A DNA stretch of 64,000 nt from Magnetococcales bacterium (lineage in GTDB: Bacteria; Pseudomonadota; Magnetococcia; Magnetococcales; JADFWU01). A model generated the notes under the pieces. That model did not search any database. It saw nothing but the letters and a program-made list of their open reading frames with translations, and was not told the DNA's origin. Position numbers and translations under genes: made by a program. Numbering within the stretch: the first letter of the stretch is position 1; each line of letters begins with the position of its first letter. Positions 1 to 64,000 of this stretch are shown here, piece by piece. The stretch covers positions 1,521 through 65,520 of the forward strand of contig JADFWU010000015.1 of the NCBI GenBank assembly GCA_015234045.1. Direction: 5' to 3'.

Positions 1-843
1 ACTCGGGCAAAAGATACGGCCTTGAAGAAGGGCTACGATGTTCTGTTTTTAGATACGGCGGGTCGTCTGCACATTGATGATGAGTTGATGGCCGAGTTGG
101 GCGATGTTCAAGGTTTGGTTGAGCCTATTGAGGTGTTGCTGGTAGCCGACTCCATGACTGGTCAGGATGCGGTGACCGTAGCGGAGCAGTTTGACCAGCG
201 CCTGAACATCACCGGCGTGATATTGACTAAAACCGATGGTGATGCGCGTGGTGGTGCGGCGCTCTCTATTCGGCATGTTACGGGCAAGCCCATCAAGTTT
301 CTCGGCACTGGTGAGAAACTTGAAAATATTGAGGCATTTCATCCTGATCGGGTGGCATCCCGAATTCTCGGTATGGGTGATGTGCTCACCCTGGTTGAGA
401 CGGCCATGGAAAAGGTTGACCTTAACGAGGCAGCCCGACTTCAGGCAAAAATTCAGAAAACCGCTTTTACGTTGGATGATTTTCTCAAACAGCTTCAACA
501 GGTTAAAAAGATGGGATCGTTGACCGATCTTGTCGGCATGATTCCCGGAGCCAAACAGGCAATGAAAGGGCGTGATGCGGAAATTGATGATAAGGAATTA
601 AAGCGTGTTGAGGCGATCATTCTTTCAATGACCGCTAAAGAGCGTCAACGGCATCAGATTTTGAATGCCTCGCGTAAGCGTCGGATTGCCAAAGGTTCAG
701 GCACGACGATTCAGGATGTGAACCGGCTGTTGAAGCAGTTTGTTCAGACCCAGAAAATGATGAAGCGGCTGGGTAAGTTAGGTAAAAAAGGCTTTATGCG
801 CGGTGGTATTCCAGGGTTACCCTTTGGTGGAACAGGCAGATAA
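1..843 (+). CDS. ffh: signal recognition particle protein Ffh (5' end lies outside the window)
   Basis: The frame is open from base 1. SRP54-type GTPase motifs DTAGRL and TKTDGDARGGAALS are present, with a Met-rich M domain (KKMGSLTDLVGMIPG) and a basic tail. The neighbourhood ffh-rpsP-rimM-trmD-rplS is conserved. Confidence 0.93.
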   Translation, partial: TRAKDTALKKGYDVLFLDTAGRLHIDDELMAELGDVQGLVEPIEVLLVADSMTGQDAVTVAEQFDQRLNITGVILTKTDGDARGGAALSIRHVTGKPIKFLGTGEKLENIEAFHPDRVASRILGMGDVLTLVETAMEKVDLNEAARLQAKIQKTAFTLDDFLKQLQQVKKMGSLTDLVGMIPGAKQAMKGRDAEIDDKELKRVEAIILSMTAKERQRHQILNASRKRRIAKGSGTTIQDVNRLLKQFVQTQKMMKRLGKLGKKGFMRGGIPGLPFGGTGR

Positions 844-902
844 TACAGCCTTTGGCGGCGTAGTGTGGCTTTCATTGGGCGTGGCCCATGGGAATTAACA
901 CC

Positions 903-930
903 TTGACTGGCTTGACATGCCTGTTAAAAT
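903..930 (+). promoter_or_regulatory. candidate sigma70-type promoter for the rpsP operon
   Basis: TTGACT (903-908), 16 nt, then TAAAAT (925-930) in the ffh/rpsP spacer. This is a sequence match only. Confidence 0.3.
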
Positions 931-1056
931 GCACCGCTTTTAATCGTATGGTAATGTGCAAAAAAAATGTGACACAAGTGCATTGATTTTTTTGCGTGAA
1001 GTACACAAGGGCGAAAGCCTAAAACTATCGTATCTTTAGTAGATGAAGGAGCAAGC

Positions 1057-1320
1057 ATGGCGGTTCGTATTCGGTTAGCGCGGCGAGGATCAAAGAAGCG
1101 GCCTTTTTACGCAGTTGTGGCTGCGGATTCCCGTAGAGCCAGAGATGGCCGGTTTCTTGAGAAACTGGGCACTTTCGATCCCCTCAGTGAGAGCGACAAC
1201 CTCAATTTGGATATGGCACGGGTTAACTACTGGATTTCAGTAGGTGCTACACCTTCAGATACGGTTGGTGGTTTGATCAAACAAGCAGAAGCCGCAGTTG
1301 CAGCCGCACCTGCTGCCTGA
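1057..1320 (+). CDS. rpsP: 30S ribosomal protein S16
   Basis: MAVRIRLARRGSKKRPFY..VVAADSRRARDGRF.E.LG.FDP is the canonical S16 N-terminus. A GGAG RBS lies upstream. Confidence 0.96.
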   Translation: MAVRIRLARRGSKKRPFYAVVAADSRRARDGRFLEKLGTFDPLSESDNLNLDMARVNYWISVGATPSDTVGGLIKQAEAAVAAAPAA

Positions 1321-1342
1321 TTATTGCGACTGAATACCCAGC

Positions 1343-1885
1343 ATGGGATCTTCAAGCGTAATGGATGATGACTGGATTGTGGTCGGTCGATTCCGCGGTG
1401 TGTTTGGTGTGCGTGGTGAATTGAGAGTGGAGTCCTTCATGGAAGTGGAGACATCGCTACTTGATTTTTCTTCCTGGTGGGTAAGCCGGGAGGAGGGCGC
1501 ACAGCGGCAAAAGAGGGAACTGGTTCGAGGTCGGTCTCACAGCAAAGGATTGGTTGTGAGTCTGAAGCAGATTCAAAGCCCCGAAGCAGCCCAAGCCCTT
1601 AATGGGTATATCATTGAAGTGCCACGTGAGGATCTTCCCTTTTTGGATGATCAAGAGGGAGAAGAGCAATACTATTGGCACGATCTGATTGATTGTGAGG
1701 TCATCGAGGCGGATGGTAATCGGTTAGGGGTGGTGAGCCATCTCTTTGAAACCGGTTCCAATGATGTGCTCGCGTTGAAAGATCTTCAGGGAAAAGAGCG
1801 GCTATTGCCCTTTACCAAAGAGGTAGTGCGGCAGGTGGACCTTGATAAGAAAGTGATCACGGTTCGTCTTCTGCCTGGGATGTGA
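1343..1885 (+). CDS. rimM: 16S rRNA processing protein RimM
   Basis: The position between rpsP and trmD fits. The RimM N-domain pattern VVGRFRGVFGVRGELRV and a PRC-barrel-like C-terminus are present. Confidence 0.85.
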   Translation: MGSSSVMDDDWIVVGRFRGVFGVRGELRVESFMEVETSLLDFSSWWVSREEGAQRQKRELVRGRSHSKGLVVSLKQIQSPEAAQALNGYIIEVPREDLPFLDDQEGEEQYYWHDLIDCEVIEADGNRLGVVSHLFETGSNDVLALKDLQGKERLLPFTKEVVRQVDLDKKVITVRLLPGM

Positions 1886-2643
1886 AATTTTCTATTATCA
1901 CCTTGTTTCCCGAAATGTTTGCAGACCCTTTGGGGGTCTCAATTCTAGGGCGAGGTCAGCGTGCTGGCCTGATTGAGGTGGTTTTAACCTCGTTGCGTGA
2001 TTTTGGTACTGGTCGCCATCGTCAGGTGGATGATGCCTCTTTTGGTGGCGGTCCTGGCATGGTGATTAAGCCAGATGTCATGGATGCTGCTTTGAAAACG
2101 GCTAACCCGGATGGATCTGGGTATGTGGTTTATCTCTCTCCGCAGGGAGCCTGTTTTGATCAAGAGCGTGCGGTTAAATTGGCCTCTCTGGATCATTTGG
2201 TACTGATCTGTGGTCACTACGAGGGATTGGATGAACGCTTTATCCAATCACGGGTAGATGAAGAGATCTCACTGGGCGACTTTGTGTTGACCGGTGGTGA
2301 AATCCCTGCAATGGCGGTGGTGGATGCCACTGCGCGGATGATTCCCGGTGTATTGGGTGATTCAGCCAGCTACGCTGAAGACTCCTTTTATGACGGTATG
2401 TTGGATCATCCACACTATACCCGACCGGCAGAATGGTCGGATCAGGTTGTTCCTGATGTATTACTGTCTGGCAACCATGCGGCTATAGCAGCTTGGAGAA
2501 GGCGGCAGTCGTTGTTGAGAACGTTGATACGCAGGCCCGATATTTTGAAAAATGCCCGTCTGACGCGCCATGAAAAACGGTTGATTCAGGCACTGGCCGA
2601 GGAGTTGGATCTCCTCAATGACGATATTAATGCTGTGGGCTAG
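1882..2643 (+). CDS. trmD: tRNA (guanine37-N1)-methyltransferase TrmD
   Basis: ITLFPEMF, RHRQVDDASFGGGPGMVIKPD and GHYEGLDERF motifs are present. The GTG start overlaps the rimM stop (GTGA). Confidence 0.92.
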   Translation: MKFSIITLFPEMFADPLGVSILGRGQRAGLIEVVLTSLRDFGTGRHRQVDDASFGGGPGMVIKPDVMDAALKTANPDGSGYVVYLSPQGACFDQERAVKLASLDHLVLICGHYEGLDERFIQSRVDEEISLGDFVLTGGEIPAMAVVDATARMIPGVLGDSASYAEDSFYDGMLDHPHYTRPAEWSDQVVPDVLLSGNHAAIAAWRRRQSLLRTLIRRPDILKNARLTRHEKRLIQALAEELDLLNDDINAVG

Positions 2644-2817
2644 ATCTACAGCAAAAAAGATCACGGTACGCTCCAAGGATGGACCCGGACCCAATGATCG
2701 TCCTAATAAAATCAAGTAGTTTTGGTTTGGTCCCAATTTGGACTGTTCCGAAGCCGCCAAAAGGTTTGTCACTACAGCAGAAGGCTGATCAGGCAAGCCG
2801 TAATGAGGTTGAACGTC

Positions 2818-3186
2818 ATGAATGTAGTACAAGAATTTGAACAAAATCAGATGAAGGCCATGACTGAAGGCAAGGAAAAAGAGATTCCTAAATTCGGTGC
2901 TGGTGATACCTTGCGGGTTCATGTTCGTGTTGTTGAAGGTACGCGTGAACGTGTGCAGATTTTTGAAGGCGTATGTATTGCCCGCCGTAACCATGGTTTA
3001 GGTTCGACCTTCACGGTTCGTAAGATCTCCATGGGCGAAGGTGTTGAGCGTAATTTCCCGCTCTACTCACCTCGTTTGGACCAGATCGAAGTAGTGCGTC
3101 GCGGTGATGTGCGTCGTGCCAAACTGTTCTATCTGCGTGGACGTACTGGTAAAGCCAGCCGCATCAAGGAAAAACGGGACTGGTAG
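2818..3186 (+). CDS. rplS: 50S ribosomal protein L19
   Basis: [56 protein letters not shown] is typical L19. The track ORF starts at 2722, but the ATG at 2818 gives the usual ~120-aa length. Confidence 0.9.
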
Positions 3187-3189
3187 TTC

Positions 3190-3858
3190 ATGGCCAGGGC
3201 AAGCGCTTCTGGCGGACCCGATTTTTCTAGAGAGTCTGCCCTGTTGGCCGAAGGTTTGGTCAGGGTTTGTGGTGTGGATGAGGCCGGGCGCGGTCCGCTG
3301 GTTGGCCCGGTTGTGGCCGCAGCAGTCATTCTGAATCCAGAATCAATTCCAGCAGGGTTGGACGACTCAAAAAAGCTGACTTCCCAAAAGCGTCAGACCC
3401 TGATTGAGAAAATCAATCACTCTGGTGCCATCCATGCTGTCTCGGTAGTCTCAGCCCAAGAGATAGATCGGATCAATATCCGTCAGGCAACGTTGTTGGC
3501 AATGACCCAGGCGGTTAATGGTCTCGTACATCGGGCAGAATATGTTCTGATTGATGGACGAGATTATCCTCCAGCACTTGATGTGCCTTGTGAAGCGGTC
3601 ATCAAAGGAGATGCCAAAATAGTCTCCATTGCAGCGGCTTCAATTATTGCCAAAGAAACGCGGGATGCCATCATGAAAGATCTGGATCAGCATTTTCCGG
3701 GTTACGGTTGGGCGCATAATAGCGGCTATCCTACACGGCAACATATTGAAGCATTGAACACCCTTGGTGTGACACCGCACCACCGTAGGAGTTATGCACC
3801 AGTTAAAAAGATACTTGCTCAAACGCGTACGGTTCAAGCAAGGCAATCTGGTGATTAG
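3190..3858 (+). CDS. rnhB: ribonuclease HII
   Basis: The GVDEAGRGPLVGPVVAAAVIL catalytic DEAGRG motif is present, with DSKKL and a C-terminal HHRRSYAP. Confidence 0.9.
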   Translation: MARASASGGPDFSRESALLAEGLVRVCGVDEAGRGPLVGPVVAAAVILNPESIPAGLDDSKKLTSQKRQTLIEKINHSGAIHAVSVVSAQEIDRINIRQATLLAMTQAVNGLVHRAEYVLIDGRDYPPALDVPCEAVIKGDAKIVSIAAASIIAKETRDAIMKDLDQHFPGYGWAHNSGYPTRQHIEALNTLGVTPHHRRSYAPVKKILAQTRTVQARQSGD

Positions 3859-3874
3859 CATATGCGTATATGAC

Positions 3875-3908
3875 AAGGCCGGCACAAATGTCGGCCTTTC
3901 TCATTTTC
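3875..3908 (+). terminator. rho-independent terminator after rnhB
   Basis: GGCCG-gcacaaatgt-CGGCC hairpin (3877-3897) followed by a T-rich tail tttctcatttt. Confidence 0.5.
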
Positions 3909-3941
3909 CAAGATACGGCATTCGGTTGGATTCCGTGAGCT

Positions 3942-4985
3942 ATGTTAAGTAAACGACAATCACAGGTTCTAAAAGGCGTTGTTGATACCTATATCCAAGT
4001 CGGTGAACCGGTTGGGTCAGCGACTGTCTGTCGCAGTTCGGATCTGAGTATCTCATCGGCAACGGTTCGGCAAGTCATGGTGGAGTTAGACCAGTTAGGC
4101 TATCTCTATCAACCGCATACCTCTGCGGGACGGATTCCGACTGATCGTGGTTTCCGCGCTTTTGTAGACTCTTTGGATGTTATTCCACTCTCCGATGATG
4201 AACGCGCTCTGATTATCAAAACGCTCAATACCGGTGATGGCGATGTGGATCTGACTCTCAAAGAGATGAGTCGGATACTGGCACTGATTTCTCAGCAGGC
4301 CTGTCTGGTACTAACGCCGGGTTTAGAGAATGCTGTGATTCGAAAGGTGCAATTGGTGGGGCTTGGCAGTGGAAAATGTAGCCGAATTTTAATGTTGTTG
4401 GTTTCCGATTCTGGACAGCTGTTAAATCGTATTTTTAGTACAAATAACAAATATATACAGAAGGATCTTGATCGTTTTGGTGGTGAGTTGAGTACCCGGT
4501 TGGCGGGCTTGACATTGCGTCAAGCGCGAAAAAAACTGGTCACTGAGCTTGCGGATGGCGTTGAGGCATACCATATAGTGTGCAAGTGGATGCTGGACTT
4601 GGTATTCCAAGTCTCAATGACCAATGATCAGCTGATCATTAACGGTCGTAGTAATCTCATCGGCGGTAGTGGATTCAATCAGGCGCGGTTGAGTGAGATT
4701 CTTGAGGCGTTGGAAGAAAAACGCCATCTGGCAGATCTGTTGGAAAACTGTCTGCAAGTGGATGGTGTACAGTTGTTTATCGGCACAGAGTCCCAGGTTT
4801 GTCCCATGGATGAGTGCTCAGTGGTTGCGGCCAAGTTTGCAGGTCCTGAAGATCAACGGTTTGGCACCATGGGCGTGTTGGGACCAATGCGGCTCAATTA
4901 TGCCCGGATCATTCCACTGGTTGATTATGCAGCCAAGGCACTGGGTGAGCGTTTCTCCCAGGATCTGGTTTTTTCGAGAGTGTAG
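3942..4985 (+). CDS. hrcA: heat-inducible transcription repressor HrcA
   Basis: The N-terminal winged-helix pattern GEPVGS....SSATVR..M.ELD.LGYL.QPHTSAGRIPTD.G.R.FVD is present. It lies directly upstream of grpE. Confidence 0.87.
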   Translation: MLSKRQSQVLKGVVDTYIQVGEPVGSATVCRSSDLSISSATVRQVMVELDQLGYLYQPHTSAGRIPTDRGFRAFVDSLDVIPLSDDERALIIKTLNTGDGDVDLTLKEMSRILALISQQACLVLTPGLENAVIRKVQLVGLGSGKCSRILMLLVSDSGQLLNRIFSTNNKYIQKDLDRFGGELSTRLAGLTLRQARKKLVTELADGVEAYHIVCKWMLDLVFQVSMTNDQLIINGRSNLIGGSGFNQARLSEILEALEEKRHLADLLENCLQVDGVQLFIGTESQVCPMDECSVVAAKFAGPEDQRFGTMGVLGPMRLNYARIIPLVDYAAKALGERFSQDLVFSRV

Positions 4986-4999
4986 GCTGACAGGAAAGA

Positions 5000-5650
5000 G
5001 TGAAATTTATGAGTCAGGGCAAGGATTCCGAGCAGGAGAGCAATGATTCCGAGGATATTAGCCCGGAAGACATTGCCAAAGCTTTTGAACAGGTAGACGC
5101 AGGTAACCAAGATGAGGACGATCAGACCGATCAGCAAGAGCATGCTGGTTCCGCTGAAGATCAAGAGGATCTTCAGGAGCAGTTGGCGCTTGCAGAAGGT
5201 AAAGTGGAAGCCTTGAAAAACGAGTTTTTACGTGCTCGGGCTGACATGGATAATCTGCGTAAAAGAACCGCACGTGAAAAAGAACAGGCACGAAAATTCG
5301 CTGTGGAAGGCTTTGCCAAGGATCTGTTGAGCGTGGCCGACAACATGGAACGCGCTTTGGCAGCGATGCCTGATCAGGAAGAAAAAGACACCGATAGCGG
5401 CGCACTTGAGGCGCTTCGAGATGGTGTGGTGATGGTGCAAAACGAGTTGAACAGCGTATTCACCAAACATGGTGTCACCCGTGTTGAAGCGATGGATCAA
5501 CCGTTTGATCCTAATCTGCATCAGGCCATGATGCAGATAGAAAATGACGAAGTAGATCCCGATACCGTGGTTCAGGAGATGCAGGCGGGTTACATGCTCA
5601 ACGAGCGGTTGCTGCGGCCTGCAATGGTGGGTATTTCCAAGCGGTCATAA
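5000..5650 (+). CDS. grpE: nucleotide exchange factor GrpE
   Basis: An acidic N-terminus and a coiled coil are present, with the R.RAD.DNLRKRT.RE....KFA.E.FAKDLL.V.DN.ERAL signature. Confidence 0.92.
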   Translation: MKFMSQGKDSEQESNDSEDISPEDIAKAFEQVDAGNQDEDDQTDQQEHAGSAEDQEDLQEQLALAEGKVEALKNEFLRARADMDNLRKRTAREKEQARKFAVEGFAKDLLSVADNMERALAAMPDQEEKDTDSGALEALRDGVVMVQNELNSVFTKHGVTRVEAMDQPFDPNLHQAMMQIENDEVDPDTVVQEMQAGYMLNERLLRPAMVGISKRS

Positions 5651-5674
5651 AATAGAGAAAATGGGTGCCCCCTG

Positions 5675-5706
5675 CTTGACAGAAGGGGATACCGTTTCCA
5701 TATGTA
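5675..5706 (+). promoter_or_regulatory. candidate RpoH (sigma32)-type heat-shock promoter upstream of dnaK
   Basis: CCCCCTGCTTGACA (-35 CTTGACA at 5675-5681), 14 nt, then TTCCATATGTA (5696-5706). The sigma32 consensus is CTTGAAA-N13-15-CCCCATNT. Confidence 0.4.
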
Positions 5707-5874
5707 AGCTTAGTCCGTTATCAAATCTATGTATCAAATAAGATTTATGCGGATGAATACAGAACTATTTTGAATGCAATGTCTCTGTAAAAATTGTGAG
5801 GCGTGTTTTCAAAGTCATAGGGTGAGGGAAGATTTCCCCATCCATGCAATGAGAAAGAGAGAGGACTTCCGGTT

Positions 5875-7842
5875 ATGGGCAAGGTGATCGGCATTGATTT
5901 GGGTACTACTAACTCCTGTGTCGCAGTAATGGACGGCGGAGAACCCAAAGTTATCGAAAATAGTGAAGGTACGCGTACCACGCCATCCATGGTCGCTTTT
6001 GCCAATAATGGTGAACGGCTGGTTGGACAGTCAGCCAAACGGCAGGCTGTGACCAATCCTAAAAATACTCTTTTTGCCATCAAGCGGTTGATCGGTCGTC
6101 GTTATGATGATCCCATGACCCAAAGAGACCGCGAATTGGTACCATTCAATATCGTCAAGGCTGATAATGGTGATGCCTGGGTTGAGATTGATGGTAAGAA
6201 AATGAGTCCTTCTGAAGTGGCTGCCATGGTCCTTCAGAAAATGAAACAGACTGCTGAAGATCATCTTGGTGAGTCCGTTACCGAAGCGGTTATTACCGTA
6301 CCTGCTTATTTCAATGACGCTCAGCGTCAGGCGACCAAAGATGCTGGTCGGATCGCTGGTCTGGAAGTCAAGCGGGTTATCAACGAACCAACGGCCGCGG
6401 CATTGGCTTATGGTCTGGATAAGAAAGATGGTCAGACTATCGTTGTATACGATCTAGGTGGCGGTACGTTCGACGTGTCGATCCTGGAGATTGGTGACGG
6501 CGTTTTCGAAGTGAAAGCCACCAATGGTGATACGTTCCTGGGTGGTGAAGATTTCGATAAAACCATCATTGACTATTTGGTTGATGAGTTCACCAAAGAG
6601 TCAGGCGTTGATCTCAGTAAAGACAGCATGGCTTTGCAACGGCTGAAAGAAGCCGGTGAAAAAGCGAAGATTGAGCTGTCCAGCTCTACCCAGACTGATA
6701 TCAATCTGCCCTTTATCACCGCTGATGCCACTGGGCCTAAGCATCTCAATATCAATCTGACCCGCGCTAAACTGGAGACGTTGGTTGAAGGGTTGATTAA
6801 ACGGACGCTGACACCCTGCCGGACCGCCATGCACGATGCTGGTGTTTCTTCCAGTGAAGTGGATGAGGTGATCCTGGTTGGCGGCATGACCCGTATGCCT
6901 AAGGTTCAGGAGATTGTGTCCGAGTTCTTCGGTAAAACACCGCATAGGGGCGTTAATCCTGATGAAGTTGTGGCCATTGGTGCTGCGGTTCAGGGTGGTG
7001 TGCTCAAGGGTGATGTGAAGGACGTTCTGCTTCTGGATGTCACACCGCTTTCATTGGGTATTGAGACCCTTGGTGGTGTGTTTACCAAGCTGATCGACAA
7101 AAACACCACCATCCCAACCAAAAAGTCACAGGTGTTCTCTACGGCCACTGACAATCAGCCTGCGGTAACCATTCGGGTTGCTCAGGGTGAACGTGAACTG
7201 TTCAATGACAATAAAATGCTCGGTCAGTTTGACTTGGTTGGTATTGCACCGGCACCGCGTGGTATGCCTCAGATTGAGGTGACCTTTGATATTGATGCTG
7301 ATGGTCTTGTGCATGTGTCCGCAAAAGATAAAGGCACGGGCAAGGAGCACTCTATCCGTATCCAAGCCTCCGGTGGTCTCACCGATGATGAGATTGACCG
7401 CATGGTTCAGGAAGCGGAATCAAACGCTGATTCTGATACTGCCAAGCGGAAGTTGATTGATGCGCGTAACGGTGCCGATTCGCTCATCTATACCACTGAG
7501 AAGTCCGTTAAAGAGCATGAAGACAAACTGGACGATGAACTGAAAAGCAGTATCGCGGCTGCGATCAGTGAGTTGAAAGGTTTGGTTGGTGGTGAAGATT
7601 CGGATGCCATTGAAGCCAAAACACAGGAATTGATGGAAATTTCCATGAAAATGGGTGAAGCCATCTACAAAGCAGATCCTGAAGCCGCCGCCGCCGCTGC
7701 TGCTGCCGCTGGTATGGATCCCACTGGTGGTGCTGCTGGACCCGGAGGTCCTGGTGCCGCACCTGGTGACGATGCTGCTGGTAAGGCTGATGAAGATGTC
7801 GTTGAAGCTGAATATGAAGAAGTCAAAGACGACAAAAAGTAA
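5875..7842 (+). CDS. dnaK: molecular chaperone DnaK (Hsp70)
   Basis: Full-length Hsp70 with [26 protein letters not shown] and [17 protein letters not shown] motifs and an Ala/Gly-rich acidic tail. Confidence 0.98.
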
Positions 7843-8064
7843 GAGAAATCATATCAAAAGGGCGGATGAGTGCTTTCGTCCTTTAGGTATGATCGTGTAG
7901 ATTTCCAGGATTTCAAAGCCTGTTTACCAGTTCTTGGTTGTAATGAACGGGTAGACGGGCTTTGACTTCTTATACCGTGTATTGCCATGCTGCCTGTTGC
8001 GTGGAATCGGAAGAGTGAATTGATTTTGCTCTTGATCAGATGTAACTGAGGATATCCCTGACCC

Positions 8065-9210
8065 ATGCCCAATGACTACTACGAAACCCTTGGTGTCCAG
8101 CGGAATGCTTCGGAAACGGACCTGAAAAAGGCCTACCGCAAGTTGGCCATGCAGTATCATCCAGACCGTAATCCCGACAATAAACAGTCCGAAGCCAAGT
8201 TTAAGGAAGTGAATGAGGCTTACGAGACTCTGAAAGATCCCAAAAAACGGGCGATCTATGATCAGTATGGTCACGCAGGCCTGAATCAACAGGGCGGAGG
8301 CGGCGGTGGAGGCTTTCCTGGTGGCGGTGCCGCAGGCGGTGGATTTAATGATATTTTTGATGAATTTTTCGGTGATATCTTTGGTGGCGGTGGACGCGGT
8401 GGTGCCCGTGGACGCGGACCAGGTGGCGCACAACGGGGCGAAGATTTTCGCTACGATCTCAGTGTAACACTCGAAGATGTCATGCATGGCGGTGAGAAAC
8501 GGATCCGTATTCCCTCCATTATCAGTTGTACCAGCTGTGGTGGTTCAGGTGCCAAGAAAGGCACAAGCCCTGAGGTGTGTACCACCTGTGGTGGTGCGGG
8601 TCAGGTACGTACTCAGCAAGGTTTTTTCTCAATTTCTCGGGCTTGTCCTGCCTGTGGAGGGCAAGGGCGTGTGGTCCGAGATCCTTGTACAGCGTGTCAG
8701 GGACAAGGGCGGACACGCTCTGAAAAGAATCTGACTGTTAAAATCCCTGCCGGTGTTGAGACAGGAACCCGCATTCGGCTCAATAATGAAGGTGGTGCCG
8801 GTATTCAGGGTGGTCCTCCTGGTGATCTCTATCTGGTTGTGGAAGTAAAGGATCACGCCATCTTTGCCCGTGAAGGGGCTGATCTGATCTGTCAGGTGCC
8901 CATCACATTTATGCTGGCCGCGTTGGGCGGCAAACTGGAAGTACCTACGTTGACCGGTCGTGCACGAATCAGCCTGCCAGCTGGCACACAAAATGGACGG
9001 CGGATGGTGCTTAAGGGTAAGGGCTTGCCTTATCTGAATCGTCCGGGTGTGTATGGTAATTTGGTGGTAGAGATTCGTGTGGAAACGCCAGTTAATCTCA
9101 ATCGTGAACAGAAAGATCTATTAGAGCAATTTGCTCGTATTTCCGATCAGGACAGCCAGCCGGAGTCTTCAGGTTTTTTTGATCGGGTCAAAGACTTTTT
9201 GGGTGGTTGA
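8065..9210 (+). CDS. dnaJ: molecular chaperone DnaJ
   Basis: The J domain (HPD motif in YHPDRNP), a G/F-rich region and four CxxCxGxG zinc-finger repeats are present. Confidence 0.96.
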
Positions 9211-9235
9211 GTTCTGTTCTCGCTTAGGAGCTAAG

Positions 9236-10042
9236 ATGACTGTAGAAGTAGGTATTGTTGGTGCAGCAGGACGTATGGGTCAAATGCTTATTCAGGCCGT
9301 TGAACAGCGCGAAGATGCGCGGGTTTCAGCCGCTGCGGAGCATCCCAAGTCCGAGGCGGTTGGTCGTGATGCAGGGAGTGTTGCTGGATTGAATCCTTTG
9401 GGGGTGAAAATCGCCAATGATGCGGCATCGGTATTTAAGAATTCTCAGGTCGTGATTGATTTTACGCTTCCCGAAGCCACGGTTTATAATCTGCAACAGG
9501 CTGTCGAAACTGGCACCGCGTTGGTGATTGGAACAACCGGTTTTGATGCGGCTGGCAAGGCGCGTATTGAAGAGGCTGCACGCAAGGTGCCTATCGTGTT
9601 TGCGCCCAATTTTAGTGTGGGTGTAAATTTGATGTTCAAGGTAGCAGCTGAAGTGGCTCAGGTGCTCGAAGAGAATTTTGATATCGAAATTATCGAAGCC
9701 CATCACCGAAATAAAGTAGATGCGCCGTCAGGAACCGCCATTGGCTTGGGGGATGCTATTGCCGAAGCTATTGGGCGCTCACTGCCTGAGGTTGCGATCT
9801 ATGGTCGTGAAGGGCACACCGGTGCGCGGGATCGTCAAACCATCGGTTTTTCTACCATTCGGGGTGGTGATATCGTGGGCGACCATACTGCACTGTTTGC
9901 TGGAGAAGGTGAACGGATTGAGATTACTCACCGGGCTTCCAGCAGAATGACCTTTGCTTCTGGAGCGGTTCGTGCGGCACTCTGGGTGTTGGGTAAAGAA
10001 CCAAAACTGTACGATATGCGAGATATTTTGAACTTCAGATAA
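9236..10042 (+). CDS. dapB: 4-hydroxy-tetrahydrodipicolinate reductase
   Basis: GAAGRMG NAD(P)-binding motif and EAHHRNKVDAPSGTA signature are present. The ATG at 9236 follows an AGGAG RBS. The track ORF start at 9131 overlaps the dnaJ end and is unlikely. Confidence 0.9.
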   Translation: MTVEVGIVGAAGRMGQMLIQAVEQREDARVSAAAEHPKSEAVGRDAGSVAGLNPLGVKIANDAASVFKNSQVVIDFTLPEATVYNLQQAVETGTALVIGTTGFDAAGKARIEEAARKVPIVFAPNFSVGVNLMFKVAAEVAQVLEENFDIEIIEAHHRNKVDAPSGTAIGLGDAIAEAIGRSLPEVAIYGREGHTGARDRQTIGFSTIRGGDIVGDHTALFAGEGERIEITHRASSRMTFASGAVRAALWVLGKEPKLYDMRDILNFR

Positions 10043-10184
10043 TCGGAAAAGATGCCTTTTCCCTTGCTCCTTTTGGCGTACAGCGGTACAAATTTTACTG
10101 GGTGTAGCAATACGCACTCTCGTGCCATGACCAGTATCATGGAAGCGACACATCCTGTAACACGATCTATGAGGAAACAACATC

Positions 10185-10505
10185 GTGGAATCCATCGAAA
10201 TCGCCACACTGAAAACCGGTCAGACTTTCACTTTGGAATTTGGCAATAAAGAAGCCATCATGACCAAGTTGGACGAACCAAAGAAATTTAACGTGGAAGA
10301 TTGGTTCGAAGAAGAAGGTGAAGTCTATCTCATTGAAGATGTTATTGAGGAAGATGAGCCGCTGCACTATAGCTTGGAGCCCTTAACTGGTGATCCAAAA
10401 GCGCTCATAGAGAAAGATAAGGCCATCTTTGGAGCTAAAAAGAAAGTATGGGATTTCTTGGGCAGGACTGTTGATGGCATTGAGATGGAAGAGGAAGAGG
10501 GCTGA
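10185..10505 (+). CDS. hypothetical small acidic protein (106 aa)
   Basis: A GTG start follows GAGGAA. The stop overlaps the pyrF start (TGATG). The protein is strongly acidic with an EEEEG tail. I recognised no family. Confidence 0.45.
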   Translation: MESIEIATLKTGQTFTLEFGNKEAIMTKLDEPKKFNVEDWFEEEGEVYLIEDVIEEDEPLHYSLEPLTGDPKALIEKDKAIFGAKKKVWDFLGRTVDGIEMEEEEG

Positions 10506-11230
10506 TGGTGTCCGCTTCAACTGATGGTATGGGCATTGCGCTTGAAGATCGTTTGATCTTCGCGTTGGATGTACCAACGGTTGCGGAGGCTAAAGCACTT
10601 GTCGAGAAGCTTGATGACTCGGTTAATGTGTTTAAAATTGGCTTGGAGCTGTTTTGCTCGGGTGGCTACTTTGAATTGAGCGAATGGCTTCTGTCGCGTG
10701 ATAAGAAGATTTTTGCTGATTTAAAGTTATATGATATTCCTGCCACAGTTGGACGTGCTGTAGCGCGTCTGAGTGGTCAGGGTTATACGTTTCTAACAGT
10801 TCATGGTGATAATGCCGTCATGGAAGCGGCTGCGGCTAACAAAGGCCCAGATATGAAAATTCTGGCTGTGACTGTGCTTACCAGTGCCAATGATGCCTAT
10901 TTGTTGGAAAAAGGCTATCAGAGTAGTGTTGAAGCATTGGTCTTGAAGCGGGCGGCAAAAGCGTTGGAGATTGGTTGTGATGGTGTGATCTCTTCAGCAG
11001 TGGAAGCACCTCGGTTGAAAAGCCAGTTTGGTGATCAATTGCTGGTGGTGACACCTGGCATTCGACCGGTTGGAACTGCTTCTCAGGATCAGAAGCGCGT
11101 TGTAACGGTTGAGCAGGCGTTTAAAAACGGATCCGATTATATCGTCATTGGCCGACCTGTTCGAGATGCAGTCGATCCGGCACAGGCAGCGCGTGAGATA
11201 CAAAATCAGATTCAAGCTGTGTTTGTATAG
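10505..11230 (+). CDS. pyrF: orotidine 5'-phosphate decarboxylase
   Basis: LIFALDV...FKIG.ELF, DLKLYDIPATV and a C-terminal IVIGRP motif are present. Confidence 0.87.
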   Translation: MVSASTDGMGIALEDRLIFALDVPTVAEAKALVEKLDDSVNVFKIGLELFCSGGYFELSEWLLSRDKKIFADLKLYDIPATVGRAVARLSGQGYTFLTVHGDNAVMEAAAANKGPDMKILAVTVLTSANDAYLLEKGYQSSVEALVLKRAAKALEIGCDGVISSAVEAPRLKSQFGDQLLVVTPGIRPVGTASQDQKRVVTVEQAFKNGSDYIVIGRPVRDAVDPAQAAREIQNQIQAVFV

Positions 11231-11387
11231 TGGATTACGTCTAAAATTTGAACAGTCAGCCGTTCCAGCCCTGGTGATGTTTTTGCTCTGATGACCTGCT
11301 TCGCATATCACAAAGCGGCGCAAAAACATCACCAGGGCTTTCACTCAGGTTGTGACTCATTGTAAAATTTTGGCTCGAAATGACTAT
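11226..11387 (+). mobile_element. R1 MITE-like repeat, copy 1 (162 bp)
   Basis: Roughly 85-90% similar by eye to the copies at 17730-17891 and 30267-30427. Imperfect ~25-nt terminal inverted repeats run TATAGTGRTTTCG.TCYGAAATT...CGAAATSACTAT. There is an internal perfect 18-bp IR, CCCTGGTGATGTTTTTGC (11269-11286) / GCAAAAACATCACCAGGG (11320-11337). Confidence 0.6.
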
Positions 11388-11419
11388 CTGAATTTTACAG
11401 TGATCACTATAAAATTCAG
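11388..11419. repeat. near-perfect 32-bp palindrome abutting R1 copy 1
   Basis: CTGAATTTTAcAGTGATCACTaTAAAATTCAG has 2 asymmetric positions. Its centre, AGTGA|TCACT, resembles two R1 tips joined head-to-head. Confidence 0.5.
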
Positions 11420-11421
11420 AT

Positions 11422-11461
11422 AAAAAAAGCACTCTCATTTAAAAGAGAGTGCTTTTTTTTT
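11422..11461. terminator. bidirectional rho-independent terminator (pyrF / convergent cytidylate-kinase-like gene)
   Basis: An A-run, then GCACTCTC-atttaaaa-GAGAGTGC (11429-11452), then a T9 run. Confidence 0.75.
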
Positions 11462-11480
11462 GCGAAACGCTTGTTGAAAT

Positions 11481-12149
11481 TTAAATATCAGCTGCTTTGA
11501 TGGCAGCGGCAATTACTTCAACCGCTTGTTCCGGTGTGTATAGATCGGAGTTAATCACCAGATCATAGTAGGTTTTGCGTGTGCTGTAGCGTTTAAAGAT
11601 TCGGCGTACATAGCGCACACGGTCTTCATTGGTATTGATGATTAATTCTTTAGCACGCGACTTTTTAATGCCAAGACGACGTGTAACACGCTCTACACAG
11701 CGGTCAAGAGAACCATCAATGCGAACGCGCAGTGCTTTACGTGCAGGCAGGAGAAGATGAGCACCACGACCAACGATAACGCCACCGCCAGATTTGCTGA
11801 TTGTGAGAATCACTTTAATCATGGCTCGATAAAAATCATCTTTGGAGCCATGGCGAACAAACAGACTATGCACCAATTCGTCAATGACACCAGTGACTTG
11901 TTCGTCCAACTGCTCCATGAGATAAGGATCAGTTTGCGCCTCTTTTGCTGCTTCTCGGAGAAGGGCACGATCATAAAAGCGAATATTAAGTTTTTCAGAC
12001 AGCAGTTTGGCAATTTGGGTTCCGTTAGCACCAAAACCACGGGAAATGGTAATTAAAGGGCCATCGGTTGGACCTTCATCGCCTTGAGTGTCCTCATAGA
12101 TTTGGGCACCGATGATGGATTGAATGATTTTATGTGGATCGTCAGCCAT
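11481..12149 (-). CDS. cytidylate kinase-like family (P-loop-like) protein
   Basis: ITISRGFGANGTQIAKLLSEKLNIRFYDRALL resembles the cytidylate-kinase-2-type N-terminus. The ATG at 12149 has an AGGAGAGAG RBS. The track start at 12242 is probably too far upstream. Confidence 0.6.
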   Translation of the reverse strand: MADDPHKIIQSIIGAQIYEDTQGDEGPTDGPLITISRGFGANGTQIAKLLSEKLNIRFYDRALLREAAKEAQTDPYLMEQLDEQVTGVIDELVHSLFVRHGSKDDFYRAMIKVILTISKSGGGVIVGRGAHLLLPARKALRVRIDGSLDRCVERVTRRLGIKKSRAKELIINTNEDRVRYVRRIFKRYSTRKTYYDLVINSDLYTPEQAVEVIAAAIKAADI

Positions 12150-12339
12150 ATTATCTCTCTCCTGGATGCAATCATTCACCGCGAACACACTGCTGGTGTA
12201 TATAATTTTATCGGGTGTATTGTCTACTAAACAATATTCCAACCCAGTTCACAAGGCAAAATGAGGTTGCCGAAACTCGACAACCTCATTGTGCGTGATC
12301 AACGTTCCCTGTTGAAAGTTCCTTGTTGCCAAGGAAGAA

Positions 12340-13209
12340 CTATTTTGTCCAGTTCATTTCTTCAGGAACAGTTCTTACAATCTGGCTATCGTACTTCAGC
12401 AAGCTTTCATCCTTGTCAGGATAGTCAACTTGGCTCAAGAAGTAGCGGATGCAGTTGATACGGGCGCGTTTTTTGTCATCGGACTTGATGATGGTCCAAG
12501 GAGCCCAAGGTGTATCTGTGTACCAGAACATGTCATCTTTGGCTTCGGTGTATACGTCCCAAACACCCTGAGAATCTTTATCAACTGGGCTGAGTTTCCA
12601 CTGTTTGAGTGGGTTGGTCAGGCGGCGGTTGAAGCGGAACAGCTGCTCTTCTTTGCTGACCGAGAACCAGAATTTGAAGACGATGATGCCGGAGTTAACC
12701 AAGGAACGCTCGTACTCAGGTACGAAACGGAGGAACTCACGAGTTTGATCTTTTTCGCAGAAGCCCATCACGCGCTCAACAACAGCACGGTTGTACCAGG
12801 AGCGATCAAAGAACACCCATTGGCCAGCATGAGGCAGATGCTTGACATAGCGTTGGAAGTACCATTGGGTACGTTCAATGTCAGTGGGCTTGTCAAGAGC
12901 AACGACATTAACGGAGCGTGGGTTCAAGAACTCGATGAAGCGCTTGAGTGTGCCGCCTTTACCGCCAGCGTCACGACCTTCATAGATGCACATGACGCGC
13001 AGGTCATTCTCACGAATCCAGTTCTGAGCTTTCAGAAGTTCGATCCGAAGAGGATGCATGGTCTCCTCGTAGGGAATCCGCTTCAACTTTTTCGTTGTTG
13101 CGCGGGGAGCCTGATTGGCACGTGCGTGACCGGCACCCAGCTCAATGGCTTCCAAATCTTTCATGGGGTTATGGTTCAGCGTATAGGGGAGACCGTTATC
13201 TTGTCCCAT
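12340..13209 (-). CDS. ppk2: polyphosphate kinase 2 (single-domain PPK2)
   Basis: YEGRDAGGKGGTLKRF (Walker A-like), FDRSWYNRAVVERVMGF and the lid region are typical of PPK2. Confidence 0.87.
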   Translation of the reverse strand: MGQDNGLPYTLNHNPMKDLEAIELGAGHARANQAPRATTKKLKRIPYEETMHPLRIELLKAQNWIRENDLRVMCIYEGRDAGGKGGTLKRFIEFLNPRSVNVVALDKPTDIERTQWYFQRYVKHLPHAGQWVFFDRSWYNRAVVERVMGFCEKDQTREFLRFVPEYERSLVNSGIIVFKFWFSVSKEEQLFRFNRRLTNPLKQWKLSPVDKDSQGVWDVYTEAKDDMFWYTDTPWAPWTIIKSDDKKRARINCIRYFLSQVDYPDKDESLLKYDSQIVRTVPEEMNWTK

Positions 13210-13726
13210 TGATTCCTCCTAGCTTTCTATTATCTGCCAAAAGTTCGGCAAGTATGGTTCAGTATTTTGCCATCATATTGAATTTATGGCATATAGTGAA
13301 CAAGTAAATGCTCTTCTATGTATTGATTAATGACGTAACCGATAAAAGATTAAGCGCAACGGATTGGCACGATCCCGTTGTCAAACACCTAGTCCTGGCA
13401 GGAACCTAGATAAGGAAACGCCTGAATATTGAGGGAAATCGGTGATTGAGCTTCGTCACATCACGCTACACAGGGTAAAAACAGTGCAAATATAGTGGGA
13501 TCACCTCGCCCTGTCCACCGTTTATGGTGTTTTTTTCACGTTTATGTAAAAAAATATCGGAAAGAGGGCGATACAATGGTGAATTGTCCTCTCTGCATTT
13601 TGATGATAACTGGACTGTGAAATCCTGGACAAAGGGGCATGTCAAACTGTATAGTGCGCGTTAATTACACACAGTAGTAACTGTACGTTACCCGCTAATC
13701 CCACAATATTTGAGAGGGGAAGCCGC

Positions 13727-14638
13727 ATGTCGCAATCACCGGTTCTCGCAGAACATTCAGTGGATGATGCGTTTCAGGCTATTCTGAAAGCCAACTATGC
13801 CTATATGGAAACATGGTTGGATAACGCCTATCACCGTGAGACAATTCGAGGTGTCCATCAGACCCGTGTTTCTTTCCGTCGCATGCGTTCTGCTTTGTCC
13901 GTATTTCGTAAAGCCATCCCTCGGGAAGCGGTACAAAAAATGGGCGACGAAATGAAGTGGTTTGCCAGTGAGTTAGGTCCGGCCCGTGACTCCGATGTGT
14001 TCATTGATGAAGGTCTGGGTGATAAGAATATCAAAGGTAAAATCGGTCCTGCTGCCGGTGAAGCGAAGATGTTGGCTTTGACTGAAGCCAAAAATGCAGA
14101 AGCCTATATCAAGGTCCGTGCCGCCATTGATGATCCGCGTTTTGCACAGTTTCGCAAAGACTTTACCGAGTGGGTTGATAGTAAAGGCTGGCGTAATGAC
14201 ATGTCGCCCAAGATGGTCAAAAGACTCGATAAAAATATTACGGGTTTTGCTGTCAAGGTGATGACCAAACGGTTTAATAAAATTCTTGCTGCTGGTGATG
14301 ATCTGGGTGTGCTGCCTGATTATGAACTGCATGAGTTACGCATTCAGTGTAAGAAGTTGCGCTACTCCATTGAGTTTTTCTCAGGTCTGTTTGATGCGGA
14401 TGAAATGGCCGAATTTACTGCACGTTTCAAAGCGGTTCAACGCCAGTTGGGTATCATCAACGATGTTGCTGTAATGCCCGGTCTGCTTGAGTGGGTACTT
14501 GGTGACTCTGATGATGCAGAAGTAAAAGAGTTTGCAGATGGTGTTGCAAAACTGCGTTGGGAACAGCAGGGTGTTGCTAAATCCAAATTGCCTGGTTTGT
14601 GGACGGATCTTGGTGCAACGAAAATTCCCTGGGCCTGA
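13727..14638 (+). CDS. CHAD domain-containing protein (paralog 1)
   Basis: Basic helical repeats VHQTRVSFRRMRSALSVFRKAIP and LHELRIQCKKLRYSIEFF match the CHAD pattern (VH.lRv..RRlRsal..f ... LH.lRi..KrlRY..E.f). Confidence 0.75.
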   Translation: MSQSPVLAEHSVDDAFQAILKANYAYMETWLDNAYHRETIRGVHQTRVSFRRMRSALSVFRKAIPREAVQKMGDEMKWFASELGPARDSDVFIDEGLGDKNIKGKIGPAAGEAKMLALTEAKNAEAYIKVRAAIDDPRFAQFRKDFTEWVDSKGWRNDMSPKMVKRLDKNITGFAVKVMTKRFNKILAAGDDLGVLPDYELHELRIQCKKLRYSIEFFSGLFDADEMAEFTARFKAVQRQLGIINDVAVMPGLLEWVLGDSDDAEVKEFADGVAKLRWEQQGVAKSKLPGLWTDLGATKIPWA

Positions 14639-14828
14639 TTTCGCCTATGTAATACACTGATGATTATGATGGAAGTATCTCATGATCACTCGATAAAATC
14701 GGAAAAAGGGGGAAGAGCGGCTGGTTCGTTCATCCTCCTTTTTTTTTCCTGAGTCGTTCGGAAAAACGGTTTGTGTTTTTCAGTTCGGCTTATCTTTCAG
14801 ATTCCTGTTGGTACGGAGTATTGCCACC

Positions 14829-15752
14829 ATGTCTCTCCCAAAAAAAACACCAGCACCGGTGACACTAAGACAATCTGCTGACGAAGCATTTGCAACCATC
14901 TTGTTGCATAATTTTCAGTACTTAAAACAGTATGAACCGGTAGCATATAAGGGCGAGAGTATACGTGGTGTGCATCAGGTTCGTGTATCGTATCGTCGGA
15001 TGCGTTCAGCGGTAAAAAACTTTCGCCGCGCCTTGCCGCGTGAGTTGACCGACCCAATGGCCGGTGAAATGAAATGGTTTTCCCGCGAGCTTGGACCGGC
15101 TCGGGATCTTGACGTTTTCCTGGATGAAGTGCTCGAACCCCTTTCAGGCAAGTTGGAGCCATCAGCAGGTGAAGCCAAGTTGAAGGAGCTCATCCAGAAA
15201 GAGCGTGAGAGCGCGTATAACCGTGTTCGCAGTGCCATAGGCAGCAAGCGGTATCGTCGTTTTTGTCATGATTTTGAGATCTGGGTTAAAGAGAGTGGTT
15301 GGCGAAAGCGGGCGAGTGGAAAACAGAAAAAAGTGATGGATACACCCATCAAGAAATACGCGGCCAAAGAGTTGGAGCGGCGGTTTGTTCGCTTTGTAGC
15401 GTTTGGCAAAAAGCGCCAGGAAATGGATGATGATCAGTTGCACCGCTTGCGCATCCAGGGCAAAGAGATTCGCTATGCGTGTGAGTTTTTCACTCCAATT
15501 TTTGGTGCACAGAGCATTCAGTCATTTGTAAATAAGATGAAGGGTGTTCAAAGCATTTTAGGTACAGTTCATGATATGGCGGTAATGCCTGAAATGTTGG
15601 ACCGAATTGCCGAAAAGGCTCAGGATGACGATGTGACGGCTTATATTAAAGCCATTGTCGAGAGTCGGACCTCCGCGCGGGATGAGTTGATGGCGCAGCT
15701 GGAACGAGATTGGCGCTCTTTGGCAGGTGCTAGAAGGCCTTGGAAGCGGTAG
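14829..15752 (+). CDS. CHAD domain-containing protein (paralog 2)
   Basis: VHQVRVSYRRMRSAVKNFRRALP and LHRLRIQGKEIRYACEFF are collinear with the upstream paralog. An alternative start lies at 14808. Confidence 0.75.
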   Translation: MSLPKKTPAPVTLRQSADEAFATILLHNFQYLKQYEPVAYKGESIRGVHQVRVSYRRMRSAVKNFRRALPRELTDPMAGEMKWFSRELGPARDLDVFLDEVLEPLSGKLEPSAGEAKLKELIQKERESAYNRVRSAIGSKRYRRFCHDFEIWVKESGWRKRASGKQKKVMDTPIKKYAAKELERRFVRFVAFGKKRQEMDDDQLHRLRIQGKEIRYACEFFTPIFGAQSIQSFVNKMKGVQSILGTVHDMAVMPEMLDRIAEKAQDDDVTAYIKAIVESRTSARDELMAQLERDWRSLAGARRPWKR

Positions 15753-15767
15753 AAAAGTTGAAAAGAT

Positions 15768-15800
15768 CCACAGGAAAGGAGCGTTTCTCTTTTCCTGTGG
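15768..15800 (+). terminator. hairpin downstream of the second CHAD gene (possible terminator)
   Basis: CCACAGGAAA-13 nt-TTTCCTGTGG, a 10-bp stem with no clear T-run. Confidence 0.35.
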
Positions 15801-16147
15801 AACGCTTACTCAGTAACCATGCTGTCACACCAGACAGATTTATCTTGATCCCCATCATAAGAAACTGTTGACCCCACTTCCTTCTCCAATAGACCAAAAC
15901 TGAGAGATAAAGACTTTATCAAAGCGATAAAAGCCTTTATCCTTCACAGCCCTTCAACTTTCCATTCATGCTGTTGATACCCTCTAACATAGTGTATTGG
16001 TCTACTGTTTATTCAAGCCCTTGTAATTGACGGGTAAAGCATGTTGTTGACTGGGGATTGGTTCATCCAACTATATGGAGTTGTTCAATAGATCATGATT
16101 GTTCTATCTGATTGTTTTACAAATAATATTAACTTGGCTAAGGTGAT

Positions 16148-17701
16148 ATGATTAATCTGTGTTCAAAAGGTCAAGTTTGCCATTATAAAAATGAGATCCT
16201 GTCTGGTTTGACTGTGGCTCTGGCGTTGGTGCCAGAAGCCATTGCGTTTGCCATTGTGGCGCAGTTGGAGCCGTTGGTTGGTCTTTATGCTGCGTTAATT
16301 GTTGTGTTTATTACCTCAATAATAGGTGGTCGTCCTGGTATGATCTCCGGCGCAACTGGTGCGCTGGCTGTTATTATGATGGGGTTGGTGGTGATTCACG
16401 GGGTTGAGTATCTGTTTGCTGCTGTGGTTTTGATGGGGCTTATTCAGATATTGTTTGGCATTTTACGGCTGGGGAAGTTTGTCCGGCTGGTGCCACACTC
16501 AGTGATGCTGGGCTTTGTGAATGGTTTGGCCATTGTAATCTTGTTGGCTCAACTGACTCAGTTTAAGGTTGCTGATCCAGTCGATGGCACTTTGTCCTGG
16601 ATGAGTGGTACACCGTTATGGACAATTATGGGACTGATTGCCCTGACCATGGCCATCATCCATTTTTTGCCGAAATTGACCAAAGCCATTCCAGCCTCTT
16701 TGGCCGGTATTCTGGTTGTCTCAACCATCACCATCGTCTTTGAACTACCAGTGAGAACGGTAGGGGATATCGCTTCAATTGCTGGTGGTTTTCCTGATTT
16801 TCATATTCCCATGGTGCCGTTTTCAAACATGACAGAGATTATGGACACGCTGTTCATAATCTTTCCCTATGCGGCAGCCTTTGCAGCGATTGGCTTGACC
16901 GAGTCGCTGTTGACCATGACTGTCATTGATGAGATGACTGAAACCCGTGGCCGAGGCAATAAAGAGTGTGTGGGGCAGGGCGTTGCAAATATTGCCTGTG
17001 GATTTTTCGGAGCCATGGGCGGGTGTGCGATGATCGGTCAATCCATGATCAATGTGAATTCTGGAGGGCGTTGTCGGGTGTCTGGAATTGCAGCGGGGTT
17101 GTTTTTACTGAGTTTTATCATGTTTACTTCGGCGCTGATTTCTAAGATTCCCATGGCGGCGTTGGTGGGTGTGATGTTTATGGTGGTGATTGGTACTTTT
17201 GAGTGGTCCAGCTTCCGTATTATTGGAAAAATTCCCAAATCCGATGCCTTTATTCTTATTGCGGTCTCCGCTGTCACCGTTATTACCGATAATCTGGCAA
17301 TAGCGGTTCTTATTGGTGTTATCATTTCCGCATTGGTATTTGCTTGGGATCATGCAAAAAATATTGGTGTAGAAATTACCCGAGATAATGAAGATTCCAA
17401 GGTGTATGAACTGCGTGGACCGCTGTTTTTTGGATCAACCCACGCCTTTCAAGCCTTGTTTGATCCAATCAATGATCCCGATGATGTGGTGGTGGAGTTT
17501 CAACAGTCGCGTGTTTTTGATCACAGTGGCATCGAAGCTATTGATACCCTGGCAGAGCGTTATCTTAGTATGGATAAACGTCTGCATATCAGATATCTCA
17601 GCCCGGAGTGTGTCAAGTTATTAACAAAAGCGGGTGATCTGTGTGAAGTGAACCTTATTAAAGATCCTGTTTACCATGTGGCCGATGATTCTTTGGCATA
17701 G
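16148..17701 (+). CDS. SulP family inorganic anion transporter with C-terminal STAS domain
   Basis: SGLTVALALVPEAIAFAIVA, multiple TM segments and a STAS-like tail (YELRGPLFFGS...VVVEF..SRVFDHSGIEAI) are present. Confidence 0.87.
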   Translation: MINLCSKGQVCHYKNEILSGLTVALALVPEAIAFAIVAQLEPLVGLYAALIVVFITSIIGGRPGMISGATGALAVIMMGLVVIHGVEYLFAAVVLMGLIQILFGILRLGKFVRLVPHSVMLGFVNGLAIVILLAQLTQFKVADPVDGTLSWMSGTPLWTIMGLIALTMAIIHFLPKLTKAIPASLAGILVVSTITIVFELPVRTVGDIASIAGGFPDFHIPMVPFSNMTEIMDTLFIIFPYAAAFAAIGLTESLLTMTVIDEMTETRGRGNKECVGQGVANIACGFFGAMGGCAMIGQSMINVNSGGRCRVSGIAAGLFLLSFIMFTSALISKIPMAALVGVMFMVVIGTFEWSSFRIIGKIPKSDAFILIAVSAVTVITDNLAIAVLIGVIISALVFAWDHAKNIGVEITRDNEDSKVYELRGPLFFGSTHAFQALFDPINDPDDVVVEFQQSRVFDHSGIEAIDTLAERYLSMDKRLHIRYLSPECVKLLTKAGDLCEVNLIKDPVYHVADDSLA

Positions 17702-17729
17702 AGCGTGTTCAGGAACGCAATTTTTCTAG

Positions 17730-17891
17730 TATCGTGGTTTCGTCTAAAATTTGAACAGTCAGCCGTTCCATCCCTGGTGATATTTTTTTACTCTGATGAT
17801 CTGCTTCGCATATCAAAAGCGGCGCAAAAACATCACCAGGGCTTCCACTCAGGTCGAGATTTGTTGTTAAACTTTGGATGAAAATGACTAA
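17730..17891 (+). mobile_element. R1 MITE-like repeat, copy 2 (162 bp)
   Basis: Collinear with copies 1 and 3. The same internal IR CCTGGTGAT.TTTTT...GCAAAAACATCACCAGGG is present. It lies just 3' of sulP. Confidence 0.6.
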
Positions 17892-17930
17892 AGCGTCTCT
17901 CTGAGTTTCTAAACAGGTTGTTGGAGTGAT

Positions 17931-19586
17931 CTATTCTTTCTCTGGAAAATGAACCGACATTTGTGTGAACGGAATTTCCCAGCCATGTTCAGTACAGGCA
18001 TCTACAGACCAGCGCTGTAAAGCGCGTCGTAACCGGTTATAAAGCGGTGCCTGATTGCCAGTGAAATCTGCGATAACCACAAGATCCAATGAAGATGCAC
18101 CAGCGCTTTGGAATTCTACACGTAGATTCAGCAGATATTTTCCATAGCCATCATTTTGAATGCGGTGCTCAACCGTTTCTTTCAGGGTTTTAAGAATATC
18201 GGTAGTGGCGTTAGCCTGAAGATCGTAGCTAATGCCAATGGTCTCTTTAAGGCGGAAATTGACCGAGATGTTTTCCGGTGACAGGCTAAGAAAGTCAGCC
18301 ATCGGATAGGTTTTATGTGCGCCACCACGTTGGACCAACCGCACCATGTCGTGGGTAATGGATATCACTTTACCTCGGGTGGTGTCGGAAAGAATAACCC
18401 AATCGCCCTTTCTACAGGGAAACCAAGTGATATCTTCGGTCAGTGGCATGGAGATTTTACCCAGCAAAGCTTCTAATGGCAGGCGCAGTTTTAACCCGGC
18501 ATCCGGGTTTTCCAGGGTTGAGAAGAGATTGATTTGTCGGATCTGCCAGGGCAGGCCGGCATACTCCATTCGTTCGCCTTCTCTGACTGAGCCAATGTTG
18601 AGCATGAGTCGGGATTGCTGTAATAGCCCGGGCAAGGTGCGGCGGATGGTCCAGGCCATGCCGAGTAGGATAAGCACACCGAGGCTGAATAAAACCCAAT
18701 CTTCGGCAAAGTAGAACACGGTCATTGGACCGGCAATCAATAGGAAAATTGTGACAATCCGGTAGAGCAAACTAAAGAGCCGGATTGAAAAAGGGCGATG
18801 CACCTTGTTATAGCCGGGTATGATTTTCTTCAGAACGCTGTAGAATCCTTTGCTGATGAAAAAAATCAGTAGAAATACCAATAAACCACCTGCCAGATAA
18901 CGACCACGTTTGCGAAAAAAGTCCTTGATGCCGCTTTTGGACATTTCGGTAAAGGACTCTTCTTCCTGTTCCATTTTATCCAATTGGAACTGAGTGATTT
19001 TGAGCCCATTGTTTATCCGTTCAATCCGTAAACGCCAACGCTCTTTGATCTCTGTTAAACTGGAGCGTACTGAAGGCTCTTTAGATGTGGAGAGCAGTGT
19101 TTCAATATGTTGAGCCGCTTTTTTTGCTTCAGGAAGCGCTTGTTGCAGGTTTAGGATTTTTTCTTTCAGTCTCGACTTGTCTCGCATGCGCGCGGTCATC
19201 ATCTTCATTTCTGTGATGATCGGCTCAACCAGTGCAACAACTTCCTCTTGAATATCAAACTGCTTTTCATTTTCATCCGCGCCATCCGGGCTTTCAATAT
19301 TGGTGGCGATCTGAAGAAAATTATTTTTTGTATCAAGTAATTGTTGTTCTAACTTGTCCAGTTCCTCTTGCAGCTCTTTTTTCTCTAAAGAGGTTGTGGT
19401 TGTCTTGATTTTCTGTTGAGTCTTGCTGATTTCGTTTTCCAAATCCCGCTGCATTTTGAGTACGGAATTCAGGGCTTCCAGTGCTTGCACAGAATTTGAA
19501 ACGCGGGAAGATTTGATTTCTGAGTAGGCAATGATGGGATGTATAAATAAAGCGCAGAGCAGGAAAAAAAACAGAGGGCGAAGCAT
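17931..19586 (-). CDS. mechanosensitive ion channel (MscS) family protein with periplasmic coiled-coil N-domain
   Basis: Signal/TM MLRPLFFFLLCALF, a long coiled coil and TM helices are present. So are beta-domain GDWVILSDTTRGKVISITHDMVRLV and a C-terminal alpha/beta domain ending GWEIPFTQMSVHF. The ATG at 19586 has a GGAG RBS. Confidence 0.65.
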   Translation of the reverse strand: MLRPLFFFLLCALFIHPIIAYSEIKSSRVSNSVQALEALNSVLKMQRDLENEISKTQQKIKTTTTSLEKKELQEELDKLEQQLLDTKNNFLQIATNIESPDGADENEKQFDIQEEVVALVEPIITEMKMMTARMRDKSRLKEKILNLQQALPEAKKAAQHIETLLSTSKEPSVRSSLTEIKERWRLRIERINNGLKITQFQLDKMEQEEESFTEMSKSGIKDFFRKRGRYLAGGLLVFLLIFFISKGFYSVLKKIIPGYNKVHRPFSIRLFSLLYRIVTIFLLIAGPMTVFYFAEDWVLFSLGVLILLGMAWTIRRTLPGLLQQSRLMLNIGSVREGERMEYAGLPWQIRQINLFSTLENPDAGLKLRLPLEALLGKISMPLTEDITWFPCRKGDWVILSDTTRGKVISITHDMVRLVQRGGAHKTYPMADFLSLSPENISVNFRLKETIGISYDLQANATTDILKTLKETVEHRIQNDGYGKYLLNLRVEFQSAGASSLDLVVIADFTGNQAPLYNRLRRALQRWSVDACTEHGWEIPFTQMSVHFPEKE

Positions 19587-19613
19587 AGTGAACTCCACAG
19601 AGAGTGAATGTTA

Positions 19614-20543
19614 TCAGACCCTGATCCACTCAGGAATAATCTGTTCCATCATGCCGGAAAGGGTATAGTCGGCGATGGAACAGATCGGCGCTTTGGGGTC
19701 TTTATTGATGGCAACGATGGTACCCGCATCTTTAATTCCCGCCAGATGCTGAATGGCTCCAGAGATGCCCACAGCAATGTAAAGACGCGGTGCAATGATG
19801 CGACCAGTTTGACCAATCTGCCAAGTATTGGGTGCAAAACCAGCATCCACTGCCGAACGTGTTGCGCCCAAAGCAGCACCGAGTTTATCCGCTAATTCAC
19901 CAAGTTGTTGCCAGCCCTGTTCCGTGTTTACGCCTGCACCACCTGCTACCACAATTTCAGCGCTGCCCAAGTCTGGGCGGTCGGTGTTGGGTTGGGTCAG
20001 TGCGATATGGTTGGAGTGGCGTGGCCATTTTTTTGGTTTTGAAATGGTGTGACGCTCTGCGGGTTGCTCACCCATCAATGCTGGAGAAAATGCTGTTGGG
20101 CGAATCGTCAACAGTGTTGGTGTGTGTTGATGTTGGATGGTTTGGTACACATTGCCTGCAAACAGCGGACGAACAAACCGCTCTGAATCGAGAATTTGGA
20201 CAACATCAGAGAGCATATCCACACCCAGCTTGGCAGCAAGACGCGGAAGTAGATCTTTTCCAAAGGTGGTGGCTGGTGCCAAAATATGACGGTAGCGTTG
20301 TTTCAGGGAAAGAATGATGCTAACCAGTTGTTCAGCCCCTGTTTTTTCCAGTTGTTCGTCTTGTAAAAACAGTACCGAGTCTACACCGTTGATCAGTTCA
20401 CAACGGCTTGCCATTTCATTGATTTCCGAGCCAGCCAACAACAGCGTAACGGGTCCCAATTGTTTGGCTGCGGTGATGGTTGTACACAGAGCATGATCGG
20501 GTTGATTCGGTGCGGTTGGATCAGTGATTACCAGTACACTCAT
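19614..20543 (-). CDS. etfA: electron transfer flavoprotein alpha subunit
   Basis: VVAGGAGV... and the PRLYIAVGISGAIQHLAGIKDAGTIVAINKDPKAPI FAD-binding signature are present. Confidence 0.92.
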   Translation of the reverse strand: MSVLVITDPTAPNQPDHALCTTITAAKQLGPVTLLLAGSEINEMASRCELINGVDSVLFLQDEQLEKTGAEQLVSIILSLKQRYRHILAPATTFGKDLLPRLAAKLGVDMLSDVVQILDSERFVRPLFAGNVYQTIQHQHTPTLLTIRPTAFSPALMGEQPAERHTISKPKKWPRHSNHIALTQPNTDRPDLGSAEIVVAGGAGVNTEQGWQQLGELADKLGAALGATRSAVDAGFAPNTWQIGQTGRIIAPRLYIAVGISGAIQHLAGIKDAGTIVAINKDPKAPICSIADYTLSGMMEQIIPEWIRV

Positions 20544-21304
20544 GACAAAATACCGGCGTGAGACAAAGCATTAAGCAGTGTGGATAGGTTCTCTACATGT
20601 TGGCCTTTTGGCCGCAGTGGTGGATGTGCGTTCTCTAATACAGTCATACATGATTCAGGCAATGGATTGATGAAATCTGACAGCGGTAGCGTTTCCAAAG
20701 GTTTGCGCCGGGCTTTCATGATTTTTGGCAGGCTGGCATAACGCGGCGTGTTGAGCCTAAGATCGGTTGTGATCACTGCTGGAAGAGAAAGGCTACAGGT
20801 TTCCAAACCGTAATCCAGTTCACGTTGTGTCACAACTGTACCGTTATCCTGACTCTCTAAGCGAGAAACAAAGGTGGATTGTGGCCAGTCCAGAAGACCA
20901 GCCAACATTTGACCGGTTTGGTTATTGTCCTGATCCACCGACTGTTTGCCCATAAAGACCAAATCAAAGGACGCTTTACAGACTAAAGCCGCCACTGTTT
21001 GAGCAATCAGGCGTGGTGTGAGGAGGATTTGATCTGAATCAGGATGGATATGGAGGGCGCGGTCTGCATCAAGAGCCAAAGCGGTACGTAGGCAGTCGAT
21101 TATGTTATTTCCACCGATGCTGACTACGGTTACCTCATCGGCCTTACCTGCTTCTTTCAGTTGAACGGCTGCCTCCAAGGCGATCTCATCAAACGGATTG
21201 ATCACGCCTTGGGCATGGCTTGTTTCAATAGCCAGTGGTGTGCCGGACAGACGAACAGGCACCGCTGGATCAGGTACCTGACGGATAGCAACAAGAACCT
21301 TCAT
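20540..21304 (-). CDS. etfB: electron transfer flavoprotein beta subunit
   Basis: MKVLVAIRQVPD...NPFDEIALEAA..LKE and a C-terminal recognition-loop region are present. There is a 4-nt overlap with etfA. Confidence 0.9.
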   Translation of the reverse strand: MKVLVAIRQVPDPAVPVRLSGTPLAIETSHAQGVINPFDEIALEAAVQLKEAGKADEVTVVSIGGNNIIDCLRTALALDADRALHIHPDSDQILLTPRLIAQTVAALVCKASFDLVFMGKQSVDQDNNQTGQMLAGLLDWPQSTFVSRLESQDNGTVVTQRELDYGLETCSLSLPAVITTDLRLNTPRYASLPKIMKARRKPLETLPLSDFINPLPESCMTVLENAHPPLRPKGQHVENLSTLLNALSHAGILS

Positions 21305-21318
21305 GAGTAATTGATGAT

Positions 21319-22008
21319 CTATTTGACCGCAAGTGCTTCAATAGCACGCAGCAGTCCGTTCCACTTAGTATCATCCGAGGCCAACTCTTCTGGAGTGGCC
21401 AAACTTTTTCCAGAGGAAGGTGGAACGCGGTATTTGCCGTTCACCACCAACATGGGAGTGCCACTAACGCCATAAGACTCTTTTAAAGTACGTGCCTGGG
21501 CCAGTTTGGCAATTACGCCAAATGATTTCATGTTCTGTTTGAACAGATCAGGGTCCAGCCCTACGGCTTCAACGACAAAGATCAATTCTCCAAAATTGTC
21601 GATATCAATACCATCCACGAAACGTGCTTTGAAGATGGCATCCTTCATTTCGATGCCTTTGCCCATGAATTCGGCGGTGTAGTAGGCGCGGGCCGGAATG
21701 TCGGATTGATTGCCCCAGAAAATCGGCAAGGCTTTTACTGTAAATCGACTGCTATTCTGTTTTGCCCAACGGTCAAAATGGGGATGCAGGTAGTAGCAGT
21801 GCGGACAGTGGAAGTTGAACACCTCTACAATTTCAGGTTTGTCACCTGAAGGCGGTATAGGTGGAGAGATGAGGTGATAATCTTCACCTTCCATAAGGTC
21901 GGCACTGTTGAAATCAGTTGCGCTGACTTCAGAGACAGTCAGGACGAAACTGAGCAATAGTGTAATCAGAACGGACTGGATCAGTGTAGCAAATGAAACA
22001 GGTTTCAT
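21319..22008 (-). CDS. DsbA-family thiol:disulfide oxidoreductase (secreted)
   Basis: A signal peptide, the active site FHCPHCY (CPHC) and the C-terminal GTPMLVVNGKY cis-Pro loop region are present. Confidence 0.78.
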   Translation of the reverse strand: MKPVSFATLIQSVLITLLLSFVLTVSEVSATDFNSADLMEGEDYHLISPPIPPSGDKPEIVEVFNFHCPHCYYLHPHFDRWAKQNSSRFTVKALPIFWGNQSDIPARAYYTAEFMGKGIEMKDAIFKARFVDGIDIDNFGELIFVVEAVGLDPDLFKQNMKSFGVIAKLAQARTLKESYGVSGTPMLVVNGKYRVPPSSGKSLATPEELASDDTKWNGLLRAIEALAVK

Positions 22009-22018
22009 GGCGATTCAC

Positions 22019-22444
22019 TCAGGCTTCGATGATTTCATAGCTGGTATGGATTTGAGCGGTTTTGCCCAACATGATTGATGCAGAGCAGTATTTCTCTTCA
22101 GAAAGGCTGATCGCACGTTGTACTGCTTTTTCCGGGATTTTGGTTCCGGTGATTTTAAAATGGACTGTGATATCGGTATACACTTTTGGTTCGGTATCAG
22201 CCCGTTTTCCGGAAACGGAGACATCACAGTCTTTCACATCGTGACGCCCTTTGCGCAGAATATTCAGCACATCAATAGAGGTGCAACCGCCCATCCCGAT
22301 CAATAACAGCTCCATGGGTCTGACACCCATATTGCGACCGCCCATTTCTGGTGCGGCATCCATGACCACCGTGTGCCCGGAACCGGACTCTCCGAGCATT
22401 TGAATCCCTTCAATCAATTTGATACGCGCCTTGGTCTCGGCCAT
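22019..22444 (-). CDS. OsmC family peroxiredoxin-like protein
   Basis: GMGGCTSIDVLNILRKGR and ...CSAS.ML motifs (the two conserved Cys) are present, and the ~140-aa size fits. Confidence 0.8.
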   Translation of the reverse strand: MAETKARIKLIEGIQMLGESGSGHTVVMDAAPEMGGRNMGVRPMELLLIGMGGCTSIDVLNILRKGRHDVKDCDVSVSGKRADTEPKVYTDITVHFKITGTKIPEKAVQRAISLSEEKYCSASIMLGKTAQIHTSYEIIEA

Positions 22445-22633
22445 CTAAATCGTCTCCTGCAAATACGGTAAGCAGTGCCTGAACGCTTCATACAATAGTA
22501 TACTCTAAAAAAGGTAGAAGTGTCCCCCAAACTTGTTTCCTAGGGGCAATCTAATTTTTCCGTGGTCCTTAGGGTATGTTAATATCGATCATTTTTCCGA
22601 CCCTAGTGGCGTGTTTTTTTCAGGAATCACACA

Positions 22634-23806
22634 ATGGATGAACAATTGATAGAAAATGATGAAGCAATGCCGGAAAATAGTCGCGTAGCTGCTGATGACT
22701 CAGATAATTGTGGTGCGTGTGGTAATGAAAAAACGGTTGAGCTTTGTACGGTACTGAAAAAGCATCGTGGTGAACGTCATGCAGTGTTGCTTCAGGACTA
22801 TCCTGATCCTGATGCCATCTCATGTGGAGAGGCGTACCGGCGGATTGTAGAAAAATTTGGTATTGAGGTTGATTTGCTCTACGCCGGACGTGTCAGTCAT
22901 CAGGAAAATATTGCGCTTATTAATTTGCTCAACATCAGTCTGACCTGTTGGGATTCTGAATTTGTTCCGCAAGATCAGTATCAAGGTGTGGTCTTCGTGG
23001 ATAATCAGGGAACCACCTGCCGCCTGACAGATCGTTTCCTTGCAGCTGGCATTCCGGTTGTGGCCATGATGGATCACCATGCATGGCAGGAAAATTTGGA
23101 TCAATTAAAACCCGAGTTTGTAGATGTACGCTTTGTCGGTGCGTGTGCCACATTATTTGCTACCTACTTGGAACAGGGTATCATGCCTCTGGAGAATAGT
23201 AATTCCGATCATCGGAATCTGGCTACCGCTTTGATGCATGGTATCGTTTCGGATACTGGTGCAATGATTCAAGCGCAATCATTGGATTTGAATGCTGCCG
23301 CCTATCTACAGCCTTTCTTCGATACTGAAATGCTTCTGGAAATTCTGCATCAGAAACGCAGCCATAAGACCATGGAAGTGATCCGTATCGCTTTGGCGGA
23401 TCGGGTAACACGGGCGGGTGTCTGTCTTGCGGGTGTTGGTTTTCTGCGTACTGCGGATCGAGATGCGGTGCCACAGGCTGCGGAGTTTCTGCTCAGTGAA
23501 GAGAATGTCCATACGGTAATCGTTTATGCCATCGTTACGAAGAAAAACGGTGAAGAGATGTTAAGTGGTTCTCTACGTACCTCCAAACATACCCTGGCAC
23601 CGGATACCTTCTTAAAAGATGTCCTTGGTCACGATAGAGAGGGTAAATATTATGGTGGCGGTAAGGATGCAGCAGGCGGTTTTGAAATTCCATTGGGATT
23701 TTTGTCTGGTACAGATGGAAAAGTGCTCTCAAATATGAAGTGGGATGCGTATAGCCGGAAGTTGCGTAAGCGCTTTTTTGAAAAAATCGGTGTTGAGGAT
23801 GTTTGA
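22634..23806 (+). CDS. DHH family phosphoesterase
   Basis: DYPDPDAISCG (motif I), VFVDNQG (II), MMDHHAW (DHH) and a DHHA1-like GGGKDAAGGFEIP are present. The stop overlaps the lipA start (ATGA). Confidence 0.7.
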   Translation: MDEQLIENDEAMPENSRVAADDSDNCGACGNEKTVELCTVLKKHRGERHAVLLQDYPDPDAISCGEAYRRIVEKFGIEVDLLYAGRVSHQENIALINLLNISLTCWDSEFVPQDQYQGVVFVDNQGTTCRLTDRFLAAGIPVVAMMDHHAWQENLDQLKPEFVDVRFVGACATLFATYLEQGIMPLENSNSDHRNLATALMHGIVSDTGAMIQAQSLDLNAAAYLQPFFDTEMLLEILHQKRSHKTMEVIRIALADRVTRAGVCLAGVGFLRTADRDAVPQAAEFLLSEENVHTVIVYAIVTKKNGEEMLSGSLRTSKHTLAPDTFLKDVLGHDREGKYYGGGKDAAGGFEIPLGFLSGTDGKVLSNMKWDAYSRKLRKRFFEKIGVEDV

Positions 23807-24681
23807 TGGCGGATAATGCTCCGTTTATTCGAAAGCCACGCTGGTTGACGGTGAAGGCACCAACGTCACCAGAATACCTTAAATTACGCGCCATGATGCA
23901 GCGTGAGAAGCTTCAGACTGTTTGTCAGTCCGCATCCTGTCCTAATATCGGTGGATGCTGGCATGATGGTCATGCCGCTTTCATGATTCTCGGGAATATT
24001 TGTACCCGAAATTGTACTTTCTGTGATGTGCCTACTGGTCGTCCCGCGCCGGTGGATTTCGAAGAGCCTCAACGTCTGGCTAAAGTGGTTCAAAGAATGG
24101 GGCTGCGCCATGTGGTGATCACCTCCGTTGATCGGGATGATCTGGAGGATGGTGGAGCGGCTCAATTTGTTGCTTGTCTGGATATTTTACATGGTCAGCA
24201 GGCGGGATATACCATTGAAGTGTTGACCCCGGATTTTCGGGATAAAAGCGGTGCACTTGAGAAAGTGCTTTTCGCAAAGCCAACAATTTTCAACCATAAT
24301 ATAGAGACCGTTCAGCGTCTATTTACATCGGTTAGACCTGCGGCAGATTATCGTTATTCTCTAGATGTATTGAAAAAAGCTGCCGATTATAATGGGGCTT
24401 CAATACAGATTAAGTCGGGATTTATGGTTGGCCTGGGTGAGCATTGGGCGGAGGTGGTCCAGTTGTTGGATGACTTGCGTGATTCTGGTGTTACGCTACT
24501 GACTGTCGGTCAATATTTACGCCCCAGCCTGAAACATCATCCTGTTGAATCCTACTGGCCACCTGAACGTTTTGATCATCTGAAAGAGATCGCGCTACAA
24601 AAAGGGTTTGTCAAGGTGATGAGTAATCCTTTGGCACGTTCTTCAATTCGCGAGGATGATAGAGCTGTTAAATTTGGTTAG
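23803..24681 (+). CDS. lipA: lipoyl synthase
   Basis: CQSASCPNIGGCW and the radical-SAM CTRNCTFCDV cluster motifs are present. Confidence 0.93.
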   Translation: MMADNAPFIRKPRWLTVKAPTSPEYLKLRAMMQREKLQTVCQSASCPNIGGCWHDGHAAFMILGNICTRNCTFCDVPTGRPAPVDFEEPQRLAKVVQRMGLRHVVITSVDRDDLEDGGAAQFVACLDILHGQQAGYTIEVLTPDFRDKSGALEKVLFAKPTIFNHNIETVQRLFTSVRPAADYRYSLDVLKKAADYNGASIQIKSGFMVGLGEHWAEVVQLLDDLRDSGVTLLTVGQYLRPSLKHHPVESYWPPERFDHLKEIALQKGFVKVMSNPLARSSIREDDRAVKFG

Positions 24682-24916
24682 TATGTTGATTTTTAAGTGT
24701 ATAGAGACAGGAAAGTTGGTTGTTGATCTAAGAATTATGTTAAATCATTATTTCATTAGGTCTTTCTATGGCTCATAATGAGCCACCAGTATGAGAACTG
24801 CTTGATAAATCATGTAGATTATGGTACGTTGTCAAGGTGTGCTGTGGTTGCGAAGGAAATAGAGGGGCGCACGATACCCTGATCATAATGTAGGAATCGC
24901 ATAGCGGATTCGGCTT

Positions 24917-26425
24917 ATGAAGAGACGGCAAGTGGTTAAAGCGATGCTTTCCGGGGCCCTGTTGGCAGGGCTTCCAATACCGCTGACTACTGCGCGTGCC
25001 GCTCTGTCTAACCCGAGACAACCTCTCCGCGCCAAAAGGCATCAACGCGATGTCGCTATTATCGGTGCTGGTATCGCTGGCTTGAGTGCCGGATACTTTC
25101 TGCGTGACCTTGATGTGGTACTCCTGGAAGCTGAACAATCAGTGGGTGGACGCTCACTGACCGGGCAAATGGGCGACCGCACCTTCTCCAAAGGCGCACA
25201 ATACATTACCTCTCTCAACGGTGCCTTAGGCCAAATCATCACTGATTTGGGTCTTGACCCTGTCGAAATACCGGGTCAGGTGGATGCGATTTATCGTAAA
25301 GGCAAGGTGTTTATCGGTGAGGATGAGATCCTCCAGATGTTCAGTGATCGTGGTGACCTGGCCGCTCTTGATCACTTTCTGGATACCCTGTCAGAAATTT
25401 CCAGACATTATGGCAATGTGCCAGATCATCGCCAAGATAGCCTTGTGGGTCGCTTGGACCGCCAAACGGCTCGAGAATGGTTGAATGCACTGCGTTTGCC
25501 GCCTGTTTATCCCAGAGTTCTTAACAATCTGGCCCGTCGGGCCTCTGGTGCCAACCTGGATGAGCTTTCCGCCCTTGGATTGATGCCTATCCTGTTTGCG
25601 CTGTTCAAACAGACGCTGGCTGATATGAACACCGATGATCAGGCCAGAGTTGAGAGTGGAAACTATACGTTTGATGGTGGGTTGAACCAGGTCAATATCA
25701 ATCTGGCTAATATGTTGGGTGATCGCATTCGGTTTAATTCGGCGGTTATTCAGCTTGAAAAACTTTCTGATGGTTTGGGATATCGAATTCTCTATGCCGA
25801 TGGCAGTGGAGAAGGGCGTTGGGTAGAAGCCAAGACGGTCATTTTTACCTCGCCTGCACCGATGATCATGCGTATTGCTGCTCAGCTGTTTCCTTCTGAA
25901 GTGCTCAATCTGCTGGATCAGGTGCGCTATGCGCCTGCAATCACTGTTGGTTTATATGGATCTTCGCCGATTTATTCGCCAGCATTTGATCTTTCTTTGT
26001 CAGATCGTACGTTCATTACTGATATTTATGATGCGTGTCGGCTCTCTCGTTTGGACAATCCAGATGTGCGTACTGGTGCGGTTTCCAGCGTGATTATCCC
26101 AGCCGAACGGTTTCGGGACAGCTATTTTATGCATCTGTCCGATCGGGCAATTCTCAGTCGGGTTCATAAAGAGTTGGAAGTGGTTCTGCCTGGATCTTCA
26201 GATCGTATATTGGACTGGAGTGTGCAGCGTTTTTCACACGCCTTTCCCGTGACGACATTGGGTGCTTTTCGGCGTTTATCCGCTTTGCATGGATTTATGG
26301 AGAGTGGCAGTCCGCTGCAACTTGCTGGTGATTACACAATCTATCCTTCCTTTGATCTGGCGGCTGAGTCAGGATATTTGGCGGCTATGCGTTTGCGTCG
26401 TCTGCTTGGTCATACTACTGCATGA
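24917..26425 (+). CDS. FAD-dependent (amine-oxidase-like) oxidoreductase with Tat-type signal
   Basis: The N-terminus is MKRRQVVKAMLSGALLAGLP...ARA. The dinucleotide fold DVAIIGAGIAGLSAGYFL..LEA...GGR is present. Confidence 0.65.
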   Translation: MKRRQVVKAMLSGALLAGLPIPLTTARAALSNPRQPLRAKRHQRDVAIIGAGIAGLSAGYFLRDLDVVLLEAEQSVGGRSLTGQMGDRTFSKGAQYITSLNGALGQIITDLGLDPVEIPGQVDAIYRKGKVFIGEDEILQMFSDRGDLAALDHFLDTLSEISRHYGNVPDHRQDSLVGRLDRQTAREWLNALRLPPVYPRVLNNLARRASGANLDELSALGLMPILFALFKQTLADMNTDDQARVESGNYTFDGGLNQVNINLANMLGDRIRFNSAVIQLEKLSDGLGYRILYADGSGEGRWVEAKTVIFTSPAPMIMRIAAQLFPSEVLNLLDQVRYAPAITVGLYGSSPIYSPAFDLSLSDRTFITDIYDACRLSRLDNPDVRTGAVSSVIIPAERFRDSYFMHLSDRAILSRVHKELEVVLPGSSDRILDWSVQRFSHAFPVTTLGAFRRLSALHGFMESGSPLQLAGDYTIYPSFDLAAESGYLAAMRLRRLLGHTTA

Positions 26426-27117
26426 CCGCACTGGCTGAAGCTGTTCCAGTCATTCCTCCGGCTGTTTGTCCTCCGACCGTCTGGCAGGTTCAACATCTTC
26501 AGGAACAGTCGTATCAACAGACCCTCACACTACAAAAAAATCTGGCCAGTGCCATTGCCGATGGACGACAGAGCAATATTTTGCTTTTGACGGAACATGC
26601 GCCTATCTATACCCTTGGACCCAGAACCCGACCTGAACATGCACGGGTTGTGGACCCAGCCTATGAGACTGTTCCACAATTGGTAACTGATCGAGGCGGT
26701 GAGATCACCTATCATGGACCAGGTCAGTTGATCGCCTATGTGATTCGGGATTTGCGTCCAGCGATTCATGCTGTTCGTGCCCATGTAGACGCTCTTGAAA
26801 GTGTCATTATCAATGTGCTTGCTGAACTGACTATTCAGGCAGCGCGTGATAAACGTTATCCTGGTGTCTGGGTGGCAGGTAGTAAGGTGGCTGCGCTTGG
26901 TGTTCGTGTGCGGCGAGGCGTTGCCTATCATGGTATTGCGCTCAATAATCGACCTGATTTAGGCGCATTCAACGCCATTGTTCCTTGTGGTATTGAGGGA
27001 GGGGCCGTTACCTCGTTACAAAAATTGGGAGTGGATATCACCATGGATGCATTGGCGGATCTTTTTATCCAACACTTTCAACCTGTTTTTAATGTAAAAT
27101 GGGAATCCGCATCATGA
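26422..27117 (+). CDS. lipB: lipoyl(octanoyl) transferase
   Basis: LLLTEHAPIYTLG, TDRGGEITYHGPGQLIAYVI and KVAALGVRV.RGVAYHG are present. An ATGA overlap joins it to the upstream gene. Confidence 0.87.
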   Translation: MTALAEAVPVIPPAVCPPTVWQVQHLQEQSYQQTLTLQKNLASAIADGRQSNILLLTEHAPIYTLGPRTRPEHARVVDPAYETVPQLVTDRGGEITYHGPGQLIAYVIRDLRPAIHAVRAHVDALESVIINVLAELTIQAARDKRYPGVWVAGSKVAALGVRVRRGVAYHGIALNNRPDLGAFNAIVPCGIEGGAVTSLQKLGVDITMDALADLFIQHFQPVFNVKWESAS

Positions 27118-27557
27118 CAAAACATGCTACACCCGCTTTGACTGCTGATATCATTATTGAATTGCTTGATGATGAAGATCGTCCTATCATATTGATTGAA
27201 CGACTTAATCCACCATATGGTTGGGCTATTCCCGGTGGATTCGCTGATGTGGGTGAGCGTATTGAGGCCACAGCCGTGCGTGAGGCCAAAGAAGAGGTCT
27301 GTTTGGACGTGACCTTAAAGGCGTTATTGGGCCTTTACAGTGATCCAAAGCGGGATCAACGTGGCCACACCGTGACAGCGGTGTATGTAGCCGAAGCACA
27401 TGGTATGCCCTGTCCCGCTGATGATGCAAAAAACTTGATTATCATTCATCCTGATAAAATTGATATGCCTTTGGCATTTGATCACGCTCAGGTGTTGGCA
27501 GATTATAGAAACTATAGAAATAATGGAGCGGTAACACCGTTACGCTTTGAACCATGA
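27099..27557 (+). CDS. NUDIX hydrolase
   Basis: The Nudix box is GGFADVGERIEATAVREAKEEVCL. An alternative ATG lies at 27114. Confidence 0.8.
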   Translation: MGIRIMTKHATPALTADIIIELLDDEDRPIILIERLNPPYGWAIPGGFADVGERIEATAVREAKEEVCLDVTLKALLGLYSDPKRDQRGHTVTAVYVAEAHGMPCPADDAKNLIIIHPDKIDMPLAFDHAQVLADYRNYRNNGAVTPLRFEP

Positions 27558-28912
27558 AACGATCTTTTTCCTTCCTTGTACTTTTCCTGGTCTCTTTTTG
27601 CTTTTCAGGTATGGTTGAAGCGACTTTACCGCCTTCGGTCAATGGCAAGCCCTTGCCTTCTCTGGCTGATATGCTGGAAAAGGTCACGCCGGCTGTGGTG
27701 AATATTGCATCCAGTACCGTCATTCATGCGCCGGATCATCCTCTGTTGCGAGACCCGTTTTTTAAATTTTTCCTCGAAAGACGCAAGAAGAAAAAAAAGA
27801 ATGAGCAGCACCGAAGCTTGGGCTCTGGTGTGGTGGTGGATGCCAAGTTGGGCTATATTCTGACTAATCAACATGTGATTGATAAAGCAGATAAAATATC
27901 TGTAACATTGCAGGATGGTCGAACTGTTCTTGCCCGTTTGGTTGGTGTTGATCCTGAGACCGATGTGGCAGTCATCCAGGTTAAAGTCCGTGGTCTGACT
28001 GCGTTGCCGATTGGCGATTCTGAGGCGTTGCGCGTTGGTGATTTTGTTGTTGCGGTGGGTAATCCGTTTGGTTTGGGGCAGACAGTGACATCAGGCATTG
28101 TGTCCGCTTTGGGCCGTAAAGGGTTGGGCATCAAAGGGTATGAGGATTTTATCCAAACCGATGCATCCATCAATCCAGGTAATTCAGGCGGTGCTTTGGT
28201 CAATCTGGCTGGCGAGTTGATCGGAATCAATACTGCGATTTTGGCACCTAATGGCGGAAATGTTGGGATCGGGTTTGCAATTCCAGTGTCTATGGCGCAG
28301 CAGATCATGGCGCAGTTGATCGACTATGGTGAAGTGCAGCGCGGTCTTTTAGGTGTGCAAACCCAGGATTTAACAGCAGATCTTGCCCGCGCTTTTGGAG
28401 TGCCGGATCAGAGTGGTGCGGTTGTAACACGGGTTGTTCCTGGTTCTGCGGCTGATCAAGCTGGGTTAACCACTGGTGATGTGATTGTTTCAGCTAATGG
28501 CCATTCTATTGGTGATGCATCCGATTTGCGGAATGTCATTGGTCTTCTGCGGGTTGGTGAGCAGATCCAGCTTGACTATATTCGTGATGGACGTAAAAAG
28601 CGCGTAACTGCCACGATTCTTCAGCCAACATGGCATAAGCTGGATGGAACAAGTGTTGATCAGCGGATGGAAGGGGCGATGTTTGGTGTGCCCAAGGCGG
28701 GCAGTCGTATTGCGGGTGTTGGGGTGTTGGATGTTGGACCGAACAGTCCGGCCTGGAAGATCGGCTTGCGGCCTGGAGATTGGATTACGGCGGTGAATCG
28801 TCATCCGATTGCCAATTTAAATGATCTGAAACGCAATCTACGCCGTAGAACGCGTAAGCTATTGATACAGATTTTGCGCGATGAAGAAGAGTTTCTGATC
28901 ATTGTGCGTTGA
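27554..28912 (+). CDS. periplasmic serine endoprotease, DegP/DegQ (HtrA) family
   Basis: A signal peptide, catalytic triad context (TNQHVI, DVAVIQV, GNSGGALVN) and two PDZ-like domains are present. There is a Lys-rich insertion, RRKKKKKNE. Confidence 0.9.
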   Translation: MKRSFSFLVLFLVSFCFSGMVEATLPPSVNGKPLPSLADMLEKVTPAVVNIASSTVIHAPDHPLLRDPFFKFFLERRKKKKKNEQHRSLGSGVVVDAKLGYILTNQHVIDKADKISVTLQDGRTVLARLVGVDPETDVAVIQVKVRGLTALPIGDSEALRVGDFVVAVGNPFGLGQTVTSGIVSALGRKGLGIKGYEDFIQTDASINPGNSGGALVNLAGELIGINTAILAPNGGNVGIGFAIPVSMAQQIMAQLIDYGEVQRGLLGVQTQDLTADLARAFGVPDQSGAVVTRVVPGSAADQAGLTTGDVIVSANGHSIGDASDLRNVIGLLRVGEQIQLDYIRDGRKKRVTATILQPTWHKLDGTSVDQRMEGAMFGVPKAGSRIAGVGVLDVGPNSPAWKIGLRPGDWITAVNRHPIANLNDLKRNLRRRTRKLLIQILRDEEEFLIIVR

Positions 28913-28923
28913 TACTATTATGC

Positions 28924-29113
28924 GTTACGCAGTTGCTGGCCTGTCTGTGTTTTGCGTCGCTTCGCGGCTATGCCTTCGGCATGCCAGTCCTTTGGGCTGG
29001 GACGGCTGTTACGCAGCCTATTAATTGTGTGGCCCTTTGCGCTGGGGACCTTCGGTCCCCAGGCCCTTGTAGAAGTTGGCCCTTCGGGCCTCTGATGCAG
29101 TCAACTGCGTAAC
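28924..29113. repeat. R2 repeat, copy a (190 bp): TIR-bounded element packed with C(TTC)G mini-hairpins
   Basis: GTTACGCAGTTG (28924-28935) pairs with CAACTGCGTAAC (29102-29113). An internal third GTTACGCAG lies at 29008-29016. Hairpins lie at 28956-68, 28970-82, 28985-99, 29042-62 and 29078-90. Confidence 0.6.
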
Positions 29114-29147
29114 TCCCAACTATAAGAAAGAACATTGGAGAAGCGAG

Positions 29148-30251
29148 ATGTCGAATCCCGATAAAAATGTATCCCGTCGAGCAGTGGTCAAAGGGGTTTT
29201 GGGGGGTGCAGCACTGGTGGCAGCACCAAAGGTGGCGGATGCCTTTCCCAGTCTTGGTAAGACGATTAAATGGAAAATGGTTACAACGTGGCCGAAGAAT
29301 TTTCCTGGTTTGGGCGCAGGCGCAAACTATTTAGCTAAACTCATCAATGAGATGAGTGGTGGTCGAATTAAGGTTAAAGTGTATGGTGCCAAAGAGTTGG
29401 TTGGCGCTTTTGAGGTGTTTGATGCGGTTTCTCGCGGCACAGCACAGATGGGGCATGGTGCGGCCTATTACTGGAAAGGCAAGCATCCGGCCACGCAGTT
29501 TTTTGCAGCGGTGCCTTTTGGTCTCACAGCACAGGAGATGAATGGCTGGCTTTATCATGGCGGAGGTATGGCGCTGTGGAAAGAGTTGTATGATCGCTTT
29601 GATTTGATTCCAACGGCTATTGGCAATACTGGTGTGCAGATGGGCGGATGGTTTAACCGTAAAATTGATGCGGTTACTGACCTGAAGGGCCTTAAGATGC
29701 GTATCCCTGGTCTGGGTGGTGAGGTGTTGAATCGGGCGGGTGGTACACCTGTGAGTTTGCCGGGTGGTGAAATTTTTCCGGCTTTGCAGTCTGGTTCCAT
29801 TGATGCGACTGAGTGGGTTGGTCCTTATAATGATCTCGCCTTTGGTCTCTATAAGGCGGCAAAATTCTACTACTATCCCGGTTGGCATGAGCCTGGAACC
29901 ACATTGGAAGGCATTATCAATAAGACCGCATTTAATGCATTGCCCAAGGATCTTCAATCCATTGTTATCGCAGCGTGTAGGGTTGCTAATCAGGATATGC
30001 TGTCAGACTTTACTGCACGAAACAATACTGCCTTGGATACATTAGTCAATCATCATGGTGTTAAATTGCTGCGTTTTCCTGATGATGTTCTCAAGCGCAT
30101 CAAGATGCTTTCTAACGAAGTGGTTGCGGAGATTGCAGGTCAAGATCCATTTTCCAAACGTGTTTATGACTCTTTTTCAACATTCCGAAAGCAAGCGATT
30201 TCCTGGCACGCTGTTTCAGAGCAGGCCTATATGGATGCGCGAACGTTGTAA
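29148..30251 (+). CDS. TRAP transporter substrate-binding protein (DctP family), Tat-like signal
   Basis: SRRAVVKGVLGGAALVAAPKVADA is present. The DctP-like pattern IKWKMVTTWPKN....GA..LAK.I.EMSGGRI.VKVY.A.ELV is present. The ATG at 29148 has a GGAGAAG RBS. There are no adjacent dctQM genes. Confidence 0.78.
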   Translation: MSNPDKNVSRRAVVKGVLGGAALVAAPKVADAFPSLGKTIKWKMVTTWPKNFPGLGAGANYLAKLINEMSGGRIKVKVYGAKELVGAFEVFDAVSRGTAQMGHGAAYYWKGKHPATQFFAAVPFGLTAQEMNGWLYHGGGMALWKELYDRFDLIPTAIGNTGVQMGGWFNRKIDAVTDLKGLKMRIPGLGGEVLNRAGGTPVSLPGGEIFPALQSGSIDATEWVGPYNDLAFGLYKAAKFYYYPGWHEPGTTLEGIINKTAFNALPKDLQSIVIAACRVANQDMLSDFTARNNTALDTLVNHHGVKLLRFPDDVLKRIKMLSNEVVAEIAGQDPFSKRVYDSFSTFRKQAISWHAVSEQAYMDARTL

Positions 30252-30266
30252 TTCTTTCCGAGATCC

Positions 30267-30427
30267 TATAGTGGTTTCGTCTGAAATTTGAACAGTCAGC
30301 CGTTTCAGTCCTGGTGATATTTTTGCTCTGATGATCTGCTTCGCTTATGCAAAACGGCGCAAAAACATCACCAGGGCTTCCACTCAGGTTGTGGTTCATT
30401 GTCTAATTTCGGATCGAAATCACTATA
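30267..30427 (+). mobile_element. R1 MITE-like repeat, copy 3 (161 bp), left edge of the accessory segment
   Basis: TATAGTGGTTTCGTCTGAAATTTGAAC ... the revcomp of its right end is TATAGTGATTTCGATCCGAAATTAGAC. The internal IR ...CCTGGTGATATTTTTGC / GCAAAAACATCACCAGGG is present. Confidence 0.62.
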
Positions 30428-30429
30428 AA

Positions 30430-30466
30430 ACAGGTCCAGGATAAATCTGCTTGGACCTGTTTTATT
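30430..30466 (+). terminator. rho-independent terminator downstream of dctP and R1
   Basis: ACAGGTCCA-13 nt-TGGACCTGT followed by TTTTATT. Confidence 0.6.
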
Positions 30467-30702
30467 GGTAATTTTTACATTTTAATAAAACAATAAGCTT
30501 TTAATGTGTTTTTATATAATTTAAATCGTTATAAATCCACATCCTGTCGATTCCAACCTAAAGGTTGTTTTGTTGTCAATAGAACAATATATTATGTTCT
30601 AATGCGTGAAGGGTAGAGTGATGTTTTCTTGGAAGTCGATCAAGTCAAGTACGGAATATGCATTGAGGATTTGAGCATAATTCAGAGCGTTTTTTTTTGA
30701 AT

Positions 30703-30912
30703 TCAAGCTATCTGGTTATGGGTGGGTCGGTTGTTGGCCATTTGGCGTAGCGTGTTAGAGACACCATCCAATAACAGGCCGGCACCATTCAATTCATGTT
30801 CACTCAAATAGGAGGGGTCTGCCCGAACAATAGCGCTTACAGCAGCGGTGATATCAGCTAGGTCTTCAATTAAAGCTTTTTGAGTATCGGTGTGAGTGAA
30901 GTCAAAGCGCAT
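30703..30912 (-). CDS. hypothetical small protein (69 aa)
   Basis: The ATG at 30912 follows AAGGAG at 8-nt spacing. I recognised no family. Confidence 0.45.
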   Translation of the reverse strand: MRFDFTHTDTQKALIEDLADITAAVSAIVRADPSYLSEHELNGAGLLLDGVSNTLRQMANNRPTHNQIA

Positions 30913-31124
30913 TTGGTGGTCTCCTTGTCAGGTGATGGTATATAAAACCGTAACAGGTAGTTGCTGGATACGGTTGTGGCCTTATTCCACCAATACTTCT
31001 CGATGCCAATCCGAATCAAAATCAGTGAAACAGTGCCTACCACTTATATTCGGACGTAATTATATAAGCATTAGAGATTTTTTTGTGTAATTTGATCTAT
31101 GTAATTAGTTGTATGCTATAAATT

Positions 31125-31340
31125 TCATTTATTTTCATAAGTATTCCCAAAAAGGATTTCGTGGGCATCAAGGTGGGCCATTTCTATCATCACTTTGAAA
31201 TCATTGATAAATACCTTCTCACGGGAGAGCGAGGCGGAAACAGCTTGACGCTTTTTTCCTATCCTCTCTGCCACCATTTCTTGTGTTATTCCGGCTTCGC
31301 GCATGCCTGATTTTAGGCGGTCAACCCATCCTGCATTCAT
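31125..31340 (-). CDS. helix-turn-helix DNA-binding protein (cI/Cro-class, 71 aa)
   Basis: The HTH is ITQEMVAERIGKKRQAVSASLS. The ATG at 31340 follows GGAGG. It is divergent from a Cro/YdaS-like gene. The track start at 31421 is unlikely. Confidence 0.6.
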   Translation of the reverse strand: MNAGWVDRLKSGMREAGITQEMVAERIGKKRQAVSASLSREKVFINDFKVMIEMAHLDAHEILFGNTYENK

Positions 31341-31417
31341 TATTACCTCCATTATGTACAGTATGTTGTTAACAAAACGTAACATGGAGTTGCTTTTTAT
31401 GCAATAGGAAGAATAAT

Positions 31418-31432
31418 GCAACTGACAGTTGC
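31418..31432. promoter_or_regulatory. candidate operator palindrome between the divergent HTH genes
   Basis: GCAACTG-A-CAGTTGC has perfect 7-bp arms. It lies immediately upstream of a TATAAT hexamer (31437-31442) and 34 nt upstream of the Cro-like ATG. Confidence 0.35.
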
Positions 31433-31465
31433 TATTTATAATATCTTGAGGTATACAGTGAGGCT

Positions 31466-31699
31466 ATGAGTGATTTAAAAACATATTTGAAAGCGTTTCC
31501 ATACGGTGCACGGGAAATGGAGAAAAAACGGCTTGCACATGCAGCGGGTGTCGCGTGGCGCACCGTGGAATCTTGGGCCGCAGGTAGGCGGGCTTGTCCG
31601 CCAGATAGAGCGCAAAAAATTGAGAGAGAGACAGATGGTCAGGTATCGGCTATTGCGTTGGTTTTTGGCAAAATTGAGTGCGATCTATCTGAGAGATAA
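31466..31699 (+). CDS. Cro/YdaS-like DNA-binding protein (77 aa)
   Basis: The LAHAAGVAWRTVESWAAGRR.CPPDRAQKIERETDGQVS pattern matches YdaS/Cro-type regulators (..lGvs...vs.W...r..P..r...IE..T.G.V). Confidence 0.6.
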   Translation: MSDLKTYLKAFPYGAREMEKKRLAHAAGVAWRTVESWAAGRRACPPDRAQKIERETDGQVSAIALVFGKIECDLSER

Positions 31700-31847
31700 A
31701 GAAGCATGACTTCAAAATACTAAACGTTCATTAATGCGCCAAAATGAACCGATTCAACAATAAAAATAGTTGTCAATAATATATTTTTAGTTTTTTCAAC
31801 TTTATACAATATAAAATATACAAACCAATATCCTATGGAGTTGCTTT

Positions 31848-32492
31848 ATGAAAACACTTCGCAGTATTGTTAATTCTCTTCCTGGTGAGACAATCACCAC
31901 ACAATATGCGCCTGTTTGTCGAGTTTGGATAAATGAGCCAGATCAAGGACATAAACACTCTGACGGTCGTTATAAAATCAGTCAGATTTTTGAAGCCAAT
32001 CATTCAGGGGTTAGAGAAATACAAGCGCTTTGTAATCGGGTTGTCGAGCGTATTCAACCCTCTTTGGTCGAGGAAATGACAGATAAGGGCTATCACCTCA
32101 ATATGGGTGCGATAATATGGCCGTGGCGTTATTTTGATATGGAAGAAAAAGCCGCACATTTACGAGGTCGGGTATTGGTGACTTCCAGAAGCCGCTTCAA
32201 ACCAACAATTATTGATTCCTATGGCGTAAAGCGGAATACAGCTGTACCAATTCGAAAAAATGATCGTGTGGCGATCACCGCAGAGGCCAAGGGGATTGTG
32301 GTTCCGCATTGGAATGGTCAATTCCATCCAGGTGTTACGTTGCGTTTAAACCTGGTTCATTTGACTTCAAAGGCGATATATCGGGTTGCGCGACCCTCTC
32401 GAGTCATACCGTTTCGGCAGCGTCATTCAGATGTGAAAAATCAGGATAGGGGCGACGAAATAAACAGAGTGTTCCCTTCACCAGTCTATTGA
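31848..32492 (+). CDS. hypothetical protein, possibly a DUF2815-type phage ssDNA-binding protein
   Basis: Its layout resembles DUF2815 (T7 gp2.5-like). A beta-rich N-terminus (APVCRVWINEP..DGRYKISQIF) is followed by RSRFKPTIIDSYG...ND.VAITAEAKG....WNGQFHPGVTLRLNLVHL. This is weak by-eye similarity only. Confidence 0.4.
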   Translation: MKTLRSIVNSLPGETITTQYAPVCRVWINEPDQGHKHSDGRYKISQIFEANHSGVREIQALCNRVVERIQPSLVEEMTDKGYHLNMGAIIWPWRYFDMEEKAAHLRGRVLVTSRSRFKPTIIDSYGVKRNTAVPIRKNDRVAITAEAKGIVVPHWNGQFHPGVTLRLNLVHLTSKAIYRVARPSRVIPFRQRHSDVKNQDRGDEINRVFPSPVY

Positions 32493-32508
32493 TCCCTAAA
32501 GCTGGGTT

Positions 32509-32538
32509 GCAGAAAGGGGGTATAGGGCTCCCTTTCTG
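32509..32538. terminator. hairpin between convergent genes (possible terminator)
   Basis: CAGAAAGGG-11 nt-CCCTTTCTG, a 9-bp stem with no T-run. Confidence 0.3.
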
Positions 32539-32596
32539 TGCTGTGCGGACCAATTCATATCCTGCGCAACGGGAATAATTAATTTTTCCACGGCCC

Positions 32597-33241
32597 TTAA
32601 TTTATATCATAGCCAAATTCCAGCGCTCTTTTTTCGACATTTTCCGCCAGCGTTTTGTCTGCTTCTTTCAGCTTATCCCAAGTCAGCTGAGTATATCCTT
32701 TTCTGCCAACGCGGGAGTCACGGGCCTCTTTTTGTAAGACTGGAAGATTTTGCACGGGCAATCCCAATTTCGATAACAATTCAGGAAAAATCTCCTGAAA
32801 ATCCTCTATCCGATAGCGCCAATCCGCCCTCTGTTCGATACGTTTAGTCCAGCCCAGCCAGGTACGCATACAACGCCGAATTCGATGATTACGCTTCTTG
32901 TGGCCAAACAGTGTGAAAAGGGCGTTTCCTTTCGGATCTGAATCTGTGTCAATCCCCAGCTTTTGTTCCATATAGCATAGAGAACTTTCAGAAAATGTTT
33001 GTGCAGAAGTGAGTACTTTGAGTGGATTTCGAACTTGATGAATCACTGTGTCGTAGGAAATATCAGGAATGATCTGTTCGCGGTTTTTGCCAATAACGAC
33101 AAAGGTGCCTGGAACAATGTGCTTCCAGGATGTGACACCATCTTTACCTTCGGTTTCATGGGGCGCATCCACACCGAGTGCCTGAAGAATTCGTGAGGTA
33201 TAATGGGTGCCGCTGCGTCCGTAACCAGTTATTAGAAACAT
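32597..33241 (-). CDS. sulfotransferase-like protein (putative, cytoplasmic)
   Basis: The N-terminal MFLITGYGRSGTHYTSRIL resembles the PAPS 5'-phosphosulfate-binding loop (G.pRSGTt) of bacterial sulfotransferases. The rest I could not recognise. Confidence 0.4.
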   Translation of the reverse strand: MFLITGYGRSGTHYTSRILQALGVDAPHETEGKDGVTSWKHIVPGTFVVIGKNREQIIPDISYDTVIHQVRNPLKVLTSAQTFSESSLCYMEQKLGIDTDSDPKGNALFTLFGHKKRNHRIRRCMRTWLGWTKRIEQRADWRYRIEDFQEIFPELLSKLGLPVQNLPVLQKEARDSRVGRKGYTQLTWDKLKEADKTLAENVEKRALEFGYDIN

Positions 33242-33560
33242 AATGATAGAATTCCAAGTAAATTTACTGCACGAACAGTTAGTTAGATAATGCCTTTCCC
33301 AAGCTGTACTAACAGATAATGCATTCTAACATAGTGTGGCGTGTATCAAGAAGTGTGCTGTAGTTGTGTACGTTAATGATAATTATTTGCAGTACTGTCT
33401 GTTCATGTGCTCGATAAATGATAAACTGAATTATAAAAAACAGACACATTTTCCAAAAAATAGGGTAACATTGCCCATTTATCAGTTTTGGGTAGTGTAT
33501 TTGAAATCGTTTTCTACGTGTTGTATTTATTGTGGAAAATGTGACAGGGAGTCCGTTGTG

Positions 33561-34706
33561 ATGAATGTTCTGTATCGAACAATAAAACGTTTTGTTTTCA
33601 TGGTGCTGATTGTGTTTTTTGCATCAACTGTGACGGTGCATGCTCAAAGTGTGGTTGCTGTGGGCGAAGGTGCAACAAAACAGGCGGCCATCAATGATGC
33701 GATTCGTGCCGCCGTAGAAAAAGCGTTGGGTGCCTACGTTCAAGCAGACTCAAAAGTGAGTAACGGCAATCTGGAATATGACCGCATTATCTCTTCAAGC
33801 AGTGGATACGTGCGCGATTATACCGTCCTCAAAGAGGGACATGATCCCATTGAGGAAGCCTACAAGGTTAAACTCCAAGCTGAAGTTGATGATGTTAAAT
33901 TGAAAAGCGCTCTGGATGCGTTTCTCAACGATACGCGATTCCAAAAGACTTTCCAAAAGACCAGCTTTGATTCCCGCAAGGTGGTGGTTTTGTACAAGCG
34001 CCGCAGTACTGAAGATCTGGAGTATGACTCCAAGGGTGTTCAGACGGTTATGGATTTAATACAAGATAAATTGGTTGGTTACGGTTTCCGGGTGTTTCTT
34101 CAGGACCAGTTAAGCCGAATCAAGGATCTGGCTTCAGATGGAATGATCAATGAAAATGATGCGATACGGGTCGCGCAACAAGAAGATGGTGATGCTGTGG
34201 TTTTGGTCAGCATTGATGCCGGCAAACGCAGAACATCGGATGGTTATTATCTGATTCACTCTACATTGGGTATGAAGGCCTTTGATGTGACCACTGGTGA
34301 GTTGTTTGCCAATGTTCAGGATCGTGGCAAAACAGTCAGTCGTGGTGGTGAATACGGCATCTCTGATGGCGTGTCCCGTGTGGCGATTAAAATTGGTAGT
34401 GCTGCGGCTGAAAATCTGGTCAAAAAGATAGTTGAGCGTTTCTCGGGTGCCCGTTCGAAATTCATTACGCTGATTGTCCGGGATGTTGCATTGGATGTGC
34501 AGGATCGAATTGAAGACTTGATTATGGATCTCGGTTGGGAATACCGCATTGGTCGGCAAGCTGGCAGCTATCTGGAGTTAGAGGTGTTCAGTGAGTCTGA
34601 TCCAACATCCATCAGAAGTGAGTTTCGCCGTCAAGCGAGGCGGGCAGGGATAGCGCTTCAATCTGTTGGTATGAAGGGCAGTCGGATTATTTTCTCCAGT
34701 CCATAA
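33561..34706 (+). CDS. secreted FlgT-N-like / TolB-N-like multidomain protein (cluster gene A, 381 aa)
   Basis: The Sec signal is MNVLYRTIKRFVFMVLIVFFASTVTVHA|QS. The N-domain VVAVGEGATKQAAINDAIRAAVEKALGAYVQADSKVSNG resembles the FlgT N-domain/LPP20 fold. It is a paralog of gene F (40814-41938). Its size is close to Vibrio FlgT. The track start at 33336 is rejected as an AT-rich leader. Confidence 0.6.
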   Translation: MNVLYRTIKRFVFMVLIVFFASTVTVHAQSVVAVGEGATKQAAINDAIRAAVEKALGAYVQADSKVSNGNLEYDRIISSSSGYVRDYTVLKEGHDPIEEAYKVKLQAEVDDVKLKSALDAFLNDTRFQKTFQKTSFDSRKVVVLYKRRSTEDLEYDSKGVQTVMDLIQDKLVGYGFRVFLQDQLSRIKDLASDGMINENDAIRVAQQEDGDAVVLVSIDAGKRRTSDGYYLIHSTLGMKAFDVTTGELFANVQDRGKTVSRGGEYGISDGVSRVAIKIGSAAAENLVKKIVERFSGARSKFITLIVRDVALDVQDRIEDLIMDLGWEYRIGRQAGSYLELEVFSESDPTSIRSEFRRQARRAGIALQSVGMKGSRIIFSSP

Positions 34707-34766
34707 ATTGGCTGTTTATTCTCAGCACGTGAATGTGGTATTGCACGGGTATCTAAGGGGTTTCGT

Positions 34767-35777
34767 ATGACCAGTTGGAAATGCATTGAGAAGAAATTGC
34801 GGACACCTGCACTGATTATTGCGGTTGGATTTTTGCTGTCTGCCTGTGCCACAGGTGGTTCAACAGTTGCTCCGAAAGGTGTGGCAGTAAAAGTGTTGCG
34901 GCCTGTCACCATGGTCCAGGGGAATACCTGCAATGCGGTGAATCTAATCTGGATTGATCAGGAACGGGTGATTTCATCAGAAGGAATCTTTCTGAGTGGG
35001 GTTGAACGGTCTCAACTGGCTGAGAAAGCGCGTTCTGTTGTCAATGAGACTGGGTTCCTTCAATCCACCAGCCTGCCACCAGAGTCGGATTCTGTGCGTT
35101 ACCACACCATGCTGATCAAACTGATCAATATGGATATTGATCAAGCTCAAACCGCTGCACATGCCACAAAGACCGGGCGCATTGAATTATCCATCGCCCT
35201 GAAGGAAGGGGGCGAGTTGTCTGGCTTTACCGAATGCTATTCAACCGATTTCTCCAAAGAAATCGTTCGGCGTGTACCAAAATACAAACACAGTCAGTTG
35301 CCCAGTGACTTCGATATGAAAAAAATGCTCATCGCTCGAGCTATTCGAAGTGTGTTACGCAAGTTTACACCTGCGCGGGTATCTACTTTTCGCCCTGTCT
35401 ATGGTGGTCTTGGAGAGGCTGCCAAGGTTTCTGATTTATTGAATGGTGGAAATTGTAAACTTGCTTTTAAGGTTGCGCTTACTGCTTTGAAGGACAATGA
35501 AACAGATCAATCCATGCTCTTCAACGCCGGGGTGGCGGCTGAATGTTTGGCGGGAAAGAGTAGAAAACAACTCGAAAAAATTAAAGCGCTAAAGAAATCA
35601 CTGGAATTTTACGAAAAGGTCTTGATGGCTTCTCCATCCGATAAAGAGGCAAATCGAGCAGCGAAAGAGGTGGCGCAGACTCTGGAATTGTATGGTGATG
35701 CCGCAAGTAATCAGAGTGACTCTCGTATTAAACTTCAAAAACTGGAGCAGGAGTACTCAACACCATCTGGTTTCTGA
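34767..35777 (+). CDS. outer-membrane-type lipoprotein, unknown family, TPR-like C-terminus (cluster gene B)
   Basis: The lipobox is FLLSAC|ATGG. The AAGGGG RBS is present. The C-terminus is helical (LFNAGVAAECLAG...SLEFYEKVLMASPSDKEA). Confidence 0.6.
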   Translation: MTSWKCIEKKLRTPALIIAVGFLLSACATGGSTVAPKGVAVKVLRPVTMVQGNTCNAVNLIWIDQERVISSEGIFLSGVERSQLAEKARSVVNETGFLQSTSLPPESDSVRYHTMLIKLINMDIDQAQTAAHATKTGRIELSIALKEGGELSGFTECYSTDFSKEIVRRVPKYKHSQLPSDFDMKKMLIARAIRSVLRKFTPARVSTFRPVYGGLGEAAKVSDLLNGGNCKLAFKVALTALKDNETDQSMLFNAGVAAECLAGKSRKQLEKIKALKKSLEFYEKVLMASPSDKEANRAAKEVAQTLELYGDAASNQSDSRIKLQKLEQEYSTPSGF

Positions 35778-35787
35778 TATCTTAGGC

Positions 35788-35884
35788 GTTACGCAATTGC
35801 CGGTTGAAACAGACAGTAAAGTGTCTACCCATCATTCCCGCTTCCTCGGGAATGATGGGTGCAAAATGCATTCAACTGCGTAAC
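35788..35884. repeat. R2 repeat, copy b (97 bp), in the B/C spacer
   Basis: GTTACGCAATTG (35788-99) pairs with CAACTGCGTAAC (35873-84). An internal perfect 14-bp hairpin runs ACCCATCATTCCCG-cttcct-CGGGAATGATGGGT (35827-35860). Confidence 0.6.
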
Positions 35885-35982
35885 TTTCATATCTATCGAA
35901 AATGAGTAATAAACGCGGCATGCCGACACATTTTACAGGTGCCGCTTTGTTTGAAAAATATTTTGTTTAGGAGATCAGTATA

Positions 35983-37359
35983 GTGAAAAAAATCAAATAT
36001 TTAGCAATGGCTGGTGCCTGTGCTTTGATATTGAGTGGTTGTGGTGGTGCTGCGATGCAGATGGCTGGTGGTCTGGCCAGTGGCATGATGGGTGGTGGCG
36101 CACAGAGCAACTCTCTCAAAGGTGTGGAGATGGATTTCACCTTTGTGGATCAGGTAACCTCCATGCTAAGGGTCAACGAATTAATGTTGACTCGAATGGA
36201 AATATCCAGTGATGCCGAGTGGCCACTGGCGGTGATGCGTCCAGAGGGAGAGGGCGCTGATATCGCAGCATATGATAGTTGGTTGGAACAGAAGCTGAAA
36301 GAAGATTTCAGCTACTTTGAATATTACGGTGAGCTTTCAGGTATGGAGATGCTTGGGGCCATTGGTTCTATGGGACAGATGTTTAATACCGCTAAAGATC
36401 GAATTCTGACTGAAGCGATTAAATCTGTCGGTATGGATCTTGAGCATCAACGTCAGGTGTTGGACTATCGTCCTGATGGCTGTGTCAGCCCAGCTTATGG
36501 TGGTGCTCAGAGTGCGAGTGAATCTGTCTGTGCTGCGGTGGAAAAAGAGAATAACCGGACAAAACTGTGTGGTTTTTTCAACGCGCCTTTGGAAGATCAG
36601 CTATTTGAATTTTTGTCCGGTGATCATTCAGCGGCAGACTGGTTGGATACACCGGTGGATGATCTCTGTTTGAGGCCGGTTACCGCATTGTCTGGTTCAA
36701 TTCATAAGAATGTTAATGCCGCCTTTATCAGTCTGCTTCCTGAGCATCTCTCAGAGGAGATTCAAGCTGTTGAGTCCAATATCACTGAGATGACTGAACA
36801 GAAATCAGATTTGGAAGCGCAGATCAAACAGGCAGAAGCCAGCGAAGAGAATAGCATCAGTGCAGATGAAATTACCGCTCTGAAACAACAGGTCACAGAT
36901 CTGGAAGAGCAAATTAAAGCAGGACAAGCCACCTATGCCAAGCTGTTTGAAGAGGCTATGGGTGCTGTTGAAGGAACGGACGCTAATGTCGTTTTGGCCC
37001 GTCAGGTCCGTCGGGTGATTGGTGCGGTTGATGGCAACCTGTCAATTGCTTCTACGGGTGCTGTCGCAGTAATGGCCAAAATGGTCATTGATATGAAGGA
37101 TCTTGCTAGAGCAGGTCTCGATCCCTTGGGTACGGCGGCTGTTATGGCAGGTGAAGCGGCCGGTAAGAATGAAGCGCTTACTGCTGAGGAATTACAACAG
37201 AAAATGCAGGAGCGTGTTGAACGTTTGATCAAACGTTCAATCTCCTTCTTGCCCAATGCGTTGGGTATTCTGAATAGGATTATGGTGCAACGGGATCTTG
37301 TTTCAAGTAAAGTGGAATACCTTGATAAGTTGATCAAGATTGGCGAAAAGCAGGGATAA
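35983..37359 (+). CDS. lipoprotein, unknown family, Gly/Met/Ala-rich linker plus coiled coil (cluster gene C)
   Basis: The GTG start follows AGGAG. The lipobox is LILSGC|GGAAMQMAGGLASGMMGGG. Heptad-like stretches run EIQAVESNITEMTEQKSDLEAQIKQAE...QQVTDLEEQIK. Confidence 0.6.
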   Translation: MKKIKYLAMAGACALILSGCGGAAMQMAGGLASGMMGGGAQSNSLKGVEMDFTFVDQVTSMLRVNELMLTRMEISSDAEWPLAVMRPEGEGADIAAYDSWLEQKLKEDFSYFEYYGELSGMEMLGAIGSMGQMFNTAKDRILTEAIKSVGMDLEHQRQVLDYRPDGCVSPAYGGAQSASESVCAAVEKENNRTKLCGFFNAPLEDQLFEFLSGDHSAADWLDTPVDDLCLRPVTALSGSIHKNVNAAFISLLPEHLSEEIQAVESNITEMTEQKSDLEAQIKQAEASEENSISADEITALKQQVTDLEEQIKAGQATYAKLFEEAMGAVEGTDANVVLARQVRRVIGAVDGNLSIASTGAVAVMAKMVIDMKDLARAGLDPLGTAAVMAGEAAGKNEALTAEELQQKMQERVERLIKRSISFLPNALGILNRIMVQRDLVSSKVEYLDKLIKIGEKQG

Positions 37360-37380
37360 TAGCTTCGGCTTGATGTAGGC

Positions 37381-37441
37381 ATTACGCAGTTGAATGACGG
37401 GTACACGCTTTGATATCTGTTTCAAACGGCAATTGCGTAAC
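37381..37441. repeat. R2 repeat, copy c (61 bp), in the C/D spacer, inverted relative to copy b
   Basis: ATTACGCAGTTGAATG... ...TTTCAAACGGCAATTGCGTAAC. The revcomp of its right end, GTTACGCAATTGCCGTTTGAAACAGA, matches the left end of copy b (GTTACGCAATTGCCGGTTGAAACAGA). Confidence 0.6.
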
Positions 37442-37469
37442 TCCTATGATGATTGATATCGGAGAGTGA

Positions 37470-38705
37470 ATGATGGATAGACGGTTTAAGTCTGCAAAAA
37501 CCTGGTTAAGCAGTATAACAGCCGTGCTGGTCATGGGGTTGTTTCTGAGTGGCTGTCAAGAGAAGCCTAAAGCAGCTGTTTCCGAAATGGATAATCCCTG
37601 GCATCACTATGCTCAGGGTATGGAAGCACTGGATGAAGGCCGTGTGGATCGCGCCTCTGCCAAGTTCAGTCGAGCCATAGCACTTTCCGAGGATTTTTCA
37701 CCAGCCCTGGCTGGCCAAAGTCTGATCATGGCCCTTAAGGCCGCTGATCAGGAAGATGCTGGTCACCGCCGTGTTGATTGGGAAAAAGCGGAAGATCTGC
37801 TTGATGCGGCCAGAAGTGCAGCGGATACCGATGCCGATACTTTTATCTACCAAACCACTGCAATTCGTGTTCTGACGGCAGCCCAACCTGATCGTTGGAT
37901 TGACAAAGCCCGTATTCACCATGTCAGTGCGCTGGAAGTGGATGATCTAAAAGATACTGATTTGCCTTACTATCAGTACAAAGCCGCTGCCGATTACTTC
38001 ATGGCCGAGGCGTGGTTTAAAGCGGACTTCCGTAAAGCACCTCAGTTGTTGACCAAAGTACTGGGAGCGCGCGGAGATGGTAAATGGCAAGGGCCAGCCG
38101 ACAAATTGTATCAACGGGTTCAGAAAATCATCCGGGCTTCTGCTGGCCATATGGTGAGCGGTAAAGCGTTGCAGATTGCCATCAAAGATTCAGTCACACG
38201 TGGGGATGCGGCTGCTCTGTTGGTTGATGAGTTGAAACTCGATAAACTTCTGGCCGGTCGGATTCGGGTTGCTTCAGTTGAGGCTAATCGTAAAGCTGAA
38301 TACACACCGGCTGATGTGTTGAATCATCCGTTCCGTGATGAAATCAGCACCATGATGAAGTGGCGTGTTCGTGGACTTGAGCCTAACTATGATGAGTCCA
38401 CACGTGCTTGGCTGTTTAAACCACAGGACTCCGTTCCTCGGAAAGATCTGGCTTTGGCCTTAGAGGATGTGCTGATTGGTCTAACAAAGGATCAGGGCAT
38501 TGCAACAGCTCATATCGGAGCAGAACGTTCGCCCTATCCTGATGTTTCTCCTAATCTGCCTTGGTTTAATGCGTGTATGACCTCGGTCACACGGGGATTG
38601 ATGCAGTTGGGATTGTCCGGTGAGTTTCGTCCTGATGAGCCGGTCAGTGGTGCTGATCTTCTATTGGCTGTTTTTAAACTGCGCAGCGTAATGAACATTC
38701 ACTGA
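37470..38705 (+). CDS. lipoprotein with N-terminal TPR-like region and three C-terminal SLH-like repeats (cluster gene D)
   Basis: The lipobox is LFLSGC|QEKP. The SLH-like units are ..DSVTRGDAAALLVDEL, DVLNHPFRDEISTMMKWRVRGL....LFKPQDSVPRKDLALALEDVL and YPDVSPNLPWFNACMTSVTRGLM...GEFRPDEPVSGADLLLAVFKL. Confidence 0.6.
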   Translation: MMDRRFKSAKTWLSSITAVLVMGLFLSGCQEKPKAAVSEMDNPWHHYAQGMEALDEGRVDRASAKFSRAIALSEDFSPALAGQSLIMALKAADQEDAGHRRVDWEKAEDLLDAARSAADTDADTFIYQTTAIRVLTAAQPDRWIDKARIHHVSALEVDDLKDTDLPYYQYKAAADYFMAEAWFKADFRKAPQLLTKVLGARGDGKWQGPADKLYQRVQKIIRASAGHMVSGKALQIAIKDSVTRGDAAALLVDELKLDKLLAGRIRVASVEANRKAEYTPADVLNHPFRDEISTMMKWRVRGLEPNYDESTRAWLFKPQDSVPRKDLALALEDVLIGLTKDQGIATAHIGAERSPYPDVSPNLPWFNACMTSVTRGLMQLGLSGEFRPDEPVSGADLLLAVFKLRSVMNIH

Positions 38706-38805
38706 GATTGGGGCTGAGTGATGCATCGGTTTTGTATCTATTGATGGCGTGCTCAAAGATAGATGGATTGCAAGCATACTTTGAAAAAATGGAACTGAGG
38801 GGGAT

Positions 38806-40809
38806 ATGGTGAAGCCAGACCAAATGAATCATAAAAAAGGCATGTGGTTGAGTGGATTGCTCATGCTGATGGCCTTGGTGTTTGCTGCCTGTGCGCCTGT
38901 GGAAGAGTTTGCCAAACGTGCGGATCAGATGGAAGCGCGTGGCCAATATTCATCAGCAGTCCGGGAGTTGCAAAAAGGGTTGAAAGAAGCGCCTGGCAAT
39001 CCGCTACTCACCAAGTCCATGCAGCGTATTAAAACCAACTGGGCTAATCACACATTGGGTGAAGCGCGTTCTGCTTCCCGAGATATGGACCAATCCCTTG
39101 CTCGGCGTCTTAAAGCAGGTCTGACACTCGCCAAACAGGCAAAAAATATTGCTGATACAGCGGCAATCTCCTCTTTCATCACCAAGATGGAAGCGGAGCT
39201 AAAATCAATCAGCGATCGACAGAGAAAGTGTATTGAAGCGGGCAATGAAGCGCTGAAAAATGAGAGCGTCATTGATGCCGCACGTACTACGTTGCGCCGC
39301 TGTATTGAGGAGGATCCAGACAATAGTGAGGTGCAGGACCTTTCTGCAAAGGTTAACCGCCGTTGGGGTGACAAGGTCTATATGGAGGCCGATGAAGCCC
39401 TGAAAAAAGGTCAGGAAGAGCTGGCTTTGATGCTGATTGATCGTCTATTGAAAGTGGATGCCAAATATCCTGGTGCTGTTTTGCTCCGCAAACAGGCAGA
39501 TGGTGCCGCAACTGCCCGGCGTCGCCTTGTTAAGGTGCGTTCTTTCATGGAAGAAGGGGCTTCACTGCGTGCTCTGGAGGCCTATCGTAGCATTGATCCC
39601 AACAATGTCCGGGTCAATGAAAGTTTGGCGGTGGAGATGGATAGCATCGTTGAACAGTTGGGTAATACGCTTCTGCGTCAAGCACGTGATTTGATGGCGA
39701 CGCGCCGTTTGGGTAAAGCCATGTTGCGTTTAGAAGGAGCTGTGGATGTTTTGCCCAGTGTGCGGTTTACACCAGAGGCTGAGTCAATCATTCGGAAACT
39801 GGAAAATCGTGCATTGTCGTTTCAAGATGAAGGGCTACTGGGTAATGCCTATTATGCTTTTCTGAAGTTGAAAAAAATTGCTCAGTGGGGTGGACGCAAT
39901 CGGGATGTGATGGATGAACTTCATCATCAACTGCGTGAACGCAACATCGTGACTATCAGTTTGGTTGATTTCGGTACGCCATCCAATGAACCAGATGCAG
40001 GCACCTATTTCACTTCTCAGCTGACCAATATGCTTTTTGAGCGTCGTGAATCTGATCTGAAAATCGTTGAACGTGAGCGGATCAAGGATGTCATCAAGGA
40101 ACTTCAGCTGGACACCAGTGGTATGACCAGTATGGAGAGTGCCAAGAAGATTGGTCATATCCAAGGTATTGACTACTTCATCTTTGGCAATGTGGTGGAG
40201 TATCAGGTAGAAACCGTTGATCAACCAACACAGCGAACCGTAAAAGTGGAAGTGGGACGCAGAAAAATTCCCAACCCTGCATTCCAGACCTTTATTCTGA
40301 TGAATCCCAATACCTGGCAGGAGATGATGCGTCAGGGTGTGGCACCTCAAAAGACCATTGAAGAGGCGCAGCATCAGCTCATTCAGTTCCAGGAGGGCAC
40401 GATTGCCAAGCGTACTACCGGCAATCTCTATATGCGTATCATTGAGGTCGAACGGGGTGATATTTTTACCACTCGTGCGTTTAAGAAAAAGCACGAAGAG
40501 TCGGACCACTATTCCGATGGGGTTGGATTGGCGAATATCCAGGCTGATCCCAAGGAAATTGCCAGTGATAAAGCGATGCTGGGTAAAATTTCCAAAGAGA
40601 TTCTGGATGAAGCATCCTCCTTTGTGCTCGACCTGTTTGCCGACCGCGAAACGTCCAAATCAACCACAGCGGCTAATCTGGTAAAGCAGGGTGATATGCT
40701 TTCTGCGGTTGAGAAGTGGGTGGATGCATGGATGATTGCTGAAACAAAGAAAAAAGAGGTTAAACCATTTGTTCAGGGTGCAACTGACGCAGTCCTGGAA
40801 GCGTGGTAG
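38806..40809 (+). CDS. lipoprotein: long TPR/helical N-region fused to a CsgG/LpoB/FlgO-like C-domain (cluster gene E, 667 aa)
   Basis: The lipobox is LVFAAC|APVEE. The C-domain is IVTISLVDFGTPSNEPDAGTYFTSQLTNMLFERRESDLKIVERERIKDVIKELQLDTSGMTSMESAKKIGHIQGIDYFIFGNVVEY. It follows the CsgG-family pattern (vaV..F.n......g..l...L...L.....f.vvER..l..vl.E..l..sG........ig...GadylifG.v). Confidence 0.62.
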   Translation: MVKPDQMNHKKGMWLSGLLMLMALVFAACAPVEEFAKRADQMEARGQYSSAVRELQKGLKEAPGNPLLTKSMQRIKTNWANHTLGEARSASRDMDQSLARRLKAGLTLAKQAKNIADTAAISSFITKMEAELKSISDRQRKCIEAGNEALKNESVIDAARTTLRRCIEEDPDNSEVQDLSAKVNRRWGDKVYMEADEALKKGQEELALMLIDRLLKVDAKYPGAVLLRKQADGAATARRRLVKVRSFMEEGASLRALEAYRSIDPNNVRVNESLAVEMDSIVEQLGNTLLRQARDLMATRRLGKAMLRLEGAVDVLPSVRFTPEAESIIRKLENRALSFQDEGLLGNAYYAFLKLKKIAQWGGRNRDVMDELHHQLRERNIVTISLVDFGTPSNEPDAGTYFTSQLTNMLFERRESDLKIVERERIKDVIKELQLDTSGMTSMESAKKIGHIQGIDYFIFGNVVEYQVETVDQPTQRTVKVEVGRRKIPNPAFQTFILMNPNTWQEMMRQGVAPQKTIEEAQHQLIQFQEGTIAKRTTGNLYMRIIEVERGDIFTTRAFKKKHEESDHYSDGVGLANIQADPKEIASDKAMLGKISKEILDEASSFVLDLFADRETSKSTTAANLVKQGDMLSAVEKWVDAWMIAETKKKEVKPFVQGATDAVLEAW

Positions 40810-40813
40810 CGTT

Positions 40814-41938
40814 ATGCGACAACTTATTGCTCTGTTTTTCTGTTTGTCGCTGATAGGTATCGTGGCACCTGACACTGGAATGGCTCAGGAGCTTGTTGTC
40901 ACTGGTATGGCTGATCTTGAAGAGTTTCGGGATCGTGGTCGTGCGCGGGATGAAGCGCTGAAGGATGCATTGGTCAAAGCAGTTGAACAGGGACTTGGGG
41001 TTCAGATTCAGGCCGAATCCCAGGTTTCAAATGGTATGCTTGGTCGGGATGATGTGTTGTCTCGCACTGGTGGTTTTGTCAAATCACATCAAATCATTCG
41101 GGAGTGGGTTGATTCAGATCTGTTTTATGTCAAAGTTAAGGTTCTCTTACAAAAAGGGAGTGTTGCTGACGACAAACAGGGAAAAGGGATGGTTAAACAG
41201 TGCCAGCACCGTCCACGGATGGTATTGATAGTTGACGGGGCGGAGCGTGCTCAGACGCGAGAGATGGAAGGTGTGTTTTTTCGCGCTTTGAAGAAACAGG
41301 GCTTTCCGAGTGTCGATCCGGAAGTTGTGCGCTCATCTCTGGCCCGTCAAGCTGCTGCGATGGATGTGGCAGGTTATGAAAAAGCAGGGCGTTCAGTGGC
41401 GCTTCAGTATGGTGGTGAAGTATTGGTGAAGGTTGCTGTTGAAAGTCAACAGCAGGGTGGTGGAAGCTACGGTGATATGAAACTGCCGGGCACTGTACGT
41501 TCAATCATTACTGCTCGTGCCGTTCGTGTTGATTCTGGTGAAGTGATCGCCAGTGCGGATGATGCCATCTCAGGTGGCGCGCGGCGTATGAGTAGCTCAG
41601 CACGACGTATGGCAAATAAGATTGCCCAGAAGTTGGGCAATTCCATCTGGAAAAGTTGGCAGTCTCAGTGTTATGACAAAGATGTCCTGACCTTGATATT
41701 GACTGGCAAAGATGTGTGTGCCAAATCTCTACAGTTTGGTCAGTATATCAAAGATAAGATGCGCGGCGTAAAAGCCATGCATATCAGAGCTTGTTTAGGC
41801 GCAAGTGCCACGGTCGAATTAGAGTATCAAGGCAAGCCGCAGGCATTTATAACAAAGCTGAAATCCATGCGCGGTTTACCGAATCGTTATTCTCTGGTCG
41901 GCTTTACTGCCAATCAGGTATCATTGGAATTGAAGTAA
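40814..41938 (+). CDS. secreted FlgT-N-like / TolB-N-like multidomain protein (cluster gene F, paralog of A)
   Basis: The signal is MRQLIALFFCLSLIGIVAPDTGMA|QE. RGRARDEALKDALVKAVEQGLGVQIQAESQVSNG is collinear with gene A. The ATG lies 4 nt after the E stop. The track start at 40736 is rejected. Confidence 0.6.
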   Translation: MRQLIALFFCLSLIGIVAPDTGMAQELVVTGMADLEEFRDRGRARDEALKDALVKAVEQGLGVQIQAESQVSNGMLGRDDVLSRTGGFVKSHQIIREWVDSDLFYVKVKVLLQKGSVADDKQGKGMVKQCQHRPRMVLIVDGAERAQTREMEGVFFRALKKQGFPSVDPEVVRSSLARQAAAMDVAGYEKAGRSVALQYGGEVLVKVAVESQQQGGGSYGDMKLPGTVRSIITARAVRVDSGEVIASADDAISGGARRMSSSARRMANKIAQKLGNSIWKSWQSQCYDKDVLTLILTGKDVCAKSLQFGQYIKDKMRGVKAMHIRACLGASATVELEYQGKPQAFITKLKSMRGLPNRYSLVGFTANQVSLELK

Positions 41939-41993
41939 GGCGAATTCGGGATTTATAAATAACCGCCAAGTGACACAAACAAAGGGTGGATTG

Positions 41994-42869
41994 ATGAAAC
42001 AACGGATTAGTTCGAAATGGGCAACAGTGGGCACCATGATGGTTGCTCTGTTTGGTTGGTTTGCCTTGGCTGGAGGGCTACAGGCAAACACGGATGGTGA
42101 AGGGTTTGAGACCATCTCCGATCAGTTTGATATCTTCAATAAAGGCTATATCCAAGTAGTCGGATATTCTGAAGCTGGTCAGAGCCGATTTCGTGCGGTA
42201 CGTGCTGCAACGGTTGTGGCACAACGTGATATTTTGGAAATATTCAAAGGCGTTGCCGTTGATGGTGAGACCACCGTCAATGATGGTATGCTCGAAAGTG
42301 ATGTCATTCGGACTCGAGTGAGTGGATTTTTGCGCGGTGCTCAGAAATGTGGTGTTCGTTACGATGCCCGTGAGCGCTATGCGGAAGTGTGTTTGCGTCT
42401 CTACATGCACGGTGAAAAAGGGGCATACAAAGCCATTCTTCCTACACTTCAGGAACAGGGAATGGTGCAACAAGGTATGAGTGGTGGTATCCAAAACGTG
42501 AACAGTGCGCCAGCTGTTTCCAGTGAGCCTGAGTTTGATGGCTTGGTTATAGAAATGGCTGGAAAGAACTTCAAGCCTGCCATTGTTAATCGGATTCTTG
42601 CGGACAATGGTAACGTGATTTTTGATCCGTCCAAAATCGTCAATGCCATTCTGATAGAGCGTGGCTGTGGTGGGTTTACCAATAAAGTGGACAAAGCTAA
42701 AGGTCTGCTCGCCTCCTGGGGTGTTAAAAAGCCTTTGATTGTCAAAGCGCATGACACCAATAAGGGCACAGATGTGATTGTGACTTCGAGCCATGCTGCT
42801 TCTATTACTGCATCGGACCAGGTCAGCAGTTATCTGTCACAAGCCAAAGTAGTGTTCGTGGTTAACTGA
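41994..42869 (+). CDS. secreted LPP20/FlgP-like protein (cluster gene G)
   Basis: The signal is ...MMVALFGWFALAGGLQA|N. The LPP20-like core is GYSEAGQSRFRAVRAATVVAQRDILEIFKGVAVDGETTVNDGMLESDVIRTRVSGFLRGA. The C-domain GLVIEMAGKNFKPAI is shared with gene K. Confidence 0.62.
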   Translation: MKQRISSKWATVGTMMVALFGWFALAGGLQANTDGEGFETISDQFDIFNKGYIQVVGYSEAGQSRFRAVRAATVVAQRDILEIFKGVAVDGETTVNDGMLESDVIRTRVSGFLRGAQKCGVRYDARERYAEVCLRLYMHGEKGAYKAILPTLQEQGMVQQGMSGGIQNVNSAPAVSSEPEFDGLVIEMAGKNFKPAIVNRILADNGNVIFDPSKIVNAILIERGCGGFTNKVDKAKGLLASWGVKKPLIVKAHDTNKGTDVIVTSSHAASITASDQVSSYLSQAKVVFVVN

Positions 42870-42878
42870 TTGACCTGA

Positions 42879-42941
42879 GTTACGTGCAATAAGCACGTGC
42901 CCTTTTCTGTGCCTTGCTGAGAGACCAATATTCTGCGTGAC
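42879..42941. repeat. R2 repeat, degenerate copy d (63 bp), in the G/H spacer
   Basis: GTTACGtGCAAT (42879-90) pairs with CTGCGTgAC (42933-41). The ends are diverged from the R2 consensus, and there is an internal ACGTGC..GCACGT hairpin. Confidence 0.35.
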
Positions 42942-42998
42942 TGGGACAATCAATTTTTTCGAGGTCCTGAAAAGGCGCTCTATTATGGTGGATCTGTA

Positions 42999-44774
42999 AT
43001 GATCAGAAGGCAGTCAAATATAGGGATACCCGGCTATTGTCCGGGTATCCTTTTTTGGCATTGTGTCACTGTTTATCGGTGTACAGCCTTAATTTTTTTT
43101 ATTTCTGCATTTATTGCTGCATCACTGCTTGCTCCATCACTGGCTCAGGCGGACTCTGATGTAACTGACTCTTATGCGTTCCAATCCCTTGAAAGACCAG
43201 TAAGTGCTTTACGGCGGCGTGAACCGCTTATTTCTCAGTTTATCAATATCAAGAGTGAAAAGTTATTGATGCGTGGCAAAGTGGTTATCCGCTCGCTGCG
43301 TCCTTTGTATGTTGAAGTGGTACTGAGTCAAACAAGTGGTCAACCCTGGGATATTTTGCAAAAAATATCGTCTTGGGTAACTTTGCCTACCAAGGACTTA
43401 TTGTGGCTTCAATCAATTCCTGAAATTACAGCGCGAAATGTTCATCTGGTGTTTTCCAATGTACATGGGCGTTTTTATATGGAGTGGCTCTCTGCGCAGC
43501 GGATTGATATATCTCAAGGGTGGTTGGATCAGGTCCGTGCCAGGGTTTTGGATGGATTGGGGCGCTGGAGTCTTCAGTGGCAGAAAGGTTGGTTGTCGTC
43601 TCTACCAGTGGGTGAAGGATTCTGGAAAGGGGTGCGTGATCTCTCCAGTGAGTGGGTTACACTTTCGGGTGAGGGGGGTGATCAACTTCAGATTCAAGCG
43701 CAAAAATTGGATATGGCCGGCATGACAGTGAATGGACTGATGGGACGGCTTCAGCGATTGGACCATATTAACCGTCAGCGGCATTGGCAACTCTATTCCA
43801 GCACTGTTGATTTTATTCTGGATAAGTTGCATTCCCATTTGAGAAGTACGCCTGCAATTTGGCAGTATATGCAAGTTCATTTGGCTCAACAGGGTGTTGA
43901 TGATCAGATGATTTTTTCAGGTCAGGCCAGGGTGGATAAAGTGCGCCTCTCCTGTCAGATGTCCGACCAGGATCAACCGTTGTGGTCTACGCTTTCCTTG
44001 AATGGTCATGCGGCGTTGACGCATGTGAACCTGAAGTCAACGCCGGATGGTGTGCGATTACTTGAAATACCGGCTCTGACCTTTGATCTTACTCGGCAAC
44101 AGGATGGACAGTGGCAGCTTGCTAATTCTCAAGGCGTTTTTGAGCATCAGGGTGGTCGTTTAAAGGTCAAGTCCTTGGATCTTACATGGCCGAAGATCTC
44201 CTCGGTAAGTCGCGGACAAGTTGAAGCGGTAGCTTGGCCTGTTGGTCAATGGCGGCTAAATGGCAGTTTGGGGGGAGATCGTGCCAGCGGAATTGATTTT
44301 GAAGGTCGATTCACTCTTAATAGTCTGCCCGGTCAACTCAGATTAACCGGTCGGGTAACGGCGCAGGAGGGTATCGCGGAAGATGCTGCTCTGGTGCGGC
44401 TCTATCAATTGGACTTGCCACTCTGGAGTGTGCAGCAGCAAAATGTTCATACCATGCTGCATCTATCCAGAGATATCAATACGCCGGTACAAATGGAGAT
44501 TGATCAGCTTCAGGTAGAAGGTCAAACCGTATTGAACCAAATCCTAATGCGTGTAATCAACAAGGATACTTCTTCTCTGCCTGAGAGCAGTCTCATTGCC
44601 TTTTGGCAGGGGGGGGATAAGTGCGGTCAAGCTTGGCAAGGTGGCGCACGTTTTTCGTCGGATATGGCATCCTGGTGGATGATTGATGATAAGGATGAGG
44701 GTATGCACAACGGATTGTCACAGTTGGTGTCTGGTTGTTCACAACAGGTCATACTGGGAGAGTCTATCCAGTGA
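42999..44774 (+). CDS. large exported/membrane-anchored protein, unknown family (cluster gene H, 591 aa)
   Basis: The hydrophobic N-segment is ALIFFISAFIAASLLAPSLAQA|DSD. The sequence is W/Q/L-rich and looks beta-rich. A possible AsmA/TamB-like character is speculation only. The start is uncertain (see the terminator-like hairpin at 43024-43056). Confidence 0.5.
   Translation: MIRRQSNIGIPGYCPGILFWHCVTVYRCTALIFFISAFIAASLLAPSLAQADSDVTDSYAFQSLERPVSALRRREPLISQFINIKSEKLLMRGKVVIRSLRPLYVEVVLSQTSGQPWDILQKISSWVTLPTKDLLWLQSIPEITARNVHLVFSNVHGRFYMEWLSAQRIDISQGWLDQVRARVLDGLGRWSLQWQKGWLSSLPVGEGFWKGVRDLSSEWVTLSGEGGDQLQIQAQKLDMAGMTVNGLMGRLQRLDHINRQRHWQLYSSTVDFILDKLHSHLRSTPAIWQYMQVHLAQQGVDDQMIFSGQARVDKVRLSCQMSDQDQPLWSTLSLNGHAALTHVNLKSTPDGVRLLEIPALTFDLTRQQDGQWQLANSQGVFEHQGGRLKVKSLDLTWPKISSVSRGQVEAVAWPVGQWRLNGSLGGDRASGIDFEGRFTLNSLPGQLRLTGRVTAQEGIAEDAALVRLYQLDLPLWSVQQQNVHTMLHLSRDINTPVQMEIDQLQVEGQTVLNQILMRVINKDTSSLPESSLIAFWQGGDKCGQAWQGGARFSSDMASWWMIDDKDEGMHNGLSQLVSGCSQQVILGESIQ
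43024..43056 (+). terminator. canonical intrinsic-terminator-like hairpin inside the annotated 5' end of gene H
   Basis: GGATACCCGG-ctattgt-CCGGGTATCC, a perfect 10-bp stem, is followed by TTTTTT (43051-43056). Confidence 0.5.
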
Positions 44775-46792
44775 GAGTCAGAAGGAGTAGGCCGCTTTAT
44801 TCTCTCTCTGTTGTGATCTCTATGCTGATGATCATGGTGACCCCGCTTGCTTCGTTTGGTCAGACAGTATCACTGGTCAAGCATAATCTTAAGAGTGATG
44901 CTGTTTATTTTGAGGATGTCGGACAGTATCTCGAAGCGCTTGTCGCTTATGATCATATGTACCGATTCAATGAAGTGCCTGAAAAAAAAGTCCGAGCGTT
45001 GATGGAACGTGCCCGAATATTGGCTGTTTATCTGGATGCTCCTGAGGCCTCGCGCAAGGTGTATCAGAAGATTCGCCGGGAATTTCCTTCTCGCGCTGGT
45101 CAAGCTTGGTACGCTGAAGGACGGTTATTGGTCGAAATGGAGCGCTGGAATGACGCGCAGACACTGTTGAGTGAATATCGCAAGCAGTTGCCAAATGATC
45201 TCTATGCGTTTCATGCTCAATATTTAATGACTGTTGCTGAACAACGGCGAAGCAAAGCCAATAATACACCGGTAACTGGCGTTGTATCGAACAACGCACC
45301 ATCCTCAGAACAGAAGCCGGAAAAACAGTCTGTAGATGCATCTAAAAAAAAGACCACTGACGAACCGATTTCTCAACAAACCAAGACCCCGATAGAAAAC
45401 AGCAAAGAGGCAGTCAAACAGCAAGAGACCATTACGGAAAAAGCTGTAATTATCCCACCGGATATCGATTCGGTGTCGGACGGTGATGCTCTTGTAGAAA
45501 GCGGTTTACCGGATATTGATTCAGTACCGGATGATGTGCCATTACCCATTCCGTTGCCCAAAAGGCGTTTACCACATGTTCAGCCAAACAGTGATGTGAT
45601 TGTTCCATCCGTTCCTACGGATGCAGCCGCCAAAGAAGGTGCTGGTGGTCCAGCAGTGAAGGACCAGAAAGCTTTTTACTATCAAATGTCCGAGGTTGAA
45701 GAGCCTACTGTACGCATACTCCTGCTTCGAAAATCACCACTGCTTCAGTTAGTAGCAAAAGGGCTGCAATTTTATCAAAATGGTGAATTAGTTTGGCAAG
45801 GCACCCAGGCGGTTGTCAAAGTCATTCATGGTCGGCTGGTTTTGACTGGAGGTTGGCAGTATCCCAATGAACCAGCGCCAGCTTGGGCAGGCCCTATTCA
45901 GGTAAAAGCTGAGGAACCGATCCGTGTGGTCAGTGGTTCCGGTAATAGAAAAAGTGTGCGTGGTACAGTGTGGTTGGCGGTCCGTGATGAGCGGATACGA
46001 GTGATCAATCATGTGGGTATCGAATCCTATCTACGCGGTGTCATGCCGGTATCCTCTCAAGGCAGCTGGCCTGCTGAGGCATTGAAAGCACAAGCCATAG
46101 CGGCTCGGACATTTGCTTACTTTCAAATTCGTCACCGTATCCACCTGGAATATGATATGGTGGATCAGCATGGAGAACAGGGATATGGCGGTGTCGGACG
46201 TGAAGTTGCGCCCGCTGATGCGGCTGTAGCGGAAACACGCGGGCGTATTCTTGTGTTGACTCAAGGTGTGGGTGCTGGCATGCCCATCTACGCGAAATCG
46301 ACCACCAATAATGGTGGTCGCAGTGCAGACTCTGGTGACCTATTCACCTTTTCGTTGCCCTATCTGGTTTTTCAGAACGATCCCTGGAGCGAAAAAGGTA
46401 AAATGGTTTCATGGCAACGCAGATATGCCCTGGCGGATGTCGGACAATATCTGGTCAATAGAGGTGTTGTCGGAGCTGAAGAATTGGTTGGATTCAGAAG
46501 TGATCGTGTCAGCCGTTCAGGGAGAATGTTGACTGCCACTGCCGTGATGAAAGGTAGAAAAACAACCGTGCCGACTCAGTTTTTCCTGATGGGAGATTTG
46601 AAATTACCCAGCATGTTGACCACTGTGCAAGATAAGGGTGAATATGTTGTGTTCCAAGGTTATGGTTTTGGTCATGGGCTTGGTTACTCGAAGTGGGGCG
46701 GTGTTGTGATGGCCAAGGTACTTAAAAGCGTTTTTGGTCGTATCCTGGCATTTTATTATCCTGGCACATCGTTGGCTCAAGCATGGCACTAG
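44771..46792 (+). CDS. secreted TPR + Pro/acidic linker + SpoIID/LytB-domain protein (cluster gene I)
   Basis: The GTG at 44771 overlaps the H stop (GTGA); an alternative ATG lies at 44735. The signal is ...VVISMLMIMVTPLASFG|Q. The SpoIID signature is IESYLRGVMPVSSQGSWPAEALKAQAIAARTFAY. A tandem PDIDSV(S/P)D repeat lies in the linker. Confidence 0.68.
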   Translation: MRVRRSRPLYSLSVVISMLMIMVTPLASFGQTVSLVKHNLKSDAVYFEDVGQYLEALVAYDHMYRFNEVPEKKVRALMERARILAVYLDAPEASRKVYQKIRREFPSRAGQAWYAEGRLLVEMERWNDAQTLLSEYRKQLPNDLYAFHAQYLMTVAEQRRSKANNTPVTGVVSNNAPSSEQKPEKQSVDASKKKTTDEPISQQTKTPIENSKEAVKQQETITEKAVIIPPDIDSVSDGDALVESGLPDIDSVPDDVPLPIPLPKRRLPHVQPNSDVIVPSVPTDAAAKEGAGGPAVKDQKAFYYQMSEVEEPTVRILLLRKSPLLQLVAKGLQFYQNGELVWQGTQAVVKVIHGRLVLTGGWQYPNEPAPAWAGPIQVKAEEPIRVVSGSGNRKSVRGTVWLAVRDERIRVINHVGIESYLRGVMPVSSQGSWPAEALKAQAIAARTFAYFQIRHRIHLEYDMVDQHGEQGYGGVGREVAPADAAVAETRGRILVLTQGVGAGMPIYAKSTTNNGGRSADSGDLFTFSLPYLVFQNDPWSEKGKMVSWQRRYALADVGQYLVNRGVVGAEELVGFRSDRVSRSGRMLTATAVMKGRKTTVPTQFFLMGDLKLPSMLTTVQDKGEYVVFQGYGFGHGLGYSKWGGVVMAKVLKSVFGRILAFYYPGTSLAQAWH

Positions 46793-46877
46793 CCGTGAGT
46801 TACTGATTGATTTTGTTTTATATGTTTACTCGACCGTTTCCACAGGGGAGCAGACGGTTATTAGGGAGGAATTGCCC

Positions 46878-48779
46878 ATGAAGAAGTCTATTTTTTTTAG
46901 AAAGCCACAGATTTGGCTATTGGGTGGTCTGGTTGTGACAGCCCTTTTAACCGGCTGTGTTGCAGCGACCAAGACCGCCGTCGTCGGTGGTCCGGCTTTT
47001 ACCACCAATATTGGTGAGACCGAATCGTCTGTAGATCGGGCGGGTCTACCCGCAACAGTAGCCTTTCTGCCCTTTGTCAATGGTACCGATGCTGATCGGG
47101 CTTTTGAGATTGTACGTCGTACGATGTCCAGTCATTTTTCAGGCAAGAACTATCGGATGATGCATATTCGGGAAGTGGATCGCCGTCTGAGAGCTGCCAA
47201 GTTGACAGATCCTGCTGAAATTGCCAAGAGACCAGCACATGAAATTGCCGGTATTCTGGGTGTCGATGGTTTGATGTATGGCACAATCACCCATTATGAC
47301 AAGCTGTTTTTGCTCACCTATGCACAAGTGGCTGTGGGTGTGGAAATGCGTTTGGTAAATCTGAAAGGTAAAGAAATCTGGAATGGCAATCAGGTAAGCC
47401 GGAAGCATGAGGGCGGTGTGGCTACCACACCGGTGGGCTTGATTCTCAATGCTGCTTTTGCGGCTTGGCACATCAAGGATGATGCCAATCTGTTCCGTGC
47501 GGCTGATGAGTTGGGCCGTGAACTGATGGGTACTATTCCAGAACCAAAAGCGATTGCCGGTGCTAAGCGTCCGCGTATCATGCAGGTTGTTCATGATGGA
47601 ATGGGCAAAATCCTCAAGTTTGGTGATTCTCTTTCTATAGCAGTTGAGGCTGAGCCGGGTCTTAAAGCTGCTTATGCTCGTGTGGATGGTCTGGGTTTGG
47701 TTGATCTGGTAGAAACGGAAAAGGGCTTCTACACAGCTAAAGTAGATATCAAGCCCAAGGATAATGTAAAGGCAGCCGCTGTTGTGGCTGTGGTTGAAAA
47801 TGAAGAAGGCACTATGGTTGAACGTGTTTCACCGCTTGGCGTGGTGAATGTAGACAATATTCCACCAGAGCCAGTGACCGAGTTGAAAGTAGAAGGTAGA
47901 GATGATGGCTTGGTAGTCAGCTGGACATCGTCAAAATCGGAAGATCTCAAAGAGTATAAGATCGGTATCTCCGATGTGCCTCAAGGACCATTTGCTGAGT
48001 TGGCTAAAATCGGTGAAAGTCGCTATACCCATAAATCACCCAATTTCAAAGTTGTTCATGTTGAAGTGATTCCCGTAGATCAGGCAGGTAATGTGGGACA
48101 AGCGGTTACTGTCGCTGGTCGTGCTGTACCTGATCCACGATTTGATACGGCTGCGTTGTTGCCGCGTATCGTGCCTGCTCGTATTACCGCTACTTCAGTT
48201 ATGACTCGGGAAAACAGTCCCTATACCATCAATGCGCCTGTTGAATTGGCCAATACTGGTGTATTGCTGATCGAGCCAGGTGTTGCCATCCATTTGGAGC
48301 GTAAAACCGGTATCACAGTGCAAGGTGAGTTGCAGATATTTGGTACGCAGACCACACCGGTTACTGTGGCTGGTGTGAATAACGGCTCATATACCACCTT
48401 TTTGCGTCTGGACAGTACATTGCCGGTATCTATTCGTGGTTTGAGAAGTTCCGGTGGTGATCTGCCTATTGTCATTACCGCTGGTGCGCCGATGATTCTG
48501 GACAGTCAGCTACTCAACAACACATACAGTGCGTTGGAAATCGGTGGCAGTAGTCGTCCGGTGATCCGTGGTTGCGAGATTCGTGGTAGCAACGCGGCTG
48601 GTGTAGTTGTGAAAGAGCAGGCTCAGCCGCAGTTTACCGGTAATAACTTTGCTGAAAATAGCCCGTTTCATATCCAAAGCAGTTCACCCTATAAGCTGAA
48701 TGCCCGTGACAACAGTTGGACACCAAAAGCAACCAACATCACTGTGCTTGGCAATGTGGACTTCAAACAATCCAAGTAA
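46878..48779 (+). CDS. lipoprotein: DUF799/GNA1162-like N-domain + Ig/FN3-like domains + right-handed beta-helix (cluster gene J)
   Basis: The GGGAGGA RBS is present. The lipobox is ALLTGC|VAAT. VAFLPFVNGTD...EIAGILGVDGLMYGTITHYDKLFLLTYAQVAVGVEMRLVNLKGKEIWNG is collinear with the GNA1162 family. An FN3-like stretch runs PPEPVTELKVEGRDDGLVVSWTSSKSEDLKEYKI. PbH1-like repeats run ...IRGCEIRGSNAAGVVVKEQAQPQFTGNNF. Confidence 0.65.
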   Translation: MKKSIFFRKPQIWLLGGLVVTALLTGCVAATKTAVVGGPAFTTNIGETESSVDRAGLPATVAFLPFVNGTDADRAFEIVRRTMSSHFSGKNYRMMHIREVDRRLRAAKLTDPAEIAKRPAHEIAGILGVDGLMYGTITHYDKLFLLTYAQVAVGVEMRLVNLKGKEIWNGNQVSRKHEGGVATTPVGLILNAAFAAWHIKDDANLFRAADELGRELMGTIPEPKAIAGAKRPRIMQVVHDGMGKILKFGDSLSIAVEAEPGLKAAYARVDGLGLVDLVETEKGFYTAKVDIKPKDNVKAAAVVAVVENEEGTMVERVSPLGVVNVDNIPPEPVTELKVEGRDDGLVVSWTSSKSEDLKEYKIGISDVPQGPFAELAKIGESRYTHKSPNFKVVHVEVIPVDQAGNVGQAVTVAGRAVPDPRFDTAALLPRIVPARITATSVMTRENSPYTINAPVELANTGVLLIEPGVAIHLERKTGITVQGELQIFGTQTTPVTVAGVNNGSYTTFLRLDSTLPVSIRGLRSSGGDLPIVITAGAPMILDSQLLNNTYSALEIGGSSRPVIRGCEIRGSNAAGVVVKEQAQPQFTGNNFAENSPFHIQSSSPYKLNARDNSWTPKATNITVLGNVDFKQSK

Positions 48780-48820
48780 ACAGGCGTGCTTTTCACGGTT
48801 AAGTTTAGAGGGAGACGGTC

Positions 48821-49840
48821 ATGAGTGACCATACGGGATTAATAAAGAAAATTCTATCTGTCAGCACTCTGGTACTGATGACGGCTCTGCCGGTAACCGG
48901 TTGGAGTCAGGGACCGGGCGAAGTGGTGGAGTGGAGTGGTTCAGCGGGTGCAGTAAACTGGACACGTGGCCGTGTGATGGCTGAAGGTAACGGCATGGGC
49001 AAGCGCAAAGGCCCGTCTCGGCTTGTGGCTGCTCAGGCGTGTCGTGCTGCGGTTGTGGATGCACAGCGTAATTTGTTGGAGACGGTCAAAGGTGTTCGTG
49101 TCGAGGGTGAAACTGTTGTCGAAAATATGATGCTCACCAGCGATGTGATTAAGTCATCAGTCAGCGGTGTGGTGCGTGGTGCGGTGGTTAAAAATCGGGA
49201 AGTGTTCCCTGATGAAGGGGCCTGTACCGTGACCATGGAAATGCCGATGGAAGGCTCTTTTGCTTCTGGAATTTTTCAGAACATGCCCGATTCGCCTCAA
49301 GCCAATATGCGACCTGGAATATCGGACTGGAAACAGTGGGTAAGCTATGGACTGGATTGGTTGATTCGCCCAGCCCATGCCGCATCATCGGTTGGTGCGC
49401 CGTGGCAGAGCCAGATGAATCAGCTTATGGAGCGCTTGGAACGGTTGGAAAAAGTTGTACAAGCCCAGGCAGCAGGTAATCAGTCCAAACAGAAACGCAG
49501 TGGCAGTCCTACCGGATTGGTGATTGATGCACGTGGGACAAACTTTATTCCCAGCTTGTCGCCTAAAGTCCGCCAATTACGTGCTGGTATTCTCTACCCG
49601 ACCCCAAGAAAACGCGAACAACAGCGTCAGGGTGAACTGGTTTCTCTGTTTATGAAAGACTTGGTTCTAGCACAGAATCATCCACGAGTTGGTGATCGGC
49701 CTTTGGTACTCAAAGGACTCAAGACTTGGGGCAAGTATCGCACTGAAATTGTCTTGGGAACTGACTCCTCAAAAGAGTTGACTGCACTGATTCAAAAAAA
49801 TTTCCTTGCTGAAGCCGGTGTGATTATCGTTCTGGATTGA
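48821..49840 (+). CDS. secreted LPP20/FlgP-like protein (cluster gene K, paralog of G)
   Basis: The signal is ...LVLMTALPVTGWS|Q. RLVAAQACRAAVVDAQRNLLETVKGVRVEGETVVENMMLTSDVIKSSVSGVVRGA is present. The C-domain GLVIDARGTNFIPSL is collinear with G. Confidence 0.62.
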   Translation: MSDHTGLIKKILSVSTLVLMTALPVTGWSQGPGEVVEWSGSAGAVNWTRGRVMAEGNGMGKRKGPSRLVAAQACRAAVVDAQRNLLETVKGVRVEGETVVENMMLTSDVIKSSVSGVVRGAVVKNREVFPDEGACTVTMEMPMEGSFASGIFQNMPDSPQANMRPGISDWKQWVSYGLDWLIRPAHAASSVGAPWQSQMNQLMERLERLEKVVQAQAAGNQSKQKRSGSPTGLVIDARGTNFIPSLSPKVRQLRAGILYPTPRKREQQRQGELVSLFMKDLVLAQNHPRVGDRPLVLKGLKTWGKYRTEIVLGTDSSKELTALIQKNFLAEAGVIIVLD

Positions 49841-50579
49841 CTCTGTTCTGTTGCGCTTTGAAGTGTAATGGTGTTGTTAAATTATAACGATCGGCCAGTT
49901 TGATTGCCCGCCTGGAATAGGTACGGGCTGTATCAGACTGGCCTTTTTTTTTGGCTTCTTTGGAGAGTGTAATATAGCGATCAACAGTGTGTTCCAGTAT
50001 CTGTTTAATCCGAGTCCGTAGTTGTGGATGATCGGGTGCATAGTTGCGGACTTGTTTAAGGTAATAGAGCACATTATGTTGGCTAGGGCGGGAAAGCCGA
50101 TCATTGGCCAGGGCATCTTCCGCTTTGGCGAGAAGCGTATTGACTATCGTTATCACATCCTGAGATTTGTCAATCAGTTCTCCACGCGCTTTATGTTCTG
50201 GTTCCCCTTTTTCCTGATGGCTCTGACCCGAGTAATTGGCCTGTTGATGTTCTGCTTCAATCACAGAGCGCTGAGCTTTTTTGACTTGGTTTCGGGCGTA
50301 TTCAAAAACCTTTCTGGCACGGGCATAGTTGGCTTGTTCCTGATCAATGGGAACCGAAGGATCAAGTAGTGTCAGGGATTGTTTTTGTTTCAGTAACGCT
50401 GTGGCTTCGTTGAGAGTCTGTTTATGGATGGCAAGTTCTTTTTCTGCGGCGGCAAGTGCATTACGAGCCAGTTGCATGGTGAGTTGAGCGTTATCCGATG
50501 CTATGGTGACTGTTGGGATCAATAAAAGAAATCCATGAAGAAGTGCCAGCAGCATCAAGGATGGTGTGATCAGTCTCAT
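49824..50579 (-). CDS. secreted coiled-coil/helical-repeat protein, unknown family (cluster gene L, convergent)
   Basis: The ATG at 50579 follows AAGGAG. The signal is MRLITPSLMLLALLHGFLLLIPTVTIA|SD. A TPR-like motif DRLSRPSQHNVLYYLKQVRNYAPDHPQL is present. Its 3' end overlaps gene K by 17 nt. Confidence 0.55.
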   Translation of the reverse strand: MRLITPSLMLLALLHGFLLLIPTVTIASDNAQLTMQLARNALAAAEKELAIHKQTLNEATALLKQKQSLTLLDPSVPIDQEQANYARARKVFEYARNQVKKAQRSVIEAEHQQANYSGQSHQEKGEPEHKARGELIDKSQDVITIVNTLLAKAEDALANDRLSRPSQHNVLYYLKQVRNYAPDHPQLRTRIKQILEHTVDRYITLSKEAKKKGQSDTARTYSRRAIKLADRYNLTTPLHFKAQQNRVNPER

Positions 50580-50716
50580 GGTTGCTCCTTTTCCGATACA
50601 TGTCGGTAGAGCCTTTAAGGATAACGGATCTATAAAAATCAGGCAAATGGTCAATATGATGGATGTTTGTTTGCCTCTTTTCTTGTGTCGAATCAGTACT
50701 AAAGATATAGTGTCCC

Positions 50717-51229
50717 ATGCAAACTATTCTTCTTATTGATGAGATGCGTTACGGCATGGCAGAGCTTGCTTCCATGCGTAATCTGGTAGCAGCGTTATTT
50801 CGTTTGGAAAAAAGCCAAAGTCCGAGGGAAATTCGAGAGGTTTTGGGATATTTGATTGACTGGTTAAAGGCTCCTGAACAGCAGAGTCTTCGTCGTGCTT
50901 TTACAGTGATGCTTGGCCGGGTTTTGCTGCCTAGAAAAGTGCCAGGGCAAACAATTCCGGAGTTGAACAATTTGCAGGAGGTAGATGCTATGTTAGCCGA
51001 AACAGTCCAAGAGTGGACACAGCAATGGAAACAAGAGGGGCGGCAAGAAGGTCGGCAAGAAGGTCGGCTTGAGGGTGAGGCTTATTTCCTTCTTCGGCTC
51101 CTTACTCGCCGTTTTGGGCCTTTGCCTGAATGGGTTTCAGAAAGGGTCAATAATGCAGATCAAAGTTTATTGGAGTTGTGGAGTGACCGGGTACTTGATG
51201 CAGAGATATTAAAAGAGATATTTGAGTAA
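50717..51229 (+). pseudogene. 5'-truncated Rpn-family (YhgA-like putative transposase) remnant retaining the DUF4351-type C-terminus
   Basis: The C-terminal EWTQQWKQEGRQEGRQEGRLEGEAYFLLRLLTRRFGPLPEWVSERV......LELW..RVLDA is the DUF4351 pattern. The expected ~150-aa N-terminal PD-(D/E)XK nuclease half is absent. Confidence 0.55.
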
Positions 51230-51271
51230 AATCTGAAAATGTCTTCTATGACCTTGAGTCCGTGAGAATCA

Positions 51272-51324
51272 GCTGAGGTGCCAAGTTGTGATTCATTGTC
51301 CAATTTTGGAACGAAATCACCATA
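51272..51324 (+). mobile_element. R1 repeat, partial copy 4 (right-end fragment), right edge of the accessory segment
   Basis: AAGTTGTGATTCATTGTCCAATTTTGGAACGAAATCACCATA aligns with the last ~45 nt of copies 1-3 (e.g. AGGTTGTGGTTCATTGTCTAATTTCGGATCGAAATCACTATA). Confidence 0.5.
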
Positions 51325-51344
51325 ATCCATTTTTATTGGGAGTG

Positions 51345-51389
51345 GTGCAAAAAAAACGGTCTGGAAATTCCAGACCGTTTTTTTTGCAC
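51345..51389. terminator. bidirectional rho-independent terminator (perfect 20-bp inverted repeat) downstream of lon
   Basis: GTGCAAAAAAAACGGTCTGG-aaatt-CCAGACCGTTTTTTTTGCAC. Confidence 0.85.
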
Positions 51390-51408
51390 TGTGCTATTGG
51401 TTTGATAA

Positions 51409-53853
51409 TCAGGTTTCAGTGAAGACAAGTCGTGCTACATCGTCATACTTTTTGACATAGTGTACGGTAAAGCCATCACGGATATATTCAGGTACTTCAT
51501 CAAAATCTTTACGGCATGCATCAGGAAGGATCAGTTCACGAATACCCACACGGCGTGCGGCAATAACTTTCTCACGAATACCGCCAACAGGGAGGACATG
51601 ACCTGTTACAGTCAATTCGCCAGTCATGGCAAGAGGACGGGTAACGGCTTTGTTTTTGACCAAAGAGAGCAGTGCGGTTGTCATGGTGACACCTGCTGAA
51701 GGGCCATCTTTGGGAGTGGCACCTTCTGGCACATGAAGATGGAACAAACCGTTGAGACGCTCTTCCTTAAAGCCCAGTTTTACGCGGTTGGCTTTGAGGT
51801 AGCTATAGGCAATCTGCGCGGACTCTTTCATCACATCGCCTAACTGACCGGTCAGTTGAATGCCGGGTTTGTCGCCTCCGGTGTTGATGGCTTCAATTGC
51901 CAGAGTTGCGCCACCCATAGCCGTCCAGGCCAGACCGGTTATTACACCAATACCTTTCAGTGGTTTCTCTTTGCGGAAGTCAGGTTTTCCGAGAAAATCT
52001 TCCACATCACTTTGTGCTACTGTGATCGGTTTTTCGGCATCCTCTTCAACAATTTTAACGGCTGATTTACGGGCGATTGTGCCGATTTTCTGTTCAAGAC
52101 GGCGCACACCTGCTTCACGTGCATAACCGTCAGCAATGGTACGCAATGCCCCGGCTGTAATCCGTAGATCTCCTTTGACCAATCCATTCTTATCCAACTG
52201 TTTAGGAATCAGATGGTTGCGGGCAATACGCAGTTTTTCTTCTGTGATATAGCCGGACAGGCGGATGATTTCCATACGATCCATCAATGGACGCGGAATG
52301 GTATCCAACTGGTTAGCGGTACAGATGAAGAGTACTTTGGAAAGATCAAAGCGCACATCCAGATAGTGATCAAGAAATTCATTGTTTTGTTCTGGGTCAA
52401 GCACTTCAAGCAGAGCAGAGGCGGGATCACCTTGATAACTTGCACCAATTTTATCAATTTCATCCAACATGATAATCGGATTGGATACCTTGGTATGGCG
52501 GATAGCTTGAACAAACTTACCGGGCATAGCACCGACATAGGTACGGCGGTGACCTTTGATTTCTGCTTCATCCCGCATGCCGCCTACTGAGAACCGATAG
52601 AACTCACGACCTACCGCACGGGCCACAGAGCGACCGATGGATGTTTTGCCTACACCGGGTGGACCCACCAGCAGGATGATGGAGCCTCCGATTTCGCCTT
52701 TCAGCTTACCAACGGCTAGAAACTCCAAAATACGTTCTTTAACGTCTTCCAGGCCGTCATGATCCTGATTGAGGATTTTTCTGGCGCGTTTGATATCCAA
52801 TTTATCCTTAGAGTGGATTCCCCAAGGAAGAATCGTCAACCAATCTACATAGTTACGTGTAACGCCATACTCTGAACTACTATTTTCAAGCACGGAGAGT
52901 TTATCCAGTTCTTCCTGAATTTTTTCTTCAGCCTCTTCACTCAGAGTACGGGTTTTCAGGCGTTTCTTGAATTTTTCAACATCATGTGTGCGGTCATCCT
53001 TGGTGATACCAAGCTCTTTTTGAATCTCTTTGAGCTGTTCACGTAGGAAAAATTGACGCTGATTTTCAGAGATGCCCTGTTCAACCTGTTTGGAGATTTT
53101 ATCTTGCAGGCGCACCATTTCCAGCTCTTTTTTCAGCAGAGCAAGAACTTTTTCAAGGCGATTCTGGATACTGATCGTTTCCAGAATTTCCTGGAGTTCC
53201 TCTCGGTTGGAACTTGTCATGGAGGCGACAAAGTCCGCCAGCCGGTCTGGTTCGCTAAAATTGTGTCTCGACAGGAACATCTTTACCTGTTCCTGATAGA
53301 GTGAGTCATACTTCAGGATATCTTTCAGCGTGTTAATTACCGCCATGGTATAAGGCTTAAGAGCCTCGATTTCCTGAGATGATTCAAGGGGTTTGTTGTC
53401 GTGAATAACACGGGCAACGATAGGCGGTGTTTTTTGGACGACCTCGCTGATTTCAAATCGGGAGATACCTTCAGCCAATAGCTTAATCTGTTTATCGCCT
53501 TCGTTGATGGCCGCTTCCATAATGCGTGCCACAGTACCGATGCGATACAGTTTGTCAGCTTCGAACACCTCTGCGCCATCCTCAGCATGGCTTAGGACAA
53601 TACCAAACACTTTACCGGGGGCTTCAAGTGCGGTCTTGATAGTGTCGTAATAGGGAGAGCCTTCCACCTGAATTGGTGTAAGCATGCCTGGGAAGAAGGG
53701 ACGACCGCCCAAGGGATAGATGACCAATTCAGTGGGCAGAACATCTTCTACGCGCACAGGCGGGCCGGATTTGCCTTCCAAGGGATCTATCGACACCTCT
53801 TCTTCGATGATGGCATCGACAACTTCCTCATTGAGTTCTTCATTATCGGACAT
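51409..53853 (-). CDS. lon: ATP-dependent Lon protease
   Basis: The LON N-domain, Walker [17 protein letters not shown], and protease-domain [13 protein letters not shown] with Ser-Lys dyad context are present. Confidence 0.97.
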
Positions 53854-54084
53854 TTTGATCCCTCAAGCGTATTTAATCCATCAACAGAGTGTGCAGGGTT
53901 TTGACGCTTTGTTATGCAAAGTAGGTTCTCAATCGTCAACGGGTTGATACCGTCTATGATGACGATATGCCTGCAACCGCGCAGATTCTATTGTATATGG
54001 TAATGAATGGTGCTCAAATCAAGCACTCAAGCATTTTTTCCTTCTTTGTAATCGCAATCACAGGGCCAACGCATCATTAAATGA

Positions 54085-54122
54085 CAAAAAAGCCCCGACA
54101 TCCAGGATGCGGGGCTTTTTGC
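54085..54122 (-). terminator. rho-independent terminator downstream of erpA
   Basis: On the minus strand, GCCCCG-catcctggatgt-CGGGGC is followed by TTTTTT. An A-run on the other side makes it potentially bidirectional. Confidence 0.7.
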
Positions 54123-54142
54123 GAATAAGTACCAAAAGGAAC

Positions 54143-54502
54143 TTATGAGTAGCTACAGCCACCACCACCGCCTTCAGCAGGTGTGAAGGATTTACCACAG
54201 CCACAACTGCTGGCTGCATTGGGATTCTTGATGACGAATTGAGCACCGGAGAGATCTTCAACAAAATCTACTTCTGAACCATTCAAGTAGTTAATGGAGA
54301 CCGGGTCAACCAGTACTTTAACGCCATCTCTTTCAACCATCACGTCTTTGGTGTCTTGATTTTCATCAAAGGTGAAACCGTACTGAAAGCCCGAACAGCC
54401 ACCGCCGGAAACGAAGATCCGCAGTTTGAGATTGGGATTATTTTCTTCTTTAATCAGGCTAGAAAGCTTTTTAGCGGCATTGGAAGTCAGGGTAAGCGAC
54501 AT
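54143..54502 (-). CDS. erpA: iron-sulfur cluster insertion protein ErpA/IscA family
   Basis: [21 protein letters not shown] and a C-terminal CGCGKSF are present. It carries an unusual extension, [13 protein letters not shown]. Confidence 0.85.
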
Positions 54503-55164
54503 GAAACGCTCCTCGTTTATGGTGTAATTTTGTAAAAACAGATTCTGATAAGCATGGATGATTGGTCAGAGCAATCAATTCTCTACCGTATTCTATAGAA
54601 TAAAAAACGCCCATCCGCCAGAAATTTGTTACCAACACAATTCTAATCTAACATACTATAGTTCAGATGTCAACTATTTTGTCGGTATCTCGTCAAGGAC
54701 GAGCGCATTACCTACTTTGATGTTACAACGTTTGAAATGGTTCCCTTGTACGTGAAATTGATTATCCATGTGCACCGTTCAAACCACCGACTTTAGCCGG
54801 ATTCGGACTTTTAGTCTGCAATACGAATCCACCTGTTTTAGCGGGTGGTTGTTCAGTGTGAACCGAAATTATACTCTATCAATCGGTAGGCTCGGAAAAG
54901 ATGGTATTGCTTCGGGGGAGTTATCCAGATACCCATTTGGCGGATCTGTCGTGTTTTGTGGAGGCTATTGGGCGGATGAGGTCGGGAAAGGTTTACAAGC
55001 AGATCGGCTATGATGGTCTGCTTGGCAAAATAACAATGCCGGTTTTGGGTTATCTACCATCAGGGATCAGGAAAAATTATTTCTGATGCCCTGAGGTATT
55101 TACCGTTTACACACTATACTGCGCGGATGGCGGATTAGCCTACCATCCTGATATTGAGATGTAA

Positions 55165-55350
55165 TTACTTGGAAAAATTGTTCCACTGATCCACAATCTG
55201 ACGACGTTGGTGATCACGGGTGCGGTTAATGGTCCGGCGTGTCATTTTGCGGAACATATCTTCTTGGCCACTGTAGCGTTTTAGGCGTTTACCAGCACCA
55301 GAAGTTGTAAAAATTGCGCTACTTGAAGTGGTGTTTGAAATGTTAAACAT
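55165..55350 (-). CDS. hypothetical small basic protein (61 aa)
   Basis: The ATG follows a GAGGAT RBS. The protein is Ser/Thr-rich, then Arg-rich. I recognised no family. Confidence 0.4.
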   Translation of the reverse strand: MFNISNTTSSSAIFTTSGAGKRLKRYSGQEDMFRKMTRRTINRTRDHQRRQIVDQWNNFSK

Positions 55351-55406
55351 GGCTAATCCTCACAGAGTTTCTATTTGAAAATGACGGCTTATATTTTCCG
55401 TCTTAA

Positions 55407-55619
55407 TTAACGGTCGTATTCTTGGCGTTCCAGAACCACATCCAGTGTGGTTAACAGAGTAAACGCGATCAGAGTCATGATCTGGGAGTAGAGTAAAACA
55501 GTGCTGATTGAGTATCCCGAAAAACTGCCGATCAAGGCGGTGACCGGTGTAATGATGCAAAATACCACTACGAAGGTCAGGATCTGCTCTTTTTTGTTTA
55601 CTAACATTTTCCAGTTCAT
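55407..55619 (-). CDS. hypothetical small membrane protein (70 aa, 2 predicted TM helices)
   Basis: The ATG at 55619 follows GGAGAAAG. Hydrophobic stretches are ILTFVVVFCIITPVTALIGSF and VLLYSQIMTLIAFTLLTTL. Confidence 0.4.
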   Translation of the reverse strand: MNWKMLVNKKEQILTFVVVFCIITPVTALIGSFSGYSISTVLLYSQIMTLIAFTLLTTLDVVLERQEYDR

Positions 55620-55737
55620 TGTACTTTCTCCTTCAGAGTCTTCCATGACTAATTGGGTGTGTTATTTGTTGCGTTTATCACGTCCTTGTAATTTACCTAA
55701 GCAATTATGTTGCCAATTTTTTTTAAGGCTGGGTCGT

Positions 55738-56817
55738 ATGCGTCAATTAATTTTATATTTCACTGTTTTTATTGTTATTTTTCTGAGTGGTTGTGTGCCG
55801 ATATCTTACTATATCCAGGCGATCAACGGTCAATTGGATGTGTGGAATCGTCGTCAGCCTGTTGACGATTGGCTTTCTAACACAGCCATTGATGCGACGT
55901 TGAAAAGCCGTCTTCAACGGGCTAACAGTTTGAGAAACTACGCGATTACAGAGTTGGGACTGCCGGATCATGGTTCGTTTCGTCAATATGCCGACCTACA
56001 ACGTGCTCATGCAGTGTGGGCGGTAGTGGCGACACCGGAATTTTCTTTACAGCCGGTTTCATGGTGTTTTCCGGTGGTGGGGTGTCTTTCATATCGGGGC
56101 TATTTTGTCGAGCGGGATGCAGAAGTGTTTGCTGATACACTGCGAGAAACGGGGCAGGATGTTCAAATTAATGGCGTGCCGGCTTATTCCACTTTGGGAT
56201 GGTTTGCCGACCCGTTGCTCAATACTTTTATCCATTGGCCACAGGGGCACCTTGCTGGACTGATTTTTCATGAGATGGCACATGAAAAGCTCTATATTGC
56301 CGATGATACGACCTTTAATGAATCCTTTGCTGAATCGGTAGCGCAAATTGGGGTCAGAAAATGGTTCACTGAAAACGGGCTGGTAGACCAAATGGATCGT
56401 TATGAATCCTATTTGGAGCAGAAACGCACTTTTCTTCAGCTTGTGGCAGAAACGCGCCATACACTGGAACAGCTTTATGCCTCTGAAAAGAGCGAGATAG
56501 AAAAACGAACGGAAAAAAAACGGGTGATAGAGGCCATGCGCCAATCCTATATCATCTACAAAGGGGGTAACACAGAGCCGATGGCTTATGATGGTTGGTT
56601 CGAGTCGGAAATCAATAACGCCAAACTGGCCACTGTTTCCACCTATTCAAAATGGGTTCCGGCATTTCTGGCGCTATACAGAGAACAAGGTAATGATTTG
56701 GATCGGTACTACACTGAGATTCAGCGTGTATCAGAATTGCCCATCGCTCAGAGAGAGGCGGTTCTTGCGTGTATTGGTAATACGGAAGAGTCCTGCAACA
56801 AGGAGAGTCCCAAGTGA
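55738..56817 (+). CDS. predicted aminopeptidase (zinc metalloprotease, DUF2265/COG4324-like) lipoprotein
   Basis: The lipobox is VIFLSGC|VPIS. HExxH occurs in LIFHEMAHEKLYIADDTTFNESFAESVA. The track start at 55501 is rejected. Confidence 0.72.
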   Translation: MRQLILYFTVFIVIFLSGCVPISYYIQAINGQLDVWNRRQPVDDWLSNTAIDATLKSRLQRANSLRNYAITELGLPDHGSFRQYADLQRAHAVWAVVATPEFSLQPVSWCFPVVGCLSYRGYFVERDAEVFADTLRETGQDVQINGVPAYSTLGWFADPLLNTFIHWPQGHLAGLIFHEMAHEKLYIADDTTFNESFAESVAQIGVRKWFTENGLVDQMDRYESYLEQKRTFLQLVAETRHTLEQLYASEKSEIEKRTEKKRVIEAMRQSYIIYKGGNTEPMAYDGWFESEINNAKLATVSTYSKWVPAFLALYREQGNDLDRYYTEIQRVSELPIAQREAVLACIGNTEESCNKESPK

Positions 56818-57497
56818 AACACGATGGTGTTCACGGTATACCAACGCAGGGAACCGTTGTCTTGATTCACGGTTTATGGATGCGCGGATGGGAGATGCGG
56901 TTGTTGGGGCGGCGGATTAAACAGAGTGGTTTTAAAGTGTGCTATTTCAGCTATCCATCCATACGCCGCTCGGTGAGTGATAATGCACAACAGCTGAGTA
57001 ACTTTCTACGCGCTCTGCCCGCGTGGCAACAGGCTCCACAGGATGTGCATTTGGTGTGTCATAGTCTGGGTGGATTGGTCAGTCTGACGATGCTACATCG
57101 TGATCCAACGCTTCGGCTTGGGCGTGTGGTTGCCATTGGTTCACCGTTTTATGGCAGTTGGATTGCCAAGAAACTGTCACGTGGACCGTTGAAAATATTT
57201 TTTGGGAAAAGCATGCACAATGGGCTGGGCGGTGGTGGACCGGATAGCGTGCCAGAGCAGAGAGAGATCGCAGTGATTGCCGGTTCAATTGGTTCTAAAT
57301 TCACGCCACTGTATTGGCTTCGCAGTCTATTTTATAAGGGATTGCCAAAACCAAACGATGGTACGGTCACTGTTGCAGAAACGCAGTTGATCGGCACAAG
57401 TTGGCACAGGACAATCGCGTTAAACCATATGGCCTTGCTTTTTCCGAGGACGATAGCAGAATGGATCGTGGAATGGCTGATCCAGCAACGGCAATAA
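56814..57497 (+). CDS. alpha/beta hydrolase (lipase/esterase-like)
   Basis: VVLIHGLWMRG and the nucleophile elbow VCHSLGG are present. The GTG start overlaps the upstream stop (GTGA). Confidence 0.72.
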   Translation: MKHDGVHGIPTQGTVVLIHGLWMRGWEMRLLGRRIKQSGFKVCYFSYPSIRRSVSDNAQQLSNFLRALPAWQQAPQDVHLVCHSLGGLVSLTMLHRDPTLRLGRVVAIGSPFYGSWIAKKLSRGPLKIFFGKSMHNGLGGGGPDSVPEQREIAVIAGSIGSKFTPLYWLRSLFYKGLPKPNDGTVTVAETQLIGTSWHRTIALNHMALLFPRTIAEWIVEWLIQQRQ

Positions 57498-57521
57498 CAT
57501 CAACTGGTAGAACATCAAGAC

Positions 57522-58151
57522 TCAATCATGATCCGAGTTAAAAATAATGCGGGGCAGTGGACCACTCTTTAACTGATCTACACGAACTTGAACGATACTG
57601 GCCATGGGAAGCATCAAGCGAGAAAGATGGTGCAGAGGCGTGCAGGTGATGGACGCAATGATGATACGTAACACACCACTATGGGCGATAAGTAATAGGT
57701 GTTCGGTATCATGCATGGCGAGGGTATCATCCCAGGCTGCCAGGACACGTTCCTGAAGTTGTGAAAGATGTTCACCTTCGGGTGGCGGGTTGTTGAGCGG
57801 ATCTTCCCAGAAGCTACGCAGAAGATGTTCATCTTCTGAGGTGAGAATATCTTCGGCAGTGCGTCCTTCCCAGCGCCCAAAGTTTAACTCTTGGAGGCGA
57901 TCATCAATGGTCAGGGGAATGGTCAGCTTATCAGAGAGTTCACGGGCGAAATCCGAGCAACGGCAAAGCGGTGATGTAACAATACGAGTCCAGGCTCTTT
58001 TCCTGAGGACGGCACAGCGCATCTGATCCCAGCCAAGGGTGCTAAGAGGATCATTGACAGATCCGCGATATCGAGTGCCACCTTCAGGTTCTCCATGTCG
58101 AAGCAAGTCAACCAGGGTTGGTGGACCGACAGCACTGGAACGTATTTTCAT
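57522..58151 (-). CDS. cobC: histidine phosphatase family protein, probable alpha-ribazole phosphatase
   Basis: The LLRHGEPEG (RHG) motif and a later H in IAHSGVLR are present. A 4-nt overlap places it downstream of cobT. Confidence 0.7.
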   Translation of the reverse strand: MKIRSSAVGPPTLVDLLRHGEPEGGTRYRGSVNDPLSTLGWDQMRCAVLRKRAWTRIVTSPLCRCSDFARELSDKLTIPLTIDDRLQELNFGRWEGRTAEDILTSEDEHLLRSFWEDPLNNPPPEGEHLSQLQERVLAAWDDTLAMHDTEHLLLIAHSGVLRIIIASITCTPLHHLSRLMLPMASIVQVRVDQLKSGPLPRIIFNSDHD

Positions 58152-59224
58152 CGACGCGCAACTCCTGTTTGTTCAAGGGTACAGCTTTTATCCAACAGTG
58201 TGCAGGCCATTTCCAACATGGGATAGGCAACCATAGCGCCAACACCTTGACCGGTATGCATGCCCAGATCCACAAGCGGTGTTGCTTCGATGGCATTGAG
58301 GATAGAACGTTGTCCAGGCTCGGCAGCATGGTGGGCAAAAATGAGCCAATTTTTAGTGGGTGGGCGTAGCGTGACAGCCACCAAGGCAGCTACTGTAGCG
58401 GTGAAGCCATCCACAAGGGCGGCAATGCCTTCCTGAGCGCAGGCGATATACATGCCGGCCAGGGCAGCGATTTCAAAGCCACCCAGATATTGCAGCGTAT
58501 CCAGAGGTGTTCTTAAGAAAGTGATATGAAATTCAACGCATCCTTGGATAATTTGCGCTTTACGCACCATACCGTTTTCATCGACACCGGAGCCTGGGCC
58601 GGAAACCAGTTCAGGACTCAATCCCAACAGTGCAGAGGCGATAGCACCGGCAGCAGTGGTATTCCCTACGCCCAGTTCACCACCTATGATGACTTTTGTA
58701 CCTTGTTCGGCTGCACGCAGAACAGCATCCCGACCAGCGATCATGGCCTGAGACATTTGGGAAATGCTCATGGCAGGGTGAGTCAGCAGATGGGCTGTAC
58801 CACCGGCAACACGTGCATCAACCAAATTGTCGTGGGCTTCGATAGGATGGGCCAGTCCGACATTGACCAATTCAAACGGAATGTTTCGACTATTGGCCAA
58901 AGCGGAGATAGGGGCAGTGCCATTGAGGACTTGTTGAGAAAAAATAGCGGTAGCGCTTTGATCAAAAGCGGAGACATGATCTTCAGCGGTTACACCATGA
59001 TCTCCGGCGAATACCACAACACGGGCTGGATTGGCCGTGGGGGAGAGCGTGTCTTGCTGTGCGGCCAGTTGGATAACAAGATCTTCCAGAATGCCAAAAC
59101 CACCGAGCGGTTTAGCCAGGGACGCGAGTTTTTTTCGCGCTTCACGGGCTGATCCACTGGACGTAGAGCGAATGGCCTTTCGAATCCAGGAATGGGGCAC
59201 AGTTTTCTCCTTCTGGCAGACCAA
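58148..59224 (-). CDS. cobT: nicotinate-nucleotide--dimethylbenzimidazole phosphoribosyltransferase
   Basis: LAKPLGGFGILEDL, FAGDHGV and GGELGVGNTTAAGAI motifs are present. Confidence 0.9.
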   Translation of the reverse strand: MVCQKEKTVPHSWIRKAIRSTSSGSAREARKKLASLAKPLGGFGILEDLVIQLAAQQDTLSPTANPARVVVFAGDHGVTAEDHVSAFDQSATAIFSQQVLNGTAPISALANSRNIPFELVNVGLAHPIEAHDNLVDARVAGGTAHLLTHPAMSISQMSQAMIAGRDAVLRAAEQGTKVIIGGELGVGNTTAAGAIASALLGLSPELVSGPGSGVDENGMVRKAQIIQGCVEFHITFLRTPLDTLQYLGGFEIAALAGMYIACAQEGIAALVDGFTATVAALVAVTLRPPTKNWLIFAHHAAEPGQRSILNAIEATPLVDLGMHTGQGVGAMVAYPMLEMACTLLDKSCTLEQTGVARR

Positions 59225-59534
59225 TTGCCCACTGGATGGGAAAAGGGTTTGACAGCTTGGACAACAGGCAATCAGTAACAGATTGCAACCTGTTGATTAA
59301 CAATAGAAACAAACAAAAGTACAATTTATCAATAACAAGGTAAAACAAATCCGCAAAGGGAGCAAGGTTCAGGCTCTATTATATTGATGGATATTGGCAA
59401 CATTGAAGCGCATGATTGGAAAGTAAAGAGTTGTTGTGATGATGTTGCGAAAGTGCGTGCAATCATCGTACAGTATGCAGCCTGTTTCATAGAAAGTCGT
59501 ATTCATACATTCTACAAAAAGTTGGGAGTTTGTC

Positions 59535-61244
59535 ATGCAGGAGGCCATCAACGCCTTGATCCAGTCCACTTTGAGCCGAATGACCGATGACGGTCTGTTT
59601 CCTGCTGATGTCACTCTGTCGTTTAAAGTGGAGCGACCCCGTGAAAAAGAGCATGGCGATTTTGCCACCAATGCTGCGTTGGTGAATGCCCGGCATGCGC
59701 GTATGAAACCCAGGGATCTTGCCGAAAAAATTCTAGCCGCTTTGCCAGAACATCAAACATTGGTGGATCGCTGGGAAGTGGCGGGGCCGGGCTTTATCAA
59801 CTTCTTTATCACCAAATCGCGTTTAAGGGGGTTGGTGACTGAGATTCAGGATGCTGGAGAGACTTACGGCAGATCCACAATTGGAGCTGGCAAGCGGGTG
59901 CAAGTGGAGTTTGTTTCTGCCAATCCAACCGGGCCGATGCATGTGGGGCATGGTCGTGGTGCGGTGTTGGGTGATGCGTTGTCATCTATTCTGACTGCGG
60001 CTGGATTTGAGGTGGAAAAAGAGTATTACATCAATGATGCGGGTGCTCAGGTTAAAGTGTTGGCGCATTCGTTATTGATCCGGTATCGGGCGTTGTTTGG
60101 TGAAAGCGTCACCATTCCTGAAGGGTGTTATCCCGGTGACTATGTTATTGAGCTTGCCGAGGTTTTAAAGGCGCGTGATGGGGATCGTTGGCTCTCTCTT
60201 TCTGCACAAGAAATGGCCGATCCTCCAGATGAACTGGTTGAATTTTCAATCAATGCCATGATGGATATCATCAAGGGTGATCTAAAGAGTATTCGAATAG
60301 AGTTCGATCACTTCTTCTCGGAACAGACATTGCATAAAGAGGGAGGGATTGATCAGGCTGTTCAGACACTGGCAGATCGTGAATTGGTCTACGAAGGTGT
60401 TTTAGAGCCGCCCAAAGGCAAAAAGCTGGACGATTGGGAGCCGCGACCACAAACGCTGTTTCGTGCTTCGGAACATGGTGATCAAGTGGACCGGCCTTTA
60501 AAGAAGTCAGACGGCAGTTATACCTATTTTGCTGCGGATATTGCGTACCATTTGAACAAGGCCCAGCGTGGATTTGATCGATTGATCAATGTCTGGGGTG
60601 CGGATCATGGTGGCTATGTCAAACGGGTCCAAGTGGCTTTGGAGGCGTTGACCGGTAAGAAAGATCTGTTGGATGTCAAACTGGTTCAGATGGTCAATCT
60701 GACCCGAGGCGGCGAGCCGGTTAAGATGTCCAAGCGTTCAGGCACGTTTGTCACTTTGCGTGAAGTGATTGATGAAGTGGGTGCTGATCCGATTCGTTTC
60801 TGGTTTTTGACCCGTTCGGCTGGGTCACAGCTGGATTTTGATCTTCAATTGGCTGTGTCCAAGTCCAATGATAATCCGGTGTTTTATGTGCAGTATGCCC
60901 ATGCGCGTATTCATTCGGTTTGGCGTCAGTTGAAGGAGCGTGGTATAGCGAAAAAATGGGGATCACTGGACTTTTTGGAATTGGATGCAGAAATGGATCT
61001 GATTCGGATGTTGTCTCAGTATCCAGAAAATGTGGAGAGTGCAGCCCTCAGTGGTGAACCGCACCGTGTGCCGTTTTACCTGCTTGAGTTGGCAGCCGCT
61101 TTTCATGCTTACTACAATGGCCATCGGATTCTGGTTGATGATGATGATGTGCGCGGTGCGCGGTTGGCGTTGATAGATGCTGTGCGCCAAGTACTCTATA
61201 ATGGTCTCACCCTCCTGGGGGTTGAGCCCCGGGAAGAGATGTGA
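59535..61244 (+). CDS. argS: arginine--tRNA ligase
   Basis: ANPTGPMHVGHGRGAVLGDAL (HIGH-type) and MSKRSG (KMSKS-type) motifs and the DALR anticodon-binding C-terminus are present. Confidence 0.95.
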   Translation: MQEAINALIQSTLSRMTDDGLFPADVTLSFKVERPREKEHGDFATNAALVNARHARMKPRDLAEKILAALPEHQTLVDRWEVAGPGFINFFITKSRLRGLVTEIQDAGETYGRSTIGAGKRVQVEFVSANPTGPMHVGHGRGAVLGDALSSILTAAGFEVEKEYYINDAGAQVKVLAHSLLIRYRALFGESVTIPEGCYPGDYVIELAEVLKARDGDRWLSLSAQEMADPPDELVEFSINAMMDIIKGDLKSIRIEFDHFFSEQTLHKEGGIDQAVQTLADRELVYEGVLEPPKGKKLDDWEPRPQTLFRASEHGDQVDRPLKKSDGSYTYFAADIAYHLNKAQRGFDRLINVWGADHGGYVKRVQVALEALTGKKDLLDVKLVQMVNLTRGGEPVKMSKRSGTFVTLREVIDEVGADPIRFWFLTRSAGSQLDFDLQLAVSKSNDNPVFYVQYAHARIHSVWRQLKERGIAKKWGSLDFLELDAEMDLIRMLSQYPENVESAALSGEPHRVPFYLLELAAAFHAYYNGHRILVDDDDVRGARLALIDAVRQVLYNGLTLLGVEPREEM

Positions 61245-61948
61245 ACCCAAGATATCCCACAAGATCACGCTATCGGCGTCATCGGAATAGAAATGCGATT
61301 GGCTCGCCCTTGCTAGTCAAGGGTATGCTGTTTGTTTTGGCTATTGGTCTGTTTTTCACGCTATTTTCTGGTGGTCAAGAGCGTGTCGTTTCTGACGGTG
61401 TCGTACCAGAGCCGATGATGCCTGTTATAGAACCGTCTGAAATTTCTTCACCAGAGCCTCCTCAAGTGGTTGTTAATCAACAAGAGGTCCCGCCAATAAC
61501 GCCCATGCTGCATCCACCGCCGCCAAAGTTGCATAAACCGGATATTGATCTGCGTTTTTATCAGGATTTAGTCAAGCGCGAGTTTGTTCTACCGCCTGAA
61601 CCAACCCCGGAGGAGAGTAAAAAAGGCGTTGATTTGGCGTTATTGGCCAATATGCCAGAGATAAAACCCGCACCACCGCCGGTTTCAATCAATAATGGCT
61701 GGGGTTCACAATCCTTTGTGGTCCAACTGGCCGCCTATCCAGAGCTTCAGGAAGCAGAAGGGGTTGCACGTATTTTACAGCGTGATGAAGCACCCTCTCA
61801 TGTCATGCGGATGATTATTCGGGGCAGGGATGTCTTTCAAGTACGTCTCGGACCCTATGACACACGGGCTGAAGCCGCACAAGCGGCAATGCGTTGGAAA
61901 ATGGATGACCATTCGGCATTGATCATGCCTTACGATGGGGGGCGTTAG
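61241..61948 (+). CDS. SPOR domain-containing (peptidoglycan-binding, FtsN-like) protein
   Basis: A basic N-terminus, one TM segment, a Pro-rich linker and a C-terminal SPOR pattern FVVQLAAYPELQEAEGVARIL.........VFQVRLGPYDTRAEAAQA are present. The GTG start overlaps the argS stop. Confidence 0.78.
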   Translation: MNPRYPTRSRYRRHRNRNAIGSPLLVKGMLFVLAIGLFFTLFSGGQERVVSDGVVPEPMMPVIEPSEISSPEPPQVVVNQQEVPPITPMLHPPPPKLHKPDIDLRFYQDLVKREFVLPPEPTPEESKKGVDLALLANMPEIKPAPPPVSINNGWGSQSFVVQLAAYPELQEAEGVARILQRDEAPSHVMRMIIRGRDVFQVRLGPYDTRAEAAQAAMRWKMDDHSALIMPYDGGR

Positions 61949-62044
61949 CTGGTAAGAACGTATTGGGAGTTCTGGACGAGGGAGGCCAGCGGTTTGCCGG
62001 TGGGTTCAGTGGCAAGTTCTTTAAAGGGCTCTGCCCTTGCCCCG

Positions 62045-62070
62045 CTGGAAAGGAGCTCGCTCCTTTCCAG
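62045..62070. terminator. strong hairpin between convergent SPOR gene and thrS
   Basis: CTGGAAAGGAGC-tc-GCTCCTTTCCAG is a perfect 12-bp palindrome. The flanking T/A runs are weak. Confidence 0.4.
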
Positions 62071-62086
62071 ACCTATCCATTTATTT

Positions 62087-63940
62087 CTACGCCTCTGGCA
62101 TCTCAGGCATTTTCCTTGTCGTTACCTCAATGCGAAGGCGATCAATAAAGGCACTCAAATCCATAGCGCCTAAATCTTCACCAGCCCGCTGACGTACCGC
62201 AACCTTACCCGCCTCAGCCTCTTTATCCCCAACAACCAACATGTAAGGAATCTTCTGCATCTGAGCATTGCGGATCTTCTTGCCCATGCGGTCACGACCA
62301 TCATCAATCTTGACCCGCACAGTGCCAGTACCCGTAGGAATACCCGCACCAAACAAAGCATCCTGAACCTTGTGTGCATAGTCCATATGACGGTCAGCGA
62401 TTGGAATGATCACGACCTGAATCGGTGCCAACCAAACCGGAAATGCGCCACCAAAATGCTCAATCAAAAACGCAACAAAACGTTCATGAGAACCAAGAGG
62501 CGCACGATGAATAACGTAAACAGGACTATCTACATCATCTTCGTTTTTATAGGTTAGGTTAAACCGATCTGTCGCCAGAAAATCCAACTGATTGGTTGAA
62601 ATCGCATACTGATTGCCAATGGCGCTTTTAATCATAAAGTCCACTTTAGGACCATAAAACGCCGCTTCACCCTCTTCTTCACGGTAGGGATAGCCGGACT
62701 CTTCCATGGCTTGGACAATGACATCCATAGCCGCGCGCCACTTCTCCGGTTCATCGACATATTTGTCCAGTTTGTTCATGTCCGGTTTGGCAAACAGCAT
62801 ATGATAATCTTTGATGTCGAATAGATCGTAATAGCGTGCATGCAGACGCATAACGCGCAAAAACTCATCTTTGGCTTGGTCAAAACGGCAGTAGATATGT
62901 GCATCGTTCTGACAGAAACCACGTGTACGCATCAGGCCAGATAATGAACCGCTGTCTTCATAACGATATACCACACCATATTCAGCCAGACGAACCGGTA
63001 ACTCTTTGTAAGAACGTGGACGATGACCGTAGATCATGTGATGGTGTGGGCAGTTCATGGGCTTGAGGTAATAGTTATCACCATCAATATCCATCGGCGC
63101 ATACATGTCATCCTTGTAGAAAGGAAGATGTCCGGAACGATAGAATAGATCTTCTTTGGTGATGTGCGGAGTAACCACACGCTCATAACCGTCTTTCGCC
63201 TCTTCAAGGCGAGCAAGATGTTCCAATTCGTCACGAATAATAACGCCGTTGGGCAGCCAAAGAGGTAGACCACGACCTACATCGTCATTGAAGGTGAATA
63301 GAGACATCTCTTTGCCAACACGCCGATGATCGCGCAGTTTGGCTTGTTCCATCTCCCAGATGCATTTATCCAACTCATCTTTGGTCTTAAAAGCGAGACC
63401 ATAGATACGCTGTAGCTGTGGATTTTTCTCGTTGCCGCGCCAATACGCACCCGCCAACTTGATCAGTTTAAAGTGGCGAATATAGCCCGCATGATCAAGA
63501 TGTGGACCGCGACAAAGATCAACAAAGTCACCGGTTTTATAGAAAGAGACCGATTCAAGATCGCCTTCAGCCAGATTGTCATCTTCCAACTCTTTGGAAA
63601 TCGCTGTTGTGCCCTGGTCTTTCAAAAGGTTGAGTAATTCAACCTTATAGGGTTGATTGAGCGCTTCCATTTGGGCGATAGCATCATCAATGCCGATTTC
63701 AGAGCGCTCAAAGGTAACCTTGTGCTTTTTCAACGACCGCATCTTCTGCTCGATTCGGTTGAGATCTTCCTCTTTAATGTTGCCAGGAACCTCAATATCG
63801 TAGAAAAAACCGTTGTCTGTAGATGGCCCAACACCAAACCGGGCTTCAGGCCATAGTTTTAGAATGGCCGCAGCCATCAAGTGAGCGGTGGAGTGACGCA
63901 TCATATGGATAAAAGAGTCAGGTTGCTCTTCGTTGCACAT
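62087..63940 (-). CDS. thrS: threonine--tRNA ligase lacking the N-terminal TGS domain
   Basis: HSTAHLMAAAILKLWP (editing/SAD domain) begins at residue ~16. Class II motifs (KPMNCPHHHMIY, RTRGFCQNDAHIYC, GGAFPVWLAP) and the anticodon-binding domain are present. An in-frame TGA lies 5 codons upstream of the ATG. Confidence 0.93.
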   Translation of the reverse strand: MCNEEQPDSFIHMMRHSTAHLMAAAILKLWPEARFGVGPSTDNGFFYDIEVPGNIKEEDLNRIEQKMRSLKKHKVTFERSEIGIDDAIAQMEALNQPYKVELLNLLKDQGTTAISKELEDDNLAEGDLESVSFYKTGDFVDLCRGPHLDHAGYIRHFKLIKLAGAYWRGNEKNPQLQRIYGLAFKTKDELDKCIWEMEQAKLRDHRRVGKEMSLFTFNDDVGRGLPLWLPNGVIIRDELEHLARLEEAKDGYERVVTPHITKEDLFYRSGHLPFYKDDMYAPMDIDGDNYYLKPMNCPHHHMIYGHRPRSYKELPVRLAEYGVVYRYEDSGSLSGLMRTRGFCQNDAHIYCRFDQAKDEFLRVMRLHARYYDLFDIKDYHMLFAKPDMNKLDKYVDEPEKWRAAMDVIVQAMEESGYPYREEEGEAAFYGPKVDFMIKSAIGNQYAISTNQLDFLATDRFNLTYKNEDDVDSPVYVIHRAPLGSHERFVAFLIEHFGGAFPVWLAPIQVVIIPIADRHMDYAHKVQDALFGAGIPTGTGTVRVKIDDGRDRMGKKIRNAQMQKIPYMLVVGDKEAEAGKVAVRQRAGEDLGAMDLSAFIDRLRIEVTTRKMPEMPEA

Positions 63941-64000
63941 TGTTTGCTGACCTCATTCTGCCTGGGGCATATTCAAAAAGTGAACGCTTTTAATCCAAGA

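Follow-up and report, generated by a model that had tools for sequence, protein, structure and literature searches.

The locus lies in a Magnetococcales MAG (locus tags HQL54_065xx), within a window of 64 kb, which is the whole stretch of DNA that was analysed. The ORF calls give eleven co-directional genes, A-K, at 33561-49840, and one convergent gene, L; the cluster is flanked by the housekeeping genes lipA, lipB, degP/Q, TRAP dctP, lon, cobT, argS, and thrS. A base-by-base check of the junctions reproduced this layout and its coordinates as originally predicted: a 4-nt gap separates the stop of E (TAG, 40807-40809) from the start of F (ATG, 40814), the stop of H (TGA, 44772-44774) overlaps the start of I (GTG, 44771) as GTGA, and the remaining spacers in the cluster are 41-205 nt long. 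K and L are convergent, with a 17-nt overlap of their 3' ends. A terminator-like hairpin is found 3' of G. The genes are as follows:

A, 33561..34706, +: exported, non-lipidated paralogue of F; FlgT-like/LipL46-like three-domain protein
B, 34767..35777, +: lipoprotein, LSAC
C, 35983..37359, +: orphan lipoprotein, LSGC; Gly/Met-rich linker and coiled-coil-like centre
D, 37470..38705, +: TPR + SLH lipoprotein, LSGC
E, 38806..40809, +: lipoprotein, FAAC; helical-repeat (TPR) arm and C-terminal CsgG/LpoB-type domain
F, 40814..41938, +: exported FlgT-like/LipL46-like protein; anchor of the conserved module
G, 41994..42869, +: exported, two domains, FlgP-like SHS2 and then Tp0624-D2-like
H, 42999..44774, +: orphan exported protein, 591 aa, translationally coupled to I
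I, 44771..46792, +: exported TPR + SpoIID-type peptidoglycan lytic enzyme (predicted)
J, 46878..48779, +: lipoprotein, LTGC; GNA1162/DUF799-like domain and C-terminal right-handed beta-helix
K, 48821..49840, +: G paralogue, FlgP-like + Tp0624-D2-like, with an inserted low-complexity linker
L, 49824..50579, -: convergent orphan exported helical protein; membership of the system unproven

In a heuristic signal check, in which a hydrophobic segment is a 19-mer with a mean Kyte-Doolittle value >1.6, all twelve products have exactly one such segment, at the N-terminus, and none further along, GTG 44771 being taken as the start of I. The lipobox is LSAC followed by A in B, LSGC followed by G in C and by Q in D, FAAC followed by A in E, and LTGC followed by V in J, and Asp occupies +2 in none of these five lipoproteins. 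The other seven products (A, F, G, H, I, K, and L) begin with a signal that looks cleavable and lacks a Cys. The heuristic thus agrees with the prediction that every product carries an N-terminal signal or a lipobox, and it shows no second membrane-spanning segment in any of them. If 20-35% of a genome's proteins are assumed to be exported, twelve consecutive exported products would arise by chance with p ~4e-9 to 3e-6. Within 33.5-50.6 kb, Pfam and NCBIfam gave no match to an ATPase, polytopic membrane protein, or regulator, nor to a flagellar, pilin, curlin, or polysaccharide-synthesis enzyme family, and the lack of an ATPase match is what had been foreseen in describing the cluster as having no energiser.

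Domain relationships of the cluster proteins

F scores 27.1 bits against Pfam FlgT_N (cutoff 28.8) and matches NCBIfam LipL46 over nearly its full length (E 1e-11); LipL46 is an outer-membrane lipoprotein of Leptospira. A aligns over its full length with F and the F family, matching LipL46 at E 2.4e-7 and FlgT_N below threshold (E 2e-3), and its score with the A3 family HMM is 247.7 bits, which is inflated because A is itself a row of A3. The AF2 model of F (pLDDT 84.8, from a 68-sequence alignment) has FlgT 8z5n_0 and 3w1e as its best Foldseek matches (E 1e-10), with a global TM-score to FlgT of only ~0.3, and at the sequence level A and F resemble FlgT in the N domain only. The middle domain of the model resembles GNA1162, PelC, LptE, and CsgG; PelC forms the ring through which Pel polysaccharide is channelled towards its pore. 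Pfam, the F model, and Foldseek therefore uphold the proposed combination of an FlgT_N-like and a TolB_N/PelC-like domain in A and F. F has no FlgT_C-type domain, which in Vibrio FlgT bears the T-ring; its C domain is ferredoxin-like in the AF2 model and by Foldseek, not an FlgT_C beta-roll.

Similarly, G and K are LPP20/FlgP-like, as had been suggested, when judged by their family profile, each protein alone falling below the Pfam threshold. The family profile A2 matches C. jejuni FlgP (9hmf_C) at 1e-15, gapless over the hairpin region, and T. pallidum Tp0624 (5jir, D1-D2, residues 40-263) at 3e-15; Pfam LPP20 is matched by 19 of the 33 family members. K is aligned full length in A2 and shares 57% identity with G over the SHS2 hairpin region, and the homologues of G and K reach E 9e-46 and E 8e-33, respectively. 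FlgP has a lipid anchor, whereas G and K have none. A G/K gene adjoins D in 23 of the 27 D-containing loci. Treponemes have the D1-D2 unit (as in Tp0624) in one protein with an OmpA-like wall-binding-type domain (PMC5104382), a fusion that connects G/K-type proteins with wall attachment.

D had been read as TPR with three SLH repeats; the TPR/SLH lipoprotein stands (26.3 bits against Pfam SLH, cutoff 20.8), but only one SLH repeat of D itself passes the threshold, and the repeats are degenerate, with TRGD, PRKD, and SGAD where TRAE is expected. SLH binds pyruvylated polymer. Among 23 aligned members of the D family, all match SLH and 21 match TPR, and the family profile matches TPR structures; E-values as low as 3e-108 are reached by homologues in Desulfobacterota MAG loci, and D is the best-conserved component of the cluster. 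E consists of a ~330-aa helical-repeat (TPR) arm (TPR_14, 8.5e-8) and a C-terminal CsgG/LpoB-type domain with a ~75-aa insert (LpoB, 6.8e-3), and it matches Pfam CsgG with 32.6 bits (cutoff 20.8) over profile positions 33-105 of 210 only; the earlier assignment is retained as a partial CsgG/LpoB-type domain, while its FlgO-like element is unsupported by Pfam. In the model of E, the helical arm is confident and the CsgG-type C domain has a pLDDT <50. The architecture of E is that of 720-743-aa proteins in Nitrospinota loci, in which both CsgG hairpin segments are missing. J matches Pfam GNA1162-like (45.9 bits, cutoff 25.9), Pfam Beta_helix (28.3 bits, cutoff 25.9), and PDB 4hrv (8.4e-6), so that the GNA1162 domain and beta-helix are kept and the additional Ig/FN3 domain is unsupported by Pfam.

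The SpoIID assignment of I is sound, with a Pfam SpoIID match at 1.1e-20 and residues 398-668 aligning with 49-317 of PDB SpoIID 4rwr at 1.9e-15, the EALKAQ..AARTF motif being kept; an I-type gene was seen only in the present cluster and not in related loci. B matched no Pfam family, in keeping with its description as a protein without known family, but BLASTP gave partial relatives in Planctomycetota modules (L075 6287-7303, E 3e-8; L083 5846-6862, E 5e-6; over ~119 aa), the C-terminal third of B resembling the last helix and TPR of a 340-aa 'CsgG+TPR' lipoprotein. This relationship is tentative because the hhalign comparison of B with the CsgG-like alignment was negative. C and H indeed match no known family: in Pfam, NCBIfam, and PDB, C gave weak coiled-coil-type matches only and H no match; C has no counterpart among 78 related loci, and an exhaustive HMMER search with H against 1.84 billion representatives returned H itself and four marginal matches, the largest being a repetitive Calx-beta protein. 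L has a signal peptide by the heuristic, marginal Pfam matches only, and no counterpart in related loci. Since C, H, L, and most of B (4 of the 12) are without detectable relatives, one in three of the cluster's proteins is left without an explanation.

Recurrence of the module in other phyla

An F-like gene occurs in 77 related loci from Nitrospinota, WOR-3, Zixibacteria, Calditrichota, Desulfobacterota, Planctomycetota, and Myxococcota, in co-directional groups with G/K-like, CsgG-like, and often D-like, J-like, and FecR-domain genes. Among these 77 loci, 49 have G/K, 53 CsgG-like, 27 D, 23 J, and 21 FecR-domain genes; where F has at least three genes on each side (43 loci), G/K is found in 31 and CsgG-like in 33. 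Module genes are co-directional in 265 of 267 cases. In Nitrospinota, the window sub-order D-E-F recurs, along with two F paralogues, J, and K. The conservation of gene neighbourhood proposed as a check was thus found for the A/F, G/K, E, D, and J families, and the cluster is not a one-off but an expanded copy of a module present in many phyla. Literature searches found no published study of the module and, in line with the original statement, no described system of this composition.

The conserved core is made up of the FlgT/LipL46-like proteins (A, F), the FlgP-like SHS2/Tp0624-D2 proteins (G, K), and the CsgG-family lipoprotein (E), to which B is perhaps also to be counted; the TPR-SLH (D) and GNA1162-like (J) lipoproteins are frequent partners. 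Myxobacteria are not known to have flagella, and K-like, F-like, and FecR genes are present in Pyxidicoccus trucidator and a Myxococcales MAG; flagellar and pilus families are absent from the 25 commonest Pfam families of 147 neighbour proteins and from seven Pfam-labelled neighbourhoods. For these reasons, the module as a whole is non-flagellar, and the flagellar-disk-type label holds only as homology of parts. What emerges is an envelope module related to flagellar outer-ring proteins, found across many phyla and away from flagellar genes.

Possible roles in the cell envelope

The best explanation, for which belief and doubt are about evenly balanced, is that A-K encode a passive ring or plate scaffold, Sec-exported and without an energy source, as a lineage-specific, enlarged, and partly duplicated form of the conserved envelope module. 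The lipoproteins B, C, D, E, and J would be seated in the inner leaflet of the outer membrane. The TolB_N/PelC/CsgG-type domains of A, F, E, and J may oligomerise into rings; the CsgG ring is a 9-mer and the PelC ring a 12-mer. Below the lipoproteins, the soluble SHS2 proteins A, F, G, and K would polymerise via an FlgP/FlgT-type ring-forming beta-hairpin. Concentric, lipid-anchored rings have been reported for FlgP, FlgO, and FlgT (bioRxiv 10.64898/2025.12.02.691832), as has a correlation, in the FlgP family, between a hairpin insert and ring formation (PMC12222027); ring formation by the cluster proteins is proposed by analogy. The SLH domain of D would tether the assembly to the wall, and the SpoIID-type I would open space in the peptidoglycan. 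In the cell, the module could serve as a structural platform, encircle a pore as a collar, or act as a sensor in the envelope.

Less probable, though the strongest competitor, is a passive platform for export or assembly at the outer membrane, in which a CsgG-/PelC-type lipoprotein ring forms or feeds a pore, FlgT-/FlgP-like proteins form a periplasmic collar, and the client genes lie elsewhere. Short CsgG-like genes of related loci cover the full Pfam CsgG profile (3.7e-29, positions 6-208/210), the CsgG-like family profile spans the first transmembrane-hairpin region of E. coli CsgG (2e-8), and the middle domain of F is PelC-like; in addition, PilZ and CHASE2-cyclase genes adjoin the module in several lineages, and cyclic-nucleotide components often regulate exopolysaccharide secretion. 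However, the window lacks a CsgG gene of the short, full-length kind, E covers only CsgG 33-105 and its Nitrospinota counterparts lack the hairpin segments, and no ATPase, synthase, substrate, or chaperone gene is recurrent in the surveyed neighbourhoods.

A sensor of envelope state or surface, in which an outer-membrane lipoprotein complex relays a signal, mechanical or chemical, to signalling proteins of the inner membrane, is unlikely. It would account for the exported FecR-domain protein that belongs to the module in 21 loci, the CHASE2 adenylate/guanylate cyclase after CsgG-F-G in seven Desulfobacterota loci, the PilZ gene that neighbours the module in Nitrospinota and Pyxidicoccus, and the Ser/Thr kinase gene after FecR in a Myxococcales MAG; but these partners vary by lineage, are missing from many loci, and resemble add-ons rather than core, and FecR, CHASE2, PilZ, and kinase genes are all missing from the present cluster, FecR even from the whole window.

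Slightly less probable still is a flagellar accessory in the present organism, i.e., an H-ring/basal-disk-like plate belonging to the sheathed bundle of several flagella that is typical of magnetotactic cocci. The homology of parts to FlgP and FlgT would agree with this, a larger plate would be in keeping with the duplication of the FlgT-like and FlgP-like genes, and in magnetococci 7 flagella and 24 fibrils are arrayed hexagonally in bundles inside a sheath, with basal parts that are not all assigned (PMC7175107). Against it, the window holds no flagellar gene, the family occurs in non-flagellated Myxococcota with no flagellar gene in the surveyed neighbourhoods, and F is without the T-ring-carrying domain. 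Word-limited searches with E alone, F alone, and the F-family profile, capped at 8000 candidates, gave only this MAG's own Magnetococcales proteins among the matches listed, which argues against a flagellar component conserved among magnetococci.

That exported proteins with no relation to one another and without common function are lined up here by chance is very improbable: several spacers of 100-205 nt, the hairpin after G, the lack of relatives for C, H, and L, and the weak partial match of B would suit it, but twelve exported products in a row (p < ~3e-6) and the co-directional recurrence of the A/F, G/K, D, E, and J families in dozens of loci from different phyla contradict it for the core genes, so that it could hold, given independent transcription and regulation, for no genes but L and perhaps C and H.

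Gene layout and family membership of the products

Between 33.5 and 50.6 kb, the window, a chromosomal piece with housekeeping genes on both flanks of the cluster, carries eleven co-directional genes, A–K, and one convergent gene, L. Genes E and F correspond to HQL54_06525 and HQL54_06530 in NCBI, both located on a 69.6-kb contig of the Magnetococcales MAG. The junctions claimed in the original prediction were confirmed: E and F are separated by 4 nt, H and I overlap at GTGA, and the other spacers range from 41 to 205 nt. A terminator-like hairpin followed by a T-run lies at 42881–42899, directly 3′ of G, which suggests two transcription units, A–G and H–K, with probable translational coupling of H and I. 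The promoter scan gave a count no better than in shuffled sequence, and the window had no hit in Rfam or tRNA scans.

All twelve products have a single hydrophobic segment, which is N-terminal in each. Signal peptides were assessed from hydropathy and motif only, and on this basis every product carries either a signal or a lipobox, as had been claimed: lipoboxes are present on B, C, D, E, and J, with A, G, Q, A, and V at position +2, respectively, and in A, F, G, H, I, K, and L the signal peptide lacks a Cys. In Pfam and NCBIfam searches, no ATPase, polytopic membrane protein, regulator, flagellar, pilus, curlin, or polysaccharide-synthesis family was matched within the cluster, in agreement with the predicted absence of motor, substrate, and energiser genes.

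A and F are paralogues across their full length. Their Pfam FlgT_N scores are sub-threshold (27.1 bits for F and 18.9 bits for A vs. a cutoff of 28.8), a Nitrospinota homologue scores 38.4 bits, and precomputed annotation assigns PF16548 to F itself as well as to several relatives; together with the model of F, these results bear out the earlier FlgT_N-like call, and the A/F family has the N-terminal SHS2-type FlgT_N domain by which FlgT membership is recognized. The AlphaFold2 model of F, built from 68 family sequences, has a pLDDT of 84.8, and its N domain is predicted as a helix, then a hairpin, then a sheet. The top Foldseek matches of this model are FlgT structures 8z5n_0 and 3w1e, at E 1e-10 over a full-length alignment of about 390 columns, with a TM of about 0.3 and an rmsd of 14–21 Å, so the N and middle domains follow each other in F as they do in FlgT but are arranged differently. 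By Foldseek, the middle domain matches GNA1162, PelC, CT253, LptE, and CsgG. Residues 291–373 are modelled as β-α-β-β-α-β, ferredoxin-like, unlike the FlgT_C beta-roll, which is the T-ring scaffold in FlgT and for which F has no Pfam hit; the same residues have chance-level profile matches of ubiquitin and HMA type and match ACT-domain enzymes by Foldseek. Poly-ubiquitin PDB matches of the F-family profile were dismissed as summed weak repeats. No close relative of F was found among 5.8 billion proteins. In NCBIfam, the model of LipL46, an outer-membrane lipoprotein of Leptospira, is matched by F almost from end to end (E 1e-11) and by A (E 2.4e-7); since F reaches 44.2 bits against an equivalog cutoff of 400 and neither A nor F has a lipobox, the relationship is that of a homologue, not an equivalent. 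LipL21, which has been reported as an outer-membrane lipoprotein with tight peptidoglycan binding (PMC5764436), is matched weakly and from A only (E 0.006).

G and K share an N domain. Both fall below the Pfam LPP20 cutoff of 25.9 (14.8 and 19.2 bits, respectively), and 19 of 33 members of the G/K family match LPP20 at E ≤ 0.01, which indicates homology at the family level only. The G/K profile aligns with residues 70–160 of Campylobacter jejuni FlgP (9hmf_C) without gaps at E 1e-15, and also aligns with Vibrio FlgP (8z5n_2, 9yds); the family has the SHS2 domain with a beta-hairpin insert that marks FlgP, and the LPP20/FlgP-like call is thus upheld at the family level. In addition, residues 40–263 of Treponema pallidum Tp0624 (5JIR), which form its D1–D2 unit, align with profile positions 63–285 at E 3e-15 and cover nearly the whole mature length of the profile. 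The C-terminal OmpA-like D3 domain is missing from G and K, both of which end after D2 without an OmpA hit, and neither signal peptide contains a lipobox Cys. In the G/K-family alignment, K-like proteins with a lipobox-like Cys and long Pro-rich linkers were seen at L012, L016, L017, L025, L052, and L058, several WOR-3 and unclassified MAG loci; those of other phyla, G and K included, are unlipidated.

The SLH call for D holds, with one Pfam repeat at residues 355–397 (26.3 bits vs. 20.8), and 23/23 members of the D family match SLH (best 7.7e-26). Three SLH repeats probably occur in the family, as judged from the alignment consensus only; the motifs read from D are degenerate (TRGD, PRKD, and SGAD), and a single-sequence PDB search with this region gave no useful match. 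For E (lipobox FAAC), the TPR and CsgG parts of the call stand (CsgG 32.6 bits vs. a cutoff of 20.8), the CsgG match being partial (positions 33–105 of 210, about a third of the profile), but the FlgO-like part found no match. The 36-stranded barrel of CsgG is formed by two amphipathic beta-hairpins. At the position of CsgG hairpin 1, E has an insert of ~75 aa of different composition; Nitrospinota counterparts of E are without both hairpin segments, the short CsgG-like forms keep both, and the alignment of the CsgG-like family with Escherichia coli CsgG spans the region of hairpin 1. In the single-sequence AlphaFold2 model of E, only the helical arm is confident, and CsgG-type residues 380–667 have a pLDDT below 50; with E as the query against 5.8 billion proteins, only E itself was among the matches listed from 8000 candidates, a ceiling probably reached through shared TPR words.

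The SpoIID call for I was substantiated by Pfam (1.1e-20, 74.4 bits): residues 398–668 align with residues 49–317 of SpoIID 4rwr, the whole catalytic domain, and the EALKAQ..AARTF motif, whose Glu is the catalytic residue, is retained. J (lipobox LTGC) is GNA1162-like (Pfam 45.9 vs. 25.9; GNA1162 crystal structure 4hrv at 8.4e-6) and has a Beta_helix match, but the Ig/FN3 domain also predicted for it was without a match. B, C, and H had been said to belong to no known family, which remains so for C and H and less clearly for B, whose C-terminal third has BLASTP similarity to the helix-plus-TPR end of a CsgG+TPR lipoprotein; hhalign of B against the CsgG-like alignment was negative, so that the BLASTP similarity alone stands. 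A single-sequence PDB search with C gave no useful match. An exhaustive search of 1.84 billion representative proteins with H found H itself and four marginal hits, without a real relative among them, and the PDB gave nothing; one of the four, a repetitive 2551-aa Calx-beta protein, was treated as spurious. A FecR domain hidden in H or I was tested for, with a negative result.

Related loci in other genomes

One genome per GTDB species was scanned with the F-family alignment as the query, which yielded 78 loci with relatives ~25% identical; ORFs were called in these loci by a greedy procedure and searched with the twelve window proteins, and MAG taxonomy was taken as in the records. Many contigs are truncated, and the counts of partner families are therefore minima.

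Gene families at the related loci
F-family gene: 77 loci
F-family and G/K-family: 49 loci
F-family and CsgG-like: 53 loci
F-family and D-family: 27 loci
F-family and J-family: 23 loci
F-family and exported FecR-domain protein: 21 loci

The core genes of this module travel together. Where at least three genes are present on either side of F (n = 43), G/K occurs in 31/43 loci and a CsgG-like gene in 33/43, and 265 of 267 module genes are on the same strand as F. D-family matches reach E 3e-108.

Gene orders by lineage
Nitrospinota: F(long)-J-CsgG-K-D-E-like (TPR + CsgG-type, 720–743 aa)-F-FecR
Calditrichia: K-D-F-CsgG-FecR
Desulfobacterota: F-J-CsgG-D-G, or CsgG-F-G-CHASE2 cyclase
WOR-3: CsgG-K-F
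Phycisphaerae: CsgG / TPR-CsgG-LPP20-like-133 aa-F-F
Myxococcota (Pyxidicoccus trucidator and a Myxococcales MAG): K-like-F-(PEGA)-FecR

The D-E-F order of the window is that of Nitrospinota, and Pyxidicoccus, which is cultured, has a compact version (K-like, F-like, FecR). Recurrence of the core families in loci from several phyla shows that the core set is conserved; of the A–K gene set for which conservation was to be expected, this core extends across phyla, but the exact twelve-gene arrangement is found only here. None of the 78 loci holds a counterpart of C, H, I, or L, and no FecR gene, short CsgG gene, or further module gene is present anywhere in the window.

Several other genes were observed at these loci. 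In Desulfobacterota, a protein of ~705 aa with CHASE2 and adenylate/guanylate cyclase domains comes after the CsgG-F-G triad in every case (L001, 4743–6668; neighbour group fam8 in L021, L027, L038, L056, L061, and L067). PilZ genes adjoin the module in Nitrospinota (L002, 11005–11643) and Pyxidicoccus (L080, 8712–9050), and a Ser/Thr kinase follows FecR in the Myxococcales MAG (L081). A HEPN-domain gene (E 2e-22; L002, 1478–1879) interrupts the Nitrospinota module, separating the long F-like gene from J. In Calditrichia (L043, L045, L049, L051, L074, and L079), conserved genes are present ~6–9 kb upstream of K-D-F-CsgG-FecR; these, fam11 and fam12, are by eye ExbB/TolQ-type and ExbD-type candidates, and they are set off from the module by unrelated-looking genes.

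Proposed assembly, alternatives, and known systems

The cluster encodes five lipoproteins, four SHS2-plus-hairpin proteins, four proteins of TolB_N/CsgG/PelC type, one SLH protein, and one SpoIID-type enzyme. A, F, G, and K would form an oligomeric ring or plate, which the lipoproteins may anchor to the outer membrane; D would tie it to the wall, and I would open the wall locally. The wall link is supported by the fusion of D1–D2 to an OmpA-like domain in treponemes and by the adjacency of G/K to the SLH (D-family) gene in 23 of the 27 D-containing loci. With moderate confidence, we read the cluster as a non-flagellar scaffold, predicted to be oligomeric.

The flagellar outer rings formed by FlgP, FlgT, and FlgO are accessory structures added to the core machine. 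The proposed scaffold resembles the Vibrio H-ring and the Campylobacter basal disk in the SHS2 domain and ring-forming beta-hairpin of A, F, G, and K, in N and middle domains that follow each other as in FlgT, in a TolB_N-type lipoprotein partner, and in parts that are all exported, anchored by lipoproteins, and without an energy source of their own. It has been reported that FlgP, FlgO, and FlgT assemble into lipid-anchored concentric rings with no input of energy (bioRxiv 10.64898/2025.12.02.691832), and that in the FlgP family the hairpin insert correlates with ring formation (PMC12222027). However, G and K are, unlike FlgP, unlipidated and carry an extra Tp0624-D2 domain; the cluster has no FlgO match, and its SLH, GNA1162, and SpoIID partners do not belong to the H-ring. 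The G/K family has the tandem D1–D2 unit in common with Tp0624, in which the OmpA-like domain is C-terminal, whereas the wall-binding module here is a separate neighbour, D. Parker et al. described about 50 D1–D2-only proteins, without the OmpA-like domain, in other bacteria (PMC5104382). LipL46 is likewise related through its near full-length match with F. CsgG, PelC, and GNA1162/DUF799 are oligomeric outer-membrane lipoproteins working without ATP, CsgG as 9-mer and PelC as 12-mer rings; E passes the CsgG threshold, J passes that of GNA1162, and the middle domain of F is folded like PelC, GNA1162, LptE, and CsgG. Unlike the curli and Pel systems, the cluster is without csgABEF or pel genes, and no match to CsgE/F or curlin was found in it; any transmembrane hairpins in E are putative, and J differs from GNA1162 in its additional beta-helix domain.

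A passive export platform is an unlikely reading of the cluster. An envelope sensor feeding cyclic-nucleotide signalling is decidedly improbable; no regulator is encoded within the cluster itself. Among 147 neighbour proteins labelled with Pfam, CHASE2-plus-cyclase and acyl-CoA dehydrogenase domains are the most frequent (four proteins each), followed by PilZ, M23 peptidases, and several others (three each). A flagellar accessory in this organism, to which the H-ring and basal-disk likenesses could point, has little probability, as nothing in its genomic surroundings ties the module to flagellar genes: such genes are found neither in the window nor in the seven Pfam-labelled neighbourhoods, and flagellar or pilus families are absent from the 25 commonest Pfam families of the 147 neighbours. 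Relatives also occur in myxobacteria, which are not known to have flagella. A chance cluster is hardly credible, since twelve consecutive exported products would be very unlikely to arise by chance.

Returning to the scaffold, its parts belong to known families. Since it fails on defining features of each, it is neither an H-ring nor a curli or Pel system, nor is it orthologous to Tp0624. It is read as a putative variant of lipoprotein-anchored periplasmic ring assemblies. In agreement with the original prediction that no described system has this composition, no published description of the gene set was found in a literature search that was short on most subscription journals.

More tentatively, and with some doubt, the module may be an ancient non-flagellar machine of rings or plates in the outer envelope, spread widely across phyla, from which flagellar outer rings (the Vibrio H-ring and the epsilonproteobacterial basal disk) were recruited, or vice versa, with the Magnetococcales version unusually elaborate. 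If so, the module would consist of FlgT/LipL46-like, FlgP/Tp0624-like, and CsgG-like proteins plus SLH and GNA1162 partners, and the Magnetococcales version, in which ring proteins are duplicated and a wall-cutting enzyme and orphan proteins are added, would form a structure as yet unseen by tomography. The module, found in many phyla, places homologues of FlgP, FlgT, and FlgO in a separate conserved non-flagellar gene set, including in non-flagellated bacteria, and thereby makes the origin of the flagellar outer rings a testable question. Genomic context is also gained for Tp0624, from the syphilis spirochete, and for the Leptospira protein LipL46.

Surroundings of the cluster in the window

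Recent transfer of the cluster is unsupported by composition, its GC content (0.46–0.49) being similar to that of the flanks. A low-GC stretch (30300–33300; 0.397 vs. about 0.47–0.50) separates the TRAP dctP gene from gene A and adjoins the cluster on its 5′ side; it may be a mobile-element remnant. Between lon and an aminopeptidase gene, ~1.6 kb (53900–55500) lacks ORFs above 120 aa and has a lower GC content of 0.428, and Rfam and tRNA scans of it were without a match. The remaining features are as follows.

Minor features around the cluster
31125–31421, minus strand: small HTH-looking ORF in the low-GC stretch, divergent from the next
31466–31699, plus strand: small HTH-looking ORF in the low-GC stretch, divergent from the preceding one
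31848–32492: 214-aa ORF of no assigned family in the low-GC stretch, without a Pfam/NCBIfam match
32597–33241, minus strand: 214-aa ORF in the low-GC stretch with a sulfotransferase-like motif, GYGRSGTHY, without a Pfam/NCBIfam match
17931–19598, minus strand: 555-aa ORF without an NCBIfam match, with a marginal glycosyltransferase Pfam hit only
50717–51229: DUF4351-domain protein (E 6.4e-8), immediately following L and bordering the cluster on its 3′ side
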